From Minisyncoccota bacterium (GTDB lineage: Bacteria; Patescibacteriota; Minisyncoccia; 2-02-FULL-40-12; GWA2-44-9), in the NCBI GenBank assembly GCA_030583765.1, contig CP129474.1:521348-585347 (forward strand): a stretch of 64,000 nt of DNA, given 5' to 3'. The position numbers and the translations under genes were made by a program. Below are positions 1 to 64,000 of the stretch, one piece after another. The notes under the pieces are model-generated. The model saw only the letters and a list, made by a program, of their open reading frames with translations. It ran no database searches and was not told the origin of the DNA. How positions within the stretch are numbered: the first letter of the stretch is position 1; each line of letters opens with the position of its first letter.

Positions 1-1
1 T

Positions 2-133
2 CGGGCGCAGGTCTTGGCATCTCGTTTTGAGGCTTCACAGGGCGCCCTCAAGCAGAATAGTAAATTGCGTACACTGCGCGTGCAGATTGCCCAGGCGCTC
101 ACGGCATTGAATGCAAAGCAACACACTGCCTAA
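2..133 (+). CDS. rpmC: 50S ribosomal protein L29, 3' portion (5' end outside window)
   Basis: Frame 2 translates to ...LKQNSKLRTLRVQIAQALTALNAKQHTA*. The position directly upstream of S17 fits the conserved L29-S17 order. Confidence 0.65.
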   Translation, partial: RAQVLASRFEASQGALKQNSKLRTLRVQIAQALTALNAKQHTA

Positions 134-145
134 TTATTTTTTTCT

Positions 146-400
146 ATGACATCTTCTCAACCAACAAAAGGACGTCGCCTCACGGGAACTATCGTTTCCG
201 ATAAAATGGACAAGACAGTTGTCGTGGAGATCACGCGCTTGCGCAAGCATGCGGTGTATAAGAAGTATCAAAAAGTTTCGCAGCGCTTTCAGGCGCATGA
301 TGAGCAAGAGCAGTATAACGTTGGAGACCGCGTTATCATTCGCGAGACTCGTCCACTGTCCAAAAATAAGCGCTGGATTGTTGAGGGTAAGGCTGCGTAA
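146..400 (+). CDS. rpsQ: 30S ribosomal protein S17
   Basis: 84 aa with the typical S17 sequence [19 protein letters not shown]...YKKYQK...[15 protein letters not shown]. It sits in conserved operon context. Confidence 0.9.
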
Positions 401-409
401 TACACACAT

Positions 410-775
410 ATGCTTCAACTTCGCTCTATTGTTTCAGTAGCAGATAATACAGGCGCAAAACGCGTCGGTGTTTTCAAGGTGCTTGGCGGTTCTCGCCGTG
501 CCTTTGCGCAGATCGGGGATATTGTAGTTGTATCCGTGAAGGTTGCCGAGCCACGCAAGTTGGTAAAGAAGAAGGACGTACTTCGTGCGGTTGTGGTGCG
601 CCAGCGCAAGCCGTTTCGTCGCAAGGACGGCTCATACATTCGGTTTGATGACAACGCAGTGGTGATCCTTGATGGCGTAGAACCAAAAGGCGGTCGTATT
701 TTTGGTCCTATCCCGCGAGAAATTAAAGAGCGTGGTTTTGCAACTATTGCATCTCTTGCGCAAGAGCTCGTCTAA
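410..775 (+). CDS. rplN: 50S ribosomal protein L14
   Basis: 121 aa with MLQLRSIVSVADNTGAKRV...IFGPIPRE; canonical L14. Confidence 0.95.
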   Translation: MLQLRSIVSVADNTGAKRVGVFKVLGGSRRAFAQIGDIVVVSVKVAEPRKLVKKKDVLRAVVVRQRKPFRRKDGSYIRFDDNAVVILDGVEPKGGRIFGPIPREIKERGFATIASLAQELV

Positions 776-785
776 TTCTATTCAT

Positions 786-1118
786 ATGGCAACACACATG
801 AAAATTCGAGTAGGCGATACGGTAACCATGCTGTCCGGAAAGGATCGCATGAAGACCGGCAAGGTGATACACGCATCTCCTGTTGATGGGAAGGTGCGCA
901 TTGAGGGCTTGAACACCGTTACGCGTTCTTTGCGCTCTCGCAAGCAGGGCCAAAAGGGGCAGAAGGTTTCGAGCGAGCGCTTTGTGTCCGTTTCAAGCGT
1001 CGCGCTTGTATGCCCATCGTGCAAGAAGCAGACGCGCGTTGGATACGAAATCACTGAAGTTTCTGGCAAAAAGCAGAAGCAGCGCGTCTGCAAAAAGTGT
1101 GGAAAGGCGCTTGCATAA
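786..1118 (+). CDS. rplX: 50S ribosomal protein L24 with C-terminal CxxC...CxxC zinc-ribbon tail
   Basis: ATG at 786 lies in frame with the 702 ORF. The KIRVGDTV...GKDRMKTGKV KOW motif is present. The C-terminus reads CPSC...CKKC. Confidence 0.85.
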   Translation: MATHMKIRVGDTVTMLSGKDRMKTGKVIHASPVDGKVRIEGLNTVTRSLRSRKQGQKGQKVSSERFVSVSSVALVCPSCKKQTRVGYEITEVSGKKQKQRVCKKCGKALA

Positions 1119-1151
1119 AAGGTATTTCTCACGTATACTCCACCCGCTTCT

Positions 1152-1691
1152 ATGACCCAACCATTACAGCAACACTATCAAAAGACAATTCTTCCTGCTC
1201 TGCAGAAAGAGTTTGGTATTGCAAATGTGATGGCGGTGCCGCGTATTCAAAAAGTAGTTATCAATACGGGCATCGGGCGCATGGTCAAAGATGGAGGCGC
1301 TATTGAGCGAGTCCAGCGTGACCTTACCGCTCTCTCCGGTCAGAAGCCGGTGATTCGCAAGGCAAAGAAGTCAATCGCTAGTTTCAAGTTGCGTGAGGGG
1401 ATGCCCGTCGGCGTTTCGGTGACGCTTCGCGGCAAGCGTATGTATGACTTTCTGCACCGCCTCATTACATTGGCGCTTCCGATGTCGAAGGATTTTCGTG
1501 GCATCGACCCCAAAAACGTTGATGGCGCAGGCAATCTTAATCTTGGCATTAAGGAGCATACCATTTTCCCCGAAGTATCATATGAATCGGTAAAAGATAT
1601 TTTTAGCCTACAGGTAACTGTTGTAACCACTGCACAAAATCGCGAGCGTGGTATCGCGCTTCTCAAGCAGATTGGAATTCCATTTAAATAA
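1152..1691 (+). CDS. rplE: 50S ribosomal protein L5
   Basis: 179 aa; the sequence and position match L5. Confidence 0.95.
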
Positions 1692-1696
1692 ACGAT

Positions 1697-1885
1697 ATGC
1701 CAAAGAAATCAACCATTGCACGTACCGCAAAGCATACGCCTAAGTTCTCAACTCGGCGCGTGAATCGTTGCGTACTGTGTGGTCGCAAGCATGGATATTT
1801 GCGCGCATTTGGTCTGTGCCGCATTCACTTCCGTGAACTTGCACTCCAAGGATTTCTTCCGGGCGTTCGTAAATCGAGCTGGTAA
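1697..1885 (+). CDS. rpsZ: 30S ribosomal protein S14 (short, zinc-type)
   Basis: 62 aa with CVLCGR...[10 protein letters not shown]...GVRKSSW, which is the type-Z S14 signature. Confidence 0.9.
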
Positions 1886-1897
1886 TACTTCATTATT

Positions 1898-2311
1898 ATG
1901 GCAATGATCCACGATCCAATCTCAGACATGATCACACGCATTCGCAATGCGCTCGCTGTGCGTGCGACCCATGTACTTGTACCGGCATCTCGCATGAAGA
2001 TGGGCATTGCGCGCGTTCTCCAAGAGGCGGGATACCTTACATCAGTTGAGCGACGTACGAAAAAAGTGCGTGCTACTGAGCACGAATTTATCGATATGGT
2101 ATTTGCGCGCGATACTGATGGTAAGCCTATGATCAATGATATGCGCTTGGTGAGTAAGCCGTCGCGTCACCTGTATGCAAAGGCGCGCGAACTGCGCCCT
2201 GTGCAATCTGGGTTTGGCATCGCGGTACTTTCAACGCCAAAGGGCATCGTGTCATCGCGCACTGCTCGCAAAGAAGGTGTTGGTGGCGAAGTCTTGTTCG
2301 AAATTTGGTAA
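1898..2311 (+). CDS. rpsH: 30S ribosomal protein S8
   Basis: 137 aa beginning DPISDMITRIRNA...; canonical S8. Confidence 0.95.
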   Translation: MAMIHDPISDMITRIRNALAVRATHVLVPASRMKMGIARVLQEAGYLTSVERRTKKVRATEHEFIDMVFARDTDGKPMINDMRLVSKPSRHLYAKARELRPVQSGFGIAVLSTPKGIVSSRTARKEGVGGEVLFEIW

Positions 2312-2320
2312 TTTCCTCCT

Positions 2321-2875
2321 ATGTCTAAAATCGGCAAACGACCAATTCACATTCCTCAAGGGGCATCCGTCACACTCGACGGCACTCTTTTGACCGTGAA
2401 AGGTCCAAAGGGGACAGCAACTCGCACTTTGTCGGGTATTATTGATGTTGCCGTTGATGGCGCGCTGATCCAACTGACGCCTCGCATTGATGCTCCTGTA
2501 GACGCAAAAACTCGCACTATTACTTGGGGTCTCGAGCGCGCCACCATCCAAAATATGTTGACTGGCGTGACCGCAGGTTTCACAAAGGCGCTTGAATTTA
2601 ATGGGGTCGGCTACAAGGCAGTTCTTCAAGGAAAGAATCTTGAACTTAGTCTCGGATTCTCGCATACTATCCCATTTATAGCTCCCGAAGGCATTCAATT
2701 TTCAGTAGAAAAGAACGTGCTCACTATTAGCGGGACTGATAAGGAGACCGTGGGCCAAGTCGCTGCAGAAATCCGCTCACTAAAGAAGCCAGAACCGTAT
2801 AAGGGTAGTGGCATTCGTTACCAGGGCGAAGTTATTAAGCAAAAGGCTGGTAAGAAGGCTATCGCATCAAGTTAA
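2321..2875 (+). CDS. rplF: 50S ribosomal protein L6
   Basis: 184 aa with MSKIGKRPIHIPQG...GYKA...GSGIRY; canonical L6. Confidence 0.95.
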   Translation: MSKIGKRPIHIPQGASVTLDGTLLTVKGPKGTATRTLSGIIDVAVDGALIQLTPRIDAPVDAKTRTITWGLERATIQNMLTGVTAGFTKALEFNGVGYKAVLQGKNLELSLGFSHTIPFIAPEGIQFSVEKNVLTISGTDKETVGQVAAEIRSLKKPEPYKGSGIRYQGEVIKQKAGKKAIASS

Positions 2876-3258
2876 TGCATTCTATGACACACGCCATTTC
2901 TAAAAACGCAGGTCGTATCCGTCGTCACGCACGTATCCGTGCGACGATTTCTGGCACCGCGGCTCGTCCTCGCGTGTGCGTCTTTAAGAGTAACTCATAC
3001 ACCTATGCGCAAGTGATTGATGACACAACGCGCAAGACGCTTTTCTCAGTGCACGATCATGAGCTAAAACCCGCTTCCGACGCTCCTGAAGGATCAGGCG
3101 CAAAGGTTGCAAAAGCATTTGCGATTGGTAAGGCGCTTGGCGAGAAGCTTAAGGCCGCAAAGATTTCAACGGTAGTATTCGACCGTGGTGGTTTCGCATA
3201 TCATGGCCGCGTGCGCGCCGTGGCCGAAGGCTTGCGCAGCGCTGGAATCTCCGTATAA
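2875..3258 (+). CDS. rplR: 50S ribosomal protein L18
   Basis: 127 aa containing RPRVCVFKSN..YAQVIDD...VFDRGGFAYHGRV. The exact start is uncertain. Confidence 0.9.
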   Translation: MHSMTHAISKNAGRIRRHARIRATISGTAARPRVCVFKSNSYTYAQVIDDTTRKTLFSVHDHELKPASDAPEGSGAKVAKAFAIGKALGEKLKAAKISTVVFDRGGFAYHGRVRAVAEGLRSAGISV

Positions 3259-3277
3259 TCACTAGACATTCTTAACT

Positions 3278-3901
3278 ATGGACGAACAGACACCAGTACA
3301 ACCAACTCCAGAGGTAACGCCAACGGCTCCGGCGGCTTCTGAGCCACAGCGCCACGGTCGTGGTGGTGGTCAGCGTTTTGGAAATCGTCGTCCAGGAGGT
3401 CGCCAAGGTCGTCGTCCTGCGCGTCCAATGGAGAAGCCAGAATATGAGCAAAAGACAATTGATCTTGCTCGTGTTGCTCGTGTCACAAAAGGTGGTAAGC
3501 GCTTCTCTTTCCGTGCAACGGTGGTTATCGGCGACGGCAAATCTCGTGTCGGTATCGGCATGGGCAAGGGCAAGGACGTCGCTCAATCGGTGCAGAAAGC
3601 ATACAATCAGGCGAAGAAGCGCCTGGTGACGATTCTGACCGTTAATGGCACTATTCCTAACACCGTACAGGCAAACTTTCACGGCGCAACGGTTATTCTG
3701 AAGCCTGCGAAAGGTGGTGTGAAAGCGGGTGGCCCTGTGCGTGTTGTTGCAAAGCTCGCTGGTATTACGAGTTTGACCGGCAAGTTGATCGAGCGCACCA
3801 ACAACAAAATCAATATTGCTATGGCGACAATCAAGGCACTTGGCATGTTGCGTGATCGCGCGCGTGACCGATTCGCGCGCGTGGCTCCGCCGTCTGCTTA
3901 A
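3278..3901 (+). CDS. rpsE: 30S ribosomal protein S5 with R/G-rich N-terminal extension
   Basis: 207 aa. The S5 core is ...RVTKGGKRFSFRATVVIGDG...GIGMGKGKDV... An about 50-aa extension precedes it. Confidence 0.9.
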   Translation: MDEQTPVQPTPEVTPTAPAASEPQRHGRGGGQRFGNRRPGGRQGRRPARPMEKPEYEQKTIDLARVARVTKGGKRFSFRATVVIGDGKSRVGIGMGKGKDVAQSVQKAYNQAKKRLVTILTVNGTIPNTVQANFHGATVILKPAKGGVKAGGPVRVVAKLAGITSLTGKLIERTNNKINIAMATIKALGMLRDRARDRFARVAPPSA

Positions 3902-3909
3902 TATTTTCT

Positions 3910-4380
3910 ATGCAACGTCAATCTATCAAATCAGCATCTCGTAGCATCGGTAAGCGCGTTGGCCGTGGTGGCAAGCGTGGAACGACATCCGGTGGTGGCA
4001 CTAAGGGACAAAAGGGTCGCGCTGGCGCAAGTGTGCGCCCGGGTTTCCGCGGCGGTGATAACCGCATCTGGCAATTGTTCCCAAAGCAACGTGGTGCAAC
4101 AAAGAAGCATGGCAGTAAGCGTGTACACCGCAAGCATCGTCGCTATCAGATCATTGCGGGCAAGCCTGCAGTTATTAATGTCGCCGCGCTTAACGCATTC
4201 TCTGCAGGAGATTCGGTGACACTCGCAACATTAAAAGAGCGTCGTCTTGTAAGTGGCGCCGCAAAAGCAGCGAAGATTTTGGGCACTGGTGAGGTAAAGG
4301 TAAAAGTAACAGTTGAAGGCGTTGACGTGTCTGCGTCCGCGCGGGAGAAGATCACTGCCGCCGGCGGGACCGTTGCGTAA
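3910..4380 (+). CDS. rplO: 50S ribosomal protein L15
   Basis: 156 aa with the G/K/R-rich L15 N-terminus. It follows S5 directly, so there is no rpmD/L30 between them. Confidence 0.9.
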   Translation: MQRQSIKSASRSIGKRVGRGGKRGTTSGGGTKGQKGRAGASVRPGFRGGDNRIWQLFPKQRGATKKHGSKRVHRKHRRYQIIAGKPAVINVAALNAFSAGDSVTLATLKERRLVSGAAKAAKILGTGEVKVKVTVEGVDVSASAREKITAAGGTVA

Positions 4381-4390
4381 CCTATTTGTT

Positions 4391-5650
4391 ATGGATCGTA
4401 TTCTGACCGCACTGAAGCGTCCGGAGCTCCGGAGCAAGATACTCTTTATTCTGGGTATCCTTGCATTGTCGCGCGTCCTCTCAACGATCCCTGTGCCTGC
4501 AATCGACGGCAGTCAGTTGAAGGAATTTTTTGCAAACAACCAATTCTTTGGTCTTATTAGCGCGTTCACGGGTGGTGGCCTCTCCAATCTTTCCATTGCC
4601 ATGATCGGCTTGGGTGCATACATCACCGCGTCGATCATTATGCAGTTGATGACTATGATCTTTCCTTCGATGGAGCAGTTGTACAAACATGAAGGAGAGG
4701 CGGGTCGCGCAAAGTTCAATCAATATTCCCGCATGCTTGCAGTGCCACTCGGCGCTATCCAGGCATACGGATTTCTAACGCTCTTGGTGCGTCAGAGTGT
4801 TATCCCTGCGATGTCCGGGTTCGAATGGTTTAATGCCATCACTGTTGTGGTTGCGGGAAGTATGCTTCTTATGTGGCTTGGTGAGCTGATGACCGAAAAG
4901 AATCTCGGCAACGGTGTCTCGCTCTTGATTCTTGCGGGTATCGCTGCGAGCATTCCCACAACGCTCCGACAGGCAATTTTTACCTACACACCCGATCAAC
5001 TCGTCACCTACATTGTCTTTGCAGTAATCTCGCTGGTTGTTATCGCCGGGGTCGTCTTTATCTCAGAGGCGCAGCGTAATATTCCAGTAACCTACGCGCG
5101 TCGCGTGCGCGGTTCCCGTGTATTCGGTGGGGTTTCCACGTATCTTCCTATGCGTGTGAATAACGCTGGTGTTATCCCGATTATCTTCGCACTCTCAATT
5201 CTTCTCTTCCCGGGCACGATCGCCACCTTCTTTGCGGGCTCGAGCATTACATTCCTTGCGAACGCGGCGCAATTCGTGCAGAACATTCTTGCGAGCAACC
5301 TGTGGTACAGCATATTCTACTTTGTGCTCGTGGTGCTCTTCACCTTCTTCTACACGGCAGTGACGTTTGATCCGAAGTCTATCTCTGAAAACATCCAGAA
5401 GCAGGGCGGCTACATTCCCGGCTTGCGTCCAGGTCCTATGACCGCGCAATTCCTCTCGTATCTGGTAAACCGCATCACGTTGGTCGGCGCACTCTTCCTT
5501 GGCGCAGTTGCTGTGCTCCCTAATGTGGTACAGGGCTTCACCGGCTTGACCGCCTTCTCCATTGGTGGAACAACTGTACTTATCGTGGTGTCAGTTGCGC
5601 TTGAGCTCATGAAACAGCTCGACGCTCAAGTCAGCATGTACGAATACTAG
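4391..5650 (+). CDS. secY: Preprotein translocase subunit SecY
   Basis: ATG at 4391 is in frame with the 4313 ORF. The protein is multi-TM, has SecY motifs and sits after L15. Confidence 0.9.
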   Translation: MDRILTALKRPELRSKILFILGILALSRVLSTIPVPAIDGSQLKEFFANNQFFGLISAFTGGGLSNLSIAMIGLGAYITASIIMQLMTMIFPSMEQLYKHEGEAGRAKFNQYSRMLAVPLGAIQAYGFLTLLVRQSVIPAMSGFEWFNAITVVVAGSMLLMWLGELMTEKNLGNGVSLLILAGIAASIPTTLRQAIFTYTPDQLVTYIVFAVISLVVIAGVVFISEAQRNIPVTYARRVRGSRVFGGVSTYLPMRVNNAGVIPIIFALSILLFPGTIATFFAGSSITFLANAAQFVQNILASNLWYSIFYFVLVVLFTFFYTAVTFDPKSISENIQKQGGYIPGLRPGPMTAQFLSYLVNRITLVGALFLGAVAVLPNVVQGFTGLTAFSIGGTTVLIVVSVALELMKQLDAQVSMYEY

Positions 5651-5697
5651 TAAAAACGAAGTAGAAAATTTCTCCCAAGGGCGCCCAAGCGGCGCTC

Positions 5698-5726
5698 TTG
5701 ACTTTTACATAAATAAACTGGATAAT
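5698..5726 (+). promoter_or_regulatory. Cassette 1 promoter: TTGACT-17bp-GATAAT
   Basis: -35 is TTGACT at 5698-5703. The spacer is 17 nt. -10 is GATAAT at 5721-5726. The RBS GAGGAGGTGGGC ends 1 nt before ATG 5750. Confidence 0.6.
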
Positions 5727-5749
5727 GTATGCACCACGAGGAGGTGGGC

Positions 5750-6151
5750 ATGGAGAGCTTTTTCACTGACATGGGCGAGGGCGATCGCGTGGTCGCGCAC
5801 GTCGGGATGCACTCGATCGACATGAGCCCCGAAGGGCGACCGGATGTGGCCTTGTCGTTGCCGATCAACGACATCGGGTACGGGGAGAGCGCTGATGTGT
5901 TGGAGGAGTATATCCTCGCCATCAACGCTGCGCTGAAGCTGGCTCATCGTCGGCTTCGTCTCGAAAGGGTTTTCGACCACCATGGCGAAGAGGTCGTGTT
6001 CGAGGGCGAGGTTTCTTTCGAGGGGCTGGTCGAAGAGGAGGGTCGTCGGGAAGAGGAGAACCCGGAAGATCCTCTGTACGCGAAGAGATTCGTTTTCATC
6101 TTCGAGGCGCTCCCCAACCCGACGTTGCGGGATCGCCACATGATGCCCTAG
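5750..6151 (+). CDS. Hypothetical acidic protein (cassette 1); GC-rich foreign-looking ORF inserted between secY and adk
   Basis: 133 aa. The start is set by the strong RBS: MESFFTDMGEGDRV... The codons are G/C3-saturated, unlike the flanking ribosomal genes. No motif was recognised. Confidence 0.6.
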   Translation: MESFFTDMGEGDRVVAHVGMHSIDMSPEGRPDVALSLPINDIGYGESADVLEEYILAINAALKLAHRRLRLERVFDHHGEEVVFEGEVSFEGLVEEEGRREEENPEDPLYAKRFVFIFEALPNPTLRDRHMMP

Positions 6152-6164
6152 TTGTGGGCTCGCC

Positions 6165-6215
6165 TACGCGCGTCGTTTCCTTCGGGAACCGGCGCGCTGT
6201 TCTTTTTTTATTTGG
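6165..6215 (+). terminator. Intrinsic terminator of cassette 1
   Basis: GC stem flanking a TTCC-TTCG-GGAA hairpin, followed by TGTTCTTTTTTTATTT. Confidence 0.55.
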
Positions 6216-6231
6216 CGTGTACAATACGACT

Positions 6232-6921
6232 ATGGAAAAACAGGCAATCATTCTCATTGGGCCACCGGGCGCAGGGAAGGGAACACAAGCTGAATTACTC
6301 GCCGATGATTTCGGTTTTTTTCACTTTGACACCTCGCAAATCATCGAAGAACGTTTTCGTACTGCGCCCGCCGATGATCCCGTGATCGCGCAAGCGAAGG
6401 CGAACTATGATGCGGGAAAACTCGTAGAGCCAGCACTCGTGGCAAGTTGGGTGATTGATAAAATCCGGGCGCTCGGCATTGGCGGCACCAGCATTGTATT
6501 TAGTGGTTCGTTCCGTACAAACACCGAAGCAGCTGAAGAGCTCCCCGTATTGCAAGAAGTGTATGGCGCCAAAAATGTGCACATTGTGAACATTGAAGTG
6601 GGAGAAGAAGAGTCGGTGAAGCGCAACTCGGGTCGTCGGGTGTGTAAGGTAAACCGTCACCCCATTCCCAACTTCCCGGAATTTGCGAATATCACTGCGT
6701 GCCCCAAAGATGGTAGTGAGATCGTGACGCGGAGTCTCGACGTTCCCGAAACTATTCGCGTGCGCTACGCAACATATCAAGAGCAAACGAAGCCCGTTGT
6801 CGCCTACTTTGAGGGGCAAGGGTATACGGTCATCCGCATCGATGGCGAACAACCCATTCGCAAGGTGCATGAAGATATCATGGAGCGTATTCACGAATTT
6901 TCACATCCGCAAAATATATGA
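6232..6921 (+). CDS. adk: Adenylate kinase
   Basis: MEKQAIILIGPPGAGKGTQ P-loop at the N-terminus. ATG 6232 is in frame within the 6154 ORF. Confidence 0.9.
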   Translation: MEKQAIILIGPPGAGKGTQAELLADDFGFFHFDTSQIIEERFRTAPADDPVIAQAKANYDAGKLVEPALVASWVIDKIRALGIGGTSIVFSGSFRTNTEAAEELPVLQEVYGAKNVHIVNIEVGEEESVKRNSGRRVCKVNRHPIPNFPEFANITACPKDGSEIVTRSLDVPETIRVRYATYQEQTKPVVAYFEGQGYTVIRIDGEQPIRKVHEDIMERIHEFSHPQNI

Positions 6922-7673
6922 TCCTCAAAGAGCAAGATATTCAATTCATGCGTGAAGGTGGAAAAATACTCGCAACAATATTGCGAGAGCTTGCCGCGTC
7001 AGTGAAGCCCGGCATGCCCACGCAGGCATTAGAAGACATCGCCCGTGAGCGTATCGCAGCGCATGGGGTTACTTCATCTTTTTTGGGATATAACGGGTAT
7101 CCCGCAACGCTCTGTGTGAGTGTGAATGAGGAAGCGGTGCATGCAGTGCCGGGAGGATACATCATCCAAGAGGGAGATCTGGTAAAGCTTGATTTCGGCG
7201 TGGTGCACCATGGCCTGCACACTGATAGCGCCGTGACCGTGATTGCCGGACTCACCGACGCACGAAAAAAAGAGTGGCAAGACCGCATCACGCTTTCGCG
7301 CGTAACGCGTGAGGCGCTCTATGCGGGCATTGCGCAAGCGCGTGCCGGAAACACGGTGGGGCACATCGGTGCTGCAATCCAAGCGCATGCAGAAAAAAAT
7401 GGATTCACGGTTTTAAAAGATCTGGGTGGACACGGGATCGGTATGCGGTTGCATGAGGATCCTTTTGTGCCAAACCACGGCTCTGCGGGGGAGGGGGACA
7501 CACTCGTAGCCGGCATGGCGCTTGCGATCGAACCTATTTTAACGACGGGCACACACAAGACAAAAGACGGAACCGATGGCTTTGCATACGTCACCAAAAA
7601 CGGAGCGCTCTCTGCACATTTTGAACATACTATTATCGTCACGGAGGGGGCTCCTATCATCGTAACTGAGTAG
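6918..7673 (+). CDS. map: Methionine aminopeptidase type I
   Basis: 251 aa with a typical MetAP pita-bread fold sequence. It follows adk. Confidence 0.9.
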   Translation: MILKEQDIQFMREGGKILATILRELAASVKPGMPTQALEDIARERIAAHGVTSSFLGYNGYPATLCVSVNEEAVHAVPGGYIIQEGDLVKLDFGVVHHGLHTDSAVTVIAGLTDARKKEWQDRITLSRVTREALYAGIAQARAGNTVGHIGAAIQAHAEKNGFTVLKDLGGHGIGMRLHEDPFVPNHGSAGEGDTLVAGMALAIEPILTTGTHKTKDGTDGFAYVTKNGALSAHFEHTIIVTEGAPIIVTE

Positions 7674-7685
7674 TCCTAAGGGGTA

Positions 7686-7713
7686 TTGACTTTATATACA
7701 AAGGTAGTATAAT
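7686..7713 (+). promoter_or_regulatory. Cassette 2 promoter: TTGACT-16bp-TATAAT
   Basis: -35 at 7686-7691 and -10 at 7708-7713. The RBS CAGGAGGTGGCAC is followed by ATG 7735. Confidence 0.6.
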
Positions 7714-7734
7714 ATACGCTCAGGAGGTGGCACT

Positions 7735-8328
7735 ATGGCCACGATGATGCAGGTCGGTCTGGCGGAGTTCGGCGCGAACGTCCGCCCCATCGCGGAGCGC
7801 ACCTTTCGGTGCCTCGTGCACAAGCGCGAGGTGACGTCTCGGGACGGTTTCGTCCTGAGCATCGGCAACATCCAGAAGGAGCTCGGACTGCCGGCGAAGC
7901 AGCTGCCGGCGATTCACCAGCTCAGCGGGTTCGTCGCCTGCTACGAGTGTCTCCCGAGTGTGAGGTCCTTCTACGGGGTGTCGTTCATGCCCCGCCTCGG
8001 GGACCAGCTCGCGCTGCTCGATCGGCACTTCAAGCTGGCGGCCCAGCAGGTGAGGGCGCGGCCGATCGCTCCGGCGACGGTCGTGCAGGGCACGACGACG
8101 GGGCGCACGGGGACGGCCATGCCCACGCTCCCTGCCGGCTACTTCGAGCGCCGGGGCCAGGCCCACAAGGGCCGGAAGTCCCGGGCCCAGAGGCGCGCGG
8201 AGGCGATGGCCAAGCGCGCGCGGCCGGCGGCCACCGCGGCCGTCGACAAGAAGGCCGCGAAGAAGGCCGCCAAGCAGGCGGCCAAGGCCAAGAACCAGAA
8301 GGGCAACGGTGGCAAGAAGCGCCACTAG
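7735..8328 (+). CDS. Hypothetical protein with histone H1/AlgP-like KAAK-repeat basic tail (cassette 2), likely nucleic-acid binding
   Basis: 197 aa. The N-terminal domain is about 110 aa. The tail reads ...KRARPAATAAVDKKAAKKAAKQAAKAKNQKGNGGKKRH. The sequence is very GC-rich. Overlapping alternative-frame ORFs are GC artefacts. Confidence 0.6.
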   Translation: MATMMQVGLAEFGANVRPIAERTFRCLVHKREVTSRDGFVLSIGNIQKELGLPAKQLPAIHQLSGFVACYECLPSVRSFYGVSFMPRLGDQLALLDRHFKLAAQQVRARPIAPATVVQGTTTGRTGTAMPTLPAGYFERRGQAHKGRKSRAQRRAEAMAKRARPAATAAVDKKAAKKAAKQAAKAKNQKGNGGKKRH

Positions 8329-8338
8329 CGGCCCACTT

Positions 8339-8388
8339 GCGGGGGTGTGTGCATACGGTGCACATACCCCCGCTTTTTCTTTGTTTTT
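8339..8388 (+). terminator. Intrinsic terminator of cassette 2
   Basis: GCGGGGGTGTGTGCA...TGCACATACCCCCGC hairpin followed by TTTTTCTTTGTTTTT. Confidence 0.6.
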
Positions 8389-8406
8389 CCATATAGGCAT
8401 ACACTA

Positions 8407-8436
8407 TTGACCTCTGGAAGGCTCTTCTGATATACT
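8407..8436 (+). promoter_or_regulatory. Putative 23S-5S rRNA operon promoter (TTGACC-18-TATACT) with leader hairpins downstream
   Basis: A near-consensus promoter lies about 290 bp upstream of the 23S 5' end. Leader stem-loops at about 8505-8535 and 8680-8720 look like processing stems. Confidence 0.4.
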
Positions 8437-8722
8437 CCCTAGTACCCAAAGATGATTACCTACCAGACAAGCGAAACCCTCAGCGGCTGACAGACCGTGT
8501 TCGCACGTCTGAAAAAGCCGCCTCAAGGCGGTTTCTGTGTCTCTAGGAGCATCACGCGGGTCGCTTCGCCCTAAGGGGCGAGACGAACCTCGCTCCATGA
8601 TCCTTTGGTATCATGAGCGGGCAGTACGTTGACAACGTGGAACGGGAGCTGAACGAAAGTTCAGCTTTGTATTGTTCGCTTTATAAGAGACCTAGGACCT
8701 CGAGTCCTAGGTGGTACTTTGT

Positions 8723-11815
<3,093 letters not shown>

Positions 11816-11873
11816 GGTCTCTTATAAAACAAACAACACAAAACCGTTCCACGTAGCGTAAAAACGCTAGAAA

Positions 11874-11985
11874 CTTGGCAGCTATACTGTAGGTGTCCCA
11901 CCTGATCCCATTCCGAACTCAGAAGTGAAATCCTGCAAGGCCCATGATAGTCGGACTCTTCCGGCGAAAGTAGGTAGCTGCCAGA
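11874..11985 (+). rRNA. rrf: 5S ribosomal RNA
   Basis: CTTGGCAGC...CCCACCTGATCCCATTCCGAACTCAGAAGTGAAA...GCTGCCAG; canonical 5S helices. Confidence 0.8.
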
Positions 11986-12024
11986 TTTCTGGCGTTTTTA
12001 TGTTGGTGAGGTATACTTGCAGAT

Positions 12025-12843
12025 ATGTCTCGCCATCTCAAGCGGGCCCTTATTCTTGGTGTGTATGCTCTCTTATTCGGGGGCATAGGTTTTGGTATTC
12101 GTGCCCTCAATACTGAAAATCCAACATGCACGGACGGTATTCGTAATGGCGCTGAAGACGGCGTTGATTGCGGGGTTGTTTGTGGCAAGTTGTGCGATCC
12201 AGTGATTCAACCGATCGTCGCTGAGCCGGCGACGCTTATTCCTGCAGATGGCGGATATGATGTGCTTATTTCGTTTGAAAATGCGAACGACGTGTACGGT
12301 GCTGAGCGCATTGAATATGATGTCGCGCTCACATCCGCCGATGGAAGTCTCGTGGACACCATTTCTGGCGTAGCCTATGGCTTGCCGCGTCAGACGTTTT
12401 TAGTGGCGCACCATATCGACGGCGCTCTCACTGATCGTCCCGTTGCATCCGTGACTATTCGAGAAGTGACATGGCGTAAGGTGCGACCTCAAGAGGTAGG
12501 AATTGATGTGCAGGTGCGAGATGAATCGCTTGCCATCGATCCTCGTCCGGGAGCGGCGGTGGAGGCGCGGGGCGTGGTGCGCAATGCGTCGCCTTATCAG
12601 CTTGACCGTGTTGATGTTGTCGTGCTGCTCTATGATGCTACGGAAACCTTAGTAGGCGCCGGTAGCACTAATATCCGTACCTTAGGCAGTGGATCAGAGC
12701 GTCTTTTCACGGTGACTTGGCGCGAATCACTTTCGCGTATGCCCGTGCGCATGCGCACATTCCTTGCCACGAATGCTCTCGCGAACGATGCTTTTCTCCA
12801 AACGTATGACACCTCGCCTGAACGTTTCCAAATTCCTTACTAG
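12025..12843 (+). CDS. Hypothetical membrane-anchored protein (N-terminal TM, Cys-rich stalk)
   Basis: 272 aa with one N-terminal TM helix and native-like composition. No domain was recognised. Confidence 0.5.
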   Translation: MSRHLKRALILGVYALLFGGIGFGIRALNTENPTCTDGIRNGAEDGVDCGVVCGKLCDPVIQPIVAEPATLIPADGGYDVLISFENANDVYGAERIEYDVALTSADGSLVDTISGVAYGLPRQTFLVAHHIDGALTDRPVASVTIREVTWRKVRPQEVGIDVQVRDESLAIDPRPGAAVEARGVVRNASPYQLDRVDVVVLLYDATETLVGAGSTNIRTLGSGSERLFTVTWRESLSRMPVRMRTFLATNALANDAFLQTYDTSPERFQIPY

Positions 12844-12886
12844 CATTGTTCGTTCTTGGATAAGCCCTCTTGATGCGCCACTTACT

Positions 12887-13924
12887 ATGGCATTGCTTGC
12901 GATTGGGGTCTTAAGTATTGTTTCTATGGCGGGGATTGTAGGTACTGAGAGCGCGTTTTTTACACGCCACGTTTTATTTTGGGGCCTTGGTATGAGCGTC
13001 ATGGTACTGCTGTCCTGGATCAATTGGCGCTATTTAAAAAACCACTCAGCTCCTGTGCTGATGGTGTATGGGGCGTGCGTCGTTTTACTACTGCTCGCCT
13101 TGTTGTTCCCAGCTGTTCGTGGTTCGAGTGCCTGGATTGCGCTCGGGCCGCTTACATTTGAGCCATCGGAGCTTATGAAAGTTGCACTCGTAGTGCTTAT
13201 GGCAAAATATCTTTCTCAGCGCCATATCTATCTCCATGACGTACGATATATTATTGGTGCGGGTGTGTATATCGCGATTCCGTTGGGATTGATATTACTC
13301 CAACCGGACTTGGGGTCGGGCGTCATTCTTGCGTCGGCGTGGTTTATTATGCTATTGGCGGCAGGGATTCGAAAAGACCACCTCTTTTTATTCAGTGCGC
13401 TCATGGCGATCGGGGCATATGCCGCGTGGCTTTTTGTACTCGCGCCTTATCAGAAGGAGCGCATTTTGGCATTCGTGAACCCATACGCCGATCCTCAAGG
13501 ATACGGGTATAATATTATTCAGTCTAAGATCGCGTTGGGCTCTGGCGGGCTTCTGGGGAAAGGATGGGGCGAGGGGACTCAAGCAACGCTCGGGTTCCTT
13601 CCCGAAGCGTACAATGACTTTGTTTTCTCTGCTATTGGAGAGCAATTTGGTCTTATTGGCCTCCTGATACTATTAGCGCTTATCAGTATTGTATTGTTGC
13701 GCATTCTAAACATCGGTGAGCGAGCGCAGCATAATTTTGTGCGCCTCTTTACCGTTGGTTTTGTTGCTGTTATAGGTATGCATGTTTTCATCGGCGCAGG
13801 AGTGAATGTCGGTCTTCTGCCGGTGACGGGCATTCCCCTTACATTCCTCAGTTACGGAGGGAGTCACATGCTCTCCATGATGATTGGCCTTGGCCTTGTA
13901 CAGAGCATGAAGCGCTATTCATAG
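12887..13924 (+). CDS. SEDS-family peptidoglycan glycosyltransferase (RodA/FtsW)
   Basis: Multi-TM protein with the ...LGPLTFEPSELMKVALVVLMAKYL... motif typical of FtsW/RodA. The start (ATG 12887) is uncertain. Confidence 0.8.
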   Translation: MALLAIGVLSIVSMAGIVGTESAFFTRHVLFWGLGMSVMVLLSWINWRYLKNHSAPVLMVYGACVVLLLLALLFPAVRGSSAWIALGPLTFEPSELMKVALVVLMAKYLSQRHIYLHDVRYIIGAGVYIAIPLGLILLQPDLGSGVILASAWFIMLLAAGIRKDHLFLFSALMAIGAYAAWLFVLAPYQKERILAFVNPYADPQGYGYNIIQSKIALGSGGLLGKGWGEGTQATLGFLPEAYNDFVFSAIGEQFGLIGLLILLALISIVLLRILNIGERAQHNFVRLFTVGFVAVIGMHVFIGAGVNVGLLPVTGIPLTFLSYGGSHMLSMMIGLGLVQSMKRYS

Positions 13925-13928
13925 CATT

Positions 13929-14222
13929 ATGACCCATATTCTTTCCCTCACATTTACCATCGAGCGTGCGCTCCACGTAGTATTGACCCAACAGGGTAGT
14001 GATTCTATCGTCGCCGAAGTCTTCATCCCTGTGACACGAACGTTTGATTCCGATCTTGTACAAGAGATGCGGACATTTTTTGAGCTCCATGCCGTGGATG
14101 TGCAATCCCTTGACATCCAGCTCAAGGAGGGGGCGCTTGACAAAAATACACTACCGTATAGAATGGCATATACCTGGAAGTCAGCGATAGAGTCGCTCAA
14201 GGCCAGGGAGGCAGCGACGTAA
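13929..14222 (+). CDS. Hypothetical small protein
   Basis: 97-aa ORF tightly following the SEDS gene and followed by a terminator. No homology was recognised. Confidence 0.3.
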   Translation: MTHILSLTFTIERALHVVLTQQGSDSIVAEVFIPVTRTFDSDLVQEMRTFFELHAVDVQSLDIQLKEGALDKNTLPYRMAYTWKSAIESLKAREAAT

Positions 14223-14232
14223 AAGAATGCGG

Positions 14233-14266
14233 CGCGGGGGTTCTGCGTCCCCGTATGCGTTTTTGC
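14233..14266 (+). terminator. Intrinsic terminator
   Basis: CGGGGG-TTCTGCGT-CCCCG hairpin followed by TATGCGTTTTTG. Confidence 0.5.
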
Positions 14267-14451
14267 AGAGGTTGTGTTGTCCATCGTCCCCAACACTTCT
14301 GAGCAAACAAGTCGTTTGGATGATCAAAACTCAATAATTATTAGATACCCTTGCACGACCATATCTCTGGCCGTGTCTATTTCGTTTTATAGGGACTCTG
14401 CAGTGCGCTGCGCACCACCGCATGCACGGGTTCCGCACCATTTCCCTCTGT

Positions 14452-17400
14452 ATGGCAGCACGAAAAGTATTCTCAAAATATCCTCTCCATCAGTATGATC
14501 CCCCACACTTGGTGCAGGTCCAATTGGACTCGTACCAATGGTTTCTCCAGACAGGGTTGAAGGAGCTTTTGCACGACGTCTCTCCTATTGAAGACTGGAC
14601 GGGTAAAGAGCTCGAGCTTTCCTTTTTAGATTTTCGCATTGACGAGCCGAAGTACGATGAGCGTACATCAATCGCAAAAAACATTTCCTACGAGGCGCCG
14701 TTAAAGATGAAGATCAGCGTGCGCAACAAGCGCACCGGTGAGGAGCGTGATCAGGAGCTCTTTATTGCCGACATTCCGCTCATGACTCCGCGAGGCACGT
14801 TCATTATTAATGGCGTGGAGCGCGTGGTTATCTCACAGCTCATTCGTAGCCCTGGCGTTTTCTTCTCCCTTTCGCGCACGAGTCGGTATAAGCGCTTTTT
14901 TGGTGCAAAACTTATTCCATCGCGTGGTGCATGGTTGGAATTCGAAACCGGCTTTGATGGCGTCATCTCAGTCCGCATCGATCGTAAGCGCAAAGTTCCT
15001 GTCACCGCATTGTTGCGTGCGTGCGGCATTGCAAAAGACGACGAGATCAAAAAGCTTTTTGCTGATGTAGATACTGATGAGCACATGAAGTATATCTTGG
15101 CGACTATTCTCCAAGATCCTTCATCGAATGAAGAAGAGGGTCTTATTGAGCTCTACAAGCGCATCCGTCCCGGTGACCCTGCAACTGCAGACACAGCCCG
15201 CCAGATGGTGCAGAACATGTTCTTCAATACGGCGCGGTACGACCTTTCAAAGGTTGGTCGTTTCCGCATGAATGCTCGTTTTGATGAAAAGCTGGACGTT
15301 GATGTCCGTGAAAATCGTATTCTTCGCACGGAAGACGTTGTAGCAATTGTCCGCGAGATTATTCGTCTCAATAACGATCCGCATGCGCGTCCGGACAACA
15401 TCGATCACCTTGGTAACCGCCGCGTAAAGACGCTCGGAGAACTCCTCCAAGATCGTTTGCGCATCGCGTTTGCTCGCATGGAGCGCAATATTAAGGATCG
15501 CATGAGCACGTTGGAAACAACCGACGGTGTTTTGCCATCGCAAATCATCAACGCGCGCCCATTTGTGGCCGCATTAAAGGAATTCTTCTCATCAGGCCAG
15601 CTTTCGCAGTTTATGGATCAGCACAACCCGTTGTCTGAGCTTGAGCACAAGCGCCGTCTTTCGGCGATGGGTCCTGGTGGCTTAACTCGAGAGCGCGCAA
15701 GTTTCGAGGTCCGCGACGTCCACCCATCTCACTATGGTCGCATTTGTCCGATCGCAACTCCGGAAGGTCCGAACATCGGTCTCGTAGGTCACCTTGCATT
15801 GTATGGAAAGATTTCTCCGCTCGGCTTCATTTTGACGCCTTATGTGAAAGTGGTGAAAGGCAAGATCACGGAAGAGGTTGAGTACATGGACGCAGTGCAG
15901 GAGGAGCGCCACATCATTGCCCAAGCAGGTTCTGCTATTGATAAAACTGGCAAGCTTGTGGGTGTGAATGGAAAAATCATGGCGCGCATGCATGGCGAGC
16001 CGACCACCGTTGCTATTGAGGATGTCGATTATATCGACATCTCACCGCGTCAGCAGTTCTCGGTTGCTACCGCCCTCATTCCATTTTTGGAACACGATGA
16101 CGCAAATCGTGCATTGATGGGTTCAAACATGCAACGCCAAGCAGTGCCACTGATCACGACTGAATCGCCATATGTAGGGACGGGTCTTGAAGGTCGCGTT
16201 GCTGTCGATTCCGGGCTCGTAGTTGTCGCACCGGAGAGTGGTACCATTACCGAAGTTGATTCTCGTCACATTGTACTTACGACGGACAAGGGCAAGGAAC
16301 ACGTATTTGATCTTCTCAAATTTGTTCGCTCAAATGCAGTAACCTGCATTAACCAGCGAGCTATTGTGGAGAAGGGACAGAAAGTGAAGAAGGGCGACGT
16401 GCTTGCTGACGGTCCTTCCACTGAAAGCGGCGAACTGGCTCTTGGAAAGAACCTCGTTGTGGCATATATGTCATTTTTGGGTGCGAACTATGAGGATGCC
16501 ATCGTTCTCTCGCAGCGCTTGGTGAAAGAAGATGTTCTTTCTTCCATTCACATCGATGAATACGCATCTGACGTGCGCGAAACAAAACTGGGCCCTGAAG
16601 TAACCACATATGACATCCCGAACGTTGCCATGGAGCGTCTGGCAGACCTTGATGCGGACGGTGTCGTACGTATCGGCGCCGAAGTTCGCTCGCAGGATAT
16701 CTTGGTAGGAAAGATTTCGCCAAAGGGTGAAAATGATCTCACTGCCGAAGAGCGCCTCTTGCGCGCAATTTTTGGAGAAAAGAGTCGCGACGTGAAGGAT
16801 TCTTCTTTGCGCATTGACTACGGCAAAGAAGGCCGCGTTGTCGCGGTAAAAACGTTCTCGCGTGATGAGGGTGACAAGCTCGACGCGGGCGTGATTAAGC
16901 GCATCCAGGTTTCTGTAGCACAGCTTCGTAAGATTCAAGTAGGTGACAAGCTTGCTGGTCGCCACGGCAACAAGGGTGTGATCGCTATTATCTTGCCAGA
17001 AGAAGACATGCCATTTTTGGCCGACGGTACACCAGTAGACATCGTCCTCTCTCCTCTTGGTATTATCTCTCGTATGAACATCGGTCAGGTGCTGGAGTCG
17101 CACATGGCAATTGCCGCAAAGACGCAGGGATACAAAGCGGCGATCCCCGCGATGGCTGGCCCTACAGAAGACATCATCAAAGAAGAGCTGGAAAAAGCAG
17201 GCCTTCCTGTTGATGGCAAGATGCAGCTCTTTGATGGTAAAACCGGCCTTCCATTCGATCAGAAGAGCCACGTCGGCGTGACATACTTCATGAAGCTCAT
17301 CCACATGGTGGAAGATAAGCTCCATATGCGCTCGATTGGTCCATACTCGCTCATTACTCAACAGCCGTTGGGTGGTAAGGCGCAGTTTGGTGGCCAGCGC

Positions 17401-17622
17401 TTTGGTGAAATGGAAGTGTGGGCGCTTGAAGGATATGGTGCCGCGCACACGTTGCAAGAAATGCTCACCATTAAATCGGACGACATTCTCGGCCGTGCCA
17501 AGACGTATGAGTCGATCGTCAATGGCGAAGATATTGTAGCTCCACACCTGCCCGAATCCTTTAAAGTGTTGGTCTCAGAAATTAAAGGTCTCGGTCTTAA
17601 CGTGGAACTTATTGAGCAGTAA
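14452..17622 (+). CDS. rpoB: DNA-directed RNA polymerase subunit beta
   Basis: About 1056-1066 aa. Conserved RpoB blocks are present (e.g. ...GPNIGL..., NMQRQAVPL, ...GGQRFGEMEVWALE...). The start is ATG 14452 or 14422. Confidence 0.9.
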   Translation: MAARKVFSKYPLHQYDPPHLVQVQLDSYQWFLQTGLKELLHDVSPIEDWTGKELELSFLDFRIDEPKYDERTSIAKNISYEAPLKMKISVRNKRTGEERDQELFIADIPLMTPRGTFIINGVERVVISQLIRSPGVFFSLSRTSRYKRFFGAKLIPSRGAWLEFETGFDGVISVRIDRKRKVPVTALLRACGIAKDDEIKKLFADVDTDEHMKYILATILQDPSSNEEEGLIELYKRIRPGDPATADTARQMVQNMFFNTARYDLSKVGRFRMNARFDEKLDVDVRENRILRTEDVVAIVREIIRLNNDPHARPDNIDHLGNRRVKTLGELLQDRLRIAFARMERNIKDRMSTLETTDGVLPSQIINARPFVAALKEFFSSGQLSQFMDQHNPLSELEHKRRLSAMGPGGLTRERASFEVRDVHPSHYGRICPIATPEGPNIGLVGHLALYGKISPLGFILTPYVKVVKGKITEEVEYMDAVQEERHIIAQAGSAIDKTGKLVGVNGKIMARMHGEPTTVAIEDVDYIDISPRQQFSVATALIPFLEHDDANRALMGSNMQRQAVPLITTESPYVGTGLEGRVAVDSGLVVVAPESGTITEVDSRHIVLTTDKGKEHVFDLLKFVRSNAVTCINQRAIVEKGQKVKKGDVLADGPSTESGELALGKNLVVAYMSFLGANYEDAIVLSQRLVKEDVLSSIHIDEYASDVRETKLGPEVTTYDIPNVAMERLADLDADGVVRIGAEVRSQDILVGKISPKGENDLTAEERLLRAIFGEKSRDVKDSSLRIDYGKEGRVVAVKTFSRDEGDKLDAGVIKRIQVSVAQLRKIQVGDKLAGRHGNKGVIAIILPEEDMPFLADGTPVDIVLSPLGIISRMNIGQVLESHMAIAAKTQGYKAAIPAMAGPTEDIIKEELEKAGLPVDGKMQLFDGKTGLPFDQKSHVGVTYFMKLIHMVEDKLHMRSIGPYSLITQQPLGGKAQFGGQRFGEMEVWALEGYGAAHTLQEMLTIKSDDILGRAKTYESIVNGEDIVAPHLPESFKVLVSEIKGLGLNVELIEQ

Positions 17623-17644
17623 TTAACTCCCTTACACTACACTT

Positions 17645-20600
17645 ATGGATCTCTCATACATTCGCCTCACCCTCGCATCACCAGAAGATATTCTGTCGTG
17701 GTCCTATGGAGAGGTTACCAAACCAGAAACCATTAACTACCGTACCCAAAAAGCGGAGCGCGAAGGATTGTTCTCGGAATCAATCTTCGGCCCCACAAAA
17801 GACTGGGAGTGTTACTGTGGTAAATATAAGCGCATTCGTTACAAAGGCATCATTTGTGATCGCTGTGGTGTTGAAGTGACGCGCGCGGTTGTGCGTCGTG
17901 AACGCATGGGCCACATTAAGCTGGCAACACCTGTGGCACATATTTGGTTCCTGCGCGGTTTGCCATCAAAGGTCGCCGGCATCTTGGGCGTTTCTTTGCC
18001 AGAACTTGAGAAGGTTATCTATTTTGCGTCCTATATCGTTACGCGCGTAAATGACGACCTCAAGACTGAAGCTATGAAGCGCGTGGAGCAGGAGTTCAAG
18101 TCCAAGCTCAAAGACACCGACAATACCGAAGAGCAGCTGCGACTGAAAGAGCTCAAGGAACGCGAGCGTATTAATCTCAAAAACTTGCGCGTGCACCAGA
18201 TTCTCTCAGAGCTGGAATATCGCGACCTCTCCATGAAGTACGGAGAAGTATTTGAGGCAGGCATTGGCGCGGAAGGCGTTCGCCGCCTCTTAGAAACTCT
18301 CGACCTCTCTCAGCTTGCTACGGAAGTCGAGCATGAATACAAGGAGGAGATCAACCCGGTTGAGCTGAAAAAGATCGCTCGCCGTCTGAAGCTGATTCGC
18401 GGCATGATAAAGGCGAACATCCGTCCTGAATGGATGATCATGACTATTCTGCCCGTGATCCCACCATCGCTTCGTCCTATGGTCCCGTTGGACGGTGGTC
18501 GTTTCGCAACGTCCGATTTGAACGATCTCTATCGTCGCGTTATCAATCGCAACAACCGTCTCAAGCATCTTCTTGAGCTCAAGGCCCCGGACGTCATTAC
18601 AAAGAATGAGAAGCGCATGTTGCAAGAAGCCGTTGATGCGCTCATCGATAACGCAATGCGCCGCGGTACTGCGACAACTGCAGCAACTACTGGCCAGAAG
18701 CGTGCGCTCAAGTCCCTTGCTGACATGTTGAAGGGAAAGCAGGGTCGTTTCCGTCAAAACTTGCTTGGTAAGCGCGTCGACTACTCCGGTCGCTCGGTGA
18801 TTGTGGTCGGTCCAAAGCTCTCTATGAGCGAATGTGGTTTGCCAAAGCGCATGGCATTGGAATTGTTCAAGCCATTTGTGATTGGCATTCTCATTCGCAA
18901 CGGCTTGGCGCACAACATTAAATCCGCGAGCCGTCTCATTGAACAAGAAACTCCCGACGTCTGGTCTGCGTTGGAAGAGGCGATTCAAGACAAGCTCGTC
19001 TTGCTCAACCGCGCTCCAACATTGCACCGTCTTGGCGTGCAGGCATTCCGCCCAACGCTCATTGAAGGAAAGGCGATCCAGCTGCCGGCTGTCCCCGTGC
19101 ATGCGTTTAACGCAGACTTCGACGGTGACCAGATGGCAGTCCACCTCCCATTAACCAAGGAAGCCCAGCAAGAAGCGCGCGAGCTCATGCTTTCAACGCA
19201 TGGCATTCTCAAGCCGGCAACAGGTGAACCAGTTGCTGTGGCAAGTCACGACATTTCATTCGGATGCTACTACCTCACGAGTGTTGACGCTGGTGCGCAC
19301 GGCTCGGGCAAGCTGTTCTCTTCTTTCGAAGAGGCGCTTCTTGCATATGAAAATGGAGTCGTTGGCCTACGCGCGCAGATTAAGGCAGAATATGCGCCAA
19401 CGGCATCAACATGGCGGCACGAATGGGCAGAGAAGCCAGGCGTTATCGAAACCACTCCGGGACGCATTATCTTCAATAATGTGCTCCCTCAAGACTTTGG
19501 CTTTATCAACCGCACGCTGACCAAGCCAGACCTCAAATCTATCGAGGGCTTTATTTGGGAAGAGTATGGAGAAGAGGTAACCGTTCGTTTCTTGGACGGT
19601 ATCAAGGATCTTGGCTTCCACTATGCGACCATCTCCGGTGTCTCGTGGGGCATGGACGATCTCCGCGTTCCAAAGGAAAAGCCAGAGATTATCGCAGAGG
19701 CTGACACGCTCATTGAGCAAAACCGTCGCTTGTATGAAGAAGGCCTCCTCACGGAATATGAACGCCGCTCAAAGGCTATTGAGATTTGGAGCAACACGAA
19801 GGCGAAGCTCTCTACGCTTGTAAAGAAGCAGCTTGGTCCACAGGACGCAGCATTTATTATGGTGGACTCTAAGTCTCGCGGAAACTGGAGTACGCTCGAC
19901 CAGATGATGGGCATGCGTGGTATTTTCGCAAACCCTTCTGGTGAACTCATTGAATTGCCCGCTAAAAACTCTCTGAAGGAAGGCCTCGAGCCATTGGAGT
20001 ACTTCATCTCTACGCACGGTGCTCGTAAAGGTTTGGTAGATACCGCATTGAAGACTGCATCGGCAGGATACCTGACGCGTCGCTTGGTAGATGTGGCGCA
20101 GGACGTCGTTATCACTGAGGATGATTGTAAGGAAAAAGAAGGCTACATCATGCACGCAGAGGATAGTAAATTTAGCGGAGAATCACTCGGTAAGCGCGTG
20201 AAGGGTCGCACGGTTGCTGAGAACGTAGTCTCTGGCGACGGCACGTTGATTGCGAAGAAGGGAACGGTCATCGATCGTGCGCTTGCACGCCTTATTGACG
20301 AGCACAAGATACCGTCGGTGAGCATTCGCTCGCTTGTGAAGTGTGCATCGCGCCAAGGCGTATGTCGTGCATGCTACGGCTACGACCTCTCGAAGAACGC
20401 AATGGTTGAAATTGGCGAAGCGGTAGGTATTGTCACCGCTCAAGCTATCGGTGAGCCGGGTACTCAGCTGACCATGCGCACCTTCCACAGCGGTGGTGTC
20501 GCAGGAGGTGCTGACATTACCATGGGTCTCCCGCGCGTTGAAGAAATCTTTGAAGCGCGCCCACCTCAATTCAAGGCACTCATTTGCGAAGTGGATGGAC

Positions 20601-21274
20601 GCGTGCTTGCTGTTGAAGATCGCGGCAAGCAGCGCGCCATTGTCATTGAGACCGCAGGAAGCGGTGAAAAGCGTGAATACTTCGTTGCGCCAAACATTGC
20701 CGTTGCAGTTTCGGCTGGCGATCTTGTTGCGATCGGTCAGCAGCTGTCTGAGGGCCACGTAGATCTTCGTGAGCTGTACCACACCACGAAGGATATCGAT
20801 GCAGTCGCTCGCTATATCGTGCGCGAAGTGCAGAGTATTTACTTCCCAACTGGCGACACGATCAACGACAAGCACGTTGAGTTGATTGTCCGTCAAATGT
20901 TCTCTCGTGTCCGCATTATGAATCCGGGCGACACTGACTTGCTGCCGGGTGATGTTGTAGAGCGCCGCCGCCTTCTCGAAGAGAATGACCGTGTTCTTGC
21001 GGAAGGAAAGCAGGAGGCAACCTATGAACAGCTCATCATGGGTATCACGAAGACTTCGCTTACCACTGAAAGCTTCTTGTCCGCATCGTCATTCCAACAA
21101 ACTGCCGGCGTCCTTATTGATGCTGCGGTTGCGGGTAAAGAAGACCACATGCGAGGCCTTAAGGAAAACGTCATTATCGGCCGCCTTATCCCTGCGGGCA
21201 CTGGTCTGCGGGCCCGTCAAGAAGGTAAGCCGCTGGCTCAGCTCGATGACGCAGCGCAAGATGTCGCCGCATAG
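17645..21274 (+). CDS. rpoC: DNA-directed RNA polymerase subunit beta'
   Basis: 1209 aa with a zinc finger (CYCGKYKRIRYKGIICDRCGVEV) and the NADFDGD catalytic motif. Confidence 0.95.
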   Translation: MDLSYIRLTLASPEDILSWSYGEVTKPETINYRTQKAEREGLFSESIFGPTKDWECYCGKYKRIRYKGIICDRCGVEVTRAVVRRERMGHIKLATPVAHIWFLRGLPSKVAGILGVSLPELEKVIYFASYIVTRVNDDLKTEAMKRVEQEFKSKLKDTDNTEEQLRLKELKERERINLKNLRVHQILSELEYRDLSMKYGEVFEAGIGAEGVRRLLETLDLSQLATEVEHEYKEEINPVELKKIARRLKLIRGMIKANIRPEWMIMTILPVIPPSLRPMVPLDGGRFATSDLNDLYRRVINRNNRLKHLLELKAPDVITKNEKRMLQEAVDALIDNAMRRGTATTAATTGQKRALKSLADMLKGKQGRFRQNLLGKRVDYSGRSVIVVGPKLSMSECGLPKRMALELFKPFVIGILIRNGLAHNIKSASRLIEQETPDVWSALEEAIQDKLVLLNRAPTLHRLGVQAFRPTLIEGKAIQLPAVPVHAFNADFDGDQMAVHLPLTKEAQQEARELMLSTHGILKPATGEPVAVASHDISFGCYYLTSVDAGAHGSGKLFSSFEEALLAYENGVVGLRAQIKAEYAPTASTWRHEWAEKPGVIETTPGRIIFNNVLPQDFGFINRTLTKPDLKSIEGFIWEEYGEEVTVRFLDGIKDLGFHYATISGVSWGMDDLRVPKEKPEIIAEADTLIEQNRRLYEEGLLTEYERRSKAIEIWSNTKAKLSTLVKKQLGPQDAAFIMVDSKSRGNWSTLDQMMGMRGIFANPSGELIELPAKNSLKEGLEPLEYFISTHGARKGLVDTALKTASAGYLTRRLVDVAQDVVITEDDCKEKEGYIMHAEDSKFSGESLGKRVKGRTVAENVVSGDGTLIAKKGTVIDRALARLIDEHKIPSVSIRSLVKCASRQGVCRACYGYDLSKNAMVEIGEAVGIVTAQAIGEPGTQLTMRTFHSGGVAGGADITMGLPRVEEIFEARPPQFKALICEVDGRVLAVEDRGKQRAIVIETAGSGEKREYFVAPNIAVAVSAGDLVAIGQQLSEGHVDLRELYHTTKDIDAVARYIVREVQSIYFPTGDTINDKHVELIVRQMFSRVRIMNPGDTDLLPGDVVERRRLLEENDRVLAEGKQEATYEQLIMGITKTSLTTESFLSASSFQQTAGVLIDAAVAGKEDHMRGLKENVIIGRLIPAGTGLRARQEGKPLAQLDDAAQDVAA

Positions 21275-21283
21275 GCAACACGT

Positions 21284-21331
21284 GACAGTAACAGAAACCC
21301 CTCTCATGCCGAGAGGGGTTTCTGTTACTGT
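21284..21331 (+). terminator. Long perfect hairpin after rpoC (terminator-like, weak U tract)
   Basis: GACAGTAACAGAAACCCCTCTC-ATGCC-GAGAGGGGTTTCTGTTACTGT. Confidence 0.4.
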
Positions 21332-21393
21332 GGGAAAACGTTGATAATTTGCCTTGCATTCTGCTGTTTTAGAACGGTATACTGAGGACACTC

Positions 21394-23607
21394 ATGGCTC
21401 GCCAAAGCAACGGGAAAAAGCGTGAAAAACCATCCGATGAGGGCGGGTCTTCGCTTTTCGATATATCGCAAGAAACGCGAAATAGCATCTGGGGCATTTT
21501 AAGCTTCATTACTGCTATCGTGGTCACCTTAAGCTTTTTGGGACGAGCGGGTTCCGCGGGTGAGCTCATTGATTCCGTTTCGCGACTCTTGTTCGGATGG
21601 GGATATATCCTTGTGCCCATTTCTTTTGCGCTTCTTGGCATTTCCTTCATTAAATCTCTCTCGCGACACATCGCCACGAGCGCTGTAGTGGGCACCATAA
21701 CGTTCGTACTCTCGACACTGGCGATCTTGCACATTCTTGGCGATGGAACCTTCGATGACCGCATTATACAGGGCGGATATTTAGGCGTGGTACTTGGATT
21801 CCCCCTCCTCTCTTCAGTCGGCTTTGTTGCGTCTCTTATTGTGCTGCTCTCGTTCTTGAGCATTTCCATCCTCCTCGCTCTCAACGTACCGTTGTCAGCA
21901 CTCTTCATGCGCGCTCCTGAAGAAGAGGCGGCGCCTCAGGAAGATGAGATTGTCATCCGTAACGCGCAAAAAGAATTAGCCCAAAAGCCCGCTCCAGCAC
22001 TTGCAGAAGTAAAACAAGCGGCGCCGCCAAAGGAAAAGGCTTCGAAAGTCGACGATGCTCCGGAAAAAGGTTTTGTTATTAAGAATTTGAAGCTTGGTAA
22101 ATGGAATCTTCCGCCGCTTAAACTCCTTTCGGAAGACCAAGACCAGGCATTGACGGGTGATATTCAAGCAAACGCAAACATTATTAAGCGCACGCTCGCG
22201 AATTTTGGCATTGAGGTAGAAATGGGCGAAGTGTCTATCGGGCCAACAGTTACCCAATTCACCATGCGCCCTGCGGTGGGCGTGCGCTTGTCGAAGATCT
22301 CGGCGCTCGGGCCAGATCTCGCCCTTGCGCTTGCCGCGCACCCCATTCGTATCGAGGCTCCTATTCCTGGAAAATCGCTCGTCGGCATCGAAGTTCCCAA
22401 CAAAAAGACAGCTATTGTTGGTCTCCGCAATCTCCTTGAGGCCGATGAGTATGCTCGTGGGAAAGCGTTCCTACCCCTTGCGATTGGACGTGATGTGGGT
22501 GGTCTTTCAGTCTATGGCAGTTTGGAGCGCATGCCACACCTGCTCGTTGCTGGTGCCACGGGCACGGGCAAATCAGTTATGGTGAATGGCATCCTCCTTT
22601 CGCTTTTGTATAAACACTCGCCAGAAACACTGAAACTCATTCTTGTTGATCCAAAGCGCGTTGAGCTGTCCATCTATAACGACATCCCACACCTCATTAC
22701 GCCAGTGATCACGGATACTAAGAAAGTGATGGGGGCGTTGAAGTGGGCGGTGAGTGAAATGGATCGCCGCTACGATCAGCTCTCAAAGGTTGGTTCGCGA
22801 GATCTCTTTTCATACAACACGAAGATGGTTGCAGAGGGAAAGGACATCATGCCGTTCATCGTCATTGTGATTGATGAAATGGCAGACCTCATGGCTTCAT
22901 TCGGGCGTGACGTTGAAGCGGCAATCGTGCGCCTTGCGCAGATGTCGCGCGCCGTCGGCATCCACCTCATTCTTTCAACGCAGCGTCCTTCCGTTGAAGT
23001 TATTACTGGGCTCATTAAGGCGAACATTACCTCGCGCATTGCGCTACAGGTGGCAAGCCAAATTGACTCGCGCACCATCATCGATATGGCGGGCGCAGAA
23101 AAACTGCTCGGCCGCGGCGACCTCCTCTTCATGTCGGGTGACGCGGCGAAGCTCCGTCGCGTACAGGCGCCGTTAGTTACTGAAAAAGAAGTGCACGATG
23201 TTGTGGCGTTCTTGCGTGAACAGGCAGAAGAGCTGAATCTTTCACAGAATGAGTCTCTGAGTTCTGAGCTTACCAACTCACTTGCAAACGGTGGTCCACA
23301 AGGACAGGGTGGCGACAACGGCTCTGATGAAGATGATCTCTACGACGAGGCAAAGCGCATCGTCATAGACTCAGGCAAAGCCTCAGCATCTTTGTTGCAG
23401 CGTCGTCTGCGCGTGGGATATGCGCGTGCTGCGCGCCTCCTGGACATCCTCGAAGATAAAGGCATCATCGGTCCAGGTGAGGGGGCAAAGCCGCGAGAGG
23501 TCTACGTGCAAGCAGATGGTGCGCCGAGTGCGCCTCCTATGGGGTATGCACCCGTGGCGACGGCAGTATCTGCTGACACGCTAGAAGCAGAGCGAGATGA
23601 GCAGTAA
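21394..23607 (+). CDS. ftsK: DNA translocase FtsK/SpoIIIE
   Basis: 737 aa with N-terminal TM helices, Walker A (GATGTGKSV) and a C-terminal gamma domain. Confidence 0.9.
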
Positions 23608-23639
23608 TGAATAATCCACTGCGCTTGAGGGAGCGTAGT

Positions 23640-24713
23640 ATGCGTATGGTAAAAAAAGATCACAAAAAGGAAGCAAAGCCCAACATGACGAGCAAAGATA
23701 ACCGCCATATTGATATTGCCGTCAAAGAAATTCAAGAAAAATACGGTGACGGCGCTATTATGAAATTGGGCGAAGCGCGAAAGGTTGATGTTGATGTTAT
23801 CCCTTCCGGATCTATTTCACTCGATCTTGCTCTTGGGGTTGGAGGCATGCCGCGCGGCCGTGTTATTGAAGTGTATGGTCCTGAAAGCTCGGGCAAAACA
23901 ACGCTCGCGCTCCATCTCGTGTCCGAAGTGCAAAAGCAGGGTGGTGTTGCTGCGTATGTTGACGCGGAACACGCACTTGATCCCGAATATGCGAAGCGTA
24001 TTGGGGTAAAAACGCAGGACTTGCTCATTTCTCAACCAGATCACGGTGAACAAGCACTCGAAATTGTGGAAACGCTGGTTCGCTCCGGCGCCGTTTCGTT
24101 GGTGGTCGTAGACTCTGTCGCAGCACTTACGCCTCGCGCAGAAATTGAAGGTGAGATGGACCAGCAGCATGTCGGCCTTCAAGCGCGCCTCATGAGCCAT
24201 GCGCTGCGCAAGCTCGCAGGTGTTGCAGCAAAAACAAACACCACCATTTTATTCATTAACCAGATTCGTCAGAAGATTGGAGTCATGTTTGGGAACCCAG
24301 AGACAACCACCGGCGGCTTAGCGCTAAAGTTCTATGCATCGGTGCGTGTTGAGATTCGTCGTTCAGCGCAAATTCAAAGCGGCGAGCGTATCATTGGAAA
24401 TCGTGTGAAGGTGAAGATTGTAAAGAATAAGGTAGCTGCACCATTCCGTACGTGTGAGTTCGACATCTTCTACAACGAAGGCATCTCTGCAGAGTCTGAT
24501 TTGATTAACACGGGGGTACTCTATGGGGTGGTCGGCAAGGCGGGTAGCTGGTATACGCGTGGCGCAGACAAGCTCGGACAAGGCATGGAAGGTGCGCGCG
24601 CATTCTTGAAAGAGAATCCAAAAATCCGAAAGGAAATCTTCGATGCAATTAAAAAAGCTGCTGCCCTCGGTGAGGCACCAGCGAAACAAGCGCCCCTTGC
24701 ATCCGAAGAGTAG
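23640..24713 (+). CDS. recA: Recombinase RecA
   Basis: Walker [10 protein letters not shown] and L1/L2 loops. The start may instead be 23607, where TAATG overlaps the ftsK stop. Confidence 0.9.
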
Positions 24714-24716
24714 CGC

Positions 24717-25619
24717 TTATACTTTTGCTTCCGAATAGATCTCATCAAGCCACGGATAGCCTGATGAGACTTCACGTTGCATAAAATTAATCTCTTCTTG
24801 AGGAAGGCTAAGTGAGTCAAGGAGTGCAAAAAATCCTTCGCGTAGCTGCTCGGGCGTCGTGGGTACTGTTTGCGTCCACAACATTTCTGCAAGACGCCAG
24901 AAGCGTAGCATGGCTCCTTCGCGCGTTGCGCATACCGCCATAAGGTTTTCTTCTGGCAGGCTGTCTAATTCGGAGCGATACGTGAGCCATGAGCCGGCGG
25001 GCCCTATTTCTTTAGGGCAAAAGAGGTCGACAAAATAGAGCGTCCCATCAGTGTCTGGGACAACGTTTGCGAGCTTTAAATCAATGCCATGAGGGAGAGC
25101 GGTTACCTCTCGTCCGGAGATTGTTTTTCGATGGAGAGCGCCACGTGGATAGTGCGCGAGCTGGGCGAATGTTTGCCGTACAATGCTCCATCGAAGGAAA
25201 TTCGGTTGCTCTGGGTTGGTAAATATTTTTTCGCCATCAGCGCGTCCGATGCGTTGCTCGTATGAAAATATCTGCCCCTCATTTCCTTGCTGGAGTGTTT
25301 TTGTGTAATACGTATGTGGTATATTCCATCCAAAGCGCACTAGTTCTCTGCGATATGGCTCGAGGCGGGATTCTAAGTGCCGCGCTACATTAAAAGGTAA
25401 GCCTTTTCCGGCTCCCATTCGTTTAAATAACACTTGTTGTGGAGTGCCGTGCTCTCGGTACTCTAGAATAGAAACTCGAGATTGGCGACCTTGGCTGATA
25501 CCATCGGGAGGAAGTACTGAAAAAATGATATGTGGTTCATCAGCGCGAAGAATGTGCAATTCTGACGGAGTTGGTTCAAAGAGCTTGGCGTGGTGGGCGA
25601 GTACATCTTTCTTTTCCAT
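24717..25619 (-). CDS. Hypothetical protein, possible kinase-like (APH/ChoK-like) fold
   Basis: 300 aa. The HGIDLKLANVV...FVDLF segment resembles the catalytic and DFG-like loops of aminoglycoside/choline kinase-like phosphotransferases. This is weak. Confidence 0.4.
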   Translation of the reverse strand: MEKKDVLAHHAKLFEPTPSELHILRADEPHIIFSVLPPDGISQGRQSRVSILEYREHGTPQQVLFKRMGAGKGLPFNVARHLESRLEPYRRELVRFGWNIPHTYYTKTLQQGNEGQIFSYEQRIGRADGEKIFTNPEQPNFLRWSIVRQTFAQLAHYPRGALHRKTISGREVTALPHGIDLKLANVVPDTDGTLYFVDLFCPKEIGPAGSWLTYRSELDSLPEENLMAVCATREGAMLRFWRLAEMLWTQTVPTTPEQLREGFFALLDSLSLPQEEINFMQREVSSGYPWLDEIYSEAKV

Positions 25620-25700
25620 TACGATCAGTATACTAAAGCGTTATATAAAGCACAAAACGCCCCACATGGGGCGTTTTGTGTGCACTTGGGGGAAGAGGCC

Positions 25701-25913
25701 TTACTTCTGAACTGTCTGGTTGCGCGTGTAGGGCATAAGGGCCATGAAGCGTGCGAGCTTAATCGCCTGTGCGATACGGCGCTGGTGTATCTTGCAGAGC
25801 TTGTTGCGGCGTGAAGAGCCGATTTTAAACTCTGACGTTGTGTAGGCGCGGAGCGCCTTCACATCTTTATAGTTAATAGTTGGGGTTGCGTTTTTGCAGT
25901 GTGTGCAGTCCAT
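25701..25913 (-). CDS. rpsR: 30S ribosomal protein S18
   Basis: 70 aa with ...YKDVKALRAYTTSEFKI...RRIAQAIKLARFMALMPY. It lies in rpsF-ssb-rpsR order. Confidence 0.85.
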   Translation of the reverse strand: MDCTHCKNATPTINYKDVKALRAYTTSEFKIGSSRRNKLCKIHQRRIAQAIKLARFMALMPYTRNQTVQK

Positions 25914-25918
25914 AGTCG

Positions 25919-26422
25919 TTAGAATGGTAAATCTTCTGGTTTAATCTTTACATCTTCTTCTTCGATACCTTGGTGTGGCAACTCGCTTTCGTCAATGATT
26001 GGGATCTCTGGTTCCATGGCCGGCGTATCGCTTATTGCTGCTGCCGGTGCTCGTGATGGAGACGGTGCCCCCATCGGTTCACCTCCTGCGGAACGTGGGC
26101 CAAGTTGGAGATTCTCTGCGATGATTTCTGTGGCGTATCGCTTTACGTTATCTTGAGTGCCAGTCCATGAGCGAGTCTGAATGCGTCCTTCGATGAGCGC
26201 GAGAGATCCGCGGCGGAGATATTGGCTCGCGATTTCTCCGAGTCGTCCCCATGCAATGACTGTGTGAAATTCGGTGGCTTCGCGCTTTTGGTTTGTCTGC
26301 TTGTCATACCAGACGCGATTTGTCGCCATGCGAATAGTGGCCACATTTTGTCCTCCGGGAGTTGCGCGGACTTCGGGATCTTGGGTAAGCCGTCCGATCA
26401 AATAGACCTTATTCAGGTTCAT
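25919..26422 (-). CDS. ssb: Single-stranded DNA-binding protein
   Basis: OB-fold N-terminus (VYLIGRLTQDPEVR...), a G/P-rich linker and an acidic C-terminal tip ...EDLPF. Confidence 0.9.
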   Translation of the reverse strand: MNLNKVYLIGRLTQDPEVRATPGGQNVATIRMATNRVWYDKQTNQKREATEFHTVIAWGRLGEIASQYLRRGSLALIEGRIQTRSWTGTQDNVKRYATEIIAENLQLGPRSAGGEPMGAPSPSRAPAAAISDTPAMEPEIPIIDESELPHQGIEEEDVKIKPEDLPF

Positions 26423-26426
26423 AGCA

Positions 26427-26828
26427 TTACGCGACGTCGTTCATTGCGCTGTCCAGCTGCGCATCCATATCTGGCTGTGCGGCGCGGGGCGTGCGAGAAC
26501 GGGCGCGGGATTGTTCCTTTCCTGCGGACTCATCAAGCGCAAGCACGATGTGGCGCAAAACCTCTTTGTGGAGGCGGAGCGTTTCATCAATGAGCGCGAG
26601 CTGATCAGTATCTTCCAGCGTAAAGTGGCACCAGCCAAAAAAGCTAGAGCGTTGATGCTGGATAGGATAGGACAGGCGCGTTGCCTCGGGTGCTTTTGAC
26701 TCTACAATCGTACCTCCGTGGGAGGTAACGACCTGCTCAATACTTGCGTGGAGAGCGGGGATTTCTTCAGGAGCCTTGGTACCGTCTAGGTGGTACGCCA
26801 ACTCGTAGCGGCGATTCATGTCAGTCAT
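26427..26828 (-). CDS. rpsF: 30S ribosomal protein S6
   Basis: The MNRRYELAYHLDG... core matches S6. Start choice is ambiguous (26819, 26828 or 26885). Confidence 0.75.
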   Translation of the reverse strand: MTDMNRRYELAYHLDGTKAPEEIPALHASIEQVVTSHGGTIVESKAPEATRLSYPIQHQRSSFFGWCHFTLEDTDQLALIDETLRLHKEVLRHIVLALDESAGKEQSRARSRTPRAAQPDMDAQLDSAMNDVA

Positions 26829-26954
26829 ATCAATACTTTTGGGTTTCCGCACGCCCGAGAGGCGCAGATGTGGGCCTCTCGTCATGCAGTTATTGCATTA
26901 CCAGTGCCTAGATTACCAAGGAAATATGGGCATGTCAACGTTGTTGAGGGTATA

Positions 26955-26983
26955 TTGACTATATCGTATTTATTTTGTACTAT
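26955..26983 (+). promoter_or_regulatory. Cassette 3 promoter: TTGACT-17bp-TACTAT
   Basis: -35 at 26955-60 and -10 at 26978-83. RBS AGGAGGTGGCA is at 26993-27003 and the GTG start is at 27004. The native rpsF promoter is divergent just upstream. Confidence 0.55.
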
Positions 26984-27003
26984 ATGCGTCCAAGGAGGTG
27001 GCA

Positions 27004-27315
27004 GTGAATCAGAAAAAGCGAGCGACCGCGTCGCTAGCGGAGCTCGTTGCCGAAGTATCAGGGTGGCGGTTTGTGGTGGGGATGGCGGCCGTCATCGGGA
27101 GCCTCTTCATCTTCGTCTGTATGTTCCGAGCGGGCGTTGCGTGGGAACAAGGGCGTCTCGTTGCCGCAGTTGCTCTTGCGGCAGCTTCACTGGTTGCCGT
27201 CATCCTGTTTCTCGTGATCCTCACCATCGCTACGCGCAACTTGCGGGGCGACGTGCGGGAGTTTGCGAGACGCATGGGTGCTGGCATGGGCGATGACGCT
27301 GGGCTTAAGATCTAG
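27004..27315 (+). CDS. Small 2-TM membrane protein (cassette 3, gene a)
   Basis: 103 aa with two hydrophobic helices (VVGMAAVIGSLFIFV..., LVAAVALAAASLVAVILFLVIL). It is GC-rich and starts at a GTG placed by the RBS. Confidence 0.55.
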   Translation: MNQKKRATASLAELVAEVSGWRFVVGMAAVIGSLFIFVCMFRAGVAWEQGRLVAAVALAAASLVAVILFLVILTIATRNLRGDVREFARRMGAGMGDDAGLKI

Positions 27316-27330
27316 TGGGGGGGGTGAATC

Positions 27331-27936
27331 GTGAAGGTTCTCGTCGTTGCCGGGTACGGGGTGACGCCCGTACGAAACTACGCCATGGAGACAGAGCGCT
27401 ATCTGCTCCGTGCCGCAGAGTTGCTCAGGGAGGCATACGAGGGCGGCGATCCGTTCTCCAATCTCATCCTGTGCGGCGGCATGACCCAGCAGAAGACATC
27501 GCCACATGTCACAGAGGCGTACGCGATGCACGAACGTCTTCGCACGTTGACCATGTGGACTGATGGGAAGCTCGTACCCTCCTTCTGGGACGCTGTGCTG
27601 GTCTCGCACGAAGAGCGTTCATTCACTTCGCTGGAGAACGTACGAAACGCGAGTGAGCGCATTTATCAGCTGTGGGAGCAATTCGATGAGGAGCTCCACA
27701 TCACCGTGCTGTGCGAAGGCATGCGCCTCCTGAAGTGGCAGATCTTGTGTCGCCACTTCATGCCGAAGACGACCACGCCCATCCAGTACGAGATCGTCAA
27801 CTGGGAGCTGATGTCACCCCACAAGGAGTTGATGGCGACCATCTGGGACGCGTGTTCGGTCTCGATTCCCATTATCGGGCCAGCGATGGCGTGGTGGTGG
27901 GGATGGCGTCGCCGTCGGCGCGCCAAGCACATCTAG
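27331..27936 (+). CDS. DUF218 (YdcF/SanA/ElyC)-like protein with W/R-rich C-terminal tail (cassette 3, gene b)
   Basis: 201 aa. VLVVAGYG...R...LILCGGMTQQKTSPHVTEAYAMHERL resembles the DUF218 GG/SEA core. The tail reads AMAWWWGWRRRRRAKHI. Start is GTG. Confidence 0.55.
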   Translation: MKVLVVAGYGVTPVRNYAMETERYLLRAAELLREAYEGGDPFSNLILCGGMTQQKTSPHVTEAYAMHERLRTLTMWTDGKLVPSFWDAVLVSHEERSFTSLENVRNASERIYQLWEQFDEELHITVLCEGMRLLKWQILCRHFMPKTTTPIQYEIVNWELMSPHKELMATIWDACSVSIPIIGPAMAWWWGWRRRRRAKHI

Positions 27937-27945
27937 CCCCTACCG

Positions 27946-27985
27946 CCGGTCGCACACGTTGTGCGGTCGGCGGGCTTTTATTTTC
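27946..27985 (+). terminator. Intrinsic terminator of cassette 3
   Basis: CCGCCGGTCGCACACGTTGTGCGGTCGGCGG hairpin followed by GCTTTTATTTT. The ychF stop codon (complement of 27978-80) lies inside the T tract. Confidence 0.6.
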
Positions 27986-29060
27986 CGATCAAAATCTCTA
28001 CCACGTCTCCATCCTGAATGATGTAATCTCGCCCTACTGTTTTTACGAGACCTTTAGCGCGCGCAGGGCCATAACCACCAACCTCAAGGAGTTGTTGCGC
28101 AGGGATGACTTCAGCGCGAATAAAAAGGCGTTCAAAGTCGGTGTGAATGGCGCGCGATGCAACGGGGATAGGGTCACCTTCATGTGCGGTCCACGCGCGG
28201 CTTTCCGTTTCTCCCGTTGTGAGAAAGGTGAGGAGCCCAAGGCGGCGATAGCCCAGGGTGATCAGTTCATCAAGGCCGCTCTGCTCTTTGCCCACAGAGG
28301 CGAGGAGCTCTTTTTTATCCTCTGCAGACATCGTAGAGAGCGCGAGCTCCATAGCGTTGCACATCACCACGAATGGTGCGCCGTGAAGCGATTCACGTAG
28401 ATCGCTACTGGGTTGCCAGCCTTCAGTGAGCTGTTGTTCGGACACATTCAATACATATAAAAAGGGTTTTGCGGAAAGGAGGTTCAATTCGCGTGCCAGC
28501 GCCTTTTCGTCATCAGAAAGATCTGCGCCAGAAAGCACGGTCCCCGCATTATTGAGAGCGATGAGGTGTTCCAGTAAAGGAAGCTGTGCGGCGGCTTTTT
28601 TATCCGCCCGCCCTTCCTTTTGTGTTTTTTCAAGACGCTTAGCGAGCGTCTCCGCATCTGCCATAACAAGCTCTGTATTGATGATCGCAATGTCATCGAT
28701 CGGGTCAATGCGGCTGTGCACATGCAGTACGTTGTCATCATGGAACGCGCGCACAACGTGCACAATGGCATCTACTTCACGAATATTCGCAAGAAATTTA
28801 TTTCCCAACCCTTCGCCTTGGCTTGCGCCCTTCACGAGGCCGGCGATGTCGGTGAACTGCACCGTGGCATAGATAGAGCGTGCGGAGTGGGAGAGCTGGG
28901 TGAGCGCATCAACGCGAGGATCGGGGACTTCCACAACCCCTACGTTTGGTTCAATAGTGGTAAATGGGTAGTTTTGAATATCGACGTGCTTATTCGTCAC
29001 CGCCTGAAACAGCGTTGATTTACCGACATTAGGAAGCCCTACAATTCCGAGTGAAAGCAT
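27978..29060 (-). CDS. ychF: Ribosome-binding ATPase YchF
   Basis: 360 aa with G1 GLPNVGKST, a TGS-like C-terminus and the YchF signature FTTIEPN. Confidence 0.9.
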   Translation of the reverse strand: MLSLGIVGLPNVGKSTLFQAVTNKHVDIQNYPFTTIEPNVGVVEVPDPRVDALTQLSHSARSIYATVQFTDIAGLVKGASQGEGLGNKFLANIREVDAIVHVVRAFHDDNVLHVHSRIDPIDDIAIINTELVMADAETLAKRLEKTQKEGRADKKAAAQLPLLEHLIALNNAGTVLSGADLSDDEKALARELNLLSAKPFLYVLNVSEQQLTEGWQPSSDLRESLHGAPFVVMCNAMELALSTMSAEDKKELLASVGKEQSGLDELITLGYRRLGLLTFLTTGETESRAWTAHEGDPIPVASRAIHTDFERLFIRAEVIPAQQLLEVGGYGPARAKGLVKTVGRDYIIQDGDVVEILIGK

Positions 29061-29106
29061 TCGAGAATCCTAGCAAAAAAGCCCTTTGTGGGCCAGATGG
29101 CGCATA

Positions 29107-29135
29107 TTGACTTTATCGCTTTAAACTGGTATAAT
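29107..29135 (+). promoter_or_regulatory. Cassette 4 promoter: TTGACT-17bp-TGGTATAAT (extended -10) plus about 100-nt structured leader
   Basis: -35 at 29107-12 and -10 at 29130-35. The leader has hairpins CCATCCTCTAGGAGGGGATGG and TCGGCTAACAGCCGA before RBS GGAGAGAAGCA and ATG 29242. Confidence 0.55.
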
Positions 29136-29241
29136 TATAGAGTACAGTGTAGTACCTTTACATGCAGAACTGCCGCATTTCGCGGCCCATCCTCTAGGAG
29201 GGGATGGAAGAATCTCGGCTAACAGCCGAAGGAGAGAAGCA

Positions 29242-29835
29242 ATGAAGTATGACGAGATGACGTGGGGCACGATGGAGGCCGTGGTCAACAAGCTTGGCGG
29301 CATGGATGGCGTTCAGCGCTTCCTGCGCGGCGCGCTCAAGGTCGTCGAGGCGGAGGCCAATGCCGCCTTCTCGACGTTCCAGAAGATCACGCTCAGCGTG
29401 TACGACAACGTCGCGACGCTTCGCAAGGCGATCGCGGACAGCGGCAACAACATCAGCGACTACGGGGAAGACCTGCTCGCCAAGATGTCGCTGGTGAAGG
29501 AGCCCGTCGAGCTCGAGCTGGTGTGCGTGTCGGTCAAGGATCTGGGCCTGAAGTCCGGAGCCACGATCAAGCAGATCTACGATCGCGCTCGCAAGCTTGG
29601 CTTGGACCTCTGCCCGGCCCAGGTCGGACCCGAGCTCCGCCTGGCCTACCAGGATCAGCCCATCGGCGAGTGGCTGCTGGTGGCGATGGAGCAGATCACG
29701 GATCGCAACGGTCACCCGAGCGTGTTCATCGTCGGGTGTGACGTCCACGGCGTCCGCTGGTTGGACGGCGATTACGCCTACCCGAGCAACACCTGGAGCG
29801 GCCTCAGCCGTTGGGTGTTCGTCCGTCGCGCGTAA
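29242..29835 (+). CDS. Hypothetical protein (cassette 4)
   Basis: 197 aa beginning MKYDEMTWGTMEAVVNKLGG... It is GC-rich with G/C3 codons. No motif was recognised. Confidence 0.55.
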   Translation: MKYDEMTWGTMEAVVNKLGGMDGVQRFLRGALKVVEAEANAAFSTFQKITLSVYDNVATLRKAIADSGNNISDYGEDLLAKMSLVKEPVELELVCVSVKDLGLKSGATIKQIYDRARKLGLDLCPAQVGPELRLAYQDQPIGEWLLVAMEQITDRNGHPSVFIVGCDVHGVRWLDGDYAYPSNTWSGLSRWVFVRRA

Positions 29836-29886
29836 GCCCTTAGCGCTTGGCAGCTTAGTTCTCTGAACTTGGAAGCTGAGCCCTGC

Positions 29887-29920
29887 GCCCGCACAGAAAT
29901 GTGCGGGCTCTTTATTTTTA
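29887..29920 (+). terminator. Intrinsic terminator of cassette 4
   Basis: GCCCGCAC-AGAAAT-GTGCGGGC followed by TCTTTATTTTTA. The terminal TTA is the stop codon (complement) of the convergent nucleotidyltransferase gene. Confidence 0.6.
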
Positions 29921-30610
29921 TAATTTGGTGTCCGCTATTTTCTCCACGGCTCGCAGATCTTCTGGAGTGTTTACACTGCGCCATGATGGCATAGCCACCA
30001 CGTGCACGGGGTTATGCGCGCTCCATACCAAGAGGGTGCGCGGGAGACTCAACTCACCAGAGGGAAGATGGTACGGTTCTTCTGAAAAAATACTTGGCTC
30101 TAACATATATGCTCCCGTTGCAATGCAGTGCGTGCCCTCCTGTGGTGTCGGGCCAAACGCGGTAAGGAGGCTGTGTGCGTCCTGTGCGATATTGAGGAAC
30201 GGTGGCACTGGGCGTGGCGATTCCCATACACCTATAGCTCGAGTGTGTTGGGAGAGGGTGAGTATATCATGTGATGCAAACATGTCGTCAGACTGGAGGA
30301 CAAGGAATGGTTGCGTAGACGTTGCGCATAGCGATTGCGCACTCCAGAGCGCCCCAGCCGTTCCGGGGAGTGCATCTTCTTGCATGATAAAACGGATTGG
30401 TGCGTGGGGGTGCTCCCGCATGACGTGCTCTCTGATTTGCTCGTGGCGATATTTTACTACAATACCAATCTGGTTAACGGCAGGTGGGAGTGCGCGCAGC
30501 AGATGATCCAAGAGCGTTGTGCCACGAACTGTAATGAGTGGCTTTGGTATGGTGTCGGTGAGCGGCGCAAGGCGTGTGCCGCGTCCAGCGGCGAGTATGA
30601 TGGCGAGCAT
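29918..30610 (-). CDS. Sugar-phosphate nucleotidyltransferase-like protein (NTP_transferase/MobA-like fold)
   Basis: The real start MLAIILAAGRGTRLAPLTDTIPKPL... (G-x-G-x-R nucleotide-binding loop) lies inside a longer ORF. Composition is native-like. Confidence 0.65.
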   Translation of the reverse strand: MLAIILAAGRGTRLAPLTDTIPKPLITVRGTTLLDHLLRALPPAVNQIGIVVKYRHEQIREHVMREHPHAPIRFIMQEDALPGTAGALWSAQSLCATSTQPFLVLQSDDMFASHDILTLSQHTRAIGVWESPRPVPPFLNIAQDAHSLLTAFGPTPQEGTHCIATGAYMLEPSIFSEEPYHLPSGELSLPRTLLVWSAHNPVHVVAMPSWRSVNTPEDLRAVEKIADTKL

Positions 30611-30620
30611 ATTCGTAGTG

Positions 30621-30654
30621 TATAAAAAGTAAGGGGGCTTGTACAAAGCCCCCT
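30621..30654 (-). terminator. Intrinsic terminator of cassette 5 (minus strand)
   Basis: On the minus strand, GGGGGCTTTGTACAAGCCCCC followed by TTACTTTTTATA lies downstream of the NUDIX stop. Confidence 0.55.
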
Positions 30655-30662
30655 CTCGAGCG

Positions 30663-31181
30663 CTAGAGCTCGTACGGCGGTGCGGCAGGCGGCTCGGCGG
30701 GGAAAACGCTCTGCGGGTACGGCCTTTGCGGCCGGATGTAGGGCTCCCAGATGAGCGTTCTCTGCGCGCGATAGACGTGTTCCCACACGCCTTCGAGTTC
30801 CGGTGCCGTGAACCAGCGCACATCGCTGATCTCGTCCGTGGGAAGCTGGGCATGCACCGGAGATGTTTCGGAGAACTGTTGACGGGGGAACTCCCACATG
30901 AGGACGATCCCCGGCGATTTGGCGAGCGTGAAGGCGTGTGGGCACCACATGGAGGGGGCGGTCAACCAGTATCCAGTCTCCTCCCTCAATTCGCGTGCCA
31001 GTGCATCCCAGAGCCGCTCTCCGATCATGGGCGCTCCGCCAGGGAGTGACCACTGTCGAGAAGGGTATCCCGGCACCTCGTAGTTGTGCTGAACGAGGAG
31101 GATTTTCGGCTCCTTCCCTGGTGTGCGGTTGACGATGTGGGCGAAGACGCCCACCTGCGTAATGTCTCGTTTATCTCTCAC
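30663..31181 (-). CDS. NUDIX hydrolase (cassette 5, minus strand)
   Basis: 172 aa with Nudix box GGAPMIGERLWDALARELREETG. It is GC-rich with G/C3 codons. The GTG start follows RBS AAGGAGGT. Confidence 0.8.
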   Translation of the reverse strand: MRDKRDITQVGVFAHIVNRTPGKEPKILLVQHNYEVPGYPSRQWSLPGGAPMIGERLWDALARELREETGYWLTAPSMWCPHAFTLAKSPGIVLMWEFPRQQFSETSPVHAQLPTDEISDVRWFTAPELEGVWEHVYRAQRTLIWEPYIRPQRPYPQSVFPAEPPAAPPYEL

Positions 31182-31204
31182 TCAAACCTCCTTGTGAGTT
31201 TCTG

Positions 31205-31233
31205 ATAATACAATTACTTGCGCTAACTGTCAA
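31205..31233 (-). promoter_or_regulatory. Cassette 5 promoter (minus strand): TTGACA-17bp-TATTAT
   Basis: The reverse complement of 31228-33 is TTGACA, overlapping the trpS stop. The reverse complement of 31205-10 is TATTAT. RBS AAGGAGGT is the reverse complement of 31186-93. Confidence 0.55.
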
Positions 31234-32249
31234 AGCCCCATGGCGGTGCGCACTTTACGCATCGTTTCTTCTGCAATGACTCGGGCTTTTTCTTCGGATG
31301 CTTCCAATATAGCCGTTACCTGTGCGGGATCTGCGGTGAGTTCGGCGTGCTTTTGCTGAAATGGCGCAAGTGCCGTGATGATCGCCTCTGCGAGATCGTG
31401 TTTGAAATCCGCGTAGCCACTGGACGCATAGCGAGCTTCGAGCTCTGGGATCGGTGTGCCGCTCACAACACTGAAAATAGTGAGTAAGTTAGCGATGGCT
31501 GGCCGTTCGGTGGGTTGGTAGGTAATGCCGGTGCCTGAATCAGTGACGGCACGCTTTATCTTTGCGCGAATGGTGTCTGGTGCGTCAGTGAGGGCAATGC
31601 CATCGTCGCCCGTCTTTGACATCTTTTTCGTAGGATCTTGCAGAGACATGATGCGAGCGCCCTGCTCTTCTGCCATGTGCGCTTTTACGGTGGTAAATGT
31701 TTCGCCACCTGCCCGGCCAGGGAATAAATGGTTGAACTTACGTGCTATTTCATTGGTGACATCAATGTGCACGAGCTGATCTTCGCCCACTGGAACGAGG
31801 GTTGTGTTGTAAAGCAGAATGTCTGCCGCCATGAGTACGGGATAGGAAAGAATGGCGAGGTTGTTGCCATAGCTTCCTGCGCGAGGAGAAAGTGATGCTT
31901 CGATCTGCTCACCCTTCTCTCGGTAGTTGGGGAGGCGGTCTAGCCAACTGATGGGCGTAATGGAAGATAAGAGCCACATGAGCTCGGCATGCTGGGGAAC
32001 GCGAGACTGGCGGATGATAAGCGCACGCGAAGGATCTACGCCCGCGGCAATGTAGTTAATGGCCGCATCGCGCACGCGCTCTGGCATGTCGGCTGGTTCG
32101 TAGGGCGTAGTGATGCCGTGAAGGTCTACGACGGCGTACACTGCTTGTTCTGCGTCGCGCTGAAGGGCAACCCACTGTTTGAGTGCGCCCACATAGTTGC
32201 CAAGATGGAGCTTGCCACTGGGGCGCATGCCAGAAAAAACTCGTTGCAT
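31230..32249 (-). CDS. trpS: Tryptophan--tRNA ligase
   Basis: 339 aa with a HIGH-type region (..GKLHLGNYVGAL..) and KMSKT. Confidence 0.9.
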   Translation of the reverse strand: MQRVFSGMRPSGKLHLGNYVGALKQWVALQRDAEQAVYAVVDLHGITTPYEPADMPERVRDAAINYIAAGVDPSRALIIRQSRVPQHAELMWLLSSITPISWLDRLPNYREKGEQIEASLSPRAGSYGNNLAILSYPVLMAADILLYNTTLVPVGEDQLVHIDVTNEIARKFNHLFPGRAGGETFTTVKAHMAEEQGARIMSLQDPTKKMSKTGDDGIALTDAPDTIRAKIKRAVTDSGTGITYQPTERPAIANLLTIFSVVSGTPIPELEARYASSGYADFKHDLAEAIITALAPFQQKHAELTADPAQVTAILEASEEKARVIAEETMRKVRTAMGL

Positions 32250-32298
32250 AGTGCTTCAAGAATAGAGGAATTAAGGTCTTTTCGCAATACGGAGAATA

Positions 32299-32327
32299 TT
32301 GACCGTTGTGATATTTATTGGTATAAC
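32299..32327 (+). promoter_or_regulatory. Cassette 6 promoter: TTGACC-17bp-TATAAC
   Basis: -35 at 32299-304 and -10 at 32322-27. RBS AAGGAGG is at 32336-42 and the ATG at 32349. Confidence 0.55.
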
Positions 32328-32348
32328 TATGCACGAAGGAGGCGCACC

Positions 32349-32786
32349 ATGAGATCTTGTTTGACATTGGCACACGAGCCGTACGAGCCCTTGCGCATCG
32401 CGCGCGACGAGCTCGTCGTCGTTTCGGAAACGGATCCGGGGAGCATCCCCGCGTTCGTGGATCGGTTTCGGGACGTTTCTGCTCCGATTCCGATCGAGTG
32501 CGTGGACCACCTTCGCAAGCTGGTGACAGCGATCATCCAGAAGATGGAGTTCGCGTCTGCGAACGGGTGGCCGTCACGTAGGCCGATGTACTTCCATGTC
32601 TGTCGCCTGAACGACCTGTCAGCGAAGGAGTGCGAGCTCTGGGAGGACGCCGCGCAGCTCATCTACAAGGAGTTGCACGCTTGCGGCTGGACGCAGGCCA
32701 TCGTGGACGAGGTGGAGTGGCAGAACGTGGAGGACGAGGGGACGGAGCGTTACGAGCGCTCGCTCGTCATCAACCTGTTCATGTAG
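32349..32786 (+). CDS. Hypothetical protein (cassette 6)
   Basis: 146 aa beginning MRSCLTLAHEPYEPLRIARDELVVV... It is GC-rich. The RBS-placed ATG is in frame inside the 31989 ORF. No motif was recognised. Confidence 0.55.
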   Translation: MRSCLTLAHEPYEPLRIARDELVVVSETDPGSIPAFVDRFRDVSAPIPIECVDHLRKLVTAIIQKMEFASANGWPSRRPMYFHVCRLNDLSAKECELWEDAAQLIYKELHACGWTQAIVDEVEWQNVEDEGTERYERSLVINLFM

Positions 32787-32791
32787 CAAAC

Positions 32792-32830
32792 GCCCGAGGG
32801 GGTATCCCTCGGGCGTGCTTTCTTTTTATA
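32792..32830 (+). terminator. Intrinsic terminator of cassette 6
   Basis: CGCCCGAGGGGGTATCCCTCGGGCG followed by TGCTTTCTTTTTATA. The RNase J stop codon (complement of 32826-28) is in the T tract. Confidence 0.6.
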
Positions 32831-34907
32831 CTTCGATAATGACTGGCAAGACCATGGGCCGCCGTTCTGTTTTTTGGAACAAGAATCGTCCCACATCGTC
32901 ACGAATATTATCTTTCAGGTACTGCAAGTTCATGGGGCGCTGACGCTCGGATTCGATGATGGTGCGCACCTTTTTACGTACTTGCGAGAGAAGTTCACGT
33001 TGTTCTTTGAGGTACACGAAGCCGCGGGAGATAATATCTGGGCTACGGTTGATTTGTCCGGTGCGAGCATCAATGAGCGTGATGATGACAAACATGCCAT
33101 CTTCTGCGAGCACTTGGCGGTCGCGCAACACAACATTGCCGATGTCGCCGATACCCAAGCCGTCTACCATGACGTAGTGTGCGGGGTGAGTCTTTTTATC
33201 AAACCACCACTGATCTGGGGCGTAGTGCACAATTTGTCCATTATCCGCGATAATGACGTTGCCGTCGGGGATGCCGAGCGACTTACCTAATTCACCGAGG
33301 GTGACCATCATGGAGTATTGACCATGGTGTGGCATGAGGAACTTTGGTCGCACGAGCTGGATGATCTTTTTGAGATCTTCTTGTTTTGCGTGACCACCTG
33401 CATGGATGTCCATCATCTGGTTGTGGTACACCTTTACGCCAGCGCGGTAGAGCATGTCTTTGAGGTACTGAATGGCGCGCTCGTTACCCGGAATGACCGA
33501 CGAGGAGAACACCACGCTATCATGAGGCTTCAGTTGAATGAAGCGGTGCTCTTGGTTCACGATGCGCATGAGCGATGCAGATTCTTGACCTTGTGCGCCA
33601 GTGGCGATCACCGTGATGAGCTCGCGAGGGTAGTCATCAATTTGTTCCATCGAGATTTGCGTGCCCTTTCCGATCTTGATATAGCCCATTTCTTTCGCAA
33701 TATCGACGTTGGATTTCAAGCTGTAGCCGTCGAATGCTACTTTGCGGCCATAGTGTTCAGAGAGGGTGATGAGCTGCTGGATGCGATTGATCATCGAGGA
33801 GAACGTTCCTACAAGGATCATACCCTTTGCCTCCCTGAAGATAATGTCCATGTTCTCATAGATGGTGCTTTCCGAGACGGAGTGCCCCTCTTCTTCTGCA
33901 TCTGTTGAGTCGCACATCATCATGAGGACGCCCTTGTCGCCGAAGCGCTGGAGCTTGTCATAGTCTGCAGGCTCGCCGTTCAATGGCGCTGGATCGAATT
34001 TGAAGTCTGCAGTGTGGATGACATTTCCTACTGGCGTCGTGATGAACAATCCCAAGTCGTCGGGAATGTTGTGGTTCATGTTGAAGAATTCAACTGTGAA
34101 ATATTCCCCAACTTTTTCAACGTCGCCGTTCTTCATGACGTTGATGTTCAGCGGCGCGAGGTGTGGGAACTCAAGGTGCCGCTTCATAAGGATTTTTTCC
34201 GTCAGCTGTGCAGTATAAATTTCTGGGTTTCCGAGCTTTTCTTGGAGATAGGGCACTGCACCAATGTGATCCATGTGTCCGTGCGTAAGAATAAGCGCGC
34301 GGATATTTTCCTTTTTCGTTTCCAAATACGCCGTGTTAGGGATGATGAAGTCGATGCCCGGCATGTTTTCTTGCGGGAACATGATGCCTGCATCGATGAC
34401 GATGATCTCATCCTTGTATTCCATGCAGTACATGTTTTTCCCAACCTCGCCCAAGCCTCCGAGCGCGTATACTTTCAACGTATTGTCGGCGTTTGGATCT
34501 GTGCCTTCGGGTGCGCCAACCTTGCCCGCATGAATCTGGGTGGGTGGAAGGCGTCGCTCGCTGGCGAGCTTTGGACGACGTGCACCGTAGCGTGCGCGGC
34601 TGCGACTCGCGGCGCGGCGCGGTTTGTCATATGAAGTTTCTGCAGGTTGGGCGCTGGTAGTTTCGCCTGATGTCGGCGCGCTTGGCGCATCCGTTCGTTG
34701 TTGTGGGCGATGCTGAAAGCCGCCACCAGAGCGGGGGCGATGGAAACGCCGTCGGCCAAATCCGCCGCGTCGTTGCTGTTGAGGCACGTCTCCTGATGCT
34801 GGTGCATCGGAAGAAGGTGCGCGTGTATCTGAATCGGTCACACAGAAAGAAGAGCGTAGGGCGCAACGTGCATGCAACAGCGTTGCCGTGCACGAGCGCA
34901 CGCTCAT
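32826..34907 (-). CDS. rnj: Ribonuclease J (metallo-beta-lactamase/beta-CASP) with RG-rich N-terminal extension
   Basis: HGHMDHIGAVPYL motif and beta-CASP/RMMBL regions. The first about 130 aa form a low-complexity R/G/S-rich region. The true start is uncertain. Confidence 0.85.
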   Translation of the reverse strand: MSVRSCTATLLHARCALRSSFCVTDSDTRAPSSDAPASGDVPQQQRRGGFGRRRFHRPRSGGGFQHRPQQRTDAPSAPTSGETTSAQPAETSYDKPRRAASRSRARYGARRPKLASERRLPPTQIHAGKVGAPEGTDPNADNTLKVYALGGLGEVGKNMYCMEYKDEIIVIDAGIMFPQENMPGIDFIIPNTAYLETKKENIRALILTHGHMDHIGAVPYLQEKLGNPEIYTAQLTEKILMKRHLEFPHLAPLNINVMKNGDVEKVGEYFTVEFFNMNHNIPDDLGLFITTPVGNVIHTADFKFDPAPLNGEPADYDKLQRFGDKGVLMMMCDSTDAEEEGHSVSESTIYENMDIIFREAKGMILVGTFSSMINRIQQLITLSEHYGRKVAFDGYSLKSNVDIAKEMGYIKIGKGTQISMEQIDDYPRELITVIATGAQGQESASLMRIVNQEHRFIQLKPHDSVVFSSSVIPGNERAIQYLKDMLYRAGVKVYHNQMMDIHAGGHAKQEDLKKIIQLVRPKFLMPHHGQYSMMVTLGELGKSLGIPDGNVIIADNGQIVHYAPDQWWFDKKTHPAHYVMVDGLGIGDIGNVVLRDRQVLAEDGMFVIITLIDARTGQINRSPDIISRGFVYLKEQRELLSQVRKKVRTIIESERQRPMNLQYLKDNIRDDVGRFLFQKTERRPMVLPVIIEV

Positions 34908-34958
34908 TCATGAAATTCGTGTCGAGATAGAAGCGCAACTGCGCCTCATACAAATCTC

Positions 34959-35045
34959 TGGTGCCCTCGACAGGACTTGAACCTGTACGATCGTGAGATC
35001 ACTAGCTCCTGAAGCTAGCGCGTCTGCCAATTCCGCCACGAGGGC
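34959..35045 (-). tRNA. tRNA-Leu (anticodon CAG)
   Basis: The reverse complement is GCCCTCGTGGCGGAATTGGCAGACGCGCTAGCTTCAGGAGCTAG...CAGGTTCAAGTCCTGTCGAGGGCACCA. It has a long variable arm. The loop TTCAGGA gives anticodon CAG. CCA is encoded. Confidence 0.85.
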
Positions 35046-35175
35046 AAAGAACGAGAGAAGAACGGTTTGACCAGTCTAGCTGATGTCCGCCGTTTCTGCC
35101 AATGGGATAACCCCAAAGCACAAGAGTACACGAATAGTACCTAGTATTATAGCAAAACTACGGGAAAAAGCAAGA

Positions 35176-36954
35176 CTATTTCAAGCTGCGCGTTGTGTGA
35201 ATATACCACTCACGAATGCCAGCGAATCGTTCAGCTGGGGTGCCGATAACGTTCAGTGAGGCTCCTAAAATGCGACTATCCATGGCATAGGTATACTTCG
35301 CATTGTATAGGAAGATAGCCGGCAAATCCTGCACTACAATTTGTTGGAAATCGTGATAGAGGCTCGCGCGCTCAAGAGGATTAAGCGTGGTGCGGGCTCG
35401 CTCCAAAATGGCGTCCGCAGTCTGGTTGTCATACAGAGCAATATTTGCTCCCGGTTCGCGCTTCTGTGAAGAGTGCCACACGGGGAATGGATCTGGATCG
35501 AGGCTCATCACTACGCCAAACAGGAGCATGTCATACGCTCGATCCTTTATAGCCTGCTGGAGCTGCACAAACGATAACGAAGAGACCGTGAGCTCAATAC
35601 CAGCGTTGCGCCACTGTGTTGCGATGCGCTGTGCTACCTCAGAAAGCTCTGGTTGTGTGCTTGTGGTAAGAGTGAGCGCAAGGCGTGTGCCGCGCTTGGT
35701 AAATATACCGTCGTTGCCTTGAGCCCAGCCGTCAGCAACCAGCACTGCCTTTGCCTTTTCAGGATCAAATGTTGGGCTGGCGACGTCATCGGCGATTGAG
35801 AGCACGCTTTCTACGAACGGTCGATCTACAGGAGATCCCTTGCCATGGAGCACGTCACGGATGAGCGCATCGCGATCGGTTGCGTGCGAGAGAGCAAGTC
35901 GCACATTTCTGTCCGCGATGAGCGCGTTGCGGCTCTGGTTGAAGAATACGGCGAAGTAGCGAGGGATGTTGGCATCCGTATATGCTATACGGCGAGGTGT
36001 GCCAATCTCTTTTTGAGCTTTTGGAGAAATGCCCGCGATGCTATCGATGTGGCGTCGCTTGAAGGCATCGATGAGCGCATCCTCACTTTGGAAAAATTTC
36101 AGCGTGATACGATCTATAAAAGGACGGCCTGCATGAAAATCTTCAAAGGCGCGAACGGTATACGAAGTGATGCGTCCCACGCTATCTTTTTCAAGCTTCT
36201 CAAAGCGATACGGCCCAGCGCCAACGGGACGCGTATTGAGATCGTGTAATGCAAATGAAGCGGGGCGTATATCCTGCCATATGTGCTTTGGCAAAATACC
36301 AACGGTCAGCGTATTAGGGAACTGCGCGTATGCAGTCTTAAGTTTAAACATCACCGCAAATTCATTCACCTTCTCTACGGTGACGCCTTGCCATGCGATG
36401 CGGAGCGGGCTTCCAAAATCAGGATTTTGGATGGTTTCAATGGTAAAAATGACGTCATCTGCGGTAACGGGCTTGCCGTCATGCCAGAGAGTATCTTCTT
36501 TCAAGTACACGGTATAACTCAAGCCATCGCTGGAAATTTCCGGGAATGTTTTTGCGAGGTCAGGGACGAGGTTGCCTTGGGCGTCGTAGGACAGTAGCCC
36601 AGCGAACAAGAGCGTTTCTAAATCGCGATCTACCTCATTCGCATATGAGAGCACGGGGTTGATGAATCGCGGGTCCCCAAGCACTCCTTCAGTAAAGGAG
36701 CCGCCCGTGTCTGGGGTAACGATGGTTGCAGAGCGCCACAGCGCGACGGGAATGAGGGCAATGCTCGCGATCGCTATGAGTGCCAGAGCGGCGATGCCAT
36801 AGCGCTCACGAAAGGAGAGCACCTTGGGGAGGAGGCGCATTCTTTGTCGCCAGAATAAACGAGCCGTTACCGGATCCTCCTCGCGTTCCGCGGGAGCCCC
36901 AGGAGCAGGCGACGCAGAAAAGAAATCGTCGAGCTGGTGTTCGTTATGTGGCAT
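35176..36954 (-). CDS. ABC transporter substrate-binding protein, family 5 (Opp/Dpp-like)
   Basis: 592 aa with an N-terminal TM/signal anchor and an SBP_bac_5-like sequence. Confidence 0.75.
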   Translation of the reverse strand: MPHNEHQLDDFFSASPAPGAPAEREEDPVTARLFWRQRMRLLPKVLSFRERYGIAALALIAIASIALIPVALWRSATIVTPDTGGSFTEGVLGDPRFINPVLSYANEVDRDLETLLFAGLLSYDAQGNLVPDLAKTFPEISSDGLSYTVYLKEDTLWHDGKPVTADDVIFTIETIQNPDFGSPLRIAWQGVTVEKVNEFAVMFKLKTAYAQFPNTLTVGILPKHIWQDIRPASFALHDLNTRPVGAGPYRFEKLEKDSVGRITSYTVRAFEDFHAGRPFIDRITLKFFQSEDALIDAFKRRHIDSIAGISPKAQKEIGTPRRIAYTDANIPRYFAVFFNQSRNALIADRNVRLALSHATDRDALIRDVLHGKGSPVDRPFVESVLSIADDVASPTFDPEKAKAVLVADGWAQGNDGIFTKRGTRLALTLTTSTQPELSEVAQRIATQWRNAGIELTVSSLSFVQLQQAIKDRAYDMLLFGVVMSLDPDPFPVWHSSQKREPGANIALYDNQTADAILERARTTLNPLERASLYHDFQQIVVQDLPAIFLYNAKYTYAMDSRILGASLNVIGTPAERFAGIREWYIHTTRSLK

Positions 36955-36972
36955 GCGAAAAGCAAAACGCGC

Positions 36973-37191
36973 TTAGCTGAGCGCGATGCGTGCAACCGAA
37001 ATACCTACAAAGAGTACTGCAAGTACGATGGTGGCGATGTAGATTGAACGTTCCGCACCGCGCTTGGTGGCATATTCCATAGCCCCCGCTCCCATAACTG
37101 ATGAGAGTCCGCCTCCACGCTGTTGCATAAGAATGCCTACGACGAGGAGTACAGAAACTGCGATGTGTGCGTAAGAGAGAATGGTTTCCAT
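36973..37191 (-). CDS. secG: Preprotein translocase subunit SecG
   Basis: 72 aa and 2-TM, with HIAVSVLLVVGILMQQRGGGL typical of SecG. Confidence 0.7.
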   Translation of the reverse strand: METILSYAHIAVSVLLVVGILMQQRGGGLSSVMGAGAMEYATKRGAERSIYIATIVLAVLFVGISVARIALS

Positions 37192-37203
37192 AAAGAAAGA
37201 TTA

Positions 37204-37554
37204 TTAGACGGTTCGATCCATGCGGGCAAGTGCCAGATTAACGAGCGAGACCACGAGGGTCGCGCCGATGAGCGACCAGGCTCCTGCGCTTTCGATAGCG
37301 GCAAATTTCCAGTCAACAATACCAAGCAAAAGGGCGTTGATGACGATGCTGAAGAGCCCAAATGTGACAATGATGAGCGGGAATGAAATGAACGTCATGA
37401 TCGGCTTGATAGTTCCGTGTAACACGGCAAGTACTGCGCCTGCGAGGAGGTAAACCTGCGCGCTTGCTACTATAGAAAAGCCCGGAATAAAGAGGGCTGC
37501 CACATAGAGGCCAAGCGCATTTGCTATAACTCGCGCCGCAAAGCGAATGATCAT
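37204..37554 (-). CDS. DUF360-like small membrane protein
   Basis: 116 aa with 4 predicted TM segments. This is a weak family-level guess. Confidence 0.4.
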   Translation of the reverse strand: MIIRFAARVIANALGLYVAALFIPGFSIVASAQVYLLAGAVLAVLHGTIKPIMTFISFPLIIVTFGLFSIVINALLLGIVDWKFAAIESAGAWSLIGATLVVSLVNLALARMDRTV

Positions 37555-37590
37555 AAGCAGTGGCTATCCTAGCATATACCACAGCGTGCT

Positions 37591-38868
37591 TCAACCACGC
37601 TGACCTTTAAGATGGAGACTGCGATAGTACTGGATAGCAAAGCGGTGGGCTTCAGCATCAATGCGGCTTACGAGCGTTTGCACGCTACGTGGGAGTGTCG
37701 GGAGAGGGAGGACGCCCCGTGACGTAGTGAGGTGGCTCCCTATGTGCCGTTCATCTTTTGTAAAAGCGATGACGGGGATGGTAAGCCCGTGTTGTTCGAG
37801 TACGGCTCGTACCGCGTTGTATTGAGCTTTCCCGCCGTCGACAATAATGCAATCGGGGAGTTCCCATACGCTCGTGCCACGTGCGACTCCAGGGCGATGT
37901 GCGAGGCGTCGGGAGAGTACTTCGGTGAGCATCGCGGTGTCATCCGGTTTGCCGCTCGCGTGGATGCGAAACTTACGATAAGCCCCCTTGTGCGGAGAGC
38001 CCTCTTGAAATACAACCATAGACCCCGTTGCATATAACCCTTGCATGTGGGCGATGTCATATCCTTCAATGCGGAGCGGCGCGTGCGGGAGCTTCAGTGT
38101 TTGTTGGAGTTCTGCTACCGCTTCACTATGGACGATTGGTTGTAGGCGTGCGTTGATGTGCGCGTTGGTGAAGACGCGAGCCATGTGGTCAATTGTCTTT
38201 TGGAGCGTGAGCGCTTCCTCGAGCGCGCCACGCTGCGCCGCTTGTTTCATAGTGCGTGTGAGCGAAGATAATACGGACGCGCGCTTTCCGCTCAGGATGC
38301 CTATAATCGCTTGAATGTTGCGACGGTATGGTTTTGTATCAACTCCATCTGTTTCTTTTAAGCAGCATACGCCGAGACATTTTCCGATGTGTGCATTGAG
38401 GCACCGGACATAGTGCTTTTGGGTGCATGTGCAGTAGGGGAACAGAGTGCGCAGAGTGCGCAGAGTGCTTTTGAGTGCCCCTGAATCGGTGAACGGTCCG
38501 AGTGCACCTGCGCTCGTTGGTTGATGAGTGACAATAATGCGAGGGAACGCTTCTTCAGTAGTTTCTACAAAAAGGTACTGCTTGTCATCGCGCATGACGA
38601 TGTTGTAGTGCGGTTTGAGTTTTTTGATAAGGCGCGCCTCTTCAATGAGCGCTTCAATGGGAGACTCGAGCACTTCCCACGTGAGTTTCGTGGCTTGGGC
38701 AACCATGTGTGCAATGCGAGGATCGCCTGCGCGACCATATGCGGAGAGGCGGGATCGCAATTGAGAGGCTTTTCCTATATAGAGCGGTTTTGTGCCGCGC
38801 GAAAAGCGATACACGCCGGGAGATCGTGGGGCGGTGCGGATGATTTGGGTGAGCTGGACAGGGGTCAT
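37591..38868 (-). CDS. uvrC: Excinuclease ABC subunit C (short form lacking C-terminal HhH2)
   Basis: GIY-YIG N-terminus (PGVYRF...LYIGKA), a UVR domain and an RNase-H-like endonuclease domain (EGYDIAHMQG). It is only 425 aa. Confidence 0.8.
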   Translation of the reverse strand: MTPVQLTQIIRTAPRSPGVYRFSRGTKPLYIGKASQLRSRLSAYGRAGDPRIAHMVAQATKLTWEVLESPIEALIEEARLIKKLKPHYNIVMRDDKQYLFVETTEEAFPRIIVTHQPTSAGALGPFTDSGALKSTLRTLRTLFPYCTCTQKHYVRCLNAHIGKCLGVCCLKETDGVDTKPYRRNIQAIIGILSGKRASVLSSLTRTMKQAAQRGALEEALTLQKTIDHMARVFTNAHINARLQPIVHSEAVAELQQTLKLPHAPLRIEGYDIAHMQGLYATGSMVVFQEGSPHKGAYRKFRIHASGKPDDTAMLTEVLSRRLAHRPGVARGTSVWELPDCIIVDGGKAQYNAVRAVLEQHGLTIPVIAFTKDERHIGSHLTTSRGVLPLPTLPRSVQTLVSRIDAEAHRFAIQYYRSLHLKGQRG

Positions 38869-38953
38869 AGGAAGGTGCTTATTATACCGTCTTTTTGGAG
38901 AAAATCAATCAGCGCGATATGGCGGAAATGAGCGAGTGCGGTATGCTGGTGGC

Positions 38954-39925
38954 ATGGCATTTTCGCTCCTCGAAGAAGACATCATCCGTACCGTTGCGTA
39001 TGGGCAAAGCGTTGGATTCCCACTCACGAACATTGGGATTGTGGAGAGAATGCCGCATGGGGTACCTATGGGTGACGTCATGGTAAGTCTCGAGTGTCTC
39101 GTAAGTGTTGGGGCGCTGGTGCGTACTAACGGGCGCTATGGTATCGGCAACGATGCGCGCGCGTGTATTGAGGCATACGCAAACCGTGCTGCGCTTACGC
39201 GCGTGAAATGGTTGCGAGCGCTTCGTACGGTACGCGTGCTCACGTGGGTGCCATGGGTGCGCGCAGTATGGGTGAGCGGTTCGCTTGCGTATGATGCAAG
39301 CGATGTCGATGGCGATACTGATGTGGTATGTCTCGTTGCGCCCGGTCACATATTCTCTGCGCGCCTGTTCGCGCTCGCACTCTCTTCATTATTTGGCGTG
39401 CGCCGCGCCGCGCACGAAGCGCACGCACCTGATAAGCTATGCATGAACCACTGGATAGCAGATGATGGGCGACAGCTTGCCCACCGCAGTGTCTATACCG
39501 CATGGGTCTATGCGCATATGGTTCCCGTATACGGCATGGCGGCGGCGCGAGCGTGGCGAGAGTGTCAGACTTGGATACAAGATTATACAAGGTATCGAGC
39601 CGAGCCCTCATCTTTGCGAGCTCTACGCCCCAGCTCACCTATTATTTTCGGGAAGATGCTGTGCGAGCGCCTCCTTTCTTTTATTGAACCATTCGCAAAA
39701 CGTGTACAGCTCGGGCGCATTCAGCGAGGCGTTGCGGTTGTGGGGCGGGGGAGAATCCAGGCGAACAACCATGCGCTTGAGTTCCACCCACGCTCACAAG
39801 AGCCACTCGTACTTTCTACATATACAGCATTATGCGCATCGGTTGGTGTGATGGCGGCAGCTCAGGATTCGGGGCTTGGGAAGGGGGCGTGTGATGTTCT
39901 TGACATGCCCGCGGCTTCTGCCTAG
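38954..39925 (+). CDS. Hypothetical protein with minimal nucleotidyltransferase (Pol-beta-like) motif
   Basis: GSLAYDASDVDGDTDVV resembles the GS-x9-13-D-x-D motif. The start was trimmed to ATG 38954 to avoid overlap with uvrC. Confidence 0.4.
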   Translation: MAFSLLEEDIIRTVAYGQSVGFPLTNIGIVERMPHGVPMGDVMVSLECLVSVGALVRTNGRYGIGNDARACIEAYANRAALTRVKWLRALRTVRVLTWVPWVRAVWVSGSLAYDASDVDGDTDVVCLVAPGHIFSARLFALALSSLFGVRRAAHEAHAPDKLCMNHWIADDGRQLAHRSVYTAWVYAHMVPVYGMAAARAWRECQTWIQDYTRYRAEPSSLRALRPSSPIIFGKMLCERLLSFIEPFAKRVQLGRIQRGVAVVGRGRIQANNHALEFHPRSQEPLVLSTYTALCASVGVMAAAQDSGLGKGACDVLDMPAASA

Positions 39926-39962
39926 AATGCTCTCGTTAGCACTCTCGTAGTGCAACTGCTAA
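39900..39962 (+). promoter_or_regulatory. groESL promoter (TTGACA-17-TAGAAT) plus CIRCE-like inverted repeat (HrcA operator)
   Basis: TTAGCACTC-N9-AACTGCTAA at 39936-39962, against the consensus TTAGCACTC-N9-GAGTGCTAA. It lies directly downstream of the -10 and upstream of groES. Confidence 0.5.
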
Positions 39963-40029
39963 TTCGGCGGCTGGCGGCATCGTGCGGGGATATCCGCGCA
40001 CCGTACCGCCCGCCGTCGTTTCTGCGGCA

Positions 40030-40320
40030 ATGCTAAAACCATTATCTGATCATGTTGTGATTGAGCCGCTTAAAGAAGAAATAAAGAAGGGCGGCATCAT
40101 TCTGCCGGACACACTGAAAAAGGAGCGCCCCGAGCGCGGCAAGGTGGTTGCCGTGGGGCCGGGCAAGATGACTGAATCAGGGACGCGTCTTCCCATGGAT
40201 GTAAAGAAAGGTGATATCGTGATTTTCACGAAATATGGTCCCAACGAAATGAAGGTCGACGAAAAAGAGTATCTTATCGCTCGCGCAGACGACATTCTCG
40301 CGATCGTGGAGAGTAAGTAA
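40030..40320 (+). CDS. groES: Co-chaperonin GroES
   Basis: 96 aa from ATG 40030, beginning MLKPLSDHVVIEP... Confidence 0.9.
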   Translation: MLKPLSDHVVIEPLKEEIKKGGIILPDTLKKERPERGKVVAVGPGKMTESGTRLPMDVKKGDIVIFTKYGPNEMKVDEKEYLIARADDILAIVESK

Positions 40321-40325
40321 TTTAG

Positions 40326-41960
<1,635 letters not shown>

Positions 41961-42080
41961 GCTGCACGATACATGTACACACAGCGGGCCATACGGCCCG
42001 CTGTGTGTTTACTTGCGTTGTGGCGTGCGGTTGCTATACTTTGAGCGCATAACGCGCTTGGTGACAGAGCGTATATATTC

Positions 42081-42626
42081 ATGATGTGGCTTATTATTAT
42101 CCTTGCGGTTGTCGCGCTGTGGTTTGCGCTTTCGTATAACGGGTTTGTGACGCTTCGTAACCGTGTGAAAGAGGCGTGGTCAGATATCGATGTGCAGCTC
42201 AAGCGTCGCTACGACCTCATTCCTAATCTCGTAGAGACGGTGAAGGGTTACGCGGCGCACGAGCAGGAGACATTCAATCGCGTCATTCAGGCTCGCTCGC
42301 AAGCGATGCAAGCGCAGAGCGTTGCGGAACATGGTGCCGCAGAGAACCAGCTCACGGGCGCCCTGAAGTCATTGTTTGCGCTTTCTGAAGCATATCCGCA
42401 ACTACGCGCGGTTGAGTCGTTTACCAAGCTGCAAGACGAGCTCACTGATACCGAGGATAAAATCCAAGCCGCTCGCCGCTTCTATAACTCAACGGTCATG
42501 TCGCTAAATACGAAGGTTGAACAATTCCCTTCAAATATTATTGCGAACCTCTTTAGCTTCAAGAAAGAAGAGTTCTTCGAGATCGAGGACGCAGCACAGC
42601 GCGAAACCGTGAAGGTGCAGTTCTAA
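42081..42626 (+). CDS. LemA family protein
   Basis: 181 aa with an N-terminal TM helix and a conserved LemA core (...RRYDLIPNLVETVKGYAAHE...). Confidence 0.85.
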   Translation: MMWLIIILAVVALWFALSYNGFVTLRNRVKEAWSDIDVQLKRRYDLIPNLVETVKGYAAHEQETFNRVIQARSQAMQAQSVAEHGAAENQLTGALKSLFALSEAYPQLRAVESFTKLQDELTDTEDKIQAARRFYNSTVMSLNTKVEQFPSNIIANLFSFKKEEFFEIEDAAQRETVKVQF

Positions 42627-42644
42627 CATTGTTTCCTCTGCCAT

Positions 42645-43562
42645 ATGACGCAGACACTCTACGAGCATCGTGATGCAAATATTCGCACGACATGGGCGCT
42701 CATGACCGGCTTTCTTGTGTTTGTTATTGGAATCGGCTTTTTGTTTAGCCAGGCGTTCCAAGCACCCGAAATTCTCTACATCGCCGTGCTCTTTAGCATG
42801 GTGAGCAACATCGTTGCGTTCTGGTTTTCAGATCGTATCGCACTGAGCATGTCAGGGGCTCGCCCAGTTTCGCGCGAAGAAAATGTGCGCTTGCACCGTA
42901 TGGTGGAGAACATTGCCATCACGGCTGGGTTGCCGATGCCGCGGCTCTACATTATCCCTGGAGCGCAGATCAACGCTTTTGCTACGGGGCGAAACCCACA
43001 AAAGGCTGCAGTCGCGGTGACGCGAGGTGCGTTGGAAAAGCTTGACGATAACGAACTTGAAGGGGTCCTTGCGCACGAACTCTCTCACATTGGGAATCGA
43101 GACATGCTTGTGGGGACGGTTGCCGTGGTGCTCGCGGGAGTCATTTCGATCCTCGCGGACATTGGCCTTCGCGCAGGACTCCACGGCCGTTCTTCTGATA
43201 GCAATAGCAAACAAGGTGGTGCGGCGCTCCTCATCATTGCGCTCATTGCTGCCATTCTTGCGCCGATTGCCGCAACACTCATCCGCTTAGCTGTTTCACG
43301 CAAGCGAGAGTATCTCGCTGATGCATCGGGCGCGCTTCTTACGCGCTACCCGGAAGGACTTGCAAGCGCATTAGAAAAAATTGGCGCTGACAGTGCGCCA
43401 ATGCCGAACGCCCATAACGCAACGGCACATCTTTTTCTCGCAAACCCATTTAAAGGCAAGGATGCGCTTTCGTGGTTTACAAAACTCTTTATGACACATC
43501 CTCCTGTCGCTGACCGCGTTCGCGCACTGAGAGGAATGGAGCAGGGCCGCGATGCTCCTTGA
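42645..43562 (+). CDS. htpX: Zinc metalloprotease HtpX (M48)
   Basis: HELSHIGNRD zinc motif and 4 TM helices. Confidence 0.85.
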   Translation: MTQTLYEHRDANIRTTWALMTGFLVFVIGIGFLFSQAFQAPEILYIAVLFSMVSNIVAFWFSDRIALSMSGARPVSREENVRLHRMVENIAITAGLPMPRLYIIPGAQINAFATGRNPQKAAVAVTRGALEKLDDNELEGVLAHELSHIGNRDMLVGTVAVVLAGVISILADIGLRAGLHGRSSDSNSKQGGAALLIIALIAAILAPIAATLIRLAVSRKREYLADASGALLTRYPEGLASALEKIGADSAPMPNAHNATAHLFLANPFKGKDALSWFTKLFMTHPPVADRVRALRGMEQGRDAP

Positions 43563-43587
43563 AGATTGGCATTTTCACTGGTAGAAT
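43559..43587 (+). promoter_or_regulatory. Cassette 7 promoter: TTGAAG-17bp-TAGAAT
   Basis: The -35 overlaps the htpX stop (43560-62). RBS AGGAGG is at 43608-13 and ATG at 43620. Confidence 0.5.
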
Positions 43588-43619
43588 CCGCGTAGCTCTT
43601 GTGGGGCAGGAGGCTTGCC

Positions 43620-43880
43620 ATGATGGGACGCAGATCGCTCCTGCGGATTGCATATCATCTCGTGCATCCGCATGTGAGTGAAGAGGAAATGCCCCACGAA
43701 GAGTGGGACATGGCAGTAGCCATCGCGCAAGATCGGCGTGATCGTCGGTGGCCGCTCAACGAACGCACTGACGCGCTCTGGGCTCCGGTGCGGGATGCGA
43801 TTCTCAACGTTCCGCGTCCCGACCACGTTTCCGAAATGACGTACCGCCTCTTCCATGAAGTGGTTCGTGACATCGAGTAG
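43620..43880 (+). CDS. Hypothetical small protein (cassette 7)
   Basis: 86 aa beginning MMGRRSLLRIAYHLVHPHVSEEEMPHEEWDM... It is GC-rich. No motif was recognised. Confidence 0.45.
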   Translation: MMGRRSLLRIAYHLVHPHVSEEEMPHEEWDMAVAIAQDRRDRRWPLNERTDALWAPVRDAILNVPRPDHVSEMTYRLFHEVVRDIE

Positions 43881-43924
43881 TTCTCCTGCGCGCTGACAGA
43901 CTTATTCTGCGAGCGCGCTTCCTT

Positions 43925-44008
43925 GGAGGGTTGGCCGAGTGGTTTAAGGCGCACGCTTGGAAAGCGTGTGGGCGCAAGCCCTCACAGGTTCGAATCCTGT
44001 ACCCTCCG
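43925..44008 (+). tRNA. tRNA-Ser (anticodon GGA)
   Basis: GGAGGGTTGGCCGAGTGGTTTAAGGCGCACGCTTGGAAAGCGTG...GGTTCGAATCCTGTACCCTCCG. It has a long variable arm. The loop TTGGAAA gives anticodon GGA. CCA is not encoded. Confidence 0.85.
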
Positions 44009-44180
44009 CATATGTACATCAGTATGCCGTTTGGCGTACTGATGTACATGGGTATATGTATGGTGCGGGATTCGAATGCCGGAGCGATGTGTTGCCAGCT
44101 GGCAACACCGCGAGGCGGTGCCTAGCCCGAGTCGAGCGACGGCGAGACGAAAGGCGAAGGAGAATCCTGTACCCTCCGCA
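43992..44180 (+). repeat. 19-bp direct repeat (GAATCCTGTACCCTCCGCA) = tRNA-Ser 3' end, copies at 43992-44010 and 44162-44180, flanking 151 bp of palindromic DNA
   Basis: Exact duplication seen in sequence. The intervening segment contains TGTACATCAGTA-N12-TACTGATGTACA and a TTGCCAGCTGGCAA palindrome. Confidence 0.8.
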
Positions 44181-44183
44181 CAT

Positions 44184-44741
44184 ATGGCAGATTCTTTTTT
44201 CGATAAACCATTTGCGATCACTGACGTTGAAACAACGGGCCTTGATGTGCGTCGTCATGAAATCATCGAAATCGGTCTTGTAGTCGTCGACCAGAAAACA
44301 TTTAAAGTGCTCGACGAACTTGATCTCAAGGTCCAGCCAGCGCATATTGAAACCGCAGAGGCGGGTGCGCTAAAGGTAAACGGTTATGTGCCAGAGCAGT
44401 GGACGAATGCCGTGCCCCTTGCCGATGCTATGAAACAATATAGCGCGAAAACGCGCGATGCAATTTTTTGCGCATGGAATATCACTTTTGACTGGCAGTT
44501 TATTGAAGAAGCCTTCCGTTCTACTGGAGTGCGTGATCTACTCGATTATCATCGCATTGATATTCCAAGTATCGCATGGGAAAAAATGCGCCATAAAAAC
44601 AGTGTAAAATTTCGACTGAGTAGCCTTGCGGAAGAGCTTGGTATCCCGCCAGAGCCAGAAGTTCACCGCGCTATTAATGGCGCACGCCTCGCCGCGGACG
44701 TGTTCCGCAAGCTTCTGATCCCGCAGGACTCTCTGCTTTGA
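44184..44741 (+). CDS. DEDD-family 3'-5' exonuclease (DnaQ/epsilon-like)
   Basis: Exo I motif FAITDVETTGLD. ATG 44184 lies immediately after the second copy of the tRNA-derived repeat. Confidence 0.8.
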   Translation: MADSFFDKPFAITDVETTGLDVRRHEIIEIGLVVVDQKTFKVLDELDLKVQPAHIETAEAGALKVNGYVPEQWTNAVPLADAMKQYSAKTRDAIFCAWNITFDWQFIEEAFRSTGVRDLLDYHRIDIPSIAWEKMRHKNSVKFRLSSLAEELGIPPEPEVHRAINGARLAADVFRKLLIPQDSLL

Positions 44742-44775
44742 CGCGCTTGAAGGGATCATTCATACTATACACACT

Positions 44776-45423
44776 ATGGCTGACTCAGATATCAAAAAAG
44801 ATGATGCGGGCGAACAGACTGAGCGCGTACTTCCCGAAGCCGAACTTACCAATCCAGTTGTGCCCGAAGCTGTTGAAGAGGATAAGACACAAGAATATCA
44901 GGTTGGCGGATTTGAGCATGATTCCGAGAGCACTATCAACGTTCCCAGTGTTGAGAAATTTCATGACGGAGAGATCGTAGAAATTACGGATCCAGAGATT
45001 CTCGCTACAGGTGACAACGATGGTCAGTGGCGTGTCATTGGGTATGAGCGTGACGCTCGCGGTATTCCCGTGCTTTCTGAAGATCCAAGCGAAAGTGATG
45101 CTGAAAAAAAGAAAAAGTTCGTTGTACTTATCGAAGAAGTGGTCGGGGGAAGAACGACAAAAGTATTTGAAACCGACATTAAGCGCATCGGCGAAGGCTC
45201 TGTTTTTGAGGACATTGTTTCTTTGCCAGAAAAGATGGAGGGTAGAGAAGTTATCATCAAAAATATTCCTTGGCGTATTGTGAAAGTTGCGGGAGAGGCA
45301 CAAGGAGGAAAGATAGGAGAGGGGGTTTATATCGTCTTACGCAACGATCAGCTCGGCGTTGAAATGCAGCCCATCTCACTTGAAAAACTTGCCGCGATTA
45401 CCGAAGAAGTTGTGCCCAAGTAA
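44776..45423 (+). CDS. Hypothetical acidic protein
   Basis: 215 aa, E/D-rich, with lower GC than neighbours. No motif was recognised. Confidence 0.5.
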   Translation: MADSDIKKDDAGEQTERVLPEAELTNPVVPEAVEEDKTQEYQVGGFEHDSESTINVPSVEKFHDGEIVEITDPEILATGDNDGQWRVIGYERDARGIPVLSEDPSESDAEKKKKFVVLIEEVVGGRTTKVFETDIKRIGEGSVFEDIVSLPEKMEGREVIIKNIPWRIVKVAGEAQGGKIGEGVYIVLRNDQLGVEMQPISLEKLAAITEEVVPK

Positions 45424-45476
45424 TGAGATTGCTTTTGCTTTATTTCGTGGTACACTATATCTAACCCAGTGTCACC

Positions 45477-45516
45477 AAGGAGGCGAAGCCGTTCGCACTC
45501 CTTTTCTGCGTCTTTG
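45477..45516 (+). terminator. Intrinsic terminator
   Basis: AAGGAG-GCGAAGCCGTTCGC-A-CTCCTT compound hairpin followed by TTCTGCGTCTTTGG. Confidence 0.45.
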
Positions 45517-45542
45517 GCGCTCTGGGTGGGAGGGAATGCCCA

Positions 45543-47324
45543 ATGCCAGACCATGTTGCCGAAATTAAATCACGACTCGACATTGTCGACGTGATTACTG
45601 GATATATCCAGATTCAGCGCTCTGGCGTCAATTTCAAAGCGCGTTGTCCGTTTCACAACGAAAAGACCCCATCATTTTATATTTCTCCCGAGCGCCAATC
45701 ATGGCACTGCTTCGGGTGTTCAAAAGGGGGCGACATGTTTTCGTTTGTGCAGGATATCGAGGGAGTGGAATTTCCCGAAGCGCTCCGCATGCTTGCGCAG
45801 AAGGCGGGCGTTACGCTCGAGTATACACAGCATAAATTACATTCCGAGAAGACGCGCCTCTTAGATATTCACGAGCGCGCCACAAAGTTCTTTGAAGCAC
45901 AACTCTGGAATGGAAATGCGGGCGCTCGTGCGCTTGCATATCTCCGTGACCGCGGGCTTACTGACGATACCATCCGTACGTTTCGCATCGGGTACGCGCC
46001 AAACGACTGGCATGCACTCTCGACCTATCTCACTTCATGTGGGTATACGCGTCAGGAGATTATCGCAAGTGGCGTGGCCGTACCAAAAGACGGTCGCTCC
46101 TATGATCGTTTTCGGGGGCGTATTATGTTCCCGATTGCTGATGTGAATGGTCGAGTTATTGCATTTACTGCACGCGTGCTCCCAGGCACTGATGACGTCG
46201 GTGCAAAATACATCAATACGCCGCAGACGGCTCTCTATGACAAGGGCTCCGTGCTCTTTGGCCTTGATAAGGCGCGCCTGGCTATCCGTCACGAAGGTTC
46301 ATGTGTGCTGGTAGAGGGGAACATGGACGTGATCATGTCGCACCAAGCTGGTGCTATGAACACGGTTGCAACTTCCGGCACTGCGCTGACTCCACAGCAA
46401 CTCAAGCTCATTCACCGCTACACGCAGACTATCGATTTCTGCTTCGATGCAGATCAGGCGGGCGAGCAGGCTTTACGTCGTGGTATTGGACTTGCTCTCG
46501 CGCAAGAGTTCACTGTCCGCGCCCTTCGTTTGAGTGGCGAGCACATGAAAGACCCCGCGGATTACGTGCGGGAACATGGCAATGAAGCGTGGCTGGCTAT
46601 CGCAAAGGATGCGCAGCCGATCATGGATTTCTACATTGCCCGTGCAGAGGCGACGTTACCGCTCGGAAGCGCTGACGGTAAAAAACAAGCACTCTCTTTG
46701 CTCGGCCCGATGATTCGTCGTATGACGAGTCGCGTGGAGCAAGATCACTGGACGAAGCGCGTTGCGCAACTGGTTCGTAGTGATGAAGCTGCGGTGCGCG
46801 CTGACCTTGCCACTATTCGAGATGATCTTGAAGAGTATGCGCGCCCTGAGGTCCCCACTGTTCCTGCGGCAGCTCCGGCAACGCTTCGCGGCAGTGCGCT
46901 TGATGATGCACTACTCACGTTTGCCTTTGTGCATCCTGCGGTGGTGGCGGCCGAGGAACCGATGCTTACGAAAGCAACCATTGATCCTGTACTGCGCGAC
47001 GCGCTCCTTGCTATCGCGCGTAGTACACCGGAATCACTGCGTGCGCCGGAAGCATTTACGCTCATTGATCCAGAGTCTCGTTTCTCTCTCGATGCGCTGT
47101 ACATGCGCGCGCATGAGGTGTGGAGTGGCGTGAGTGAACGGGAGCTCTCATTCTTCTTCCGCACTATGCTTGCTCGTGCACATACCGAACTTGTCCGATC
47201 TCAGCTTCGCGATCTTGAATCCGCAATCCGTGATGCCGAGGCGCGCAAGGACGTCCAGGAGGTAACACTTCTCGCCGGCCGTGCCGCAACGCTCACGCAG
47301 CAACTTGCTTTGTTTTCCGTTTAA
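45543..47324 (+). CDS. dnaG: DNA primase
   Basis: CHC2 zinc finger ([11 protein letters not shown]...WHCFGC) and a Toprim domain. Confidence 0.9.
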
Positions 47325-47332
47325 TTTTTTGT

Positions 47333-48559
47333 ATGCCAACACCAAAAAAGAAAAAGAAGGTTACCGTGTCGCGCCGTGCGTCCGCGAAGTCTCGCGCACG
47401 AAAACCCGCGCGTGGAGTATCTGCTCGTCGCGTGGTGAAGAAAAAGAAGAGCGTCGCACGCACTCCTCGTAAGAAGCCAGAGGTCATGAGCGAGAGCGCA
47501 ACACTTGCGCTCATTGAGCGCGGCAAGACGCGTGGCTTTGTCACGCAAGCAGAGATTTTGAGCGCCTTCCCCACTATTGAACAAGACATTATTGGACTTG
47601 AAGCGCTCTATGAGCGACTTGAGGGAGAAAATATCACCGTCATTGAATCGGTAAGTGTCTTTGAAGAAACGGCAGCAAAAGAATACGAACAGAAAAAGAA
47701 GATTGAAGATGAGTTTAGTGAAGGCTCATCTTCTGATTCAGTGCAGATGTATCTACGCGAGATTGGCAAATACCCACTTCTTAAGGGCGAGGAAGAGATA
47801 GAGCTTGCCAAGCGCATTGAACGTAACGATGAATCGGCACGCCAGAAGCTCGCACTCTCAAACCTTCGTCTCGTCGTTTCTATCGCAAAGAAATACGTGG
47901 GCCGCTCCGCAAACCTCTCACTTCTAGACCTCATTCAAGAAGGGAACATCGGCCTCTTTAAAGCGGTGGAGAAATTTGATTTCCGCAAAGGGTTTAAATT
48001 CTCTACGTATGCGACATGGTGGATCCGCCAAGCGATCACCCGCGCGCTTGCAGATCAGGCGCGTACTATTCGTATCCCTGTGCACATGGTGGAAACCATC
48101 AACAAATATCAGCAGGTGGTGCGCCGACTGGTGCAAGAACTTGGCCGTGATCCACTGCCAGAAGAAGTTGCTGCAGAAATGGACATGGACGTAGATAAAG
48201 TGCGTCACATTATCAAAATCTCCCAAGACACCATCTCACTGGAAACGCCTGTGGGTGATGGTAAAGATGAAGATAGCCACTTAGAGGACTTCATCCCAGA
48301 TGAGAATGCGCTCGGGCCAGATGTATCTGCGGGGCGTAAGATCCTCAAGAAGTATATTGATGAGATTATCGGGGATCTCTCACAGCGTGAGCAAAAGATT
48401 CTCGACATGCGTTTTGGTCTCACGGACGGCGTCACCCACACCTTGGAAGAGGTGGGGAAGGTGTTTAATGTGACGCGTGAACGCATTCGTCAGATTGAAG
48501 CAAAGGCACTGGAAAAGATCCGTCAGCATGAGAATGTTGAGCGTCTGAAGGGGTACTAG
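47333..48559 (+). CDS. rpoD: RNA polymerase sigma factor RpoD with K/R-rich N-terminal extension
   Basis: Regions 1.2-4 are present (e.g. ...[13 protein letters not shown]...). The first about 60 aa are a lysine/arginine-rich low-complexity stretch. Confidence 0.9.
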
Positions 48560-48641
48560 GTTGCTTTTTGGGGCTATCCTCAATATACTTGGTTGCGATA
48601 GGGTTCTCGGGCATAGGGTTTTGTGGTATACTACAGTGTAT

Positions 48642-48974
48642 ATGCCAGATGTGAGAACCTATCGCGATCGAGCTGAATATCTCAAAAAAGCCGTTGCCGC
48701 TCGAAGGCGCAAGCTTCGAGCGCTCATCGTGGCATATAGGGGTGGCAAGTGCGTGTTTTGTGGGTATAAGCGATCGATCTGGGCGCTTGATCTTCATCAC
48801 GTAGTCGCGCACCAGAAAGAGTTCGGGCTTTCAGCTCGAGGGCTCACGCGATCTTTGGAAAAGATCAAGGCGGAAGCCGATAAATGTATTCTGGTGTGTG
48901 CAAATTGTCACCGAGAAATACACGCAAAGGTAAGGAAACTTCCAAGCACTTATACAAAAAATATTCCGCGGTAG
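48642..48974 (+). CDS. HNH endonuclease family protein
   Basis: 110 aa with CVFCGY...LDLHHV...CANCHREIH (Cys/His zinc and HNH motif). An extended -10 TGGTATACT lies upstream. The stop overlaps the tRNA-Asn 5' end. Confidence 0.6.
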   Translation: MPDVRTYRDRAEYLKKAVAARRRKLRALIVAYRGGKCVFCGYKRSIWALDLHHVVAHQKEFGLSARGLTRSLEKIKAEADKCILVCANCHREIHAKVRKLPSTYTKNIPR

Positions 48975-49244
48975 CTCAATGGTAGAGCGTCTCGCTGTGA
49001 GATAAACGCAGCTTTGCGTCGAAAGGCGCACTGAAACTTTCTGGGATAACGGTGAAGCCCCTTCGTTTTTTTACGAGAGGTAATACCGTGGGAACCCCGC
49101 CTTGGCGGGGGCGCCGTAGAGACTAGATACCAGAACGCCTGTGTCGCATGCGCGATATGGCGAAGATATAGTCCACGCCGGTATGAAAATACCGGAATTC
49201 GTGTAACGAGAGGGTTGTAGGTTCGAGTCCTACCCGCGGAGCCA
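48965..49244 (+). tRNA. tRNA-Asn (anticodon GUU) interrupted by a 205-nt group I intron (exons 48965-48998 and 49204-49244)
   Basis: Exon 1 is TCCGCGG-TA-GCTC-AATGGTA-GAGC-G-TCTCG-CTGT. Exon 2 is TAA-CGAGA-GGGTT-GTAGG-TTCGAGT-CCTAC-CCGCGGA-G-CCA. The spliced loop is CTGTTAA, giving anticodon GUU. Confidence 0.7.
48999..49203 (+). ncRNA. Group I self-splicing intron within tRNA-Asn anticodon loop
   Basis: P1 forms between exon GCUGU and intron GCAGC (49008-12), with a U.G pair at the splice site. The intron ends in G. P7 elements AGACTAG (about 49118-24) and AAGATATAGTCC (49163-74) are conserved. Confidence 0.7.
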
Positions 49245-49248
49245 AATC

Positions 49249-49283
49249 AAAACACCGCATCTTCTGCGGTGTTTTGATTTAAT
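49249..49283 (+). terminator. Intrinsic terminator after tRNA-Asn
   Basis: AAAACACCGCA-TCTTC-TGCGGTGTTTT followed by GATTTAAT. Confidence 0.5.
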
Positions 49284-49341
49284 CCCCTGGTGGACGTTAG
49301 AACTTAAAAATGATTAAATTGAATAAATAGTAAGTAGTCTC

Positions 49342-50082
49342 ATGGCGTACAATATGAGTTTAGAGCAAATACCAAATCAAGCACCTAAGCAGGAAATAAA
49401 AGTTCAACCTAAAATAGAAGTTGAACCAAATTTTGATGGTTTCGTTCCAGATGAATTTAAAAACGACCCCCTAAAATATTTTGAAGAGAAGGGCACTAAC
49501 ATAAAGCCTGGAGAAACAAAATATGATGAAACTGGTCGGGTCCGCGAAGATCCAACCGCTGTAAAAGATTTACCAGTTTGGAAGAATAAAGAAGGAGTTG
49601 AGCTACATACAGTTGGAAAAAGAGTGAACAAAGAGAAGGGCAAGATTGGTGAGATTAGGGATCCGTTTTATGAATATAAAGTTATGGAAATTATTCAAGA
49701 ATTAGGTTTGCCATGTCCTAGGCCAGTTGCAAGGGTAGAACAAGGAGGCAATAACCTTATCGTGATGGAACGAGTTCATGGTATCCGTTGGCCAGATAAA
49801 GATAGTCTACATCTTAATGAGAAAGGATATTCTGCTGAAGATATTCAGGGCTTGATCAGCCAGGCAGAGGTCATGGTAAGGGAATTGCATAGAAAATTCG
49901 AAGACGCTGGTATTTCAAGAGATTGGAAATTAAAAGATATGCTTTTTGATATTGACATAGAAAATAAGAAAATTAATTCCATTGTTCCTACAGATTGGGA
50001 AAGAACCACAATAAACCAAGAAAAATTGGCACAGGCCAGAGCATTGAAGCGACAAACTAAATTAGATACCGAAGGACCCTAA
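49342..50082 (+). CDS. Hypothetical protein in AT-rich islet, possible atypical (RIO/Kdo-like) kinase fold
   Basis: 246 aa, K/E-rich. LIVMERVHG...RDWKLKDMLFDID loosely resembles the hinge and catalytic-loop regions of small atypical kinases. This is weak. Confidence 0.35.
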   Translation: MAYNMSLEQIPNQAPKQEIKVQPKIEVEPNFDGFVPDEFKNDPLKYFEEKGTNIKPGETKYDETGRVREDPTAVKDLPVWKNKEGVELHTVGKRVNKEKGKIGEIRDPFYEYKVMEIIQELGLPCPRPVARVEQGGNNLIVMERVHGIRWPDKDSLHLNEKGYSAEDIQGLISQAEVMVRELHRKFEDAGISRDWKLKDMLFDIDIENKKINSIVPTDWERTTINQEKLAQARALKRQTKLDTEGP

Positions 50083-50186
50083 ATCCGGGACATGGATATA
50101 TCCATTATGCTTTTGCAAAATAGTTCTAACGTTGTTCACGGTTCGGAGCAAGGAATAGAAAAATAAGCTATTATAAACGATAGCCT

Positions 50187-50531
50187 ATGCTGTCCCCCAG
50201 AATCCAATTCGTTGTTCGATTTATTATCGCTGGGTTTTTGTTTCTTGCTATAACAACTTCACTGCTAGGGTCTACCGGTGTGCGAGGGTTTCCAAAGTAT
50301 CCAGACTCTCTGTTAAGAACTGGCGTCGATTCACCATTTGCCTGGAAGCGCACGGTAGCTACGGTGATTCTGCCAATCAAAATTGTTCTTATAGGCCCGC
50401 TCTCTCTGGAGTCTGTCGATCTTTTAAAAGATGATCCGCCACCTCCCTTTATTGCGATATATCTTATCTGCTACTGGACGATTCTTGCCTCAGGCATTTA
50501 TGCTGTGTCTCATAGCATAAAACAGAGCTAG
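50187..50531 (+). CDS. Hypothetical membrane protein in AT-rich islet
   Basis: 114 aa with 3 hydrophobic segments. Confidence 0.35.
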   Translation: MLSPRIQFVVRFIIAGFLFLAITTSLLGSTGVRGFPKYPDSLLRTGVDSPFAWKRTVATVILPIKIVLIGPLSLESVDLLKDDPPPPFIAIYLICYWTILASGIYAVSHSIKQS

Positions 50532-50541
50532 CATAATCGCA

Positions 50542-50799
50542 TTGGAAATTACGAGAAAAAATATCGCAACCGGCGTGGCGCATAAGGTGCCCGAAGATCT
50601 CCGGGCCGCTCTCTTAGTGTCTGAAGCTGTGCAGGCTGCTTGGAATAGCATTACTCCACTTGCTCGCAACGAGTGGATTTGCTGGGTTATTTCAGTAAAA
50701 AAATCGGAGACGCGACGTGACCACATCAGGCGCACATGTGAGGACCTTGCGAAGGGAAAGCGGCGGCCATGCTGTTGGGCAGGGTGCCCACATCGATAA
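50542..50799 (+). CDS. YdeI/OmpD-associated family-like small protein
   Basis: 85 aa. ...NEWICWVISVKKSETRRDHIRRTCEDLAKGKRRPC resembles the YdeI_OmpD C-terminal motif. Confidence 0.45.
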   Translation: MEITRKNIATGVAHKVPEDLRAALLVSEAVQAAWNSITPLARNEWICWVISVKKSETRRDHIRRTCEDLAKGKRRPCCWAGCPHR

Positions 50800-50856
50800 G
50801 CCCCCCCACGGCATTTCTCTAGGCATTTTTATAAAAATACGGTATTCTTGATTTCT

Positions 50857-50976
50857 ATGCCAAAACGACATGGAGGATTGGGTAAGAGCCGCGTGAAAAA
50901 CAAGCCACGCTCGCGCAAAACTGCAAAGCGCTTGGCGAAGAAGCACGCACTTCTTGCCGCACGAAAGGCGAAGTAA
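50857..50976 (+). CDS. Small basic ORF (39 aa) with its own terminator
   Basis: MPKRHGGLGKSRVKNKPRSRKTAKRLAKKHALLAARKAK. It is followed by the CCGCGCACCGCGCGG hairpin and CTTTTGTGTG. It is absent from the ORF track because it is under 60 aa. Confidence 0.3.
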   Translation: MPKRHGGLGKSRVKNKPRSRKTAKRLAKKHALLAARKAK

Positions 50977-51056
50977 GATTTTGAGTCCGCACACTGGCCG
51001 CGCACCGCGCGGCTTTTGTGTGCGCATGAGTTGTTTGATGGTATACTAAAATCATC

Positions 51057-51548
51057 ATGTTACGCTCACACTCTTTTCTAAGACTTGTTATCGCTATCGG
51101 TGCTTCGCAGCTCGCGGGTATCCTGGGCTCGTTCTTTACTATGAGCGCCATACCGGAATGGTACCGGTATCTTCTCAAGCCCGCCATTGCCCCGCCAAAT
51201 TGGGTGTTCGGTCTCGTGTGGACCACCCTATTCATTTTGATGGGTGTTGCGGCATGGCTTGTGTGGGAACGGGGAGCGCGTCGTCGTGACGTGCGTATAG
51301 CCCTCGGCCTTTTTCTTATCCAGCTTGGCCTGAATACGCTCTGGTCGGTTGTATTCTTTGGGCTTCAAAATCCCGGGGCTGCTTTCGTGGAAATCCTCAT
51401 ACTCATCATTGCTATTCTCGCAACAATGCGGGCTTTTTATCCCATTTCCCGTCTTGCTGCGCTGTTGCTGGCGCCCTATATCGCATGGGTGAGCTTTGCC
51501 GCCTATATTACTTGGAGCATTTATCAACTGAACACCCCGTTGACATAA
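51057..51548 (+). CDS. tspO: TspO/MBR family tryptophan-rich sensory protein
   Basis: 163 aa with 5 TM helices and W/P-rich conserved motifs (...PNWVFGLVWTTLF...). Confidence 0.85.
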   Translation: MLRSHSFLRLVIAIGASQLAGILGSFFTMSAIPEWYRYLLKPAIAPPNWVFGLVWTTLFILMGVAAWLVWERGARRRDVRIALGLFLIQLGLNTLWSVVFFGLQNPGAAFVEILILIIAILATMRAFYPISRLAALLLAPYIAWVSFAAYITWSIYQLNTPLT

Positions 51549-51566
51549 ATACCCCCCGGGGGGTAT
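51549..51566 (+). promoter_or_regulatory. Perfect 18-bp palindrome ATACCCCCC|GGGGGGTAT immediately upstream of csoR (putative CsoR operator)
   Basis: It is seen directly after the tspO stop and 10 bp before the csoR ATG. GGGGTATG is repeated again at 51567-51576. Confidence 0.5.
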
Positions 51567-51575
51567 GCTTGGGGT

Positions 51576-51851
51576 ATGAAATACATGGACGAAAGTGCTA
51601 AGGCTCGCGTAGTGCGGCGCCTTAAGCTTTTGGAAGGGCAGGTGCGAGGGTTGCAAAAAATGATCGTGCAGGACACTTACTGCATCGATGTTATTACTCA
51701 GACCTCTGCAGTAAAGCAGGGGCTTTCGAATGTTGAAGATCTGCTACTTGAGAACCATCTTGACCATTGCGTACATCATCAGATGCAATCAGGCCAGGCA
51801 AAGAAGGCAAAAGAGGAAATTATAAAAGTATATAAACTGAAAAGAAAATAA
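51576..51851 (+). CDS. csoR: CsoR/RcnR-family metal-sensing transcriptional repressor
   Basis: 91 aa with ...[37 protein letters not shown]...HLDHCV... (the W-X-Y-Z Cys/His ligands). It precedes copA. Confidence 0.8.
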
Positions 51852-51852
51852 T

Positions 51853-54150
51853 ATGACGCATACACAAACCTATAATGTGAAAGGAATGCACTGCGCCTCG
51901 TGCTCATCGGTGATTGAGAAAGCGGTCCGCAAGGTTCCCGGCGTTGAGTCGGTTGCAGTAAATTTTGGCACCGAGAAGGCAAAGATTTCTTTTGATCCAT
52001 CAAAAACAAACCCGCACGATGTTTCGAAGCATATTGAGCCACTCGGCTATTCTTTAGAAGTTCCTTCTTCTGCAGAAGAAATGGGCATGTCTGAGAGCGA
52101 GCATGCCGCACACACAGGTATCAATCAGTCAAAAAAAGAAAAACTTGCGGAAGTCGCCGATATGCGGACGAAGGTACTCTCTGCTGGCCCAATAGCGCTT
52201 TTTGCGGCATTTGTTATGGGTTGGGATATATTAGCCCAATACGGTCGCGTTAGCGCTATGGGTGATGTGCTGGGGGAGTTCGTTCATCATCTTCTCCCCG
52301 TGATGGCGACGTACATTCTCTTTGTAGTGGGGAAACCATATCTCCTTGGCGTTTATCGGTTCGTTCGCTTTGGTAAAGCGAACATGGACACGCTTATTGG
52401 CATTGGGACAGTGACCGCATTTTTATATAGCTTTGCGGTCAGCGCCTTTGAAGATGTGCTGCGGCCGTTCGTGAACGTTGAGCATCAATACTATGATGTG
52501 ACTATTGTCGTTATTACATTTATTGCTCTTGGGAAATATTTAGAAGCGAGGTCAAAAATAAAGACGGGTGATGCTATTGAAAAGCTCCTCAATCTACAGG
52601 CAAAAACTGCACTCGTTATGAGGGATGGTAAAGAGGTCGAAGTCTCTGTCAACGATGTTCGTCACGGCGATTTTATTATCGTGAAACCCGGAGCGAAGAT
52701 TCCAGTAGACGGAGTCGTCACAGAAGGCAGCTCATTTGTCGACGAGTCCATGGTCACCGGTGAACCGATGCCCGTTCAAAAGCAGGGCGGTGATAGTGTG
52801 GTTTCCGGGACTCTCAATACGAGCGGCTCATTCGTATTTCGAGCAACAAAAGTTGGATCCGAGACGCTCTTGGCTCAAATTATCAAAATGGTGGAAGATG
52901 CCCAAGGTAGTCGAGCTCCTATCCAGGCGCTTGCCGACAAGATTTCCGCGGTGTTTGTTCCCATTGTTCTCCTGATAGCATTCCTGACTTTGGCGATTTG
53001 GCTTATGGTCGGGTCTCAATATATGGGATTTTCGCAGGCGCTTTCATTTGGACTCGTCTCTTTCGTTGGTATTCTAGTTATTGCCTGCCCATGTGCTCTT
53101 GGGCTTGCTACCCCAACGGCGATTATTGTTGGCGTTGGTAAGGGGGCGAAGGAGGGAATTCTTGTTAAGGACGCGGCGACCCTTGAGAAATTGCATCAAG
53201 TGAATACGGTGGTTGTCGATAAAACAGGCACCATCACCAAGGGAAAGCCTACACTTGTTGATGTTATTAATCTTTCCCGTATGTCAGATGATGAGCTTGT
53301 TGCTGTCGTTGCTTCGCTAGAAAAGAAGTCCGAACATCCCATCGCCCATGCAATTACTCAGTATGCCCATGAGAATGCTCTAAACATGCTGGAAGTGGGC
53401 GGATTTTCGATCGTGGAAGGAAAGGGGCTTCGCGGGACCATAAATGCCGTTGAATATTTTGTTGGGAATACGAAGCTTGTAGGCGACCTAGGACTCACAT
53501 TTGACGCTACGGCGCTGGATCGCTTTACCTCTCAAGGAAAGACACCGGTTATTCTTGCGACGCGCGACGCAGTACTCGGTTTCGTGATGGTTGCTGATGA
53601 AATAAAGCCTGAGGCTCAACGGGCGATCGCCGATCTTCACCAACTCGGTATCGATGTTGTGATGCTCACGGGAGACGATGAAAAGACGGCGCAATATATC
53701 GCCTCTCTTGTTGGCATCGATGATGTGATCGCACAAGTACTTCCCCATGATAAGCTGGAAAAAATCCGTACACTGCAATCACGGGGTCGCATCGTGGCCA
53801 TGGCTGGCGATGGCGTCAACGATGCTCCGGCGCTGGCACAGGCAGATGTTGGTATCGCGATGGGCACGGGAACCGATGTCGCTATAGAGTCAGCCGGTAT
53901 TACGTTATTGGGTGGAGACATCTCCAAACTTGTGAAGGCGGTGAAGCTTTCTAAAATCACGATGCGAGGCATTAAACAGAATCTTTTCTGGGCTTTCATT
54001 TACAACGTGGTTGGCATACCTTTGGCAGCTGGCGTGTTCTATCCATTTTTTGGGTGGATGTTAAACCCCGCATTTGCTGGATTCGCGATGGCGATGTCTT
54101 CAGTGTCTGTTGTGTCAAATTCGTTGCGTATAAAATCTAAAAATATATAA
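51853..54150 (+). CDS. copA: Copper-translocating P1B-type ATPase
   Basis: N-terminal HMA (GMHCASCSS), CPC in TM6, DKTGT phosphorylation site and GDGVNDAP. Confidence 0.9.
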
Positions 54151-54152
54151 CC

Positions 54153-55160
54153 ATGCATACGTATACATTTCATGTTTCTGGTACGCACTGTGCTTCGTGT
54201 AAAATCTTCATTGAGGATACATTAAGCGAACTAGACTTTGTGTCTCGAGTTCATGTGGATCTTGGGAAAGAAACGGTACTCGTTGAAGCATCTACCACTT
54301 TGGGCCCCGATGGCCTTGCGAACCTCCTTACTCAAAAGGTCGCATCACATGGATACGCACTCTCTGTGGAGCGCGCGGTGAGGGTAACGCAGAGCGGTGA
54401 TCCTCTGTGGAAGGCTTTGGGAGTCGGTTTTTCCTTCCTATTCCTTTTTGTTCTTCTTCAAAAATCGGGGATATTGAACTTTGGCTTTGGTGGGGCGATA
54501 ACGCCAACGACCAGTTTTCTCATCGGGCTTATTGCGTCTGTTTCAAGCTGCTTGGCGGTGGTCGGGGGCCTCGTTTTGTCATTGTCTGCAAAGATATCCC
54601 AAGATAACGTAAGCGATACAAAAACTTTCACCCTATTTCATATCGGTCGAGTCATAGGCTTTGCCATGCTCGGCGGCGTCCTTGGGGCAGTCGGCGGCGT
54701 CCTTGGTGTTAATTTTACGGTAACCGCGATATTGGGCATCGTCGCGTCACTCGTTATGATTTCGCTGGGGCTCAATCTTCTCGGAGTGCTCTCCAAGAAC
54801 AAGCTTACACTGTCGCCGGGCATTTTTAGTTTTTTCAAAAATATAGAGCACACAACGCTTGCCCCATTAGCCCTTGGTCTTGCGACGTTCTTTCTGCCGT
54901 GTGGGTTTACTCAGGCGATGCAAATTTCTGCGCTGAGTAGTGGATCATTCACATCCGGCATGTCGATTATGTTTATGTTTGCTCTCGGTACGCTTCCAGT
55001 GCTTGCGCTTCTCTCATTCGGATCAGCATCATTAGCGCATGGGAAATACTCATCCTTGTTCTTTAAATCAGCGGGAGTTGTTGTTGTTGGCCTTGGCCTC
55101 CTCTCTCTCCTTGCTGGACTTGCGGCGCTTGGTATTATTAATCCTCTCTTCACTATATAA
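54153..55160 (+). CDS. HMA-domain protein fused to a DsbD/CcdA-like (or TauE-like) polytopic membrane domain
   Basis: N-terminal HMA (GTHCASCK). Cysteines are conserved in TM segments (SSCLAVVGG, FFLPCGF). It lies in the copper cluster. Confidence 0.55.
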   Translation: MHTYTFHVSGTHCASCKIFIEDTLSELDFVSRVHVDLGKETVLVEASTTLGPDGLANLLTQKVASHGYALSVERAVRVTQSGDPLWKALGVGFSFLFLFVLLQKSGILNFGFGGAITPTTSFLIGLIASVSSCLAVVGGLVLSLSAKISQDNVSDTKTFTLFHIGRVIGFAMLGGVLGAVGGVLGVNFTVTAILGIVASLVMISLGLNLLGVLSKNKLTLSPGIFSFFKNIEHTTLAPLALGLATFFLPCGFTQAMQISALSSGSFTSGMSIMFMFALGTLPVLALLSFGSASLAHGKYSSLFFKSAGVVVVGLGLLSLLAGLAALGIINPLFTI

Positions 55161-55162
55161 CC

Positions 55163-55564
55163 ATGCGCATACCCACGACACTCTCGATTGTTTTAGGAAC
55201 CGTACTCGTCGTCGCCGCTGGCGTCGGATCGCTTGTGCTCCTGAAAAATATTCTCGAACCCAAAGAGGCGGTATCTGAGCAAAATGTGGAAATACGAGAC
55301 GGTATCCAGTACGTCACCATCAAAGCACGTGGCGGGTATTCTCCGAGACAGTCGCGCGCGCAAGCAAACATACCCACGCGGCTCATCGTCAAGACTAACG
55401 GCACATATGATTGCTCTCTCGCGCTCGTGATTCGCTCAATCGGTTATCAGAAGATTTTATCCCAGACTGGTGAAGAGGTGATTGATCTGGGCAATCCATC
55501 CCCGGGAACGCTTCAAGGGCTCTGTAGTATGGGCATGTATAGTTTCGCTATTGCCTTCGAGTGA
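55163..55564 (+). CDS. Membrane-anchored cupredoxin-like protein
   Basis: The C-terminal ...GTYDCS...GTLQGLCSMGMYSFAIAF resembles the C...H/M...GM copper-site pattern of small blue-copper folds. There is an N-terminal TM anchor. Confidence 0.45.
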   Translation: MRIPTTLSIVLGTVLVVAAGVGSLVLLKNILEPKEAVSEQNVEIRDGIQYVTIKARGGYSPRQSRAQANIPTRLIVKTNGTYDCSLALVIRSIGYQKILSQTGEEVIDLGNPSPGTLQGLCSMGMYSFAIAFE

Positions 55565-55610
55565 CGCGCTGCGTTTCTATGGCGATTGCAAAATGTGGTA
55601 AGGTGGTGGC

Positions 55611-56114
55611 ATGCGTACCGTTGTGGTGCACGACAAAATGCAGGATGGCTATACCTATGAGTGTACAGCGCCCATGGGTAAGAATTTTGACCCAGAGTTT
55701 ACTCCAGATCTTACTCCGAAAGAAATGCTCGCGCTGGGAGTTTTTGGAGGGAAATACATGACCGATTGTCGTGATGAGTTCCCGGCAGATTGGTTTACGC
55801 ATGCCAAGCTCTCTCCACCGGGGCATAACGCCGCACTCAATTTTTTTGGCGCGCGTGCGAGCCAATCGCTCTCAGTGTGGGTGAAGAAGGGCTGGATCTA
55901 TCCTGAAGATCCGCGCGGATGGTTTCAGTGGTACTGTCGCTACTATATGGGCAGGCGCATCCCCGAAGAAGATGCGCGACAAATTAAGCGCTGGAAGGCA
56001 ATTCGGCGTCACGTTGCACAAGTACGCAAGAACTGCAAGGCGGGAGATGTCACGTGTCGTCCTAAGCAACGCCAGGCACTGCTACATTGGGCATACGATA
56101 GTCGCACGTTATAA
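55611..56114 (+). CDS. Hypothetical protein
   Basis: 167 aa, W/Y/C-rich. No motif was recognised. Confidence 0.4.
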   Translation: MRTVVVHDKMQDGYTYECTAPMGKNFDPEFTPDLTPKEMLALGVFGGKYMTDCRDEFPADWFTHAKLSPPGHNAALNFFGARASQSLSVWVKKGWIYPEDPRGWFQWYCRYYMGRRIPEEDARQIKRWKAIRRHVAQVRKNCKAGDVTCRPKQRQALLHWAYDSRTL

Positions 56115-56123
56115 TAATGCAGC

Positions 56124-56726
56124 ATGCGGAAAAGACTTATCATCGCTGGTGGCATATGTATTGCCGTGGCCGCGCTTATCTGGGCCGCGCTTTTTGTACT
56201 GCGTTTTCCGGAAACGCACCCTGACGCCACATTACGCATTGCAGAGCGCATAGATGCTTTTTTATTTCGCATCACATTTCCTCTGAAGCTTGCGCGTTTA
56301 AGCATGGAAGAGCCTGATGCGGTGTTAGTAATGCCCGTGTACGGCGTTTCAGTGCGGCAGGTGAGCGACACATGGGGCGCTCCTCGGGGCGAAGACCGCG
56401 GGCATGAGGGACAAGATATCTTTGCTCCTCGTGGAACGCCTGTTTTTTCTGCAACGAATGGATACATTGTTCGCATACAAGAGGACAGAGAGTTGGGCGG
56501 CAATACGGTGTGGATTGCTGGTGCAGGCGGGATTCGTTATTACTATGCGCACCTTGATCGGTTCGCAGAGGGCATCGCCGTGGGGCAGTGGGTGACTACC
56601 GATTCTGTGATTGGATTTGTGGGGAATACAGGCAACGCGGTGACTACGCCCCCACACCTTCATTTGGGGATGTATCTGCGCCGTGAAGCGCTGAACCCCT
56701 TTTCTTTACTTGTAAACCGCCCGTAA
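56124..56726 (+). CDS. M23 family metallopeptidase (LytM-like)
   Basis: HEGQDIFAP...GNTVWIAG...YYYAHL...GNTGNAVTTPPHLHLGMY (the HxxxD and HxH zinc ligands). Confidence 0.8.
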   Translation: MRKRLIIAGGICIAVAALIWAALFVLRFPETHPDATLRIAERIDAFLFRITFPLKLARLSMEEPDAVLVMPVYGVSVRQVSDTWGAPRGEDRGHEGQDIFAPRGTPVFSATNGYIVRIQEDRELGGNTVWIAGAGGIRYYYAHLDRFAEGIAVGQWVTTDSVIGFVGNTGNAVTTPPHLHLGMYLRREALNPFSLLVNRP

Positions 56727-56733
56727 CGGGTGC

Positions 56734-56762
56734 TTGACTTTACTATTATTACGTGCTATAAT
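56734..56762 (+). promoter_or_regulatory. Cassette 8 promoter: TTGACT-17bp-TATAAT (perfect consensus)
   Basis: -35 at 56734-39 and -10 at 56757-62. RBS AGGAGGTGGCA is at 56770-80 and ATG at 56782. Confidence 0.6.
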
Positions 56763-56781
56763 TAAGGACAGGAGGTGGCAT

Positions 56782-56925
56782 ATGGTCCACAAGCCGACCC
56801 GCCGTACCCCCGCGTGCATCACGCGGGGCACGCACCGGGAGGTCCCCGCGGCCCCCTGGCTCCGCCCCAGCGAGAAGCTGGGCGCCTGGAGCCCCGAACA
56901 CGGGTTGCCCAAGGAGTACCGCTAG
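56782..56925 (+). CDS. Hypothetical small basic protein (cassette 8)
   Basis: 47 aa, MVHKPTRRTPACITRGTHREVPAAPWLRPSEKLGAWSPEHGLPKEYR. It is extremely GC-rich. Confidence 0.4.
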   Translation: MVHKPTRRTPACITRGTHREVPAAPWLRPSEKLGAWSPEHGLPKEYR

Positions 56926-56948
56926 CGCGGTACCCGAGGACAACCCCA

Positions 56949-56995
56949 GCCCCCGCAAGCGATTGCGGGGGCGCTCTTTTTTCATTGCTTTTTTA
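56949..56995 (+). terminator. Intrinsic terminator of cassette 8
   Basis: GCCCCCGCAA-GCGAT-TGCGGGGGC followed by GCTCTTTTTTCATTGCTTTTTT. Confidence 0.6.
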
Positions 56996-57020
56996 GGGCG
57001 CCATGCTAGAGTAAAATCTC

Positions 57021-58697
57021 ATGCGGTACTTGCCTTCCGTTAAGGTGCAGGTTGCTGTACTTCTTGTTTTTGTCTGCGCACTCTACGCGCAGACGCTTCG
57101 TTTTGATTTTGTCCATTTTGATGAAGATGAGCTGATTATTGATCGTCAAAGCTTCTTGCAAAGCATTGAAAATGTGCCAAAGGCATTTACTACTGATACG
57201 GCCTATCCGTTTGGTCGCTCGGTGTTCTATCGTCCCGTGCAAACACTTTCATTCATGGTGGATGCGCATATTGCGGGTGATCGCCCTCTGTGGTACCACG
57301 GCATGAATATTGCTCTCCATGCAGCCGGTACCCTTTTAGTGTTAGCCGTGTTGCGTGCGCTGAGCTTTGGTCCATGGGCAGCACTTGGGGGCGCACTTGC
57401 TTTTGCAGCACACCCCGCGCTGGTACCTGCGGTTGCATGGGTCCCTGGGCGCAATGACATTCTTGCGGCGATCCCTCTTCTCGCCAGTTTTTGGTTTTTC
57501 ATCCGTTATGCGCACACCCAAAAGCGTAGCTATCTGGTAGCGCATGCACTGTTTTGGCTCTTGGCACTGGGGGCGAAAGAATTCGCCGTAGTCTTGCCGG
57601 TCGTTGCGTACGCATATGCGGTGCTGGTGCGACGCTGGCACTGGCGTACATCATTTACGCTCTCTGAGGCGGCTGTGTGGCTTGGAGGCTGGGTGCTCTA
57701 TGCTGTCGCGCGCACGATAGCTCTTGCCAACGTCCAGACGCTTTCGTTCACTGAGGCATTTCTGTCAGTCGTACGTTCGAGTGGAGCATTTCTAGAATAC
57801 ATCACCAAAGCGGTGGTGCCTGTTCGGTTGGCGCTTATGCCGACGGGCGATCTGACAAACATGATTATTGGTGGGGTACTTGCGCTAGGCGCCCTGATTA
57901 CCATTATCGCATTTCGAAAAAAGACTCAGCTCGCTCAATTCGGTTTTGTGTGGTTCGTGCTTTTCCTCCTTCCATCGCTTGTTACCAACGAGCCGACGGC
58001 GCGCCAGGTTTTCTTCGAGAATCGTCTCTACATGCCGATGGTGGGCATTATTATCGCGGCATTGAGCTTAGTGCGCCTTCTCCCGCGCAAGCCGCTTCTG
58101 ATCGCACGCGGGGCATTAGTGGTTATTGCTATCTTTTTTGCATTCCACACGTTCCAACGTATTCCTGCATTTCAAAACAGTGAGACGTATTGGACGCTTG
58201 CTGCTGCCCAGTCGCCCAACCTTGCACGTGCGCAGGATGGGCTGGGGACAGAATTTTTCCGCAAGCGCAATGTAGGACAGGCGCTCTTCCTGCACCAGCG
58301 TGCACTTGCGCTCCATCCTGAAGCAAAGCGAGTGTGGAATAATATTGGTTCCGCATACCTTTTCATGCATAACATTCCTGCGGCACAAGATGCGTTCGCG
58401 AAAGAAATAGAGAGGAACCCTGGGTTTCCTCCCGCATATCACAACCTAGCAATCACGCTGCTATTCCAAGGGAAGGAAATCGAAGCGGAGCAACTGTGGC
58501 GCCAGGCATTAGCTATCAATCCATGGTATTCATTCGCACACCAAGGACTCGCGCTCCTCACCGCGCAGACGGGACGAATTGATGAAGCAAAAGAGCATAT
58601 CCTCTTTTTAGAGCGAGCAGGCGTCCCTCTTCTTCCAGAGCTGATTCCAATTCGTGATGCGCTCTTTCCATCGCCTACGCCGTCCCCTTCACTCTAG
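57021..58697 (+). CDS. Polytopic membrane protein with C-terminal TPR repeats (PMT/ArnT-like glycosyltransferase family candidate)
   Basis: 558 aa with about 10 TM helices in the N-terminal two-thirds. A TPR-like C-terminus follows (...LHPEAKRVWNNIGSAYLF..., ...AINPWYSFAHQGLALL...). Confidence 0.55.
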   Translation: MRYLPSVKVQVAVLLVFVCALYAQTLRFDFVHFDEDELIIDRQSFLQSIENVPKAFTTDTAYPFGRSVFYRPVQTLSFMVDAHIAGDRPLWYHGMNIALHAAGTLLVLAVLRALSFGPWAALGGALAFAAHPALVPAVAWVPGRNDILAAIPLLASFWFFIRYAHTQKRSYLVAHALFWLLALGAKEFAVVLPVVAYAYAVLVRRWHWRTSFTLSEAAVWLGGWVLYAVARTIALANVQTLSFTEAFLSVVRSSGAFLEYITKAVVPVRLALMPTGDLTNMIIGGVLALGALITIIAFRKKTQLAQFGFVWFVLFLLPSLVTNEPTARQVFFENRLYMPMVGIIIAALSLVRLLPRKPLLIARGALVVIAIFFAFHTFQRIPAFQNSETYWTLAAAQSPNLARAQDGLGTEFFRKRNVGQALFLHQRALALHPEAKRVWNNIGSAYLFMHNIPAAQDAFAKEIERNPGFPPAYHNLAITLLFQGKEIEAEQLWRQALAINPWYSFAHQGLALLTAQTGRIDEAKEHILFLERAGVPLLPELIPIRDALFPSPTPSPSL

Positions 58698-59719
58698 GGG
58701 AGGATGAGCATTGCGTCTCCGAACGAGTAAAAGCGATAGCGTCGCGTGATCGCGTGCGCATAGAGGCGCATAAGCTCGTCGCGGCCTATTATTGATGCGA
58801 TCAGCATCATGAGGCTCGATCGTGGTACATGAAAATTAGTGATGCATCCCGTAATGATTTGTGGCCGCTGTGGGGGGCGGAGAAAGAGGGTTGTGGTTCC
58901 TGTATGCGCGTCCCATTGTTCATTGCGCGCAATAGTCTCTAGTACGCGAATAACCGTAGTCCCAACAGCGATGATGGGGCGACCGGCATCGCGAGCTCTG
59001 CGGATGGCGTCTACTGTCGGTTGTGTTACGCGATACCACTCGCTATGGAGTGCGTTGCGTGCAATGTGTGCCTCAGTGACTGGCGCAAATGTTCCACGAT
59101 TCACGTGGAGTGTCACTGAAACGACCTCATATTTTTTTCGAACTCGCTCGAGAAGCTCCGGCGTGAAGTGAAGCGAAGCAGTTGGTGCGGCTACCGAACC
59201 TCGCTCACGAGCGAACACGGTTTGGTATTCTATGCGCGCTTGGGCTTCTGAAAGGGGTGAATGCTTTATATAGGGAGGTAGCGGCGTTGTGCCGTGTGTT
59301 TCTAAAAATGAAAAAAAATCTTCAGCTGGAACAGGGAGAGAGCATATATACCCATCGGACGTTCGTTCCAAGACAGATAGAGTATGTCCGCCGCAGGAGA
59401 GGACGTCTCCAGTACTGAGCGGCTTTGGAGCCCACCACAGCGATGTTGTATCAGTGTGTGCTATATAGAGCATCGACACTGTACCACCTGTACGTTTTGT
59501 GAAGGCAACACGTGCTGGGAGCACCCGGGTATCGTTGAGTACTAGGAGAGTGTTTGCGGGGAGAGCATCAATAACATGCGCAAAGGTTGTGTCTTGTATC
59601 TCTCCCGTTTGTTTATGGTAAATAAGTAAACGCGCGGCGTCGCGTGGTGTTGTCGGCTGCTTTGCTATGAGCTCGTCTGGGAGAGTGTAGTCGTATTGCG
59701 CGAGGATATCATCAGGCAT
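58694..59719 (-). CDS. queA: S-adenosylmethionine:tRNA ribosyltransferase-isomerase
   Basis: 341 aa with MPDDILAQYDYTLPDELIAKQP... and ...LPPYI... motifs typical of QueA. Confidence 0.85.
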   Translation of the reverse strand: MPDDILAQYDYTLPDELIAKQPTTPRDAARLLIYHKQTGEIQDTTFAHVIDALPANTLLVLNDTRVLPARVAFTKRTGGTVSMLYIAHTDTTSLWWAPKPLSTGDVLSCGGHTLSVLERTSDGYICSLPVPAEDFFSFLETHGTTPLPPYIKHSPLSEAQARIEYQTVFARERGSVAAPTASLHFTPELLERVRKKYEVVSVTLHVNRGTFAPVTEAHIARNALHSEWYRVTQPTVDAIRRARDAGRPIIAVGTTVIRVLETIARNEQWDAHTGTTTLFLRPPQRPQIITGCITNFHVPRSSLMMLIASIIGRDELMRLYAHAITRRYRFYSFGDAMLILP

Positions 59720-59767
59720 GCTCTAGTGTAGTGGTATACTGTTAAGAAGAGCAAGGCCCCTTTTAAC

Positions 59768-60649
59768 ATGCGTGTTACTATTATTGGTACTGGAGAATTG
59801 GGAAGCGCAATCGCTCATGCAGTGCGCGTGGGCGGCCATACGCTTTCACTTTGGGATGCGGCCCCAACAAAGCCGCGCACTCATGCAACGTGCGAAGAAG
59901 CGCTTGCTGCAGCTGAGCTTGTCTACGTGTGTGTTCCTTCGGGAGGACTCCGTAGCGCGCTTGAAACGATCGAATCGTGCATACCAGAGGCGGCTTCTGT
60001 ATGTGTTGCTACAAAAGGCATCGATGGTGGGCGCCGACCTGATGAGTGGGCAGCGCACGTGTTAGGTGATCGGCGTGCGTGGGGGATCTTAGGTGGTGCG
60101 TGCATCGCCGAAGAAGTGCGCGCGAGCATGCCAACGATGCTCGTGGTGGGGAGTGATGAAGAGCGCGTGGCGCACGCCGTTGGCGCATCTCTCTCTCATG
60201 CGGGTATTACTGTTTCGTGGACGGCGCATAGTGACATCGTGGCCCGTCGCAACGCGCTCAAAAATGTGTACGCGATTGGCATTAGCGCCGTGCGCGCGTG
60301 TGCGGGATGGAATGCTGCTGGGCTCGCCAGCGCGTGCGCTATTGATGAGATGGAAGTCTATGCTCCGGCGCGCGCTGATCATGCGCTGTTTCGTGCAAGT
60401 GTTGCTGATTTGATCGCTACTGCGTTTAGCGGCGATACGGCGCATGCGCGCATTGGTCGTGCATTGGCGGACGGGGAAATTGTCTCGGGAGATAGCGAGG
60501 GGATCCGAGCGCTTTTGCATATGCGCGAAGATGCGCGCCGTGCACATATACGTGTGCCATTTCTTGACTGTATTGCCTCGGTATATGAAGGCGAACAGGC
60601 TGCATCGGCGCTGGTTTCTGTTGTGATTCAGGCTCACGCGTCGCGTTGA
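59768..60649 (+). CDS. NAD(P)-dependent glycerol-3-phosphate dehydrogenase-like oxidoreductase (Rossmann N-terminus)
   Basis: N-terminus MRVTIIGTGELGSAIA. It is alanine-rich with native codon style. This is a family-level guess. Confidence 0.5.
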   Translation: MRVTIIGTGELGSAIAHAVRVGGHTLSLWDAAPTKPRTHATCEEALAAAELVYVCVPSGGLRSALETIESCIPEAASVCVATKGIDGGRRPDEWAAHVLGDRRAWGILGGACIAEEVRASMPTMLVVGSDEERVAHAVGASLSHAGITVSWTAHSDIVARRNALKNVYAIGISAVRACAGWNAAGLASACAIDEMEVYAPARADHALFRASVADLIATAFSGDTAHARIGRALADGEIVSGDSEGIRALLHMREDARRAHIRVPFLDCIASVYEGEQAASALVSVVIQAHASR

Positions 60650-60665
60650 CGCGAGCCCGTTTTTT

Positions 60666-62330
60666 TTGTACATTTTGTCTCTTATGTTCCACACTTTTCT
60701 CTCCAGAATTCGCGACTTTTTGCGCGCCGTATGGCCATGGATGAAGCTCCACCCATGGCGCTCTCTCGCTGGTGGGCTCTTTTTCCTCATCGTGCTTTCC
60801 ATGCTCAGTGGGGGGAATGAAGAGAGTAATGAAGGTCTTTTAGTAGTGCAGCGCGGCGATATTGTACAAGAGGTTAGCGTGACGGGTCGTGTTGAGGCTG
60901 CCGAAGCGGTAGATCTTGCTTTTGAACGATCAGGACGCGTCGTGAGTATTCCTGTCTCTGTGGGAGACTCGGTGCGCGCTGGCCAAGTGCTGGTGCGCAT
61001 GGACGGAGGCGAGCTTATTGCTCAGCGTCAGCGGGAGGTGGCAACAGTGAAAGCATCACAGGCGAAGCTCGATCAGTTGCTTGCAGGTAAGCGCACTGAA
61101 GATATCGATGTGCTCAAGACTGCGCTTGCGAACGCAGAGCGCACGCTTGCCGAAACGAAAGGATCGGGAACGTATAGCATTCTTTCCACTGCGATTCAGT
61201 CGGCATTAAATTCTTTTGAAACGTTCACTGATATTCAATATACCTACTTTGCCGGTTCGAGTGTCGACGCGGGTCCACTCGCGGATGCCAAGTCTACTGC
61301 ACTGCAGATGCTGGTTGGTGAGGGAAACCTTGGACGCACGCAGGCCTGGTACTTCCTTTCTCTTACCGGTGGCTTGCGAGGTCAGATTGTCGCCGCACAG
61401 CAGAGTAGTGATGTGACAATGTATCTTGAGCCAGTGCAACGTGCTGTGGAGGCGACGCAGCGCGCCCTGCAGCTTATGCAAGGGCGCCTCTCAAGCGCGC
61501 CAGATGTGACTTCAACGGATCGCGCACTCATTACGACCGAGCTCGAAGCAATCGCTGCGCAACTGAAGCTTGTGACAACCCAGCGCCAGTCCGTTGTTGC
61601 CGCAGAGAATGCTGTGCGCGATGCGCGTACACGCCTTACCCAAGGCGAGGCTCCCGCAGAATCTTTTGATGTGCAAGTGGCGCGCGCTCAATTGGAGCAG
61701 GCACAAGCCAACTTGGCACTCGTTGAAGCCCAGCTGAGCAAGTTCACGCTCGTTGCCCCATTTTCAGGCACCATCACATCTGTTGATGTTGAGCGTGGTC
61801 AGATTGTACAACCTCAAACGTCCGCAGTTTCACTCATTAGCGATGCACGCCTTGAAATCGAGGCTGCAATTTCCGAGGCTGATATCACGAAGGTGCAGAT
61901 TGGAGATGTGGCGCGCGTGGTTCTCGATGCATATGGCCAAGAGCGGCAGATCACTGCTCGTGTCGTGCATATTGATCCAGCCGCACAAGTTTTGGAAGGT
62001 GTCGCAACCTATCGCGTTACCCTGCAGTTCGACGAACAACATGACGATATCCTGCCGGGCCTTACTGCAGATCTTGATATCCAGACAGATGCACGTTCTG
62101 GTGTTCTTTTTGTGCCAACGCGCGATATTATTACGAAAGACGGCGTAAAGATGGTGCGCGTGCGCGTATCCGGTGACGTTTCGGAACGGTTCGCAGCGCT
62201 CACGCTTTCTGAAGAGCGCGGTGATGCGCGCATATTTGAAGTCCCGATCACTACTGGGCTCCGCGGCTCTGATGGCCGCACCGAAGTGCTGTCGGGTCTT
62301 GAAGAGGGAGACGTTATGCTCACTGATTAA
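60666..62330 (+). CDS. Efflux transporter periplasmic adaptor (HlyD/MacA-like membrane fusion protein) with long coiled-coil
   Basis: N-terminal TM helix, a biotinyl-lipoyl-like hairpin, an extended alpha-helical segment and a beta-barrel C-terminus. It precedes the ABC ATPase and permease. Confidence 0.8.
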   Translation: MYILSLMFHTFLSRIRDFLRAVWPWMKLHPWRSLAGGLFFLIVLSMLSGGNEESNEGLLVVQRGDIVQEVSVTGRVEAAEAVDLAFERSGRVVSIPVSVGDSVRAGQVLVRMDGGELIAQRQREVATVKASQAKLDQLLAGKRTEDIDVLKTALANAERTLAETKGSGTYSILSTAIQSALNSFETFTDIQYTYFAGSSVDAGPLADAKSTALQMLVGEGNLGRTQAWYFLSLTGGLRGQIVAAQQSSDVTMYLEPVQRAVEATQRALQLMQGRLSSAPDVTSTDRALITTELEAIAAQLKLVTTQRQSVVAAENAVRDARTRLTQGEAPAESFDVQVARAQLEQAQANLALVEAQLSKFTLVAPFSGTITSVDVERGQIVQPQTSAVSLISDARLEIEAAISEADITKVQIGDVARVVLDAYGQERQITARVVHIDPAAQVLEGVATYRVTLQFDEQHDDILPGLTADLDIQTDARSGVLFVPTRDIITKDGVKMVRVRVSGDVSERFAALTLSEERGDARIFEVPITTGLRGSDGRTEVLSGLEEGDVMLTD

Positions 62331-62336
62331 ACCACT

Positions 62337-63062
62337 ATGGCGGCACCCATCATTGAAGTTCGTGGTCTTGGAAAAGAGTATCGCGAACAAGATGTAACAA
62401 CGGTCGGTTTGGAGAGTGTTGACCTTGCTATCAAAGAAGGGGAGTTTGTGGCAATTGTTGGGCCCTCTGGCTCTGGAAAGTCGACACTCCTCCAGATACT
62501 TGGGTGCCTTGATCGTCCCACGAAGGGCACGTACCGCTTAGCGGGGAAGAATATTACTTCTTTTTCTGATGCGGAGCTGGCGCAAGTCCGCAACGAGATG
62601 CTCGGGTTTGTATTCCAGGCTTTCAACCTCATGCCCCGGCAATCAGTACTTGAAAACGTGAAGATGCCCCTTATCTACGCGGGCGTTCCTGAGCCTGTGC
62701 GTACACAGCGCGCTCAGGCGATGGTTGACCTTGTTGGTCTCACTAACCGTTCTGAATTTGCCGCCGCGAAGCTTTCGGGTGGGCAGAAGCAGCGTGTTGC
62801 TATCGCTCGCGCTTTAGTGAATGATCCGCGTGTTATTTTTGCGGATGAGCCAACGGGGAGCTTAGACTCTCGTTCTGGCGAGGTGATCATGCGATTCCTC
62901 CAAGACCTGAACGATCAGGGCAATACCATTGTGCTGGTGACGCATGAGTCATATGTGGCGATGGCGGCAAAACGAATGGTAACCATTCGTGACGGAGTCA
63001 TTGAGTCGGATGCCATTATTGATAAGCGGCGTATTATTGCCGAGCAGGGTTTTGAAAAATAA
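62337..63062 (+). CDS. ABC transporter ATP-binding protein (MacB/LolD-like)
   Basis: Walker [13 protein letters not shown] signature LSGGQKQR and Walker B VIFADEPT. Confidence 0.9.
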
Positions 63063-63066
63063 CTCC

Positions 63067-63999
63067 ATGTTATTCCGCGATACACTATCCATGGCGCTTC
63101 GGGGGCTCTCGACACATAAGTCGCGCTCTTTCCTCACGATTTTAGGAATCGTTATTGGCATCTCATCGATTACGCTCGTTACCTCTATTGGGCAGAGCGC
63201 TGAGGGACTCATCTTGGGTGAGGTGCAGGGGCTTGGGGCGCAAAATGTATTTATTATTCCAGGCCGTGAGCCAAGTGGGCCGAATGGATTTGGTTTCACT
63301 ATTCTTGGTGACTCATTGAAGGAGCGCGATCTTGAAGCTCTGCGGAAGAAATCAAATGTACCCGATGCGACGCGCGTTGTGCCATTTGTATTTGGTCCCG
63401 CAGTTGCATCATATGGATCAGAAGCATTTACTGCGACAATTCTTGGCGGGACGGAAGACCTTGTGCCGCTCTACAATCTCGATCTCTCCGCGGGCATGAT
63501 GTTTGATGATTACGATGTGCGTGAGCGTTCGCAGGTTGCGGTCATCGGCAAAGACGTCGCAAAGGAATTATTCGGCTCATCTACGGCTATCGGAGAAAAG
63601 ATAAAGCTAAAAGATTCTTCGGTGCGCGTCATCGGCGTACTGGGCGACAAGGGGCAATCTCCTTTTGTTGATTTTGATGATGCAATTGTTATGCCGTACA
63701 CCACGGCGCAGACATATGTGCTTGGTTTTTCATACATTCAGCGTATCGCGGTCACTGCTTCAAGTCCGGAAACTATGGATGCAGTGGTTAAGGACATTGA
63801 GGCAACGCTTCGTGATATGCACAACATTACGGATCCAGAAAAGGATGACTTTTTTGTACAAACGCCAACTGAAATCGCTGATACGTTTAGCACTATCACG
63901 AGCGTTCTTACCCTGTTGCTCGCATCCGTCGCAGGCATCTCTCTTGTCGTGGGCGGTGTTGGTATTATGAATATCATGTTGGTGTCGGTGACGGAGCGT
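63067..63999 (+). CDS. ABC transporter permease, MacB/FtsX-like (3' end outside window)
   Basis: An open frame runs from ATG 63067 to the window end. It has an N-terminal TM helix, a large periplasmic domain and a start of the FtsX domain (...LVVGGVGIMNIMLVSVTER). Confidence 0.8.
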   Translation, partial: MLFRDTLSMALRGLSTHKSRSFLTILGIVIGISSITLVTSIGQSAEGLILGEVQGLGAQNVFIIPGREPSGPNGFGFTILGDSLKERDLEALRKKSNVPDATRVVPFVFGPAVASYGSEAFTATILGGTEDLVPLYNLDLSAGMMFDDYDVRERSQVAVIGKDVAKELFGSSTAIGEKIKLKDSSVRVIGVLGDKGQSPFVDFDDAIVMPYTTAQTYVLGFSYIQRIAVTASSPETMDAVVKDIEATLRDMHNITDPEKDDFFVQTPTEIADTFSTITSVLTLLLASVAGISLVVGGVGIMNIMLVSVTER

Positions 64000-64000
64000 A

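What the first reader, a model, noticed from the sequence alone, without database searches (positions are those of the whole stretch)
5698..56995. Eight uniformly built, GC-rich expression cassettes inserted into intergenic gaps of an SD-poor host backbone
The cassettes sit at 5698-6215, 7686-8388, 26955-27985, 29107-29920, 30621-31233 (minus strand), 32299-32830, 43559-43900 and 56734-56995.

Each one has the same architecture:
- a near-consensus sigma70 promoter (TTGACT/TTGACA/TTGAAG, 16-17 bp spacer, TATAAT-like -10);
- a strong Shine-Dalgarno, which is the identical core AGGAGGTGG(C/G) in 4 of 8 cassettes and AGGAGG/AAGGAG in the rest;
- one or two ORFs with conspicuously G/C-saturated third codon positions;
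- a canonical hairpin plus T-tract terminator.

The native genes here (rpoC, ftsK, groEL, rpoD, copA and others) almost never carry an SD and have visibly lower GC. Each cassette fills what would otherwise be a short intergenic spacer between conserved neighbours: secY|adk, map|rRNA, rpsF|ychF, ychF|NTase, NTase|trpS, trpS|rnj, htpX|tRNA-Ser and M23 peptidase|TPR protein. I see no attC or CRISPR-like repeats, and no integrase or transposase.

The shared regulatory grammar with unrelated coding content argues for a common origin. That origin could be designed or standardised parts, or an unusual family of promoter-bearing gene cassettes. Seven of the nine proteins carry no motif I can recognise, so this dispersed set is the strongest candidate for an undescribed system in the window.
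Basis: partly seen in the sequence, partly recalled or inferred. Interest (0 to 1): 0.92.

Follow-up and report, generated by a model that had tools for sequence, protein, structure and literature searches.

The report
Fast-evolving, strongly expressed accessory gene units
A tiny groundwater-type bacterium (Paceibacteria, candidate phyla radiation) carries eight natural, self-contained mini-genes for fast-evolving proteins found only in its own lineage; they use expression signals and G/C-rich codons that its core genes do not use, so they are a distinct gene class, not engineered parts or a new mobile-cassette system.

Summary
Eight units have a near-consensus sigma-70 promoter, a strong Shine-Dalgarno (SD) site and G/C-rich third codon positions (GC3 0.63-0.96, against a core median of 0.52). 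Seven also end in a hairpin plus T-tract terminator. A hexamer SD precedes 8 of 8 units and 0 of 46 core genes.

They are natural. The same junctions occur in independent metagenome assemblies, and the record is an NCBI Paceibacterota genome assembled from a metagenome (615 kb contig).

Most are not recent insertions. C1, C2, C3, C5 and C6 sit at the same positions, with the same promoters and the same high GC3, in two sister species from Hainich groundwater. Only C7 is absent there. More distant relatives have the flanking core genes directly adjacent.

The units evolve quickly (dN/dS 0.17-0.69, against 0.02-0.09 for core genes). They duplicate as whole units. At one slot, divergent alleles replace each other in near-identical strains. 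At another, the same promoter and terminator frame a diversity-generating retroelement (DGR) target in the sisters and C4 here, a C-type-lectin-fold protein of the DGR-target kind.

The GC excess is confined to third codon positions. In C2 it is actively maintained. No recombinase or shared recombination site was found.

Verdict: a moron-like, hypervariable accessory compartment with its own expression signals. It is a new variant of a known kind and moderately interesting.

The parts
5698..6209 (+). C1 unit. Promoter TTGACT-17-GATAAT (5698-5726); SD AGGAGGTGGG (5739-5748); ORF 5750-6151 (133 aa, GC3 0.77; NCBI calls it from 5729); hairpin 6168-6197 plus T-tract 6200-6209.
   Evidence: The family is present as three tandem promoter-to-terminator units in the same secY|adk slot of sister species L090 and L091. 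dN/dS is 0.27-0.69.
7686..8383 (+). C2 unit. Promoter TTGACT-16-TATAAT; SD AGGAGGTGGC (7722-7731); ORF 7735-8328 (197 aa, GC3 0.94, Lys/Ala-rich basic tail); 16-pair hairpin 8339-8373 plus T-tract.
   Evidence: Orthologues with the same promoter and GC3 0.91-0.92 sit in the same map|rRNA slot in L090, L091 and L092. It is an orphan in an exhaustive HMMER search of 1.84 billion proteins. Of its synonymous changes, 26 of 37 are G<->C.
26955..27983 (+). C3 unit (bicistronic). Promoter TTGACT-17-TACTAT; SD AGGAGGTGGC (26993); C3a 27004-27315 (103 aa, predicted membrane protein; GC3 0.68); C3b 27331-27936 (201 aa, weak DUF218/ElyC-SanA-YdcF match; GC3 0.79); hairpin 27943-27973 plus T-tract.
   Evidence: Orthologues are in L010 and L011: C3b is 81% and 64% identical at the amino-acid level, C3a 53% in L010 and barely recognisable in L011. 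L011 has an extra cassette behind it, flanked by a duplicated terminator.
29107..29918 (+). C4 unit. Promoter TTGACT-17-TATAAT; ~100-nt leader; SD AAGGAG (29229); ORF 29242-29835 (197 aa, GC3 0.89); hairpin 29887-29908 plus T-tract.
30621..31233 (-). C5 unit. Promoter TTGACA-17-TATTAT (31233-31205); SD AGGAGG (31192); ORF 31181-30663 (172 aa NUDIX hydrolase, GC3 0.75); hairpin 30655-30631 plus T-tract.
   Evidence: (PF00293, E 4e-14). Diverged orthologues are in L093 and L094 at the same trpS|NTase slot. S>W exceeds W>S at synonymous sites, 14 to 6, which indicates partial amelioration.
32299..32826 (+). C6 unit. Promoter TTGACC-17-TATAAC; SD AGGAGG (32337); ORF 32349-32786 (145 aa, GC3 0.83); hairpin 32790-32816 plus T-tract.
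   Evidence: In strains 99.8% identical in the flanks (L001, L002), it is replaced by a homologue 39% identical at the amino-acid level. The two allele classes are each shared with a different sister species.
43559..43917 (+). C7 unit (atypical). Promoter TTGAAG-17-TAGAAT; SD AGGAGG (43608); ORF 43620-43880 (86 aa, GC3 0.63); imperfect hairpin without T-tract; runs into tRNA-Ser(GGA) at 43925-44009.
   Evidence: It is absent from both sister species, where the same promoter sits 105-127 nt before tRNA-Ser.
56734..56982 (+). C8 unit. Promoter TTGACT-17-TATAAT; SD AGGAGGTGGC (56770); ORF 56782-56925 (47 aa, GC3 0.96); hairpin 56949-56972 plus T-tract.
   Evidence: The same antisense ORF call between the M23 peptidase and the TPR gene appears in same-species contigs from five of six runs; the sixth contig ends before the slot. 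No sister-species sequence was available for this slot.

Best explanation
**What they are (shown).** The eight units are natural, autonomous transcription units. They encode accessory proteins restricted to a genus-level clade of Paceibacteria (candidate phyla radiation, CPR). They are not one co-functioning system, and they are not engineered.

**Anatomy (shown).** Each unit has, in order:
- a sigma-70 promoter with a -35 box, the same promoter class this organism uses for rRNA, rpoB and groES;
- a short leader, about 20 nt in six units, that is little more than an 8-11-nt Shine-Dalgarno (SD) site;
- one or two ORFs rich in G/C at third codon positions;
- an intrinsic terminator that insulates the unit from the flanking core operons (seven of eight units).

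Core genes are built differently. They have no SD, and some have a -10 box directly in front of the ATG.

**History (shown by comparison).**
- The units lie between core genes that are directly adjacent in distant relatives.
- Most were already in place in the common ancestor of this species and its two Hainich sister species.
- Since then their proteins have evolved 5-10 times faster than core proteins.
- They have duplicated in tandem as whole promoter-to-terminator units and have been gained and lost.
- At the C6 slot, and in effect at the C4 slot, they have been replaced by divergent alleles.
- In the sister species the C4 slot holds a target of a diversity-generating retroelement (DGR).

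**How this happens (inferred).** I infer that allele replacement works by homologous recombination through the conserved flanks.

**Why they look uniform (inferred).** The shared layout reflects convergence on the organism's consensus signals for leadered, SD-dependent, high-level expression of stand-alone genes. It does not reflect common descent of the parts.

**Why they are GC-rich (inferred).** The GC3 excess is a property of this gene class that selection on synonymous sites maintains. It was possibly inherited from an old foreign origin. It is not a fresh import signature.

**Function (speculative).** They probably encode variable envelope, ligand-binding or conflict-related proteins.
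For: **Natural origin.**
- Identical junctions occur in Logan contigs from SRR26372204/05/09/10/11, SRR24881069, DRR859381 and DRR779145. The proteins are NCBI WKZ27055-WKZ27087, on a 615,149-bp Paceibacterota contig.

**Two gene classes.**
- Promoter, SD, GC3 and terminator statistics separate the units from core genes.

**Synteny in sister species.**
- C2 keeps the same promoter and GC3 of 0.91-0.92.
- The C1 family is present as three tandem full units.
- C3a/C3b are present, as is C5.
- C6 occurs as two allele classes shared across species.

**Old insertion.**
- In L013, L014 and L012, ychF sits next to the rpsF-position ORF and rnj next to trpS, 4-55 nt apart.

**Evolutionary rates.**
- Cassette dN/dS is 0.17-0.69, against 0.02-0.09 for core genes.

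**GC3 pattern.**
- The excess is only at third positions: GC1 0.64 vs 0.61, GC2 0.44 vs 0.42, GC3 0.81 vs 0.53.
- It ends sharply, with no GC3 gradient in the flanking core genes.
- In C2, only 8 of 94 G/C third positions went to A/T, about 0.09 per site, against about 0.45 per site in core genes. There were 26 G<->C changes.

**Slot behaviour.**
- The C4 promoter, leader start and terminator are conserved around unrelated ORFs.

**Recombination is active.**
- C6 allele swap.
- A 94-nt imported tract in ychF.
- A 300-aa gene 95% identical to its L010 copy, against about 80% for the backbone.

**Clade-wide pattern.**
- Genes with a hexamer SD have raised GC3 in the close clade (+0.155, p = 1e-5) and in other CPR loci (+0.071, p = 0.006). 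They do not in non-CPR loci.
Against: - No transcript or protein data exist, so promoter strength, transcription start sites and SD use are inferred from sequence alone.
- The 16S 3' end is not in the window, so a functional anti-SD is assumed rather than seen.
- What maintains GC3 is not identified. Selection on synonymous sites is inferred mainly from C2. C3b and C5 instead look as if they are slowly decaying toward host composition.
- The majority-rule polarisation used three taxa at saturated divergence.
- Sister-species data are missing for C8.
- Only 64 kb of a 615 kb genome was examined.
- The function of seven of the nine proteins is unknown.
Confidence: 0.6

Rival explanations
1. Recent horizontal imports. 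The units would be foreign genes (morons in the strict sense) newly acquired from GC-rich, SD-using donors such as the bacterial host or a phage. They would still carry donor codon usage and a donor ribosome-binding site.
For: - Composition is atypical and an SD is present in a genome that otherwise lacks SDs.
- C7 is absent from both sister species.
- C3b and C5 show an excess of G/C-to-A/T synonymous changes, as expected for amelioration.
- In another CPR locus (L026), the SD-led, GC-richer genes begin like metabolic enzymes of the kind CPR bacteria are thought to acquire laterally. This was read from their N-terminal sequences, with no family search.
Against: - Five of eight units are syntenic, with diverged orthologues, in sister species whose core genes differ by dS of about 1 or more.
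- C2, the most GC-rich unit, has no homologue outside its own cluster among 1.84 billion representative proteins.
- C1, C2, C4 and C6 have no relatives in IMG/VR. The C6 family was found only in Hainich relatives.
- GC1 and GC2 are not raised, as they would be in genes from a genome of about 70% GC.
- Promoters are AT-rich and match the host's own strong promoters.
Confidence: 0.18
2. GC-biased gene conversion at recombination hot spots. The units would be native hypervariable loci whose frequent recombination drives G/C fixation. The SD and strong promoter would be unrelated features.
For: - Recombination is active at and near these loci: the C6 allele swap, the ychF tract and the 24717-25619 transfer.
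- C2 shows rapid synonymous turnover that nevertheless stays G/C.
Against: - There is no GC3 rise in the 150 nt of flanking core genes nearest the cassettes: 0.53 near against 0.57 far.
- Promoters and leaders inside the same units stay AT-rich.
- GC1 and GC2 are barely shifted, even though the proteins evolve fast.
- To my knowledge, reported gBGC effects in bacteria are far smaller than a shift from 0.53 to 0.94.
Confidence: 0.1
3. A dedicated cassette-exchange system. Fixed promoter/terminator "expression slots" would have ORFs swapped in and out by a site-specific or hairpin-targeted recombination mechanism, analogous to integrons.
For: - The C4 slot keeps its promoter, leader start and terminator around unrelated ORFs.
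- An extra cassette in L011 is flanked by a direct repeat of about 45 nt of the neighbouring terminator.
- C1 duplicates as a whole promoter-to-terminator unit.
Against: - No integrase, transposase or other recombinase lies in or near any slot, in the window or in the sister loci.
- No recombination site is shared: nothing longer than 12 nt is common to the units, and the terminators differ from slot to slot.
- All three observations are explained by ordinary homologous or homology-facilitated recombination between repeated terminators or conserved flanks. RecA is encoded in the window.
Confidence: 0.05
4. An artefact. The units would be synthetic or engineered inserts, or chimeric assembly of reads from a GC-rich organism.
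For: The near-textbook promoter, RBS and terminator layout, and the sharp compositional boundaries.
Against: - Identical cassette-core junctions occur in independent assemblies from at least eight sequencing runs.
- Diverged orthologues are present in separately assembled Hainich genomes.
- dN/dS is below 1 and codon periodicity is clear.
Confidence: 0.01

Closest known systems
Phage "morons" (Hendrix and colleagues; criteria as summarised in PMC2920897)
   Same: - An extra gene sits between two conserved neighbours.
- It has its own promoter and terminator.
- Its GC content differs from the surroundings.
- Different units occupy the same hot spot in different genomes.
- It is expressed independently of its neighbours.
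   Different: - The neighbours here are core chromosomal genes (secY, adk, map, rpsF, ychF, trpS, rnj) of a CPR bacterium, not prophage genes.
- Most units are old and are inherited vertically with the chromosome.
- The families are not found in phages or in other lineages.
- The GC excess is confined to third codon positions, and in C2 it is maintained.
Integron gene cassettes
   Same: Small, mostly orphan ORFs. Variable content at fixed places. Gain, loss and duplication of whole units.
   Different: No attC sites and no IntI integrase. Every unit has its own promoter. The units are dispersed over 51 kb rather than arrayed behind attI and Pc.
DGR variable-protein loci of CPR bacteria (PMC8144416: DGR clade 2 is restricted to Patescibacteria; PMC11661182: targets carry C-type-lectin domains)
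   Same: - The C4 slot of both sister species holds a complete DGR: a 127-nt VR/TR pair with 15/17 and 16/18 mismatches at TR adenines, plus bAvd and RT.
- C4 itself has a C-type-lectin-like fold.
- C4 is homologous to the variable-region-bearing end of a DGR target elsewhere.
   Different: In this window C4 has no TR copy, no bAvd and no RT. The other seven units have no DGR features at all.
Genomes with mixed translation-initiation modes and "atypical" genes (GeneMarkS-2 framework, PMC6028130, known to me from its abstract)
   Same: One genome holds genes with different start-site signals, plus a minority of compositionally atypical genes.
   Different: - The split here is nearly absolute and coincides with four other features: a -35 promoter, a terminator, GC3 and evolutionary rate.
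- Internal operon genes also lack an SD, so this is not the usual pattern of a leaderless first gene with SD-led internal genes.

Membership tests
Phage moron | Own transcriptional signals (promoter and/or terminator) | tested here: met
   Sequence-level only; there are no transcript data.
Phage moron | GC content different from the surrounding genes | tested here: met
   GC3 is 0.63-0.96 against a core median of 0.52.
Phage moron | Inserted between adjacent genes of a phage or prophage | tested here: not met
   The flanks are core genes that are syntenic across Paceibacteria. No phage genes are present. The only PHROG matches are generic NUDIX families plus one family of unknown function, all for C5.
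Phage moron | [quoted passage not shown] | tested here: not met
   C2 is an orphan. C1, C2, C4 and C6 are absent from IMG/VR. C6 occurs only in the sister clade.
Integron cassette | attC recombination site at the 3' end of each cassette | tested here: not met
   No shared sequence longer than 12 nt. The 3' hairpins are slot-specific intrinsic terminators with T-tracts.
Integron cassette | IntI tyrosine recombinase with attI and Pc | tested here: not met
   None is visible in the ORF list of the window, and none has a Pfam hit on record among the called genes of the same-species and sister loci. The rest of the genome was not examined.
Integron cassette | Cassettes generally promoterless | tested here: not met
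   Each unit has its own promoter.
DGR target (C4 only) | C-type-lectin-type variable domain at the C-terminus | tested here: met
DGR target (C4 only) | Cognate template repeat with adenine-specific mismatches | tested here: not met
   There is no second copy of the C4 C-terminus in the window. The rest of the genome was not examined.
DGR target (C4 only) | Reverse transcriptase and accessory protein nearby | tested here: not met
   Absent from the window. Present at the same slot in the sister species.
Recently acquired genomic island | Absent from close relatives, with clean junctions | tested here: not met
   Met only for C7. C1, C2, C3, C5 and C6 are present in the sisters.
Recently acquired genomic island | Identifiable donor homologues | tested here: not met
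   NUDIX and DUF218 are too generic to name a donor.
Engineered construct | Not present in independent natural samples | tested here: not met
   Present in at least eight runs, and in diverged form in the sister species.

The most novel reading that the evidence does not exclude
Paceibacteria may keep a second genomic compartment with its own expression regime.

- Hypervariable accessory proteins would be expressed from fixed promoter/terminator "slots" through short SD-only leaders. Core genes would be translated without an SD.
- Extreme G/C at synonymous sites would be selected as part of that regime, for example for mRNA stability or for initiation and elongation behaviour specific to SD-led messages.
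- ORFs in a slot would turn over by allele replacement, whole-unit duplication or DGR mutagenesis. Old alleles would be kept by balancing selection, as at the C6 slot.
- On this reading, the signature SD plus -35 promoter plus terminator plus high GC3 would be a sequence-only way to pick out the host-interaction or conflict genes of uncultured ultra-small bacteria.
Probability: 0.2. Interest if true: 0.75.

Novelty: new variant of a known kind. Interest (0 to 1): 0.5.

Why it matters
CPR bacteria are mostly uncultured, and many of their genes have no assigned function. If the split seen here holds genome-wide, it would matter in four ways.

1. **A sequence-only flag.** It would mark the fast-evolving accessory genes most likely to be involved in host attachment, defence or competition.
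2. **Two initiation modes in one small genome.** It would be a natural case of two translation-initiation modes in a 0.6 Mb genome, with codon composition tied to the mode.
3. **Annotation.** Gene finders trained on the SD-less majority will mis-start or miss these genes. NCBI starts C1 21 nt early, and C8 is not in the protein collection.
4. **Genetic tools.** It would supply candidate promoter, RBS and terminator parts for future work on these organisms.

It also shows that a textbook-looking expression cassette in a metagenome-assembled genome is not evidence of engineering.

Tried and rejected
**Origin and artefact.**
- Synthetic origin or assembly chimera: rejected on the basis of independent assemblies and diverged orthologues.

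**Searches for a phage or mobile-element origin.**
- Four IMG/VR scans with C1, C2, C4 and C6 found nothing.
- PHROGs gave only generic NUDIX matches for C5, plus one family of unknown function.

**Function searches.**
- Known defence systems: PADLOC gave only a weak hit for the C5 NUDIX protein to a candidate-system model, PDC-S07.
- Pfam and NCBIfam: only NUDIX for C5 and a sub-threshold DUF218 match for C3b.
- Profiles of the C1, C2 and C6 families against PDB sequences: nothing below E = 0.2.

**Homologue searches.**
- One word-index search with six orphans concatenated (C1, C2 without its tail, C4, C6, C7, C8) found relatives only for C4. It did not return the self-proteins, so its sensitivity is uncertain.

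**Structure prediction.**
- Single-sequence AF2 of C4 was useless, with pLDDT 41. A 4-row alignment rescued it.
- The C1-family alignment was too divergent for the metagenome scan.

**Other tests.**
- Shared repeats or attC-like sites: none.
- gBGC spill-over into the flanking genes: none.
- The 16S anti-SD motif GGATCACCTCCTT was sought in the 100 loci fetched up to that point and not found. No 16S gene is held.
- Literature searches for SD or leaderless usage in Patescibacteria returned nothing specific.

Full report
**1. What is in the sequence**

The window is a stretch of a candidate-phyla-radiation (CPR) chromosome. It holds a ribosomal-protein operon, secY, adk and map. It also holds a 23S-5S rRNA pair without a 16S gene, followed by rpoB/C, ftsK, recA, ychF, trpS, rnj, groES/EL, rpoD and a copper operon.

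Exact look-ups identify seven of the nine cassette proteins as NCBI proteins WKZ27055-WKZ27087. These belong to a "Candidatus Paceibacterota bacterium" genome assembled from a metagenome, on a 615,149-bp contig.

All eight units are at the coordinates given. Quantitatively:

- **Promoters.** Only nine sites on both strands match TTGACA-16/18-TATAAT in at least 10 of 12 positions. Five are cassettes. Three others are the rRNA, rpoB and groES promoters.
- **Shine-Dalgarno (SD) sites.** A hexamer SD 5-7 nt before a real start codon occurs at all eight units and at none of 46 core genes (p = 1e-9).
- **Third-position GC (GC3).** The nine ORFs score 0.63-0.96. Core genes range 0.29-0.62, with median 0.52.
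- **Terminators.** The strongest hairpin plus T-tract in each 20 kb stretch is a cassette terminator.
- **Completeness.** A blind scan for SD plus start codon plus high GC3 recovers exactly these nine ORFs.

C7 is the exception. Its promoter scores 9/12, it has no T-tract, and its GC3 is 0.63.

Core genes are built differently. None has a hexamer SD, including genes inside operons. At least 7 of 46 have a good -10 box ending 4-14 nt before the ATG, which suggests leaderless or near-leaderless messages (inference from sequence).

**2. They are natural**

- The same cassette-core junctions are found at 99.3-100% identity in Logan assemblies of SRR26372204, -05, -09, -10 and -11, SRR24881069, DRR859381 and DRR779145.
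- Two sister species from Hainich groundwater (H51 and H41 bins) share about 80% nucleotide identity in core genes. They carry diverged versions of most units.
- This rules out engineering and assembly chimeras.

**3. Slot-by-slot comparison**

*C2 (map|rRNA).* Orthologues are present in both sisters. They have the same promoter (TTGACTTTAtATACAaAAGTAGTATAAT), GC3 of 0.91-0.92 and 62-65% amino-acid identity. The basic C-terminal half is strongly conserved. One sister adds a further SD-led, GC-rich Amidase_3 gene in this slot.

*C1 (secY|adk).* The sisters have three tandem units here where the window has one. In L090 all three are C1 paralogues. Each has its own promoter, the SD context CCACGAGGAGGTGG and the same terminator, so the whole unit is what duplicates. 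In L091 two units are C1 paralogues and the third is unrelated.

*C3 (rpsF|ychF).* C3b is 81% and 64% identical to its sister orthologues. C3a is 53% identical in one sister and barely recognisable in the other. L011 has one more cassette behind C3b, flanked by a direct repeat of about 45 nt of the terminator.

*C4 (ychF|NTase).* This slot is the most informative.
- The sisters share the window's promoter, the first ~35 nt of the leader and the terminator hairpin.
- The ORF between them is unrelated to C4. It is the target of a complete diversity-generating retroelement (DGR).
- That DGR has a 127-nt VR/TR pair with 15/17 and 16/18 mismatches at template adenines, a bAvd protein (PF22296) and a reverse transcriptase.
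- The window has no TR, bAvd or RT.
- C4 residues 64-196 are homologous (E 1e-34) to the C-terminal domain of PcfJ-like proteins. One of these, P0001, is itself a DGR target with its variable region in that domain.
- So this slot expresses a variable ligand-binding protein in all three species. Only the sisters have the mutagenesis machinery at the slot.

*C5 (NUDIX).* Diverged orthologues are in both sisters.

*C6 (trpS|rnj).* Two allele classes exist.
- Strains of the window's own species that are 99.8-100% identical in the flanks carry either class A (this window) or class B (L001, L002). The two classes are 39% identical at the amino-acid level.
- Class A is also the H51 allele (58% identical). 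Class B is also the H41 allele (72% identical).
- This is either a polymorphism older than the species or old exchange between them.

*C7 (htpX|tRNA-Ser).* Absent from both sisters. There the same TTGAAG-17-TA(G/T)AAT promoter sits 105-127 nt in front of tRNA-Ser. C7 is therefore a lineage-specific insertion between a tRNA promoter and its tRNA.

*C8.* The slot looks the same in same-species contigs from five of six runs; the sixth contig ends before the slot. No sister data were available.

*More distant relatives.* In syntenic Paceibacteria (YchF about 55% identical), ychF abuts the rpsF-position ORF and rnj abuts trpS, with spacers of 4-55 nt. The units are therefore insertions on the deeper time scale.

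**4. Evolutionary behaviour**

- Core genes between the species have dS of about 0.8-2 and dN/dS of 0.02-0.09. Cassette genes have dN 5-10 times higher and dN/dS of 0.17-0.69. They are coding but weakly constrained or diversifying.
- Pooled over the nine ORFs, the GC excess is almost entirely at third positions: GC1 0.64 against 0.61, GC2 0.44 against 0.42, GC3 0.81 against 0.53.
- It stops at the ORF boundaries. Promoters stay AT-rich, and flanking core genes show no GC3 rise toward the cassettes (0.53 near, 0.57 far).
- At codons that are synonymous across three species, core genes show balanced S>W and W>S changes (1188 and 1106) and few G<->C changes (174).
- C2 shows 8 S>W, 3 W>S and 26 G<->C changes in 100 codons. 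Its synonymous sites turn over but stay G or C.
- C3b (21 to 13) and C5 (14 to 6) instead show an S>W excess, as expected for slow decay toward host composition.
- The three-taxon majority rule at this divergence is crude, so these counts are indicative only.

Recombination with divergent relatives is clearly active. Besides the C6 swap, one strain has 16 substitutions at 3-nt spacing within 94 nt of ychF. A 300-aa orphan gene (24717-25619) is 95% identical to its L010 copy, against about 80% for its neighbours, and is missing from L011.

**5. Is the pattern wider?**

Genes with a hexamer SD were compared with their own locus median GC3.

| Set of loci | GC3 above locus median | p |
|---|---|---|
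| Close clade | +0.155 | 1e-5 |
| 16 other CPR loci | +0.071 | 0.006 |
| 11 non-CPR loci | +0.015 | not significant |

In L013, five SD-led ORFs with raised GC3 lie between trpS and ychF. In L012, a C4 homologue has an SD and GC3 of 0.59 against a locus median of 0.40. In L026, the SD-led GC-richer genes begin like metabolic enzymes. The automatic gene calls are rough, and the effect comes from a handful of loci. This is a lead, not a result.

**6. Explanation**

*Shown.*
- The units are natural, autonomous, insulated expression units for clade-restricted proteins. C2 has no homologue among 1.84 billion representative proteins. C6 occurs only in the sister clade.
- They are long-term residents of fixed intergenic slots.
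- They turn over by point substitution, whole-unit duplication, gain and loss, and allele replacement. In the sisters, DGR mutagenesis adds to this.
- No recombinase is present, and nothing longer than 12 nt is shared beyond TATTGACTTTAT (C2 and C4) and CAGGAGGTGGCA (C2 and C8).

*Inferred.*
- The uniform layout is convergence on this organism's consensus signals for a leadered, SD-dependent, strongly expressed stand-alone gene.
- The replacement mechanism is homologous recombination through conserved flanks or repeated terminators. RecA is encoded in the window. Use of DNA uptake by CPR bacteria is my own background knowledge and was not tested here.
- The high GC3 is maintained, at least in C2, by selection on synonymous sites linked to this expression mode, possibly on top of an old foreign origin.

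*Rivals.* Recent import fits C7 and partly fits C3b and C5, but not C2. Biased gene conversion is not excluded, although the sharp boundaries argue against it. A dedicated exchange system has no machinery to support it.

*Function.* Unknown for seven of the nine proteins. The following are consistent with envelope, ligand-binding or conflict roles, but this is speculation:
- the lectin-fold protein C4, sitting where the sisters have a DGR;
- the membrane protein C3a with the DUF218 protein C3b;
- the tandem C1 paralogues;
- the two old C6 alleles.

**7. Comparison with known kinds**

The closest concept is the phage "moron": an extra gene between conserved neighbours, with its own promoter and terminator and deviant GC, at insertion hot spots (criteria as listed in PMC2920897).

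- The architecture criteria are met.
- The phage context and the cross-genome mobility criteria are not met.
- Every integron criterion fails.
- DGR membership applies only to the C4 slot, and there the window lacks TR, Avd and RT. DGRs are known to be common in CPR (PMC8144416), and their targets are typically C-type-lectin proteins (PMC11661182).

I therefore file the finding as a new variant of a known kind. These are moron-like accessory units in a CPR core chromosome. What is unusual is the near-absolute coupling of SD use, promoter type, terminators, GC3 and evolutionary rate.

**8. Verdict**

This is not an engineered construct, and it is not a single new system. Interest is moderate (0.5).

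The feature that would repay follow-up is the two-regime organisation with GC3 held high at synonymous sites, together with the slot behaviour at C4 and C6.

Noticed in passing
L010:211-1426 (-), L011:77-1532, L093:18855-19850 (-): The sister species carry a complete DGR exactly where the window has C4. It consists of a 227-aa target with a C-terminal variable region, a 127-nt template repeat (15/17 and 16/18 mismatches at template adenines), a bAvd protein and a reverse transcriptase.
   Followed up: yes
window 32299-32826; L001:13040-13530; L093:16096-16461; L094:16120-16548: The C6 slot holds two allele classes that are 30-40% identical at the amino-acid level. Both segregate within one species whose flanks are 99.8-100% identical. 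Each class is shared with a different sister species.
   Followed up: yes
L011:2780-3600 (-): One sister has an extra 213-aa membrane-protein cassette between C3b and ychF. It is flanked by a direct repeat of about 45 nt of the C3 terminator. That looks like insertion or duplication by recombination at the terminator.
   Followed up: partly
L090:7700-9265; L091:7797-9248: The secY|adk slot holds three tandem promoter-SD-ORF-terminator units in both sisters, against one in the window. All three are C1 paralogues in L090; two are in L091. In L090 the SD context and the terminator are conserved between the copies.
   Followed up: yes
window 24717-25619 (-): A 300-aa orphan gene with host-like GC is 95% identical in nucleotides to its L010 copy (dS 0.17), although neighbouring genes are about 80% identical. 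It is absent from L011. This suggests a recent transfer between the lineages.
   Followed up: partly
window 28701-28794 (ychF): Strain L005 (DRR859381) differs from the window by 16 substitutions, most of them spaced 3 nt apart, within 94 nt, and nowhere else in 2.4 kb. This is a short imported recombination tract.
   Followed up: partly
window 43559-44009; L093:5090-5330; L094:5076-5335: The tRNA after C7 is tRNA-Ser(GGA) here but tRNA-Ser(TGA) in both sisters. Where C7 sits, the sisters have a tRNA-like fragment (GGAGGGTTGGCCGAGTGGG...) that ARAGORN does not call. The SD region of C7 aligns with the 5' end of that fragment.
   Followed up: partly
window 8718-11986: A 23S rRNA gene of 3092 nt matches a 2925-nt model, so it carries about 170 nt of extra sequence. 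It is followed by 5S rRNA, with no 16S gene upstream. Its promoter at 8407 lies directly after the C2 terminator.
   Followed up: no
window 49000-50500: An AT-rich block (GC 0.38-0.44) holds orphan ORFs (49342-50082, GC3 0.29; 50187-50531). From about 49320 onward it did not align to sister locus L093 (the other sister locus, L094, ends at 49247). This is compositional deviation in the opposite direction to the cassettes.
   Followed up: partly
L091:11631-12392; L092:2761-3522: An SD-led Amidase_3 gene with GC3 of 0.75 lies after the C2 orthologue in the H41 lineage (L091, L092). It is not present in the window.
   Followed up: no
L013:6586-8973; L012:13465-14118 (-); L026:213-9750: More distant Paceibacteria loci also have a minority of SD-led genes with GC3 0.1-0.2 above their backbone. 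One of them is a C4 homologue in a Yanofskybacteria genome.
   Followed up: partly
window 39900-39990: The groES promoter (TTGACA-17-TAGAAT) is followed by an imperfect inverted repeat, TTAGCACTC-N9-AACTGCTAA. To my eye it resembles a CIRCE heat-shock operator. This was not tested.
   Followed up: no
window 5729-5750 and 56782-56925: Two annotation points. NCBI starts C1 at 5729 (140 aa), but the SD supports 5750, and other assemblies aa. The 47-aa C8 ORF is not in the protein collection; gene callers instead call a 78-aa antisense ORF there.
   Followed up: partly

Follow-up and report, generated by a model that had tools for sequence, protein, structure and literature searches.

In the window, by which we mean the whole 64-kb stretch of DNA analysed here, part of a 615-kb contig in the MAG of a 'Candidatus Paceibacterota bacterium' (CPR; Paceibacterota is Minisyncoccota in current taxonomy), a ribosomal-protein string that includes S5 and L15 runs on into secY, a gene of a family that we call A, adk and map. 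The secY-adk-map order is among the most conserved gene strings of bacteria, and the initial annotation had pointed to a unit of promoter, ribosome-binding site, ORF and terminator that splits the secY-adk adjacency. All of these parts are indeed found between the two genes, where the spacer holds a single complete unit (5698-6209) made up of promoter, Shine-Dalgarno (SD) sequence, ORF and terminator. The features are as follows; promoter calls are consensus predictions and terminator calls are fold predictions.

Ending at 5650: secY (Pfam SecY, E = 2.6e-96).
5676-5700, forward strand: intrinsic terminator hairpin of secY (terminator scan; -18.1 kcal/mol, z = -4.1).
5698-5726, forward strand: sigma-70-type promoter-like site, TTGACT (5698-5703), 17-nt spacer, GATAAT (5721-5726), 10 of 12 consensus matches.
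5739-5746, forward strand: Shine-Dalgarno sequence AGGAGGTG, 3 nt before the ATG at 5750.
5750-6151, forward strand: family-A gene, ORF of 133 aa plus stop (NCBI WKZ27055.1, QY311_02895, hypothetical protein, entered with a 140-aa start).
6168-6209, forward strand: cassette terminator (-21.1 kcal/mol, z = -3.6); its hairpin (6168-6197) has a UUCG loop on a GC-rich stem of 13 bp, in which a single position is mismatched, and is followed by a T-run.
6220-6234, forward strand: TACAAT (6220-6225), 6 nt before the ATG of adk (6232), read from the sequence; the same arrangement occurs in the related loci L001, L004 and L007.
6232-6921: adk, from its ATG (Pfam ADK).
6918-7673: map.

The family-A gene lies within the S10-spc block, 2.5 kb upstream of the 23S and 5S rRNA genes. 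Inspection of the ORFs of the locus revealed no toxin, defence or mobile-element genes near it, an Rfam search of 5500-8750 at a permissive threshold returned no RNA family, and we found no further copy of family A, nor any copy of the second cassette family described below (B), within the 64-kb window. A literature search turned up nothing on genes inserted at the secY-adk junction of CPR bacteria.

The -35 element of the cassette promoter is overlapped by the T-run and the 3' arm of the secY hairpin. The hairpin itself, although its sequence differs among the four genomes compared, keeps 10 of 10 stem pairs, three of them with compensatory changes. A promoter scan gave 8 sites in 4 kb compared with 2.0±1.5 in shuffled sequence; the three best sites lie directly before the family-A ORF, before a second cassette and before the 23S rRNA gene, and the extended pattern TTGACTTTT-N14-18-TAAT is expected only 0.01 times per window. 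In all genomes the 5' module of a unit consists of a hairpin, TTGACTT(T/C), a 17-nt spacer, (G/T)ATAAT or TTTAAT, CCACGAGGAGGTGG and a start codon, and the SD sequence of the window copy forms part of CCACGAGGAGGTGG, which is conserved in all family-A cassettes. The 3' module is the terminator ACGCGCGTCG(C/T)TTCCTTCGGG(G/A)ACCGGCGCGCTGTT followed by T's. This terminator module (about 44-47 nt, repeat family D2) occurs once in the window and stands 3' of every family-A copy in the relatives at 85-98% identity; between the window and L002 it is 95% identical over 44 nt (blastn), while the genomes overall are only about 80% identical. Downstream, adk has no SD site but carries a conserved GTGTACAAT ending 6 nt 5' of its ATG in all four genomes, an arrangement that possibly represents a promoter of its own with a leaderless mRNA start. 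In the output of several gene callers adk starts further upstream, at GTG 6154 (255 aa), and spans the cassette terminator.

Several lines of evidence establish that the ORF is a real protein-coding gene, under purifying selection that is weaker than on its neighbours. For the window copy, dN/dS is 0.16 when compared with L001 and 0.29-0.46 when compared with the L004 paralogs, with an overall range of 0.15-0.46; in these genome pairs secY and adk have values of 0.007-0.045, and dN of the family-A gene is 10-30 times as high as theirs. Indels among the seven known family-A members are in whole codons, and the spacing from SD to start codon is constant. As dN/dS is below 1 everywhere, these figures do not amount to diversifying selection, and relaxed constraint would give the same numbers. 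With respect to the start, the 140-aa form in NCBI begins at an ATG (5729) that is missing in the relatives and lies only 3 nt past the -10 hexamer, and for both reasons we prefer the 133-aa start, in agreement with the length given in the initial annotation. An exact look-up of the 140-aa translation gave no match, whereas the exact 133-aa protein, the form on record, recurs in five additional sequencing runs, again between secY and adk. An antisense ORF of 144 aa (5705-6139), whose codon triplets coincide with those of the sense ORF, probably stays open as a by-product, because a GC3-rich gene has few TTA, CTA and TCA codons.

The initial annotation quoted the peptide FEGEVSFEGLVEEEGRREEENPEDPLY, contained in the 133-aa ORF, and described a highly acidic protein whose gene is GC3-saturated, unlike its flanks. 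The window copy is indeed acidic (pI 4.61, net charge -16, 29 Asp plus Glu, 13 Lys plus Arg). GC3 is clearly raised, at 0.77 compared with 0.48-0.61 in the flanking genes and 2.6 sd above the window mean of 0.54 (sd 0.09, 59 ORFs), but "saturated" overstates this value.

Family A is not confined to this genome, and the earlier description of the protein as an orphan was not upheld. Searching 1.84e9 representatives with a family profile (hmmsearch) recovered four true clusters (P0002, P0004, P0005 and P0007) and one spurious protein with TPR repeats (P0006, 1279 aa, E = 2e-4), which we rejected as a chance match of its repeated 'LTPEGHPDR' motif. A word-indexed search of 5.8e9 clusters gave three matches, and a scan of metagenome loci with a four-sequence alignment re-found only the Hainich contig. 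The content of the secY-adk spacer in the window and its relatives is as follows.

Window: A.
L001, about 97% nucleotide identity to the window: an unrelated gene for a basic 95-aa protein (B), then A (95% identical).
L002-L004, from MAG H51 of Hainich groundwater, with a nucleotide identity of about 80%: A1-A2-A3, three copies in tandem.
L007, MAG H41: a diverged copy (Ad), a copy of a long A3 type (A3L) and a gene for a basic 98-aa protein (B).
L008, a distant Parcubacteria MAG that is the next nearest species representative (Adk 41% identical): no cassette, secY and adk 77 nt apart.

The relatives in all three lineages thus have orthologs at the same site, the very finding that the initial annotation had named as its refutation. 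The suggested lineage-specific interruption of the gene string was borne out by comparison with L008, in which secY adjoins adk with nothing between them. Every known family-A member is chromosomal and lies between secY and adk, and neither the two large searches nor the metagenome scan yielded a homolog outside this small Paceibacterota clade; the family is restricted to this clade and to this one site. Within the clade, the number of copies per locus (1-3, with 24-63% identity) and the content of the spacer differ from one species to another and, at the level of strains, inside a single species. Between the window and L007, the first-position promoter and SD modules are identical at 52 of 55 positions and Adk is 90% identical, while the first-position ORFs share only 38% of their residues. 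The evolutionary inferences drawn from these comparisons are based on only four lineages.

The basic proteins form a second kind of cassette, with a promoter-like site and a terminator of its own. It is found in L001 (7548-7928, 95 aa, pI 10.9) and in L007 (4590-4934, 98 aa, pI 11.2), while the window and L002-L004 lack it. The two proteins have only a C-terminal RYWKR motif in common (pairwise E = 0.005), and because their likeness is confined to this motif we use the name "family B" tentatively; the word-indexed search for homologs of the B cassette found only the cassette itself. We also considered that acidic A and basic B might constitute a toxin-antitoxin pair, and rejected this, as the two co-occur inconsistently and each has its own promoter and terminator.

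Alleles of the family-A gene are recombination mosaics. Between the window and L001 all 25 nucleotide differences lie in the half that encodes the N-terminal part of the protein and none in the other, and dS in this half (0.38) exceeds that of the flanking genes (0.07-0.15). Moreover, the B unit of L001 is inserted exactly at the junction of hairpin and -35 element and brings a hairpin-TTGACTTTT module of its own. Taken together, the repeats and the mosaic alleles are consistent with the repeated modules having been sites of tandem duplication, unequal crossing-over and gene conversion. The array would probably grow, shrink and shuffle through homologous recombination between the repeated terminator and promoter modules.

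According to the predictions, the family-A product is cytoplasmic and forms a compact alpha/beta domain without known relatives in sequence or fold. AlphaFold2 models it with a pLDDT of 85 and a pTM of 0.80, from an alignment of only seven sequences, as an N-terminal β-hairpin followed by a β-α-β-β-α-β core (β13-18, β22-27, β35-38, α44-65, β67-76, a short bridge, α90-103, β111-120), with low confidence only in the last seven residues. Disorder is not what the model indicates: the acidic run EGLVEEEGRREEE is a confidently predicted helix. Leu, Phe and Gly make up most of the columns that are invariant throughout the seven members, and the few polar ones are E28, E46, N59 and S89; no set of His, Cys, Asp or Lys is conserved across the seven, and the polar invariants do not form a recognizable catalytic set. 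Conservation is unevenly distributed along the A-type copies, with a well-conserved N-terminal half (dN/dS 0.18-0.33) and a highly variable helix 2 and following loop that contain indels (dN/dS 0.40-0.87); between A-type paralogs the dN/dS of the C-terminal half reaches 0.64-0.87. Net charge is also variable, from -10 to -16 in A-type copies to a near-neutral -2 to -5 in the A3 type, and acidity therefore does not appear to be a trait of the family as a whole.

Database comparison offered no direct clue to function. None of the seven members matched a family in Pfam, NCBIfam, PHROG or PADLOC at E<=0.01, the best hit of the family profile among PDB sequences had an E-value of 0.41, Foldseek gave no match at E<=1e-3 on the PDB and viral models, and IMG/VR, the INPHARED phages and the PLSDB plasmids contained no relatives. 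Family A is an undescribed protein family without a fold match, although it is already deposited in GenBank as a hypothetical protein, as are many products of CPR genomes, and what sets it apart is its site inside the secY-adk-map string, its insulated modular units and its variation between close relatives.

We give about even weight to the reading that the unit 5698-6209 is an autonomous transcription unit of a small, recombining accessory array and that its product is a strongly expressed, non-enzymatic binding protein. The descriptive part of this reading is well supported, while the mechanism is put forward tentatively and is the less probable part. It holds that the protein would be made abundantly, would not act as a catalyst, and would bind a partner as an inhibitor, an immunity-type protein or an adaptor. 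The conserved N-terminal sheet and helix 1 would then serve as the scaffold, and the hypervariable helix 2 with the following loop, which includes the acidic stretch in the window copy, might provide the specificity surface. We infer the binding role from the absence of a catalytic motif, the small size of the protein and the pattern of its variation.

It is instructive to compare the array with systems that it partly resembles. Orphan immunity arrays of polymorphic toxin systems (CDI, Rhs, T6SS) encode small, cytoplasmic and often acidic products and consist of diverged, recombining tandem paralogs whose number varies between strains. Family A shares the small cytoplasmic proteins and the tandem, diverged and strain-variable paralogs, but differs in having no toxin gene, no known Imm- or SUKH-type domain and no mobile-element context, in that each copy has its own promoter and terminator, and in its site between two essential genes of the ribosomal super-operon. 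Hot spots of accessory genes in bacterial pan-genomes likewise combine fixed core flanks with variable content, as when B is present in L001 and absent from the window at 97% identity; here, however, the scale is 0.5-1.6 kb, integrase and tRNA landmarks are missing, the surrounding string is highly conserved and only two clade-specific families of small proteins are involved. Small ferredoxin-like (beta-alpha-beta-beta-alpha-beta) domains are also among the closest known systems.

The resemblance to integron cassette arrays deserves separate mention, as both consist of short single-ORF units in a row, with conserved hairpin ends and a content that differs between close relatives. There is, however, no adjacent IntI-type integrase or attI, as secY and adk border the array on either side in all loci, and the hairpin, whose GC-rich stem is of the ordinary kind and carries a UUCG loop and a T-run, resembles an intrinsic terminator. 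Integron cassettes are as a rule promoterless ORFs ending in an attC site, whereas every unit of this array has its own promoter-like site and SD sequence, and the units are mostly paralogs of one family, which fits tandem duplication. A bolder proposal, which we consider quite doubtful, is that the secY-adk spacer functions as an integrase-free expression platform, a miniature integron-like cassette system within the ribosomal super-operon, in which unrelated small ORFs (acidic A, basic B) would be duplicated, swapped and lost by homologous recombination at insulated terminator-promoter-SD modules; the raised GC3 that the cassette genes all share could then have arisen from frequent gene conversion.

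Among the alternatives to the binding-protein reading, a clade-specific housekeeping factor for translation or secretion has the most to recommend it, yet we regard it as fairly unlikely. Such a factor, itself acidic, might chaperone or help to assemble a basic protein that belongs to the ribosome or associates with it, for instance the cassette-2 protein described below, and its placement in the super-operon would then serve co-expression. Its location in the S10-spc block shortly upstream of the rRNA genes, a near-consensus promoter and a perfect SD sequence such as abundant proteins have, its presence in every known member of the clade, the recurrence of the exact protein in the five further sequencing runs and the conserved basic 197-aa protein that follows map, with similar expression signals, in all these genomes would all suit this role. 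A housekeeping protein would, however, hardly be expected to vary from one to three copies, to diverge to 38% identity while Adk stays at 90% (window and L007) or to accumulate nonsynonymous changes 10-30 times faster than secY and adk; in addition, the A3 subfamily is not acidic, and the terminators separate the unit from the operon instead of coupling the two. An immunity-type or anti-defence array is a special case of the binding-protein reading, in which each diverged paralog would neutralize a different toxin or defence effector encountered by a probably host-dependent CPR bacterium. Small, cytoplasmic and mostly acidic proteins in diverged tandem copies, cassette content that is polymorphic between strains at 97% nucleotide identity, mosaic alleles and one hypervariable half of the protein are what such an array should display, but no toxin gene lies adjacent, Pfam, PADLOC and PHROG give no match, integrases and mobile elements are missing, dN/dS stays below 1, and a site between two essential genes is untypical of such islands. 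We therefore consider this specific form improbable.

The initial annotation had suggested, as a speculation, an Ocr-like DNA mimic or an antitoxin, and the follow-up supports neither. The window copy resembles Ocr and ArdA in its small size and strong negative charge, a charge that extends to the other A-type paralogs, and strong expression signals would fit a DNA-mimic anti-restriction protein or antitoxin; nevertheless, neither homology nor a fold match to any such protein was found, a compact alpha/beta sandwich is predicted, the gene lies on the chromosome, collections of phages, plasmids and viruses contain no relatives, and the A3 subfamily is near neutral. A type II antitoxin would moreover be co-transcribed with a toxin, while the family-A gene is monocistronic with its own terminator, has secY, adk or paralogs for neighbours and gives no antitoxin-domain match in Pfam, NCBIfam or PADLOC, so that a function of either kind appears very improbable. 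Scarcely credible, finally, is the idea that the ORF is non-functional and merely occupies a GC-rich regulatory spacer that ends secY transcription and restarts it for adk-map. The better conservation of the terminator and promoter modules than of the ORF, and the existence of an antisense ORF of similar length, could be cited in its favour, but it leaves unexplained a sense-frame dN/dS well below 1, a frame kept through whole-codon indels in seven diverged copies, a strong SD sequence at constant spacing from the start codon in every copy and a confidently modelled fold, and a regulatory spacer would need neither 400 nt nor tandem copies.

CPR bacteria have tiny genomes with many genes of no known function, and the locus is an unusually clean example of the latter: a confidently folding family with strong expression signals, fast evolution and a changing copy number inside a conserved string. 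If its members prove to be immunity or anti-defence binders, or accessories of the ribosome or of secretion, they would give insight into conflict, or into the tailoring of core machinery, in probably host-dependent cells. If the modular flanks really mediate exchange, they would represent a simple, integrase-free route to gene arrays. At present the locus should be regarded as that of a well-characterized hypothetical protein and not as the discovery of a mechanism.

The window contains a second cassette of the same design after map (7686-8373, forward strand), with TTGACTTT-16-TATAAT, AGGAGGTGG, an ORF of 197 aa (7735-8328) and a very strong terminator at 8339-8373 (-32 kcal/mol). Its product (WKZ27058.1, hypothetical) has a pI of 11.3 and a GC3 of 0.94, local GC reaches 76%, and gene callers often report the antisense strand of this region instead. 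Homologs occur in the same clade only, with 60-76% identity and always after map. A C26-x2-H29 ... C69-x2-C72 pattern and a basic tail of AAKKAAK type are invariant, and the four residues of the pattern may form a Zn site; the AlphaFold2 model of this protein is poor (pLDDT 48).

Directly after map and this cassette, the window continues with a promoter-like site (8407-8436), a 23S rRNA gene (8718-11809, forward strand; 3092 nt compared with a 2925-position model) and a 5S rRNA gene (11874-11986, forward strand), and the infA-rpmJ-rpsM string that usually comes after map does not follow here. The 23S region is 97.7% identical to that of L002, compared with about 80% in the protein-coding flanks, and the 64-kb window contains no 16S rRNA gene.

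Further ORFs with high GC3 relative to the window mean lie on the forward strand at 29242-29835 (0.89), 27331-27936 (0.79) and 31989-32786 (0.74). None of the three has similarity to the cassette-2 protein, and high GC3 may mark lineage-specific genes of this genome generally. In the ribosomal-protein string (3278-4380), rpsE (S5) is directly followed by rplO (L15), with rpmD (L30) absent between them, which is a known CPR pattern, and the N-terminus of S5 is extended by about 50 aa rich in Pro, Arg and Gly. Elsewhere in the window, a patch of low GC content at 49200-50400 (0.38-0.43 compared with 0.52 for the window), which covers an ORF of 246 aa (49342-50082), may be foreign DNA.

Follow-up and report, generated by a model that had tools for sequence, protein, structure and literature searches.

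In the analysed window, a stretch of 64,000 nucleotides, ribosomal-protein genes are followed by secY, a small ORF, adk, map, a gene for a protein with a strongly basic tail, 23S rRNA, and 5S rRNA (Table 1). There is no 16S rRNA gene upstream of the 23S rRNA gene in the window. The basic-tailed gene encodes 197 amino acids and contains the motifs and the tail quoted in an earlier note on this DNA. That note described a cassette between map and the rRNA promoter. The cassette is indeed self-contained, with promoter, ORF, and terminator all located, and the flanks are as claimed, with map upstream and an rRNA promoter-like site downstream. The window protein is a 100% match to P0001, and an identical NCBI protein is found on a 615-kb contig. 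The gene is not an assembly artefact, because the same arrangement is present in independent NCBI, ENA, and Logan assemblies. The contigs derive from Hainich groundwater (samples H41/H51) and from SRA runs SRR26372204/05/09, SRR10580904, SRR10807893, and SRR31091725.

Table 1. Coordinates of the basic-tailed gene, its signals and protein segments, and neighboring features (positions in the window).
Feature	Position	Strand	Remarks
secY	4391-5650
Small ORF between secY and adk	5729-6151		GC3 0.78
map	6918-7673		Peptidase_M24 match, E 9e-43
Sigma-70-type promoter, TTGACT-16 nt-TATAAT	7686..7713	+	11/12 consensus matches
In-phase antisense ORF	7720..8400	-	226 aa; by-product of GC3 0.94, no gene
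Shine-Dalgarno sequence AGGAGGTG	7722..7729	+	5 nt before ATG, from the sequence directly
Basic-tailed gene, protein-coding	7735..8328	+	197 aa plus stop; ATG at 7735, stop codon 8326-8328; NCBI annotation: hypothetical protein, Ca. Paceibacterota, QY311_02910
Variable N-terminal domain, residues 1-104	7735..8046	+	mixed alpha/beta; invariant C26, H29, C69, C72
P/A/T/G-rich linker, residues 105-138	8047..8148	+	conserved QVRARPI..P.T.V and TLPxGYFE motifs
First basic segment, residues 139-165: RRGQAHKGRKSRAQRRAEAMAKRARPA	8149..8229	+	Arg/Lys-rich, non-repetitive, conserved
Lys/Ala-rich C-terminal tail, residues 166-197: ...VDKKAAKKAAKQAAKAKNQKGNGGKKRH	8230..8325	+	11 K/R and 10 A in 32 residues
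Intrinsic terminator, 16-bp GC-rich hairpin and T-run	8339..8383	+	hairpin proper 8339-8373, T-run after; MFE -32.7 kcal/mol, z = -5.5
rRNA promoter-like site	8407-8436		downstream of the terminator
23S rRNA	8718-11809
5S rRNA	11874-11986
Other 197-aa high-GC3 ORF	29242-29835		GC3 0.89

The gene is a complete monocistronic transcription unit with its own promoter and terminator. The promoter sequence is kept in loci L001, L003, and L004, the Shine-Dalgarno sequence is invariant across all alleles, and the start codon is likewise conserved. The terminator hairpin is also conserved, with compensatory changes in L001. From these sequence signals alone, expression of the gene is probably strong. 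Five alleles are known, and they come from three lineages. The GC content at codon positions 1, 2, and 3 is 0.66, 0.51, and 0.94, respectively, all indels among the five alleles are multiples of three, and in every allele pair the amino acid identity in the sense frame is higher than in the in-phase antisense frame. Together with the conservation of the promoter, Shine-Dalgarno sequence, and terminator, these observations make it a genuine protein-coding gene in this frame. The dN/dS ratio (NG86) is below 1 throughout, 0.34-0.87, a ratio that is hard to interpret when synonymous sites are occupied by G and C only.

Three other long ORFs overlap the gene. The +2 frame, which breaks off in L001 and in L003, was rejected as the real gene. 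The in-phase antisense frame is open in the four alleles tested. It is also called as a gene in L090, and gene callers have taken it as a protein in several Logan and ENA/NCBI records; these calls were used to recover two further loci, L090 and L091. The openness of this frame is automatic at a GC3 of 0.94, because its stop codons correspond to the sense codons TTA, CTA, and TCA only. Thus, automatic annotation has often picked the wrong strand at this locus, and the family is therefore under-represented in protein databases.

The architecture proposed earlier, an N-terminal domain of about 110 residues with Cys/His, then a P/A/T-rich linker and a very basic Lys/Ala-rich tail, is seen in the protein as residues 1-104, 105-138, and 139-197. 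The CxxH...CxxC pattern of the first of these (C26-x2-H29, C69-x2-C72) is invariant in the five alleles, which are otherwise 54-60% identical in this domain, and C26, C69, and C72 are the only three cysteines of the window protein. Four conserved Cys/His ligands in two pairs are characteristic of zinc fingers (treble-clef-like), and the pattern is probably a zinc site. Residues 139-197 have a pI of 12 and contain 22 Lys/Arg and 17 Ala in 59 positions. In the first basic segment (11 Lys/Arg in 27 residues, pI 12) many alignment columns are invariant, and the C-terminal tail is nearly invariant in the five alleles. The basic half is the best-kept part of the protein and the N-domain the most variable. 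The KAAK part is short, a 12-nt (4-aa) unit repeated 3.3 times at positions 8247-8286, and the rest of the basic region is non-repetitive. AF2 gave an unusable model of the full protein with four input sequences (pLDDT 48) and a marginal one of the N-domain alone (pLDDT 59.5). The suggestion of an effector finds no support in the protein, which has neither a signal peptide-like N-terminus nor a secretion context.

Family searches with the protein returned zero families at E<=1 in Pfam-A (hmmscan, full protein), in NCBIfam, and in both PHROGs and PADLOC (phage families and anti-phage defence), and only noise (E>0.6) in a PDB sequence profile search. The N-domain therefore stands, as had been supposed, without a match to a housekeeping family in these collections. 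A word-based full-length search of 5.8 billion clusters found four sense-frame proteins, all from Patescibacteria. A profile of residues 1-166, compared with 1.84 billion representative proteins, retrieved its own cluster and one spurious match only; protein P0005 (E 1e-5) is a 775-aa tandem-repeat translation, spurious as a relative. There were no relatives in IMG/VR and among GenBank phages, and a scan of metagenome contigs found two Hainich contigs again and nothing new. The other high-GC3 ORF of the same length in the window has no similarity to the basic-tailed protein. With map as a probe, one GTDB species representative is more than 50% identical, at 88% (L008, on the same contig as L003), and the next reaches 49%; thus, the clade is isolated and small. 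The gene is present in all three known species-level lineages of this Paceibacterota clade. By these searches, it is an orphan gene limited to one small clade of the ultra-small Paceibacterota (Patescibacteria).

In every carrier, secY is followed by one to three small ORFs and then by adk, map, and the basic-tailed gene. The latter lies directly after map in L001/L092, L003, L090, L091, L005, and the window. The next gene is 23S rRNA in the window, L003, L004, and L090, but in the L001/L092 lineage it is an Amidase_3 gene, which precedes 23S rRNA there. The earlier note treated the gene as an insertion after map. Its position is conserved in all known close relatives, and it is a fixed resident of the clade, not a recent insertion. 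The same note held that the gene displaces the usual continuation from infA to rplQ. Queries with IF-1, S13, S11, S4, RpoA, and L17 (tblastn) found no match in the window, so the absence of infA, rpsM, rpsK, rpsD, rpoA, and rplQ stands, but the displacement does not. Among the best 80 map loci from species-representative genomes, infA and rpsM follow map in only three, in records titled as non-Patescibacteria (Balneolaceae, Armatimonadota, and Zixiibacteriota). Most Parcubacteria map loci have an Ndk of about 200 aa in this place, and the outgroup gene is NDK (E 8e-38). Hence the break after map predates the basic-tailed gene, which sits in the slot usually held by ndk in Parcubacteria and did not break the alpha-operon linkage. 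Neither the window nor the loci of the relatives contain ndk. The basic-tailed protein is not a diverged ndk product, as it gives no alignment to the outgroup NDK, and it has no Pfam or NCBIfam similarity to the ribosomal proteins and IF-1 usual after map.

Comparison of the alleles reveals mosaic structure. By their flanks, the window, L090, and L091 represent one species, with nucleotide divergence of 0.9-1.5% in adk and 2-3.7% in map. Two classes of N-domain can be distinguished: (i) class A, in the window and L090, and (ii) class B, in L091/P0002, L003/P0004, and L001/P0003. The window and L091 differ by 0.9% in adk and 3.7% in map; within the gene, they differ by 33.8% in the N-domain, 0.5% in the middle segment (8047-8232), and 2% in the tail (Fisher p = 2e-30). 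For the window and L090, the corresponding values are 2.9% in the N-domain, 20.8% in the middle segment, of which the linker is a part, and 2.1% in the tail (Fisher p = 2e-9). The N-domain of L091 belongs to the class of the other two lineages, and its 17% divergence from L003 equals that of the flanks. The middle segment of L090 resembles that of L003. Class A differs from class B by 34-41% and has no sampled source. Thus, three strains carry three combinations of two N-domain and two middle-segment classes, which requires intragenic recombination and sharing of alleles across species. We infer that selection keeps this diversity; the dN/dS between the classes is 0.8, a value unreliable with G/C-only synonymous sites.

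A second variable slot, the gap between secY and adk, is occupied by an acidic ORFan family (the x family; pI 4.6, three subtypes, GC3 0.66-0.83) that is found in this clade only and is present there in one to three copies. A small basic ORF sometimes accompanies the copies. The x-family subtype agrees with the N-domain allele type in the window, L090, and L091 and disagrees in L003, in a sample of five genomes only. The x-slot ORFs gave no Pfam hits, and the idea that they are toxin/antitoxin or immunity families was rejected. The most conserved operon of an episymbiont-type lineage with a 615-kb contig thus carries two recombination-shuffled ORFan slots, and this suggests that conserved ribosomal genes are landing pads for the exchange of conflict or specificity genes.

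The base composition of the basic-tailed gene is unlike that of its surroundings. Its GC3 is 0.94 in the window and 0.91-0.965 over all alleles, compared with a mean ORF GC3 of 0.55 (sd 0.09) in the window, which averages 52% GC. In the carriers, the neighboring adk and map have GC3 of 0.47-0.54, and secY of 0.61-0.63. The ribosomal-protein genes are at 0.44-0.51; hence the bias is not the codon preference of highly expressed genes in this genome. Flanking genes are synonymously saturated between the three lineages (dS 1.2-2.4, dN/dS 0.02-0.09). In the gene itself, 32-47% of four-fold sites with the first two bases unchanged differ between lineages, and 56-85% of these differences (29 of 34 for the window vs L001) are exchanges of C and G, so that, with two letters available, these sites are nearly saturated. 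In each allele of about 197 codons, one to four codons end in A and 6-17 in T. Codons ending in A or T occur in 41 alignment columns, of which 26 are private to one allele and one is common to all five; thus, AT mutations arise but do not persist. The bias is therefore actively maintained and is not a remnant of transfer, and a gene "recently transferred, not yet ameliorated" is excluded. An ongoing force is required: (i) selection for codons ending in G or C, (ii) GC-biased gene conversion, or (iii) continual re-import from an unseen high-GC pool. The effects of such conversion on GC3 described by Lassalle and colleagues are reportedly modest, and to our knowledge conversion of such strength is undescribed in bacteria. 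The locus represents a natural experiment on base composition: in one gene of 600 bp, synonymous sites have fully turned over and yet remained G/C in a genome with a GC3 of about 0.55.

The most coherent explanation of these data, which we put forward tentatively and with confidence a little short of even, is a clade-specific gene for a protein with a zinc-held head, a flexible linker, and a polyanion-binding tail, where the head works at a conflict interface and GC3 is kept high by an ongoing force. The N-domain of about 100 residues would be held by the CxxH...CxxC pattern, probably through zinc, and would make the specific contact, either to a protein or to a site on a nucleic acid. A flexible Pro/Thr/Ala/Gly linker would lead to the conserved, disordered Arg/Lys/Ala tail of about 60 residues, which may bind polyanions without specificity, whether DNA (of the chromosome or entering the cell), RNA, or, possibly, polyphosphate. 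Binding of DNA or another polyanion by the tail is a plausible prediction, reasonable given a globular head with conserved Cys/His and a very basic, Lys/Ala-rich tail. The contact surface would be the evolving part, and its partner would drive the turnover of alleles, a pattern typical of genes at conflict or specificity interfaces. Homologous recombination would carry alleles of the N-domain and the middle segment from strain to strain and from species to species, with the ribosomal-protein operon and 23S rRNA probably providing the flanking homology. Third positions might be held at G/C by selection for G- or C-ending codons or by GC-biased gene conversion (for bacterial genomes, see Lassalle et al., 2015; PMC4450053) at a recombination hotspot. 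Zinc binding, polyanion binding, the conflict-interface role, and the cause of the GC3 bias are what we infer here.

A stronger version of this model, which we consider unlikely, sees in the gene a new class specific to CPR: an abundant zinc-finger protein with a polycationic tail and a recognition domain kept polymorphic by balancing or diversifying selection and shuffled across species via ribosomal flanks. Such a protein might be a nucleoid protein facing xenogeneic DNA or phages, or a partner of the acidic secY-adk ORFans, and its GC3 would be made in situ by gene conversion or codon selection. If the in-situ origin is true, few bacterial loci would show such a force as strongly on a local scale.

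An alternative scenario is horizontal gain from a high-GC donor (a host, phage, or plasmid), with the foreign composition perhaps renewed by repeated re-import via the conserved flanks. The codon-position profile and the Ala/Arg/Gly-rich protein resemble a gene of the actinobacterial type, and the composition changes sharply at the ends of the ORF. Such a donor could also be the source of the divergent class A, for which none has been sampled, and both other ORFan cassettes of the window listed in Table 1 have raised GC3. However, no homologue exists elsewhere among the 1.84 billion representatives, IMG/VR, or GenBank phages, the genomes of all carriers have 52-54% GC, and synteny points to one ancestral arrival. 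A passive foreign signature should have ameliorated substantially, but the saturated four-fold sites exchange mostly C and G and do not drift to the genomic 0.55, and A- or T-ending codons are mostly private to one allele. We therefore regard this scenario as doubtful.

Even less probable is a housekeeping role in association with the ribosome or rRNA, as a ribosomal or assembly factor peculiar to the lineage or as an ordinary nucleoid protein. The location between secY-adk-map and 23S-5S, the strong expression signals, the presence in every known member of the clade, and a very conserved basic tail, better kept than the head, would all be natural for such a protein. However, strains with 96-99% identity in adk and map differ by 34% in one domain of the protein, which would not be expected of structural ribosomal or nucleoid proteins, and the gene forms a transcription unit separate from its neighbors, with a promoter and a terminator of its own. 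Moreover, it is separated from 23S rRNA by the Amidase_3 gene in L001/L092, is absent from all other Patescibacteria in the profile search, and has a GC3 unlike that of ribosomal-protein genes. The last possibility is very improbable and largely refuted. In it, the real gene is the antisense ORF, or the GC-rich segment before the rRNA promoter serves as a structured element of RNA or DNA. In its favour, the antisense frame is open over the whole gene in the alleles examined and was chosen by gene callers, and the segment folds stably. But that openness is automatic, and every allele pair has a lower amino acid identity in the antisense than in the sense frame. The start of the antisense ORF would lie within the rRNA promoter region, and the ORF would cross the terminator. 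The orientation of the promoter, Shine-Dalgarno sequence, and terminator fits the sense gene, whose frame is kept by the indels. RNAalifold over the five alleles returned an unfavourable covariation term (+14.3 kcal/mol), many pairs were broken within the coding sequence, and the terminator hairpin alone was supported. By this RNAalifold result, conserved mRNA structure was also rejected as the cause of the G/C third positions.

We thus return to the clade-specific protein with a variable, zinc-held head. As one more uncharacterised protein with a basic tail, it would deserve little attention; its value lies in the mosaic alleles and the maintained GC3. Among known systems, it is comparable to Ku (with PAKKA repeats), HupB, DdbA, AlgP, and PhaF, where a folded module is joined to a disordered polycationic Lys/Ala(/Arg) tail, although it has no sequence homology to any of them. 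Mycobacterial HupB, too, is a globular domain with an H1-like Lys/Ala tail. AlgP and Hc2 have many more repeat units than three. In contrast to proteins with H1-like tails, the repeat here comprises about three KAAK units preceded by an Arg-rich non-repetitive basic segment, and the N-domain is an unclassified Cys/His domain. Pfam includes models for Linker_histone, Hc1, and HC2; linker histone H1/H5, Hc1, and HC2 gave no Pfam match at E<=1, and a long Lys-rich array is missing. Similarly, homology to AlgP or PhaF is not seen in NCBIfam or Pfam at E<=1, and the profile search of 1.84 billion proteins returned the own clade only. The description of a "classic histone-H1/Hc1/AlgP" tail thus reduces to a resemblance in composition.

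According to the respective reports, the Lys-rich low-complexity tails of Ku from M. smegmatis (PMC3553676) and DdbA from Streptomyces (PMC3643593) bind DNA, PhaF of P. aeruginosa binds RNA and includes an intrinsically disordered RNA-binding region (PMC12818456), and the histone H1-like AlgP spaces polyphosphate granules (PMC9239181). In Chlamydia Hc2, it is the repeat region that varies (PMC2848022), the opposite of the conserved tail and variable head of the protein described here. By analogy with Hc1/Hc2 and linker histone H1, which share the Lys/Ala-rich C-terminal composition, charge-driven DNA compaction is plausible, although the protein lacks the winged-helix globular domain and is far less repetitive. 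For the head, small zinc fingers of the treble-clef/cross-brace type (ZnF-UBP, ZZ, B-box, and C1) may be among the closest known systems.

The locus can also be compared with strain-variable slots that lie between highly conserved neighbors; the hypervariable region of SAR11 that adjoins the rRNA genes is an example. As in such slots, the secY-adk and map-23S intervals hold ORFans of the clade whose alleles or copy number differ between near-identical strains. Unlike them, the map-23S interval always contains the gene, and only segments are swapped while the gene content stays constant. We know of no counterpart to the persistent GC3 of 0.94. In summary, the protein is of a kind already known, a folded domain combined with an H1-like basic tail, here with an unclassified head, and the new elements are the maintained GC3, the mosaic alleles, and the pattern of a conserved tail with a variable head.

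At the locus of the target, the ORF with a Cys/His head and a basic tail between map and the 23S rRNA gene, the public gene call is an antisense ORF of 227-242 aa (L090:11971-12654, L091:337-1050, and L092:8001-8729 in three related genomes). Because this ORF is the one called, the true target protein is absent from some protein collections. Additional target loci were recovered by searching with the antisense translation.

Within map, the patch 7364-7460 of the window differs by ~10% from the conspecific strains L090 and L091, and in this patch the two strains are nearer to L003, a locus from another lineage, than they are elsewhere. The patch looks like a small recombination tract. On the other side of the target, the 23S leader of the window contains a ~60-nt insertion (about 8512-8600) carrying two small hairpins. 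It is missing in L090, L091/L004, and L003, the leaders being otherwise near-identical to that of the window. In one lineage (L001/L092), a gene for an N-acetylmuramoyl-L-alanine amidase (Amidase_3, GC3 0.74; L001:8815-9576 / L092:7139-7900) is inserted between the target terminator and the 23S rRNA gene. The 23S and 5S genes of the window occupy 8718-11986 with no 16S gene upstream, which leaves the rRNA genes unlinked. At 3092 nt, the 23S match is longer than the model (2925 positions), corresponding to ~170 nt of extra sequence within 23S.

Cassette 1, in the gap between secY and adk, has its own layout of hairpin, promoter, and ORF (see the table). Its acidic ORF belongs to a clade-confined family with three subtypes, for which a Pfam search yielded no match. 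Relatives of the window carry one to three tandem copies, accompanied in some of them by an additional small basic ORF (L090:9587-9874, L001:6136-6432).

Features of cassette 1 and of compositional outliers (window coordinates)
Feature	Position	Description
Cassette 1, whole unit	5676-6151	hairpin, promoter, ORF
Terminator-like hairpin	5676-5700	overlapped by cassette 1 promoter
Cassette 1 promoter	5698-5726	TTGACT-17-GATAAT
Cassette 1 acidic ORF	5750-6151	133 aa, pI 4.6, GC3 0.78
Terminator 3' of ORF 27331-27936	27943-27973	strong
Third-unit promoter	29107-29135	TTGACT-17-TATAAT, 11/12 consensus, TG extension
Third-unit ORF	29242-29835	197 aa, like the target; GC3 0.89
Third-unit terminator	29887-29908	

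A third unit (29107-29908) is built on the same design, with a promoter, an ORF, and a terminator. Its ORF has no Pfam match and, considered as a possible relative of the target, proved unrelated. Another compositional outlier, ORF 27331-27936 (GC3 0.79), has a weak, sub-threshold match to DUF218 (E 3e-5). An outlier in the opposite direction is ORF 49342-50082 (246 aa), with GC 0.38 and GC3 0.29 vs 52% GC for the genome; the AT-richness extends around it (49001-50500).

The clade of the target has no ndk at the post-map position, and ndk is also not found in the 64-kb window. In MAGs labelled Parcubacteria and Saccharibacteria (loci L009-L087), secY-adk-map is usually followed not by infA but by Ndk, in a long form of ~200 aa.

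What the first reader, a model, noticed from the sequence alone, without database searches (positions are those of the whole stretch)
26955..27985. Two-gene cassette: 2-TM membrane protein plus DUF218/YdcF-like protein with a WWWGWRRRRR tail
This is the only multi-gene unit among the anomalous cassettes, and it has one promoter, two ORFs and one terminator. Gene a (27004-27315) encodes 103 aa with two TM helices. Gene b (27331-27936) carries a DUF218-like core (VLVVAGYG..., LILCGGMTQQKTSPHVTEAYAMHERL).

Gene b ends in an unusual Trp-cluster plus oligo-arginine tail (AMAWWWGWRRRRRAKHI). That tail reads like a membrane-interfacial anchor or nucleic-acid-binding motif. DUF218 proteins (SanA/ElyC/YdcF) are envelope-associated and poorly understood. 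Pairing with a dedicated small membrane partner under a strong promoter suggests a membrane-targeted module, for example an envelope-stress, exclusion or abortive-infection-like function. This is speculation.
Basis: partly seen in the sequence, partly recalled or inferred. Interest (0 to 1): 0.8.

Follow-up and report, generated by a model that had tools for sequence, protein, structure and literature searches.

The report
Membrane hairpin plus divergent DUF218 operon
This is a real two-gene operon in an uncultured Paceibacterota (Patescibacteria) chromosome: a small two-helix membrane protein followed by a divergent, probably cytoplasmic YdcF-like DUF218 protein with a Trp/Arg tail; it sits at a conserved chromosomal position and shows no sign of being a mobile defence cassette.

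Summary
Window 26955-27985 carries a promoter-like site, two same-strand ORFs 15 nt apart and a strong terminator-like hairpin. Gene a (103 aa) is a two-helix membrane hairpin.

Gene b lies between rpsF and ychF in at least eight diverged lineages, so it is a resident chromosomal gene. Gene a occurs only in the window's narrow clade. An unrelated two-TM partner family sits downstream of b in three other lineages. E. coli sanA-yeiS has the same architecture.

No defence or phage profile matches either protein. The family has no conserved histidine, so the SanA Thr-His-Glu triad is not kept; Cys128, Glu129 and Arg132 are conserved instead.

My best reading is a cytoplasmic-face, membrane-tethered DUF218 enzyme of unknown substrate. 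It is a new variant of a known kind, of moderate interest.

The parts
26955..26983 (+). Promoter-like site: -35 TTGACT (26955-26960), 17-nt spacer, -10 TACTAT (26978-26983)
   Evidence: Consensus scan, 9 of 12 matches. Equivalent sites exist in relatives: L002 TTGACC/TATCAT and L005 TTGACA/TATGCT. The intergenic alignment is conserved. Function is inferred, not shown.
26992..26998 (+). Shine-Dalgarno AAGGAGG, 5 nt upstream of the gene a start codon
   Evidence: Read directly from the sequence. Invariant in four lineages.
27004..27315 (+). Gene a: 103-aa two-TM helical hairpin, predicted N-in/C-in, lineage-specific and fast-evolving
   Evidence: ORF. Hydropathy peaks 2.58 and 3.03. AlphaFold hairpin at pLDDT 63. 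Homologues found only in four close lineages. dN/dS 0.33-0.71. No Pfam, NCBIfam, PADLOC or PHROGs family.
27317..27327 (+). G-rich Shine-Dalgarno-like run (GGGGGGGGTGA) in the 15-nt spacer between genes a and b
   Evidence: Read directly from the sequence. Co-transcription and translational coupling are inferred.
27331..27936 (+). Gene b: 201-aa divergent DUF218 / YdcF-like protein with no N-terminal TM or signal peptide
27874..27933 (+). C-terminal helix of gene b (residues 182-201); the Trp cluster plus penta-Arg (W188-R197) is at 27892-27921
   Evidence: AlphaFold helix 182-200, pLDDT about 89-95. Nearly invariant in four lineages. The family-wide basic tail has a median of 6 K/R and 1 D/E in the last 22 residues; three or more Trp occur only in this clade, P0009 and two other proteins. 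Strongest Wimley-White interfacial segment of the protein. Not laterally amphipathic.
27943..27985 (+). Intrinsic-terminator-like hairpin (14-bp stem, 3-nt loop) plus T-run; the ychF stop codon (27978-27980, minus strand) lies inside the T-run
   Evidence: Scan. Single copy in the window. Conserved after gene b in L001, L002 and L005, and duplicated as a 50-nt direct repeat around the extra gene x191 in L005.

Best explanation
This is a resident two-gene operon of a Candidatus Paceibacterota chromosome, lying between the divergent rpsF-ssb-rpsR operon and the convergent ychF gene.

**Gene b.** It encodes a cytoplasmic, YdcF-like DUF218 (Rossmann-like) domain. The protein belongs to a small subfamily in which every named source is Patescibacteria. 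The subfamily motifs are GYG, CGGxTQ, SEA, SxTTxEN, FCEAxRALK and SWE. The classical DUF218 histidine is absent; a conserved Cys128-Glu129...Arg132 cluster stands in that strand-helix junction. The domain ends in a hydrophobic-then-polybasic C-terminal helix.

**The tail.** In this clade it has become WWWGW-RRRRR. I infer that it pins the enzyme to the cytoplasmic face of the anionic membrane: the Trp residues sit at the interface and the Arg residues contact phospholipid head groups.

**Gene a.** It is a lineage-specific N-in/C-in two-TM hairpin with a conserved acidic juxtamembrane motif (AELxxE...W). I infer that it acts as a membrane-embedded partner or docking site for gene b.

**Likely activity.** By analogy with SanA and ElyC, the enzyme may act on or sense a membrane-bound anionic substrate, such as an undecaprenyl-(pyro)phosphate-linked wall precursor, but from the cytoplasmic side.

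**Shown versus inferred.**
- Shown: the gene structure, the fold, family membership, synteny, tail conservation, and the hydrophobic two-helix hairpin of gene a (membrane insertion itself was not tested).
- Inferred: membrane tethering through the tail (about 0.5), physical a-b interaction (about 0.3), and a lipid-linked substrate (about 0.2).
For: **Identity and fold**
- The identical protein comes from a Paceibacterota MAG and is named ElyC/SanA/YdcF family.
- Pfam DUF218 E = 2.7e-5 for this protein; 29 of 32 family members hit it.
- An exhaustive profile search of 1.84 billion representatives finds only 75 proteins at E <= 1e-3. Listed lengths run from 103 to 235 aa, mostly about 170-210.
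- All named sources are Patescibacteria.

**Resident gene**
- The order rpsF(-), b(+), ychF(-) recurs in the window clade and in L007/8, L009, L019/20, L024 and L026. It is partly visible in L015 and L023/25.

**Cytoplasmic location**
- No N-terminal hydrophobic segment is present.

**Tail**
- Conserved in the clade.
- Basic across the family.
- The strongest interfacial segment of the protein, Wimley-White -7.1 kcal/mol over 11 residues.

**Membrane partners**
- Gene a lies upstream in four lineages.
- An unrelated two-TM-plus-soluble-domain family lies directly downstream of gene b in L005, L015 and L023/25 (BLASTP 1e-9 to 5e-7).
- E. coli sanA-yeiS is a described operon of a DUF218 gene and a 79-aa two-TM gene.

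**Active site**
- The family has no conserved His. C128, E129 and R132 are invariant or nearly so. MAFFT places R132 at the position of SanA H149.
Against: - Membrane binding, a-b contact and the substrate were not tested.
- The tail is not laterally amphipathic: median hydrophobic moment 0.22, no better than shuffled sequences. It therefore differs from classical in-plane anchors such as the MinD membrane-targeting sequence.
- Most family members have few Trp residues and no adjacent membrane-protein gene. Membrane tethering may therefore be clade-specific or wrong.
- Gene a evolves fast, down to 24-26% identity where gene b keeps 63-65%. This is unusual for an obligate partner.
- In E. coli, deleting yeiS does not reproduce sanA phenotypes. 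The precedent operon therefore does not prove functional coupling.
- Sequence profile-profile matches to E. coli DUF218 proteins are weak (hhalign E about 1e-3).
Confidence: 0.55

Rival explanations
1. The C-terminal helix is an arginine-rich nucleic-acid-binding motif rather than a membrane anchor. Under this reading, gene b is a nucleotide- or SAM-using enzyme acting on RNA or the ribosome. Its adjacency to gene a would then be incidental.
For: - The family-wide tail (for example ERERRRRIRRAEQI or RRKRMERAKHI) is dominated by Arg and has little hydrophobic moment. From my own knowledge, it resembles arginine-rich RNA-binding peptides such as lambda N.
- Gene b is flanked by translation-related genes (rpsF, ssb, rpsR, ychF) in many lineages.
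- Most lineages have no membrane-protein neighbour.
Against: - Gene b is divergent from rpsF and convergent with ychF, so it is not co-transcribed with either.
- In this clade a WWWGW block precedes the Arg run. A Trp block next to a basic run is, from general knowledge of interfacial membrane-binding peptides, more typical of membrane anchoring than of RNA binding.
- Two-TM hairpin genes recur next to gene b in four or more lineages.
- No RNA-binding domain or Rfam element was detected nearby.
Confidence: 0.2
2. The pair is a horizontally acquired, self-contained stress, exclusion or abortive-infection cassette, in which a membrane effector (gene a) is controlled by gene b.
For: - The cassette has its own promoter-like site and terminator.
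- Its composition is anomalous: GC3 is 0.79 for gene b and 0.68 for gene a, against 0.45-0.60 for most genes.
- The two genes evolve much faster than their flanks.
- The gene content between rpsF and ychF varies: a+b, a+b+x190/191, b alone, or b+NUDIX.
- The a-b block is about 80% identical to L001 while the flanks are 98-100% identical, which points to allele exchange by recombination.
- Gene a has a holin-like size and topology.
Against: - Neither protein matches any PADLOC or PHROGs profile.
- No integrase, transposase or repeats flank the unit in the window.
- Gene b occupies the same chromosomal slot in lineages only about 30% identical to it, which argues for vertical inheritance.
- Raised GC3 also marks gene b homologues in distant genomes, so it is a property of the gene, not evidence of recent import.
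- The same recombination mosaic affects recA.
- dN/dS of gene b is 0.13-0.24, which indicates purifying rather than diversifying selection.
Confidence: 0.07
3. Gene b is a tail-anchored integral membrane protein. Residues about 175-192 would span the bilayer and the RRRRR stretch would act as a stop-transfer signal. The DUF218 domain would then be on the outer face, as in SanA and ElyC.
For: - A 17-residue apolar stretch (SVSIPIIGPAMAWWWGW) is followed by five Arg residues, which resembles a TM segment with a positive-inside flank.
- Characterised envelope DUF218 proteins work in the periplasm.
Against: - The highest 19-residue hydropathy is 1.34, below the 1.6 threshold.
- The stretch contains two Pro and two Gly residues and is modelled as helix-turn-helix, not as one long helix.
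- With the Arg residues inside, a 175-residue N-terminal domain would have to cross the membrane without a signal peptide.
- In most of the family the corresponding segment is short and charged, for example LGLAERE.
Confidence: 0.05

Closest known systems
E. coli YdcF (PDB 3ca8), the cytoplasmic DUF218 protein reported to bind S-adenosyl-L-methionine
   Same: - It has no membrane anchor or signal peptide.
- It shares the GG...EA and S/T-x-x-E-N motifs.
   Different: - Structural alignment shows only 14% identity, and sequence searches of the PDB find nothing.
- YdcF is 266 aa with a different C-terminal region. It lacks the basic or Trp-rich terminal helix and the FCEAxRALK and SWE motifs.
- SAM binding of gene b was not tested.
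E. coli sanA-yeiS operon (SanA: N-terminally anchored periplasmic DUF218 protein that modulates peptidoglycan/lipid II supply; YeiS: 79-aa DUF2542 protein)
   Same: - It is a two-gene operon of a DUF218 protein and a small protein with two hydrophobic helices.
- After the DUF218 core, SanA has a helix-turn-helix ending in basic residues ([20 protein letters not shown]). This aligns with the gene b tail region.
   Different: - The gene order is reversed.
- Gene a has no DUF2542 match.
- SanA has an N-terminal TM helix and works in the periplasm; gene b has neither.
- The SanA residues T125, H149 and E182 are required. Gene b keeps the Thr (T99), but the family has no conserved His.
- A yeiS deletion does not share the sanA phenotypes.
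ElyC / YgjQ (membrane-anchored periplasmic DUF218 envelope factors of Enterobacterales)
   Same: They have the same Pfam domain. ElyC inactivation impairs metabolism of the lipid carrier-linked precursor of peptidoglycan. This is the basis for my substrate guess.
   Different: - ElyC has two predicted N-terminal transmembrane domains; YgjQ is also predicted to be an integral membrane protein. Both have a periplasmic DUF218 domain.
- Their T/S-x-x-x-H-x-x-R-A motif is replaced in gene b by C-E-x-x-R-x-x-K.
- Their taxonomic range is different.

Membership tests
DUF218 / YdcF-like superfamily (Pfam PF02698) | Match to the Pfam DUF218 profile at or above the gathering score | tested here: inconclusive
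   This protein scores 24.5 bits (E = 2.7e-5) against a cut-off of 27.6, over residues 3-151 and profile positions 2-109 of 133. However, 29 of 32 family members match at E <= 0.01, best 5.2e-13, and many carry a precomputed PF02698 hit.
DUF218 / YdcF-like superfamily (Pfam PF02698) | YdcF-type Rossmann-like three-layer fold | tested here: met
   [not shown]
DUF218 / YdcF-like superfamily (Pfam PF02698) | Core motifs: G-G after strand 2, (S/T)-E-A, and S-x-T-x-E-N | tested here: met
   CGG49-50, TEA61-63 and SFTSLEN97-103 align with the SanA and YdcF motifs. They are invariant or nearly invariant in the family.
SanA-type DUF218 enzymes | Thr-His-Glu triad (SanA T125, H149, E182) required for function | tested here: not met
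   T99 is kept. No His is conserved anywhere in the family (invariant lists). MAFFT places invariant R132 at the position of H149, C128 at T145, and the variable D173 at E182. The alignment register is only moderately certain, because hhalign did not cover this segment.
SanA / ElyC / YgjQ (periplasmic, membrane-anchored DUF218 proteins) | N-terminal transmembrane anchor placing the DUF218 domain in the periplasm | tested here: not met
   Gene b starts directly with strand 1 (MKVLVVAGYG). The highest hydropathy in the first 40 residues is 0.77.
YdcF subgroup | Binding of S-adenosyl-L-methionine | not testable with these tools
   Only the PDB title and the papers state this for YdcF.
sanA-yeiS-type operon | The small partner belongs to DUF2542 (YeiS) | tested here: not met
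   YeiS matches DUF2542 at E = 9e-46. Gene a has no Pfam match better than E = 0.4. Only the architecture is shared.
Known anti-phage defence systems (PADLOC) / phage proteins (PHROGs), including holins | Profile match of either protein | tested here: not met
   PADLOC gives no family at E <= 1 for gene a or gene b. PHROGs gives none at E <= 0.1.
Tail-anchored integral membrane proteins | C-terminal segment hydrophobic enough to span the bilayer | tested here: not met
   The highest 19-residue Kyte-Doolittle mean is 1.34, below 1.6. The segment is modelled as helix-turn-helix.

The most novel reading that the evidence does not exclude
Gene b would define a Patescibacteria-specific, cytoplasmic-face counterpart of the SanA/ElyC envelope regulators. 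It would be a DUF218 enzyme whose catalytic His has been replaced by a Cys-Glu-Arg site. A Trp/Arg tail and fast-evolving two-TM hairpin partners (gene a here, the x191 family elsewhere) would hold it at the inner leaflet. It would control the supply of lipid-linked wall precursors, or of scavenged membrane lipid, in ultrasmall bacteria that cannot make their own lipids.
Probability: 0.12. Interest if true: 0.6.

Novelty: new variant of a known kind. Interest (0 to 1): 0.35.

Why it matters
The biochemical activity of DUF218 proteins is still unknown, even though SanA and ElyC are linked genetically to peptidoglycan and lipid-carrier balance.

This subfamily is small and compact. Its active-site residues are changed (no conserved His; conserved Cys-Glu-Arg), it is predicted to be cytoplasmic, and it carries a built-in membrane- or polyanion-binding tail. 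That makes it a useful natural variant for working out what the fold does.

It may also be informative about envelope biology in Patescibacteria, where almost nothing has been characterised experimentally.

For the scan itself, the main value is negative. This 'anomalous cassette' is a resident, syntenic operon, not a novel defence island.

Tried and rejected
- **PDB sequence searches.** Profiles of 4 and of 32 sequences found no relevant hit.
- **AFDB50 fold search.** The library was unavailable.
- **hhalign of the family against SanA, YdcF and a four-paralogue E. coli profile.** It produced only weak partial alignments with E about 1e-3 to 6e-2. The His-to-Arg mapping therefore rests on MAFFT and on the absence of any conserved His.
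- **Modelling a+b as one chain.** No complex model was obtained.
- **Gene a as a truncated relative of the downstream x191 family, and L001 x190 as a member of that family.** hhalign gave probabilities of 1.5% and 0.1%, so both ideas were rejected.
- **The terminator hairpin as a repeated element in the window.** It occurs only once there.
- **A riboswitch or leader RNA upstream of gene a.** No Rfam match at E <= 1.
- **NCBIfam.** It gave nothing for gene b, even though NCBI's own name places it in the ElyC/SanA/YdcF family.
- **The first genome-contig query.** The narrower query returned only 5 loci, so how often the family occurs across Patescibacteria is not established.
- **The Pfam Vif hit** (E = 0.008, Trp/Arg-rich region). 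I dismissed it as compositional.
Full report
**Source and setting**

The window is a bacterial chromosome segment carrying rpoB/rpoC-sized ORFs, ftsK, recA, rpsR, ssb, rpsF, ychF, a NUDIX gene and an aminoacyl-tRNA synthetase gene. The product of gene b is 100% identical to a protein that NCBI lists from a 'Candidatus Paceibacterota bacterium' MAG under the name 'ElyC/SanA/YdcF family protein'. Gene a is a 'hypothetical protein' in the same record. The organism is therefore an uncultured member of the Patescibacteria (CPR).

**1.

All reported coordinates hold.
- The promoter-like site is TTGACT, 17 nt, TACTAT at 26955-26983. It matches 9 of 12 consensus positions, so it is promoter-like rather than demonstrably strong.
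- AAGGAGG lies 5 nt before the GTG start of gene a at 27004. Gene a stops at 27315.
- A 15-nt G-rich spacer precedes the GTG start of gene b at 27331. Gene b stops at 27936.
- A 14-bp, GC-rich hairpin at 27943-27973 is followed by a T-run. The stop codon of the convergent ychF gene lies inside this T-run.
- The promoter hexamers, the Shine-Dalgarno sequence and the hairpin are conserved in three related lineages. This is better evidence for function than the consensus scores alone.

Gene a has two strongly hydrophobic segments, with Kyte-Doolittle peaks of 2.58 and 3.03. It is modelled as a helical hairpin, although at low confidence (pLDDT 63) because the alignment has only four sequences. 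Charge distribution suggests an N-in/C-in topology; this is an inference.

dN/dS is 0.33-0.71 for gene a and 0.13-0.24 for gene b. I read the lower values, at least, as purifying selection on real coding genes.

**2. Gene b is a divergent DUF218 protein**

On its own, gene b falls just short of the Pfam gathering score: 24.5 against 27.6 bits, E = 2.7e-5. Three further lines of evidence support the assignment.
- An exhaustive profile search of 1.84 billion representative proteins found 75 relatives at E <= 1e-3, with listed lengths of 103-235 aa, mostly about 170-210.
- 29 of 32 aligned family members hit DUF218, the best at 5e-13.

The fold and the GG / SEA / SxTxEN motifs therefore place gene b in the DUF218 superfamily.

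It is nevertheless a distinct subfamily.
- It has no N-terminal anchor or signal peptide, so it is predicted to be cytoplasmic, like YdcF. SanA, ElyC and YgjQ are periplasmic.
- SanA function requires T125, H149 and E182 (PMC12176290). The Thr is kept here (T99). No histidine is conserved anywhere in the family.
- The classical T/S-x-x-x-H-x-x-R-A strand-helix junction of SanA, ElyC and YgjQ reads C128-E129-x-x-R132-x-x-K135 in gene b. C128, E129 and R132 are invariant or nearly so.
- The exact alignment register rests on MAFFT plus secondary-structure boundaries. Profile-profile alignment did not reach this segment.

**3. The tail**

AMAWWWGWRRRRRAKHI is nearly invariant in four lineages whose proteins are otherwise 63-80% identical. 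It is modelled as a confident helix covering residues 182-200.

It is not an isolated oddity. Across 93 family members the last 22 residues carry a median of six Lys/Arg and one Asp/Glu. They are typically preceded by a short apolar F-P-x-L segment, for example FPWLGLAERERRRRIRRAEQI. Three or more Trp residues occur only in the window clade, its nearest outgroup P0009, and two other proteins.

The helix is block-polar, apolar first and then basic. It is not laterally amphipathic: the median hydrophobic moment is 0.22, no better than shuffled sequences. It is also not hydrophobic enough to span a membrane (highest 19-residue hydropathy 1.34).

On the Wimley-White interfacial scale it is by far the most membrane-seeking segment of the protein. 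I therefore favour an interfacial anchor to anionic lipid. An arginine-rich nucleic-acid-binding helix is the main rival. I could not inspect model coordinates to see whether the helix packs on the domain.

**4. Genomic context: resident, not mobile**

In the three closest lineages the same order recurs: ftsK, recA, (hyp300), rpsR, ssb, rpsF(-), a(+), b(+), [x190/191](+), ychF(-).

In relatives whose gene b protein is only about 30% identical, gene b still sits between rpsF and ychF, but without gene a. These are L007/8, L009, L019/20, L024 and L026. L015 and L023/25 show one side of the same arrangement. Other contexts also exist (L010, L011, L017).

Neither protein matches any PADLOC or PHROGs profile. 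The window shows no mobility genes or flanking repeats. The defence or abortive-infection idea therefore has no support.

**5. Membrane partners**

Gene a has homologues only in the window's narrow clade. It diverges quickly, to 24-26% identity where gene b keeps 63-65%.

Gene b is nevertheless repeatedly adjacent to two-TM hairpin genes.
- A family with an N-terminal two-TM hairpin and a soluble domain of about 130 aa lies immediately downstream of gene b in three places: L005 (x191), L015 (the P0009 lineage) and two Yanofskybacteria genomes. BLASTP E-values are 1e-9 to 5e-7.
- The window lacks this gene. In L005 it is bracketed by a 50-nt direct repeat of the gene b terminator. This suggests gain or loss through that repeat.
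- Gene a and this family are not detectably related.
- E. coli offers a precedent for the architecture. sanA and yeiS form a two-gene operon, and YeiS is a 79-aa protein with two hydrophobic helices. However, yeiS mutants do not share sanA phenotypes.

The a proteins share a conserved acidic motif, A-E-L-x-x-E...W, just before TM1. This is a candidate docking site for the basic tail of gene b. That idea is a hypothesis only.

**6. The compositional anomaly**

Genes a and b are GC3-rich (0.68 and 0.79) against 0.45-0.60 for most genes in the window. So are the neighbouring 197-aa ORF (0.89) and the NUDIX gene (0.75). These are also the fastest-diverging segments between related genomes.

Homologues of gene b in distant, lower-GC genomes are likewise GC3-enriched relative to their neighbours. 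The anomaly therefore travels with the gene and does not mark a recent import.

Window and L001 are 98-100% identical across ftsK and across hyp300 to rpsF. They are only about 80% identical in recA and in the a-b block. This points to population-level homologous recombination that is not specific to this cassette.

**7. Mechanism and verdict**

Best-supported reading (overall confidence about 0.55): a resident operon encoding a cytoplasmic, YdcF-like DUF218 enzyme with a remodelled active site. A Trp/Arg tail tethers it to the inner face of the membrane, together with a lineage-specific two-TM partner. The substrate is unknown. By analogy with SanA and ElyC, a lipid-carrier-linked wall precursor is a low-confidence guess (about 0.2).

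Rivals:
- An RNA- or nucleotide-directed enzyme with an arginine-rich nucleic-acid-binding tail (0.2).
- A defence or exclusion cassette (0.07).
- A true tail-anchored protein with an external DUF218 domain (0.05).

NCBI already labels this protein as an ElyC/SanA/YdcF family member, so its existence is not new. What is new is the definition of a subfamily, seen so far only in Patescibacteria, with these features: no conserved His, a conserved Cys-Glu-Arg cluster, a basic C-terminal helix, a conserved position between rpsF and ychF, and recurrent two-TM neighbours. I rate it a new variant of a known kind, with an interest score of 0.35.

Noticed in passing
window 29242-29835 (+), 30663-31181 (-), 31989-32786 / 32327-32662; compare 27004-27936: A set of genes with strongly raised GC3: 0.89 for the 197-aa ORF, 0.75 for the NUDIX gene, about 0.78 near 32.3-32.7 kb, and 0.79/0.68 for genes b/a. 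Most genes in the window have GC3 of 0.45-0.60. The same segments are the most divergent between related genomes (48-69% nucleotide identity against about 80-88% in the flanks). The cause is not explained.
   Followed up: partly
window 23600-24600 (recA) and 27000-27900 (a-b), compared with L001: Mosaic similarity. Window and L001 are 97-100% identical through ftsK and through hyp300-rpsR-ssb-rpsF, but only 77-88% identical in recA and in the a-b block. Window against L002 shows the reverse: a 91-97% patch at 24800-25500 in a background of about 80%. This points to frequent homologous recombination between species-level lineages.
   Followed up: partly
L005 6547-6596 and 7307-7356 (relative of the window); window 27937-27985: In L005, the 50-nt segment containing the gene b terminator hairpin is duplicated as a direct repeat (98% identity, 760 nt apart). 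It brackets an extra gene (x191) that has its own promoter-like site. The window and L002 have one copy and no x191, which is consistent with cassette gain or loss through the repeated terminator.
   Followed up: partly
L005 6719-7294; L015 906-1538; L023 1055-1735; L025 1063-1743: An uncharacterised protein family with an N-terminal two-TM hairpin and a soluble domain of about 130 aa (conserved F-W...H and W-x-x-Y near the C-terminus). It lies directly downstream of the DUF218 gene in three diverged Patescibacteria lineages. It has no Pfam or PHROGs match and is absent from the window.
   Followed up: partly
L004 10168-11163, L005 10098-11093 (relatives); corresponding window region about 29100-29920: Relatives carry a 331-aa reverse-transcriptase (RVT_1) gene, plus 227-aa and 76-aa ORFs, between ychF and the NTP-transferase gene. 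The window has only the unrelated GC3-rich 197-aa ORF there. This looks like a variable slot, possibly a retroelement or diversity-generating element in the relatives.
   Followed up: no
window 49342-50082 (+): A low-GC outlier ORF of 246 aa (GC 0.38, GC3 0.29 against a window mean of 0.52) with no Pfam match. It is a candidate for a recently acquired gene.
   Followed up: no
window 7720-8400 (both strands): A high-GC patch (about 0.60-0.68) with long overlapping ORFs on both strands (226 aa on the minus strand, 197 and 195 aa on the plus strand). None has a Pfam match, and the minus-strand ORF has GC1 of 0.88. The true coding frame is unclear.
   Followed up: no
window 26881-26940 (upstream of rpsF on the minus strand): A block of about 60 nt (GTCATGCAGTTATTGCATTACCA...ATTACCAAGGAAA...TGTCAA) is almost invariant across four lineages. 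It sits at the rpsF start and 5' region, in the a/rpsF intergenic space. It could be an rpsF leader or operator, but there is no Rfam match.
   Followed up: partly
L013 17879-18840 (E. coli K-12 sanA-yeiS): E. coli sanA is followed after 2 nt by yeiS, which encodes a 79-aa DUF2542 protein with two hydrophobic helices. The DUF218 plus small two-TM operon architecture therefore also exists in Enterobacteria, with an unrelated partner and the opposite gene order.
   Followed up: yes
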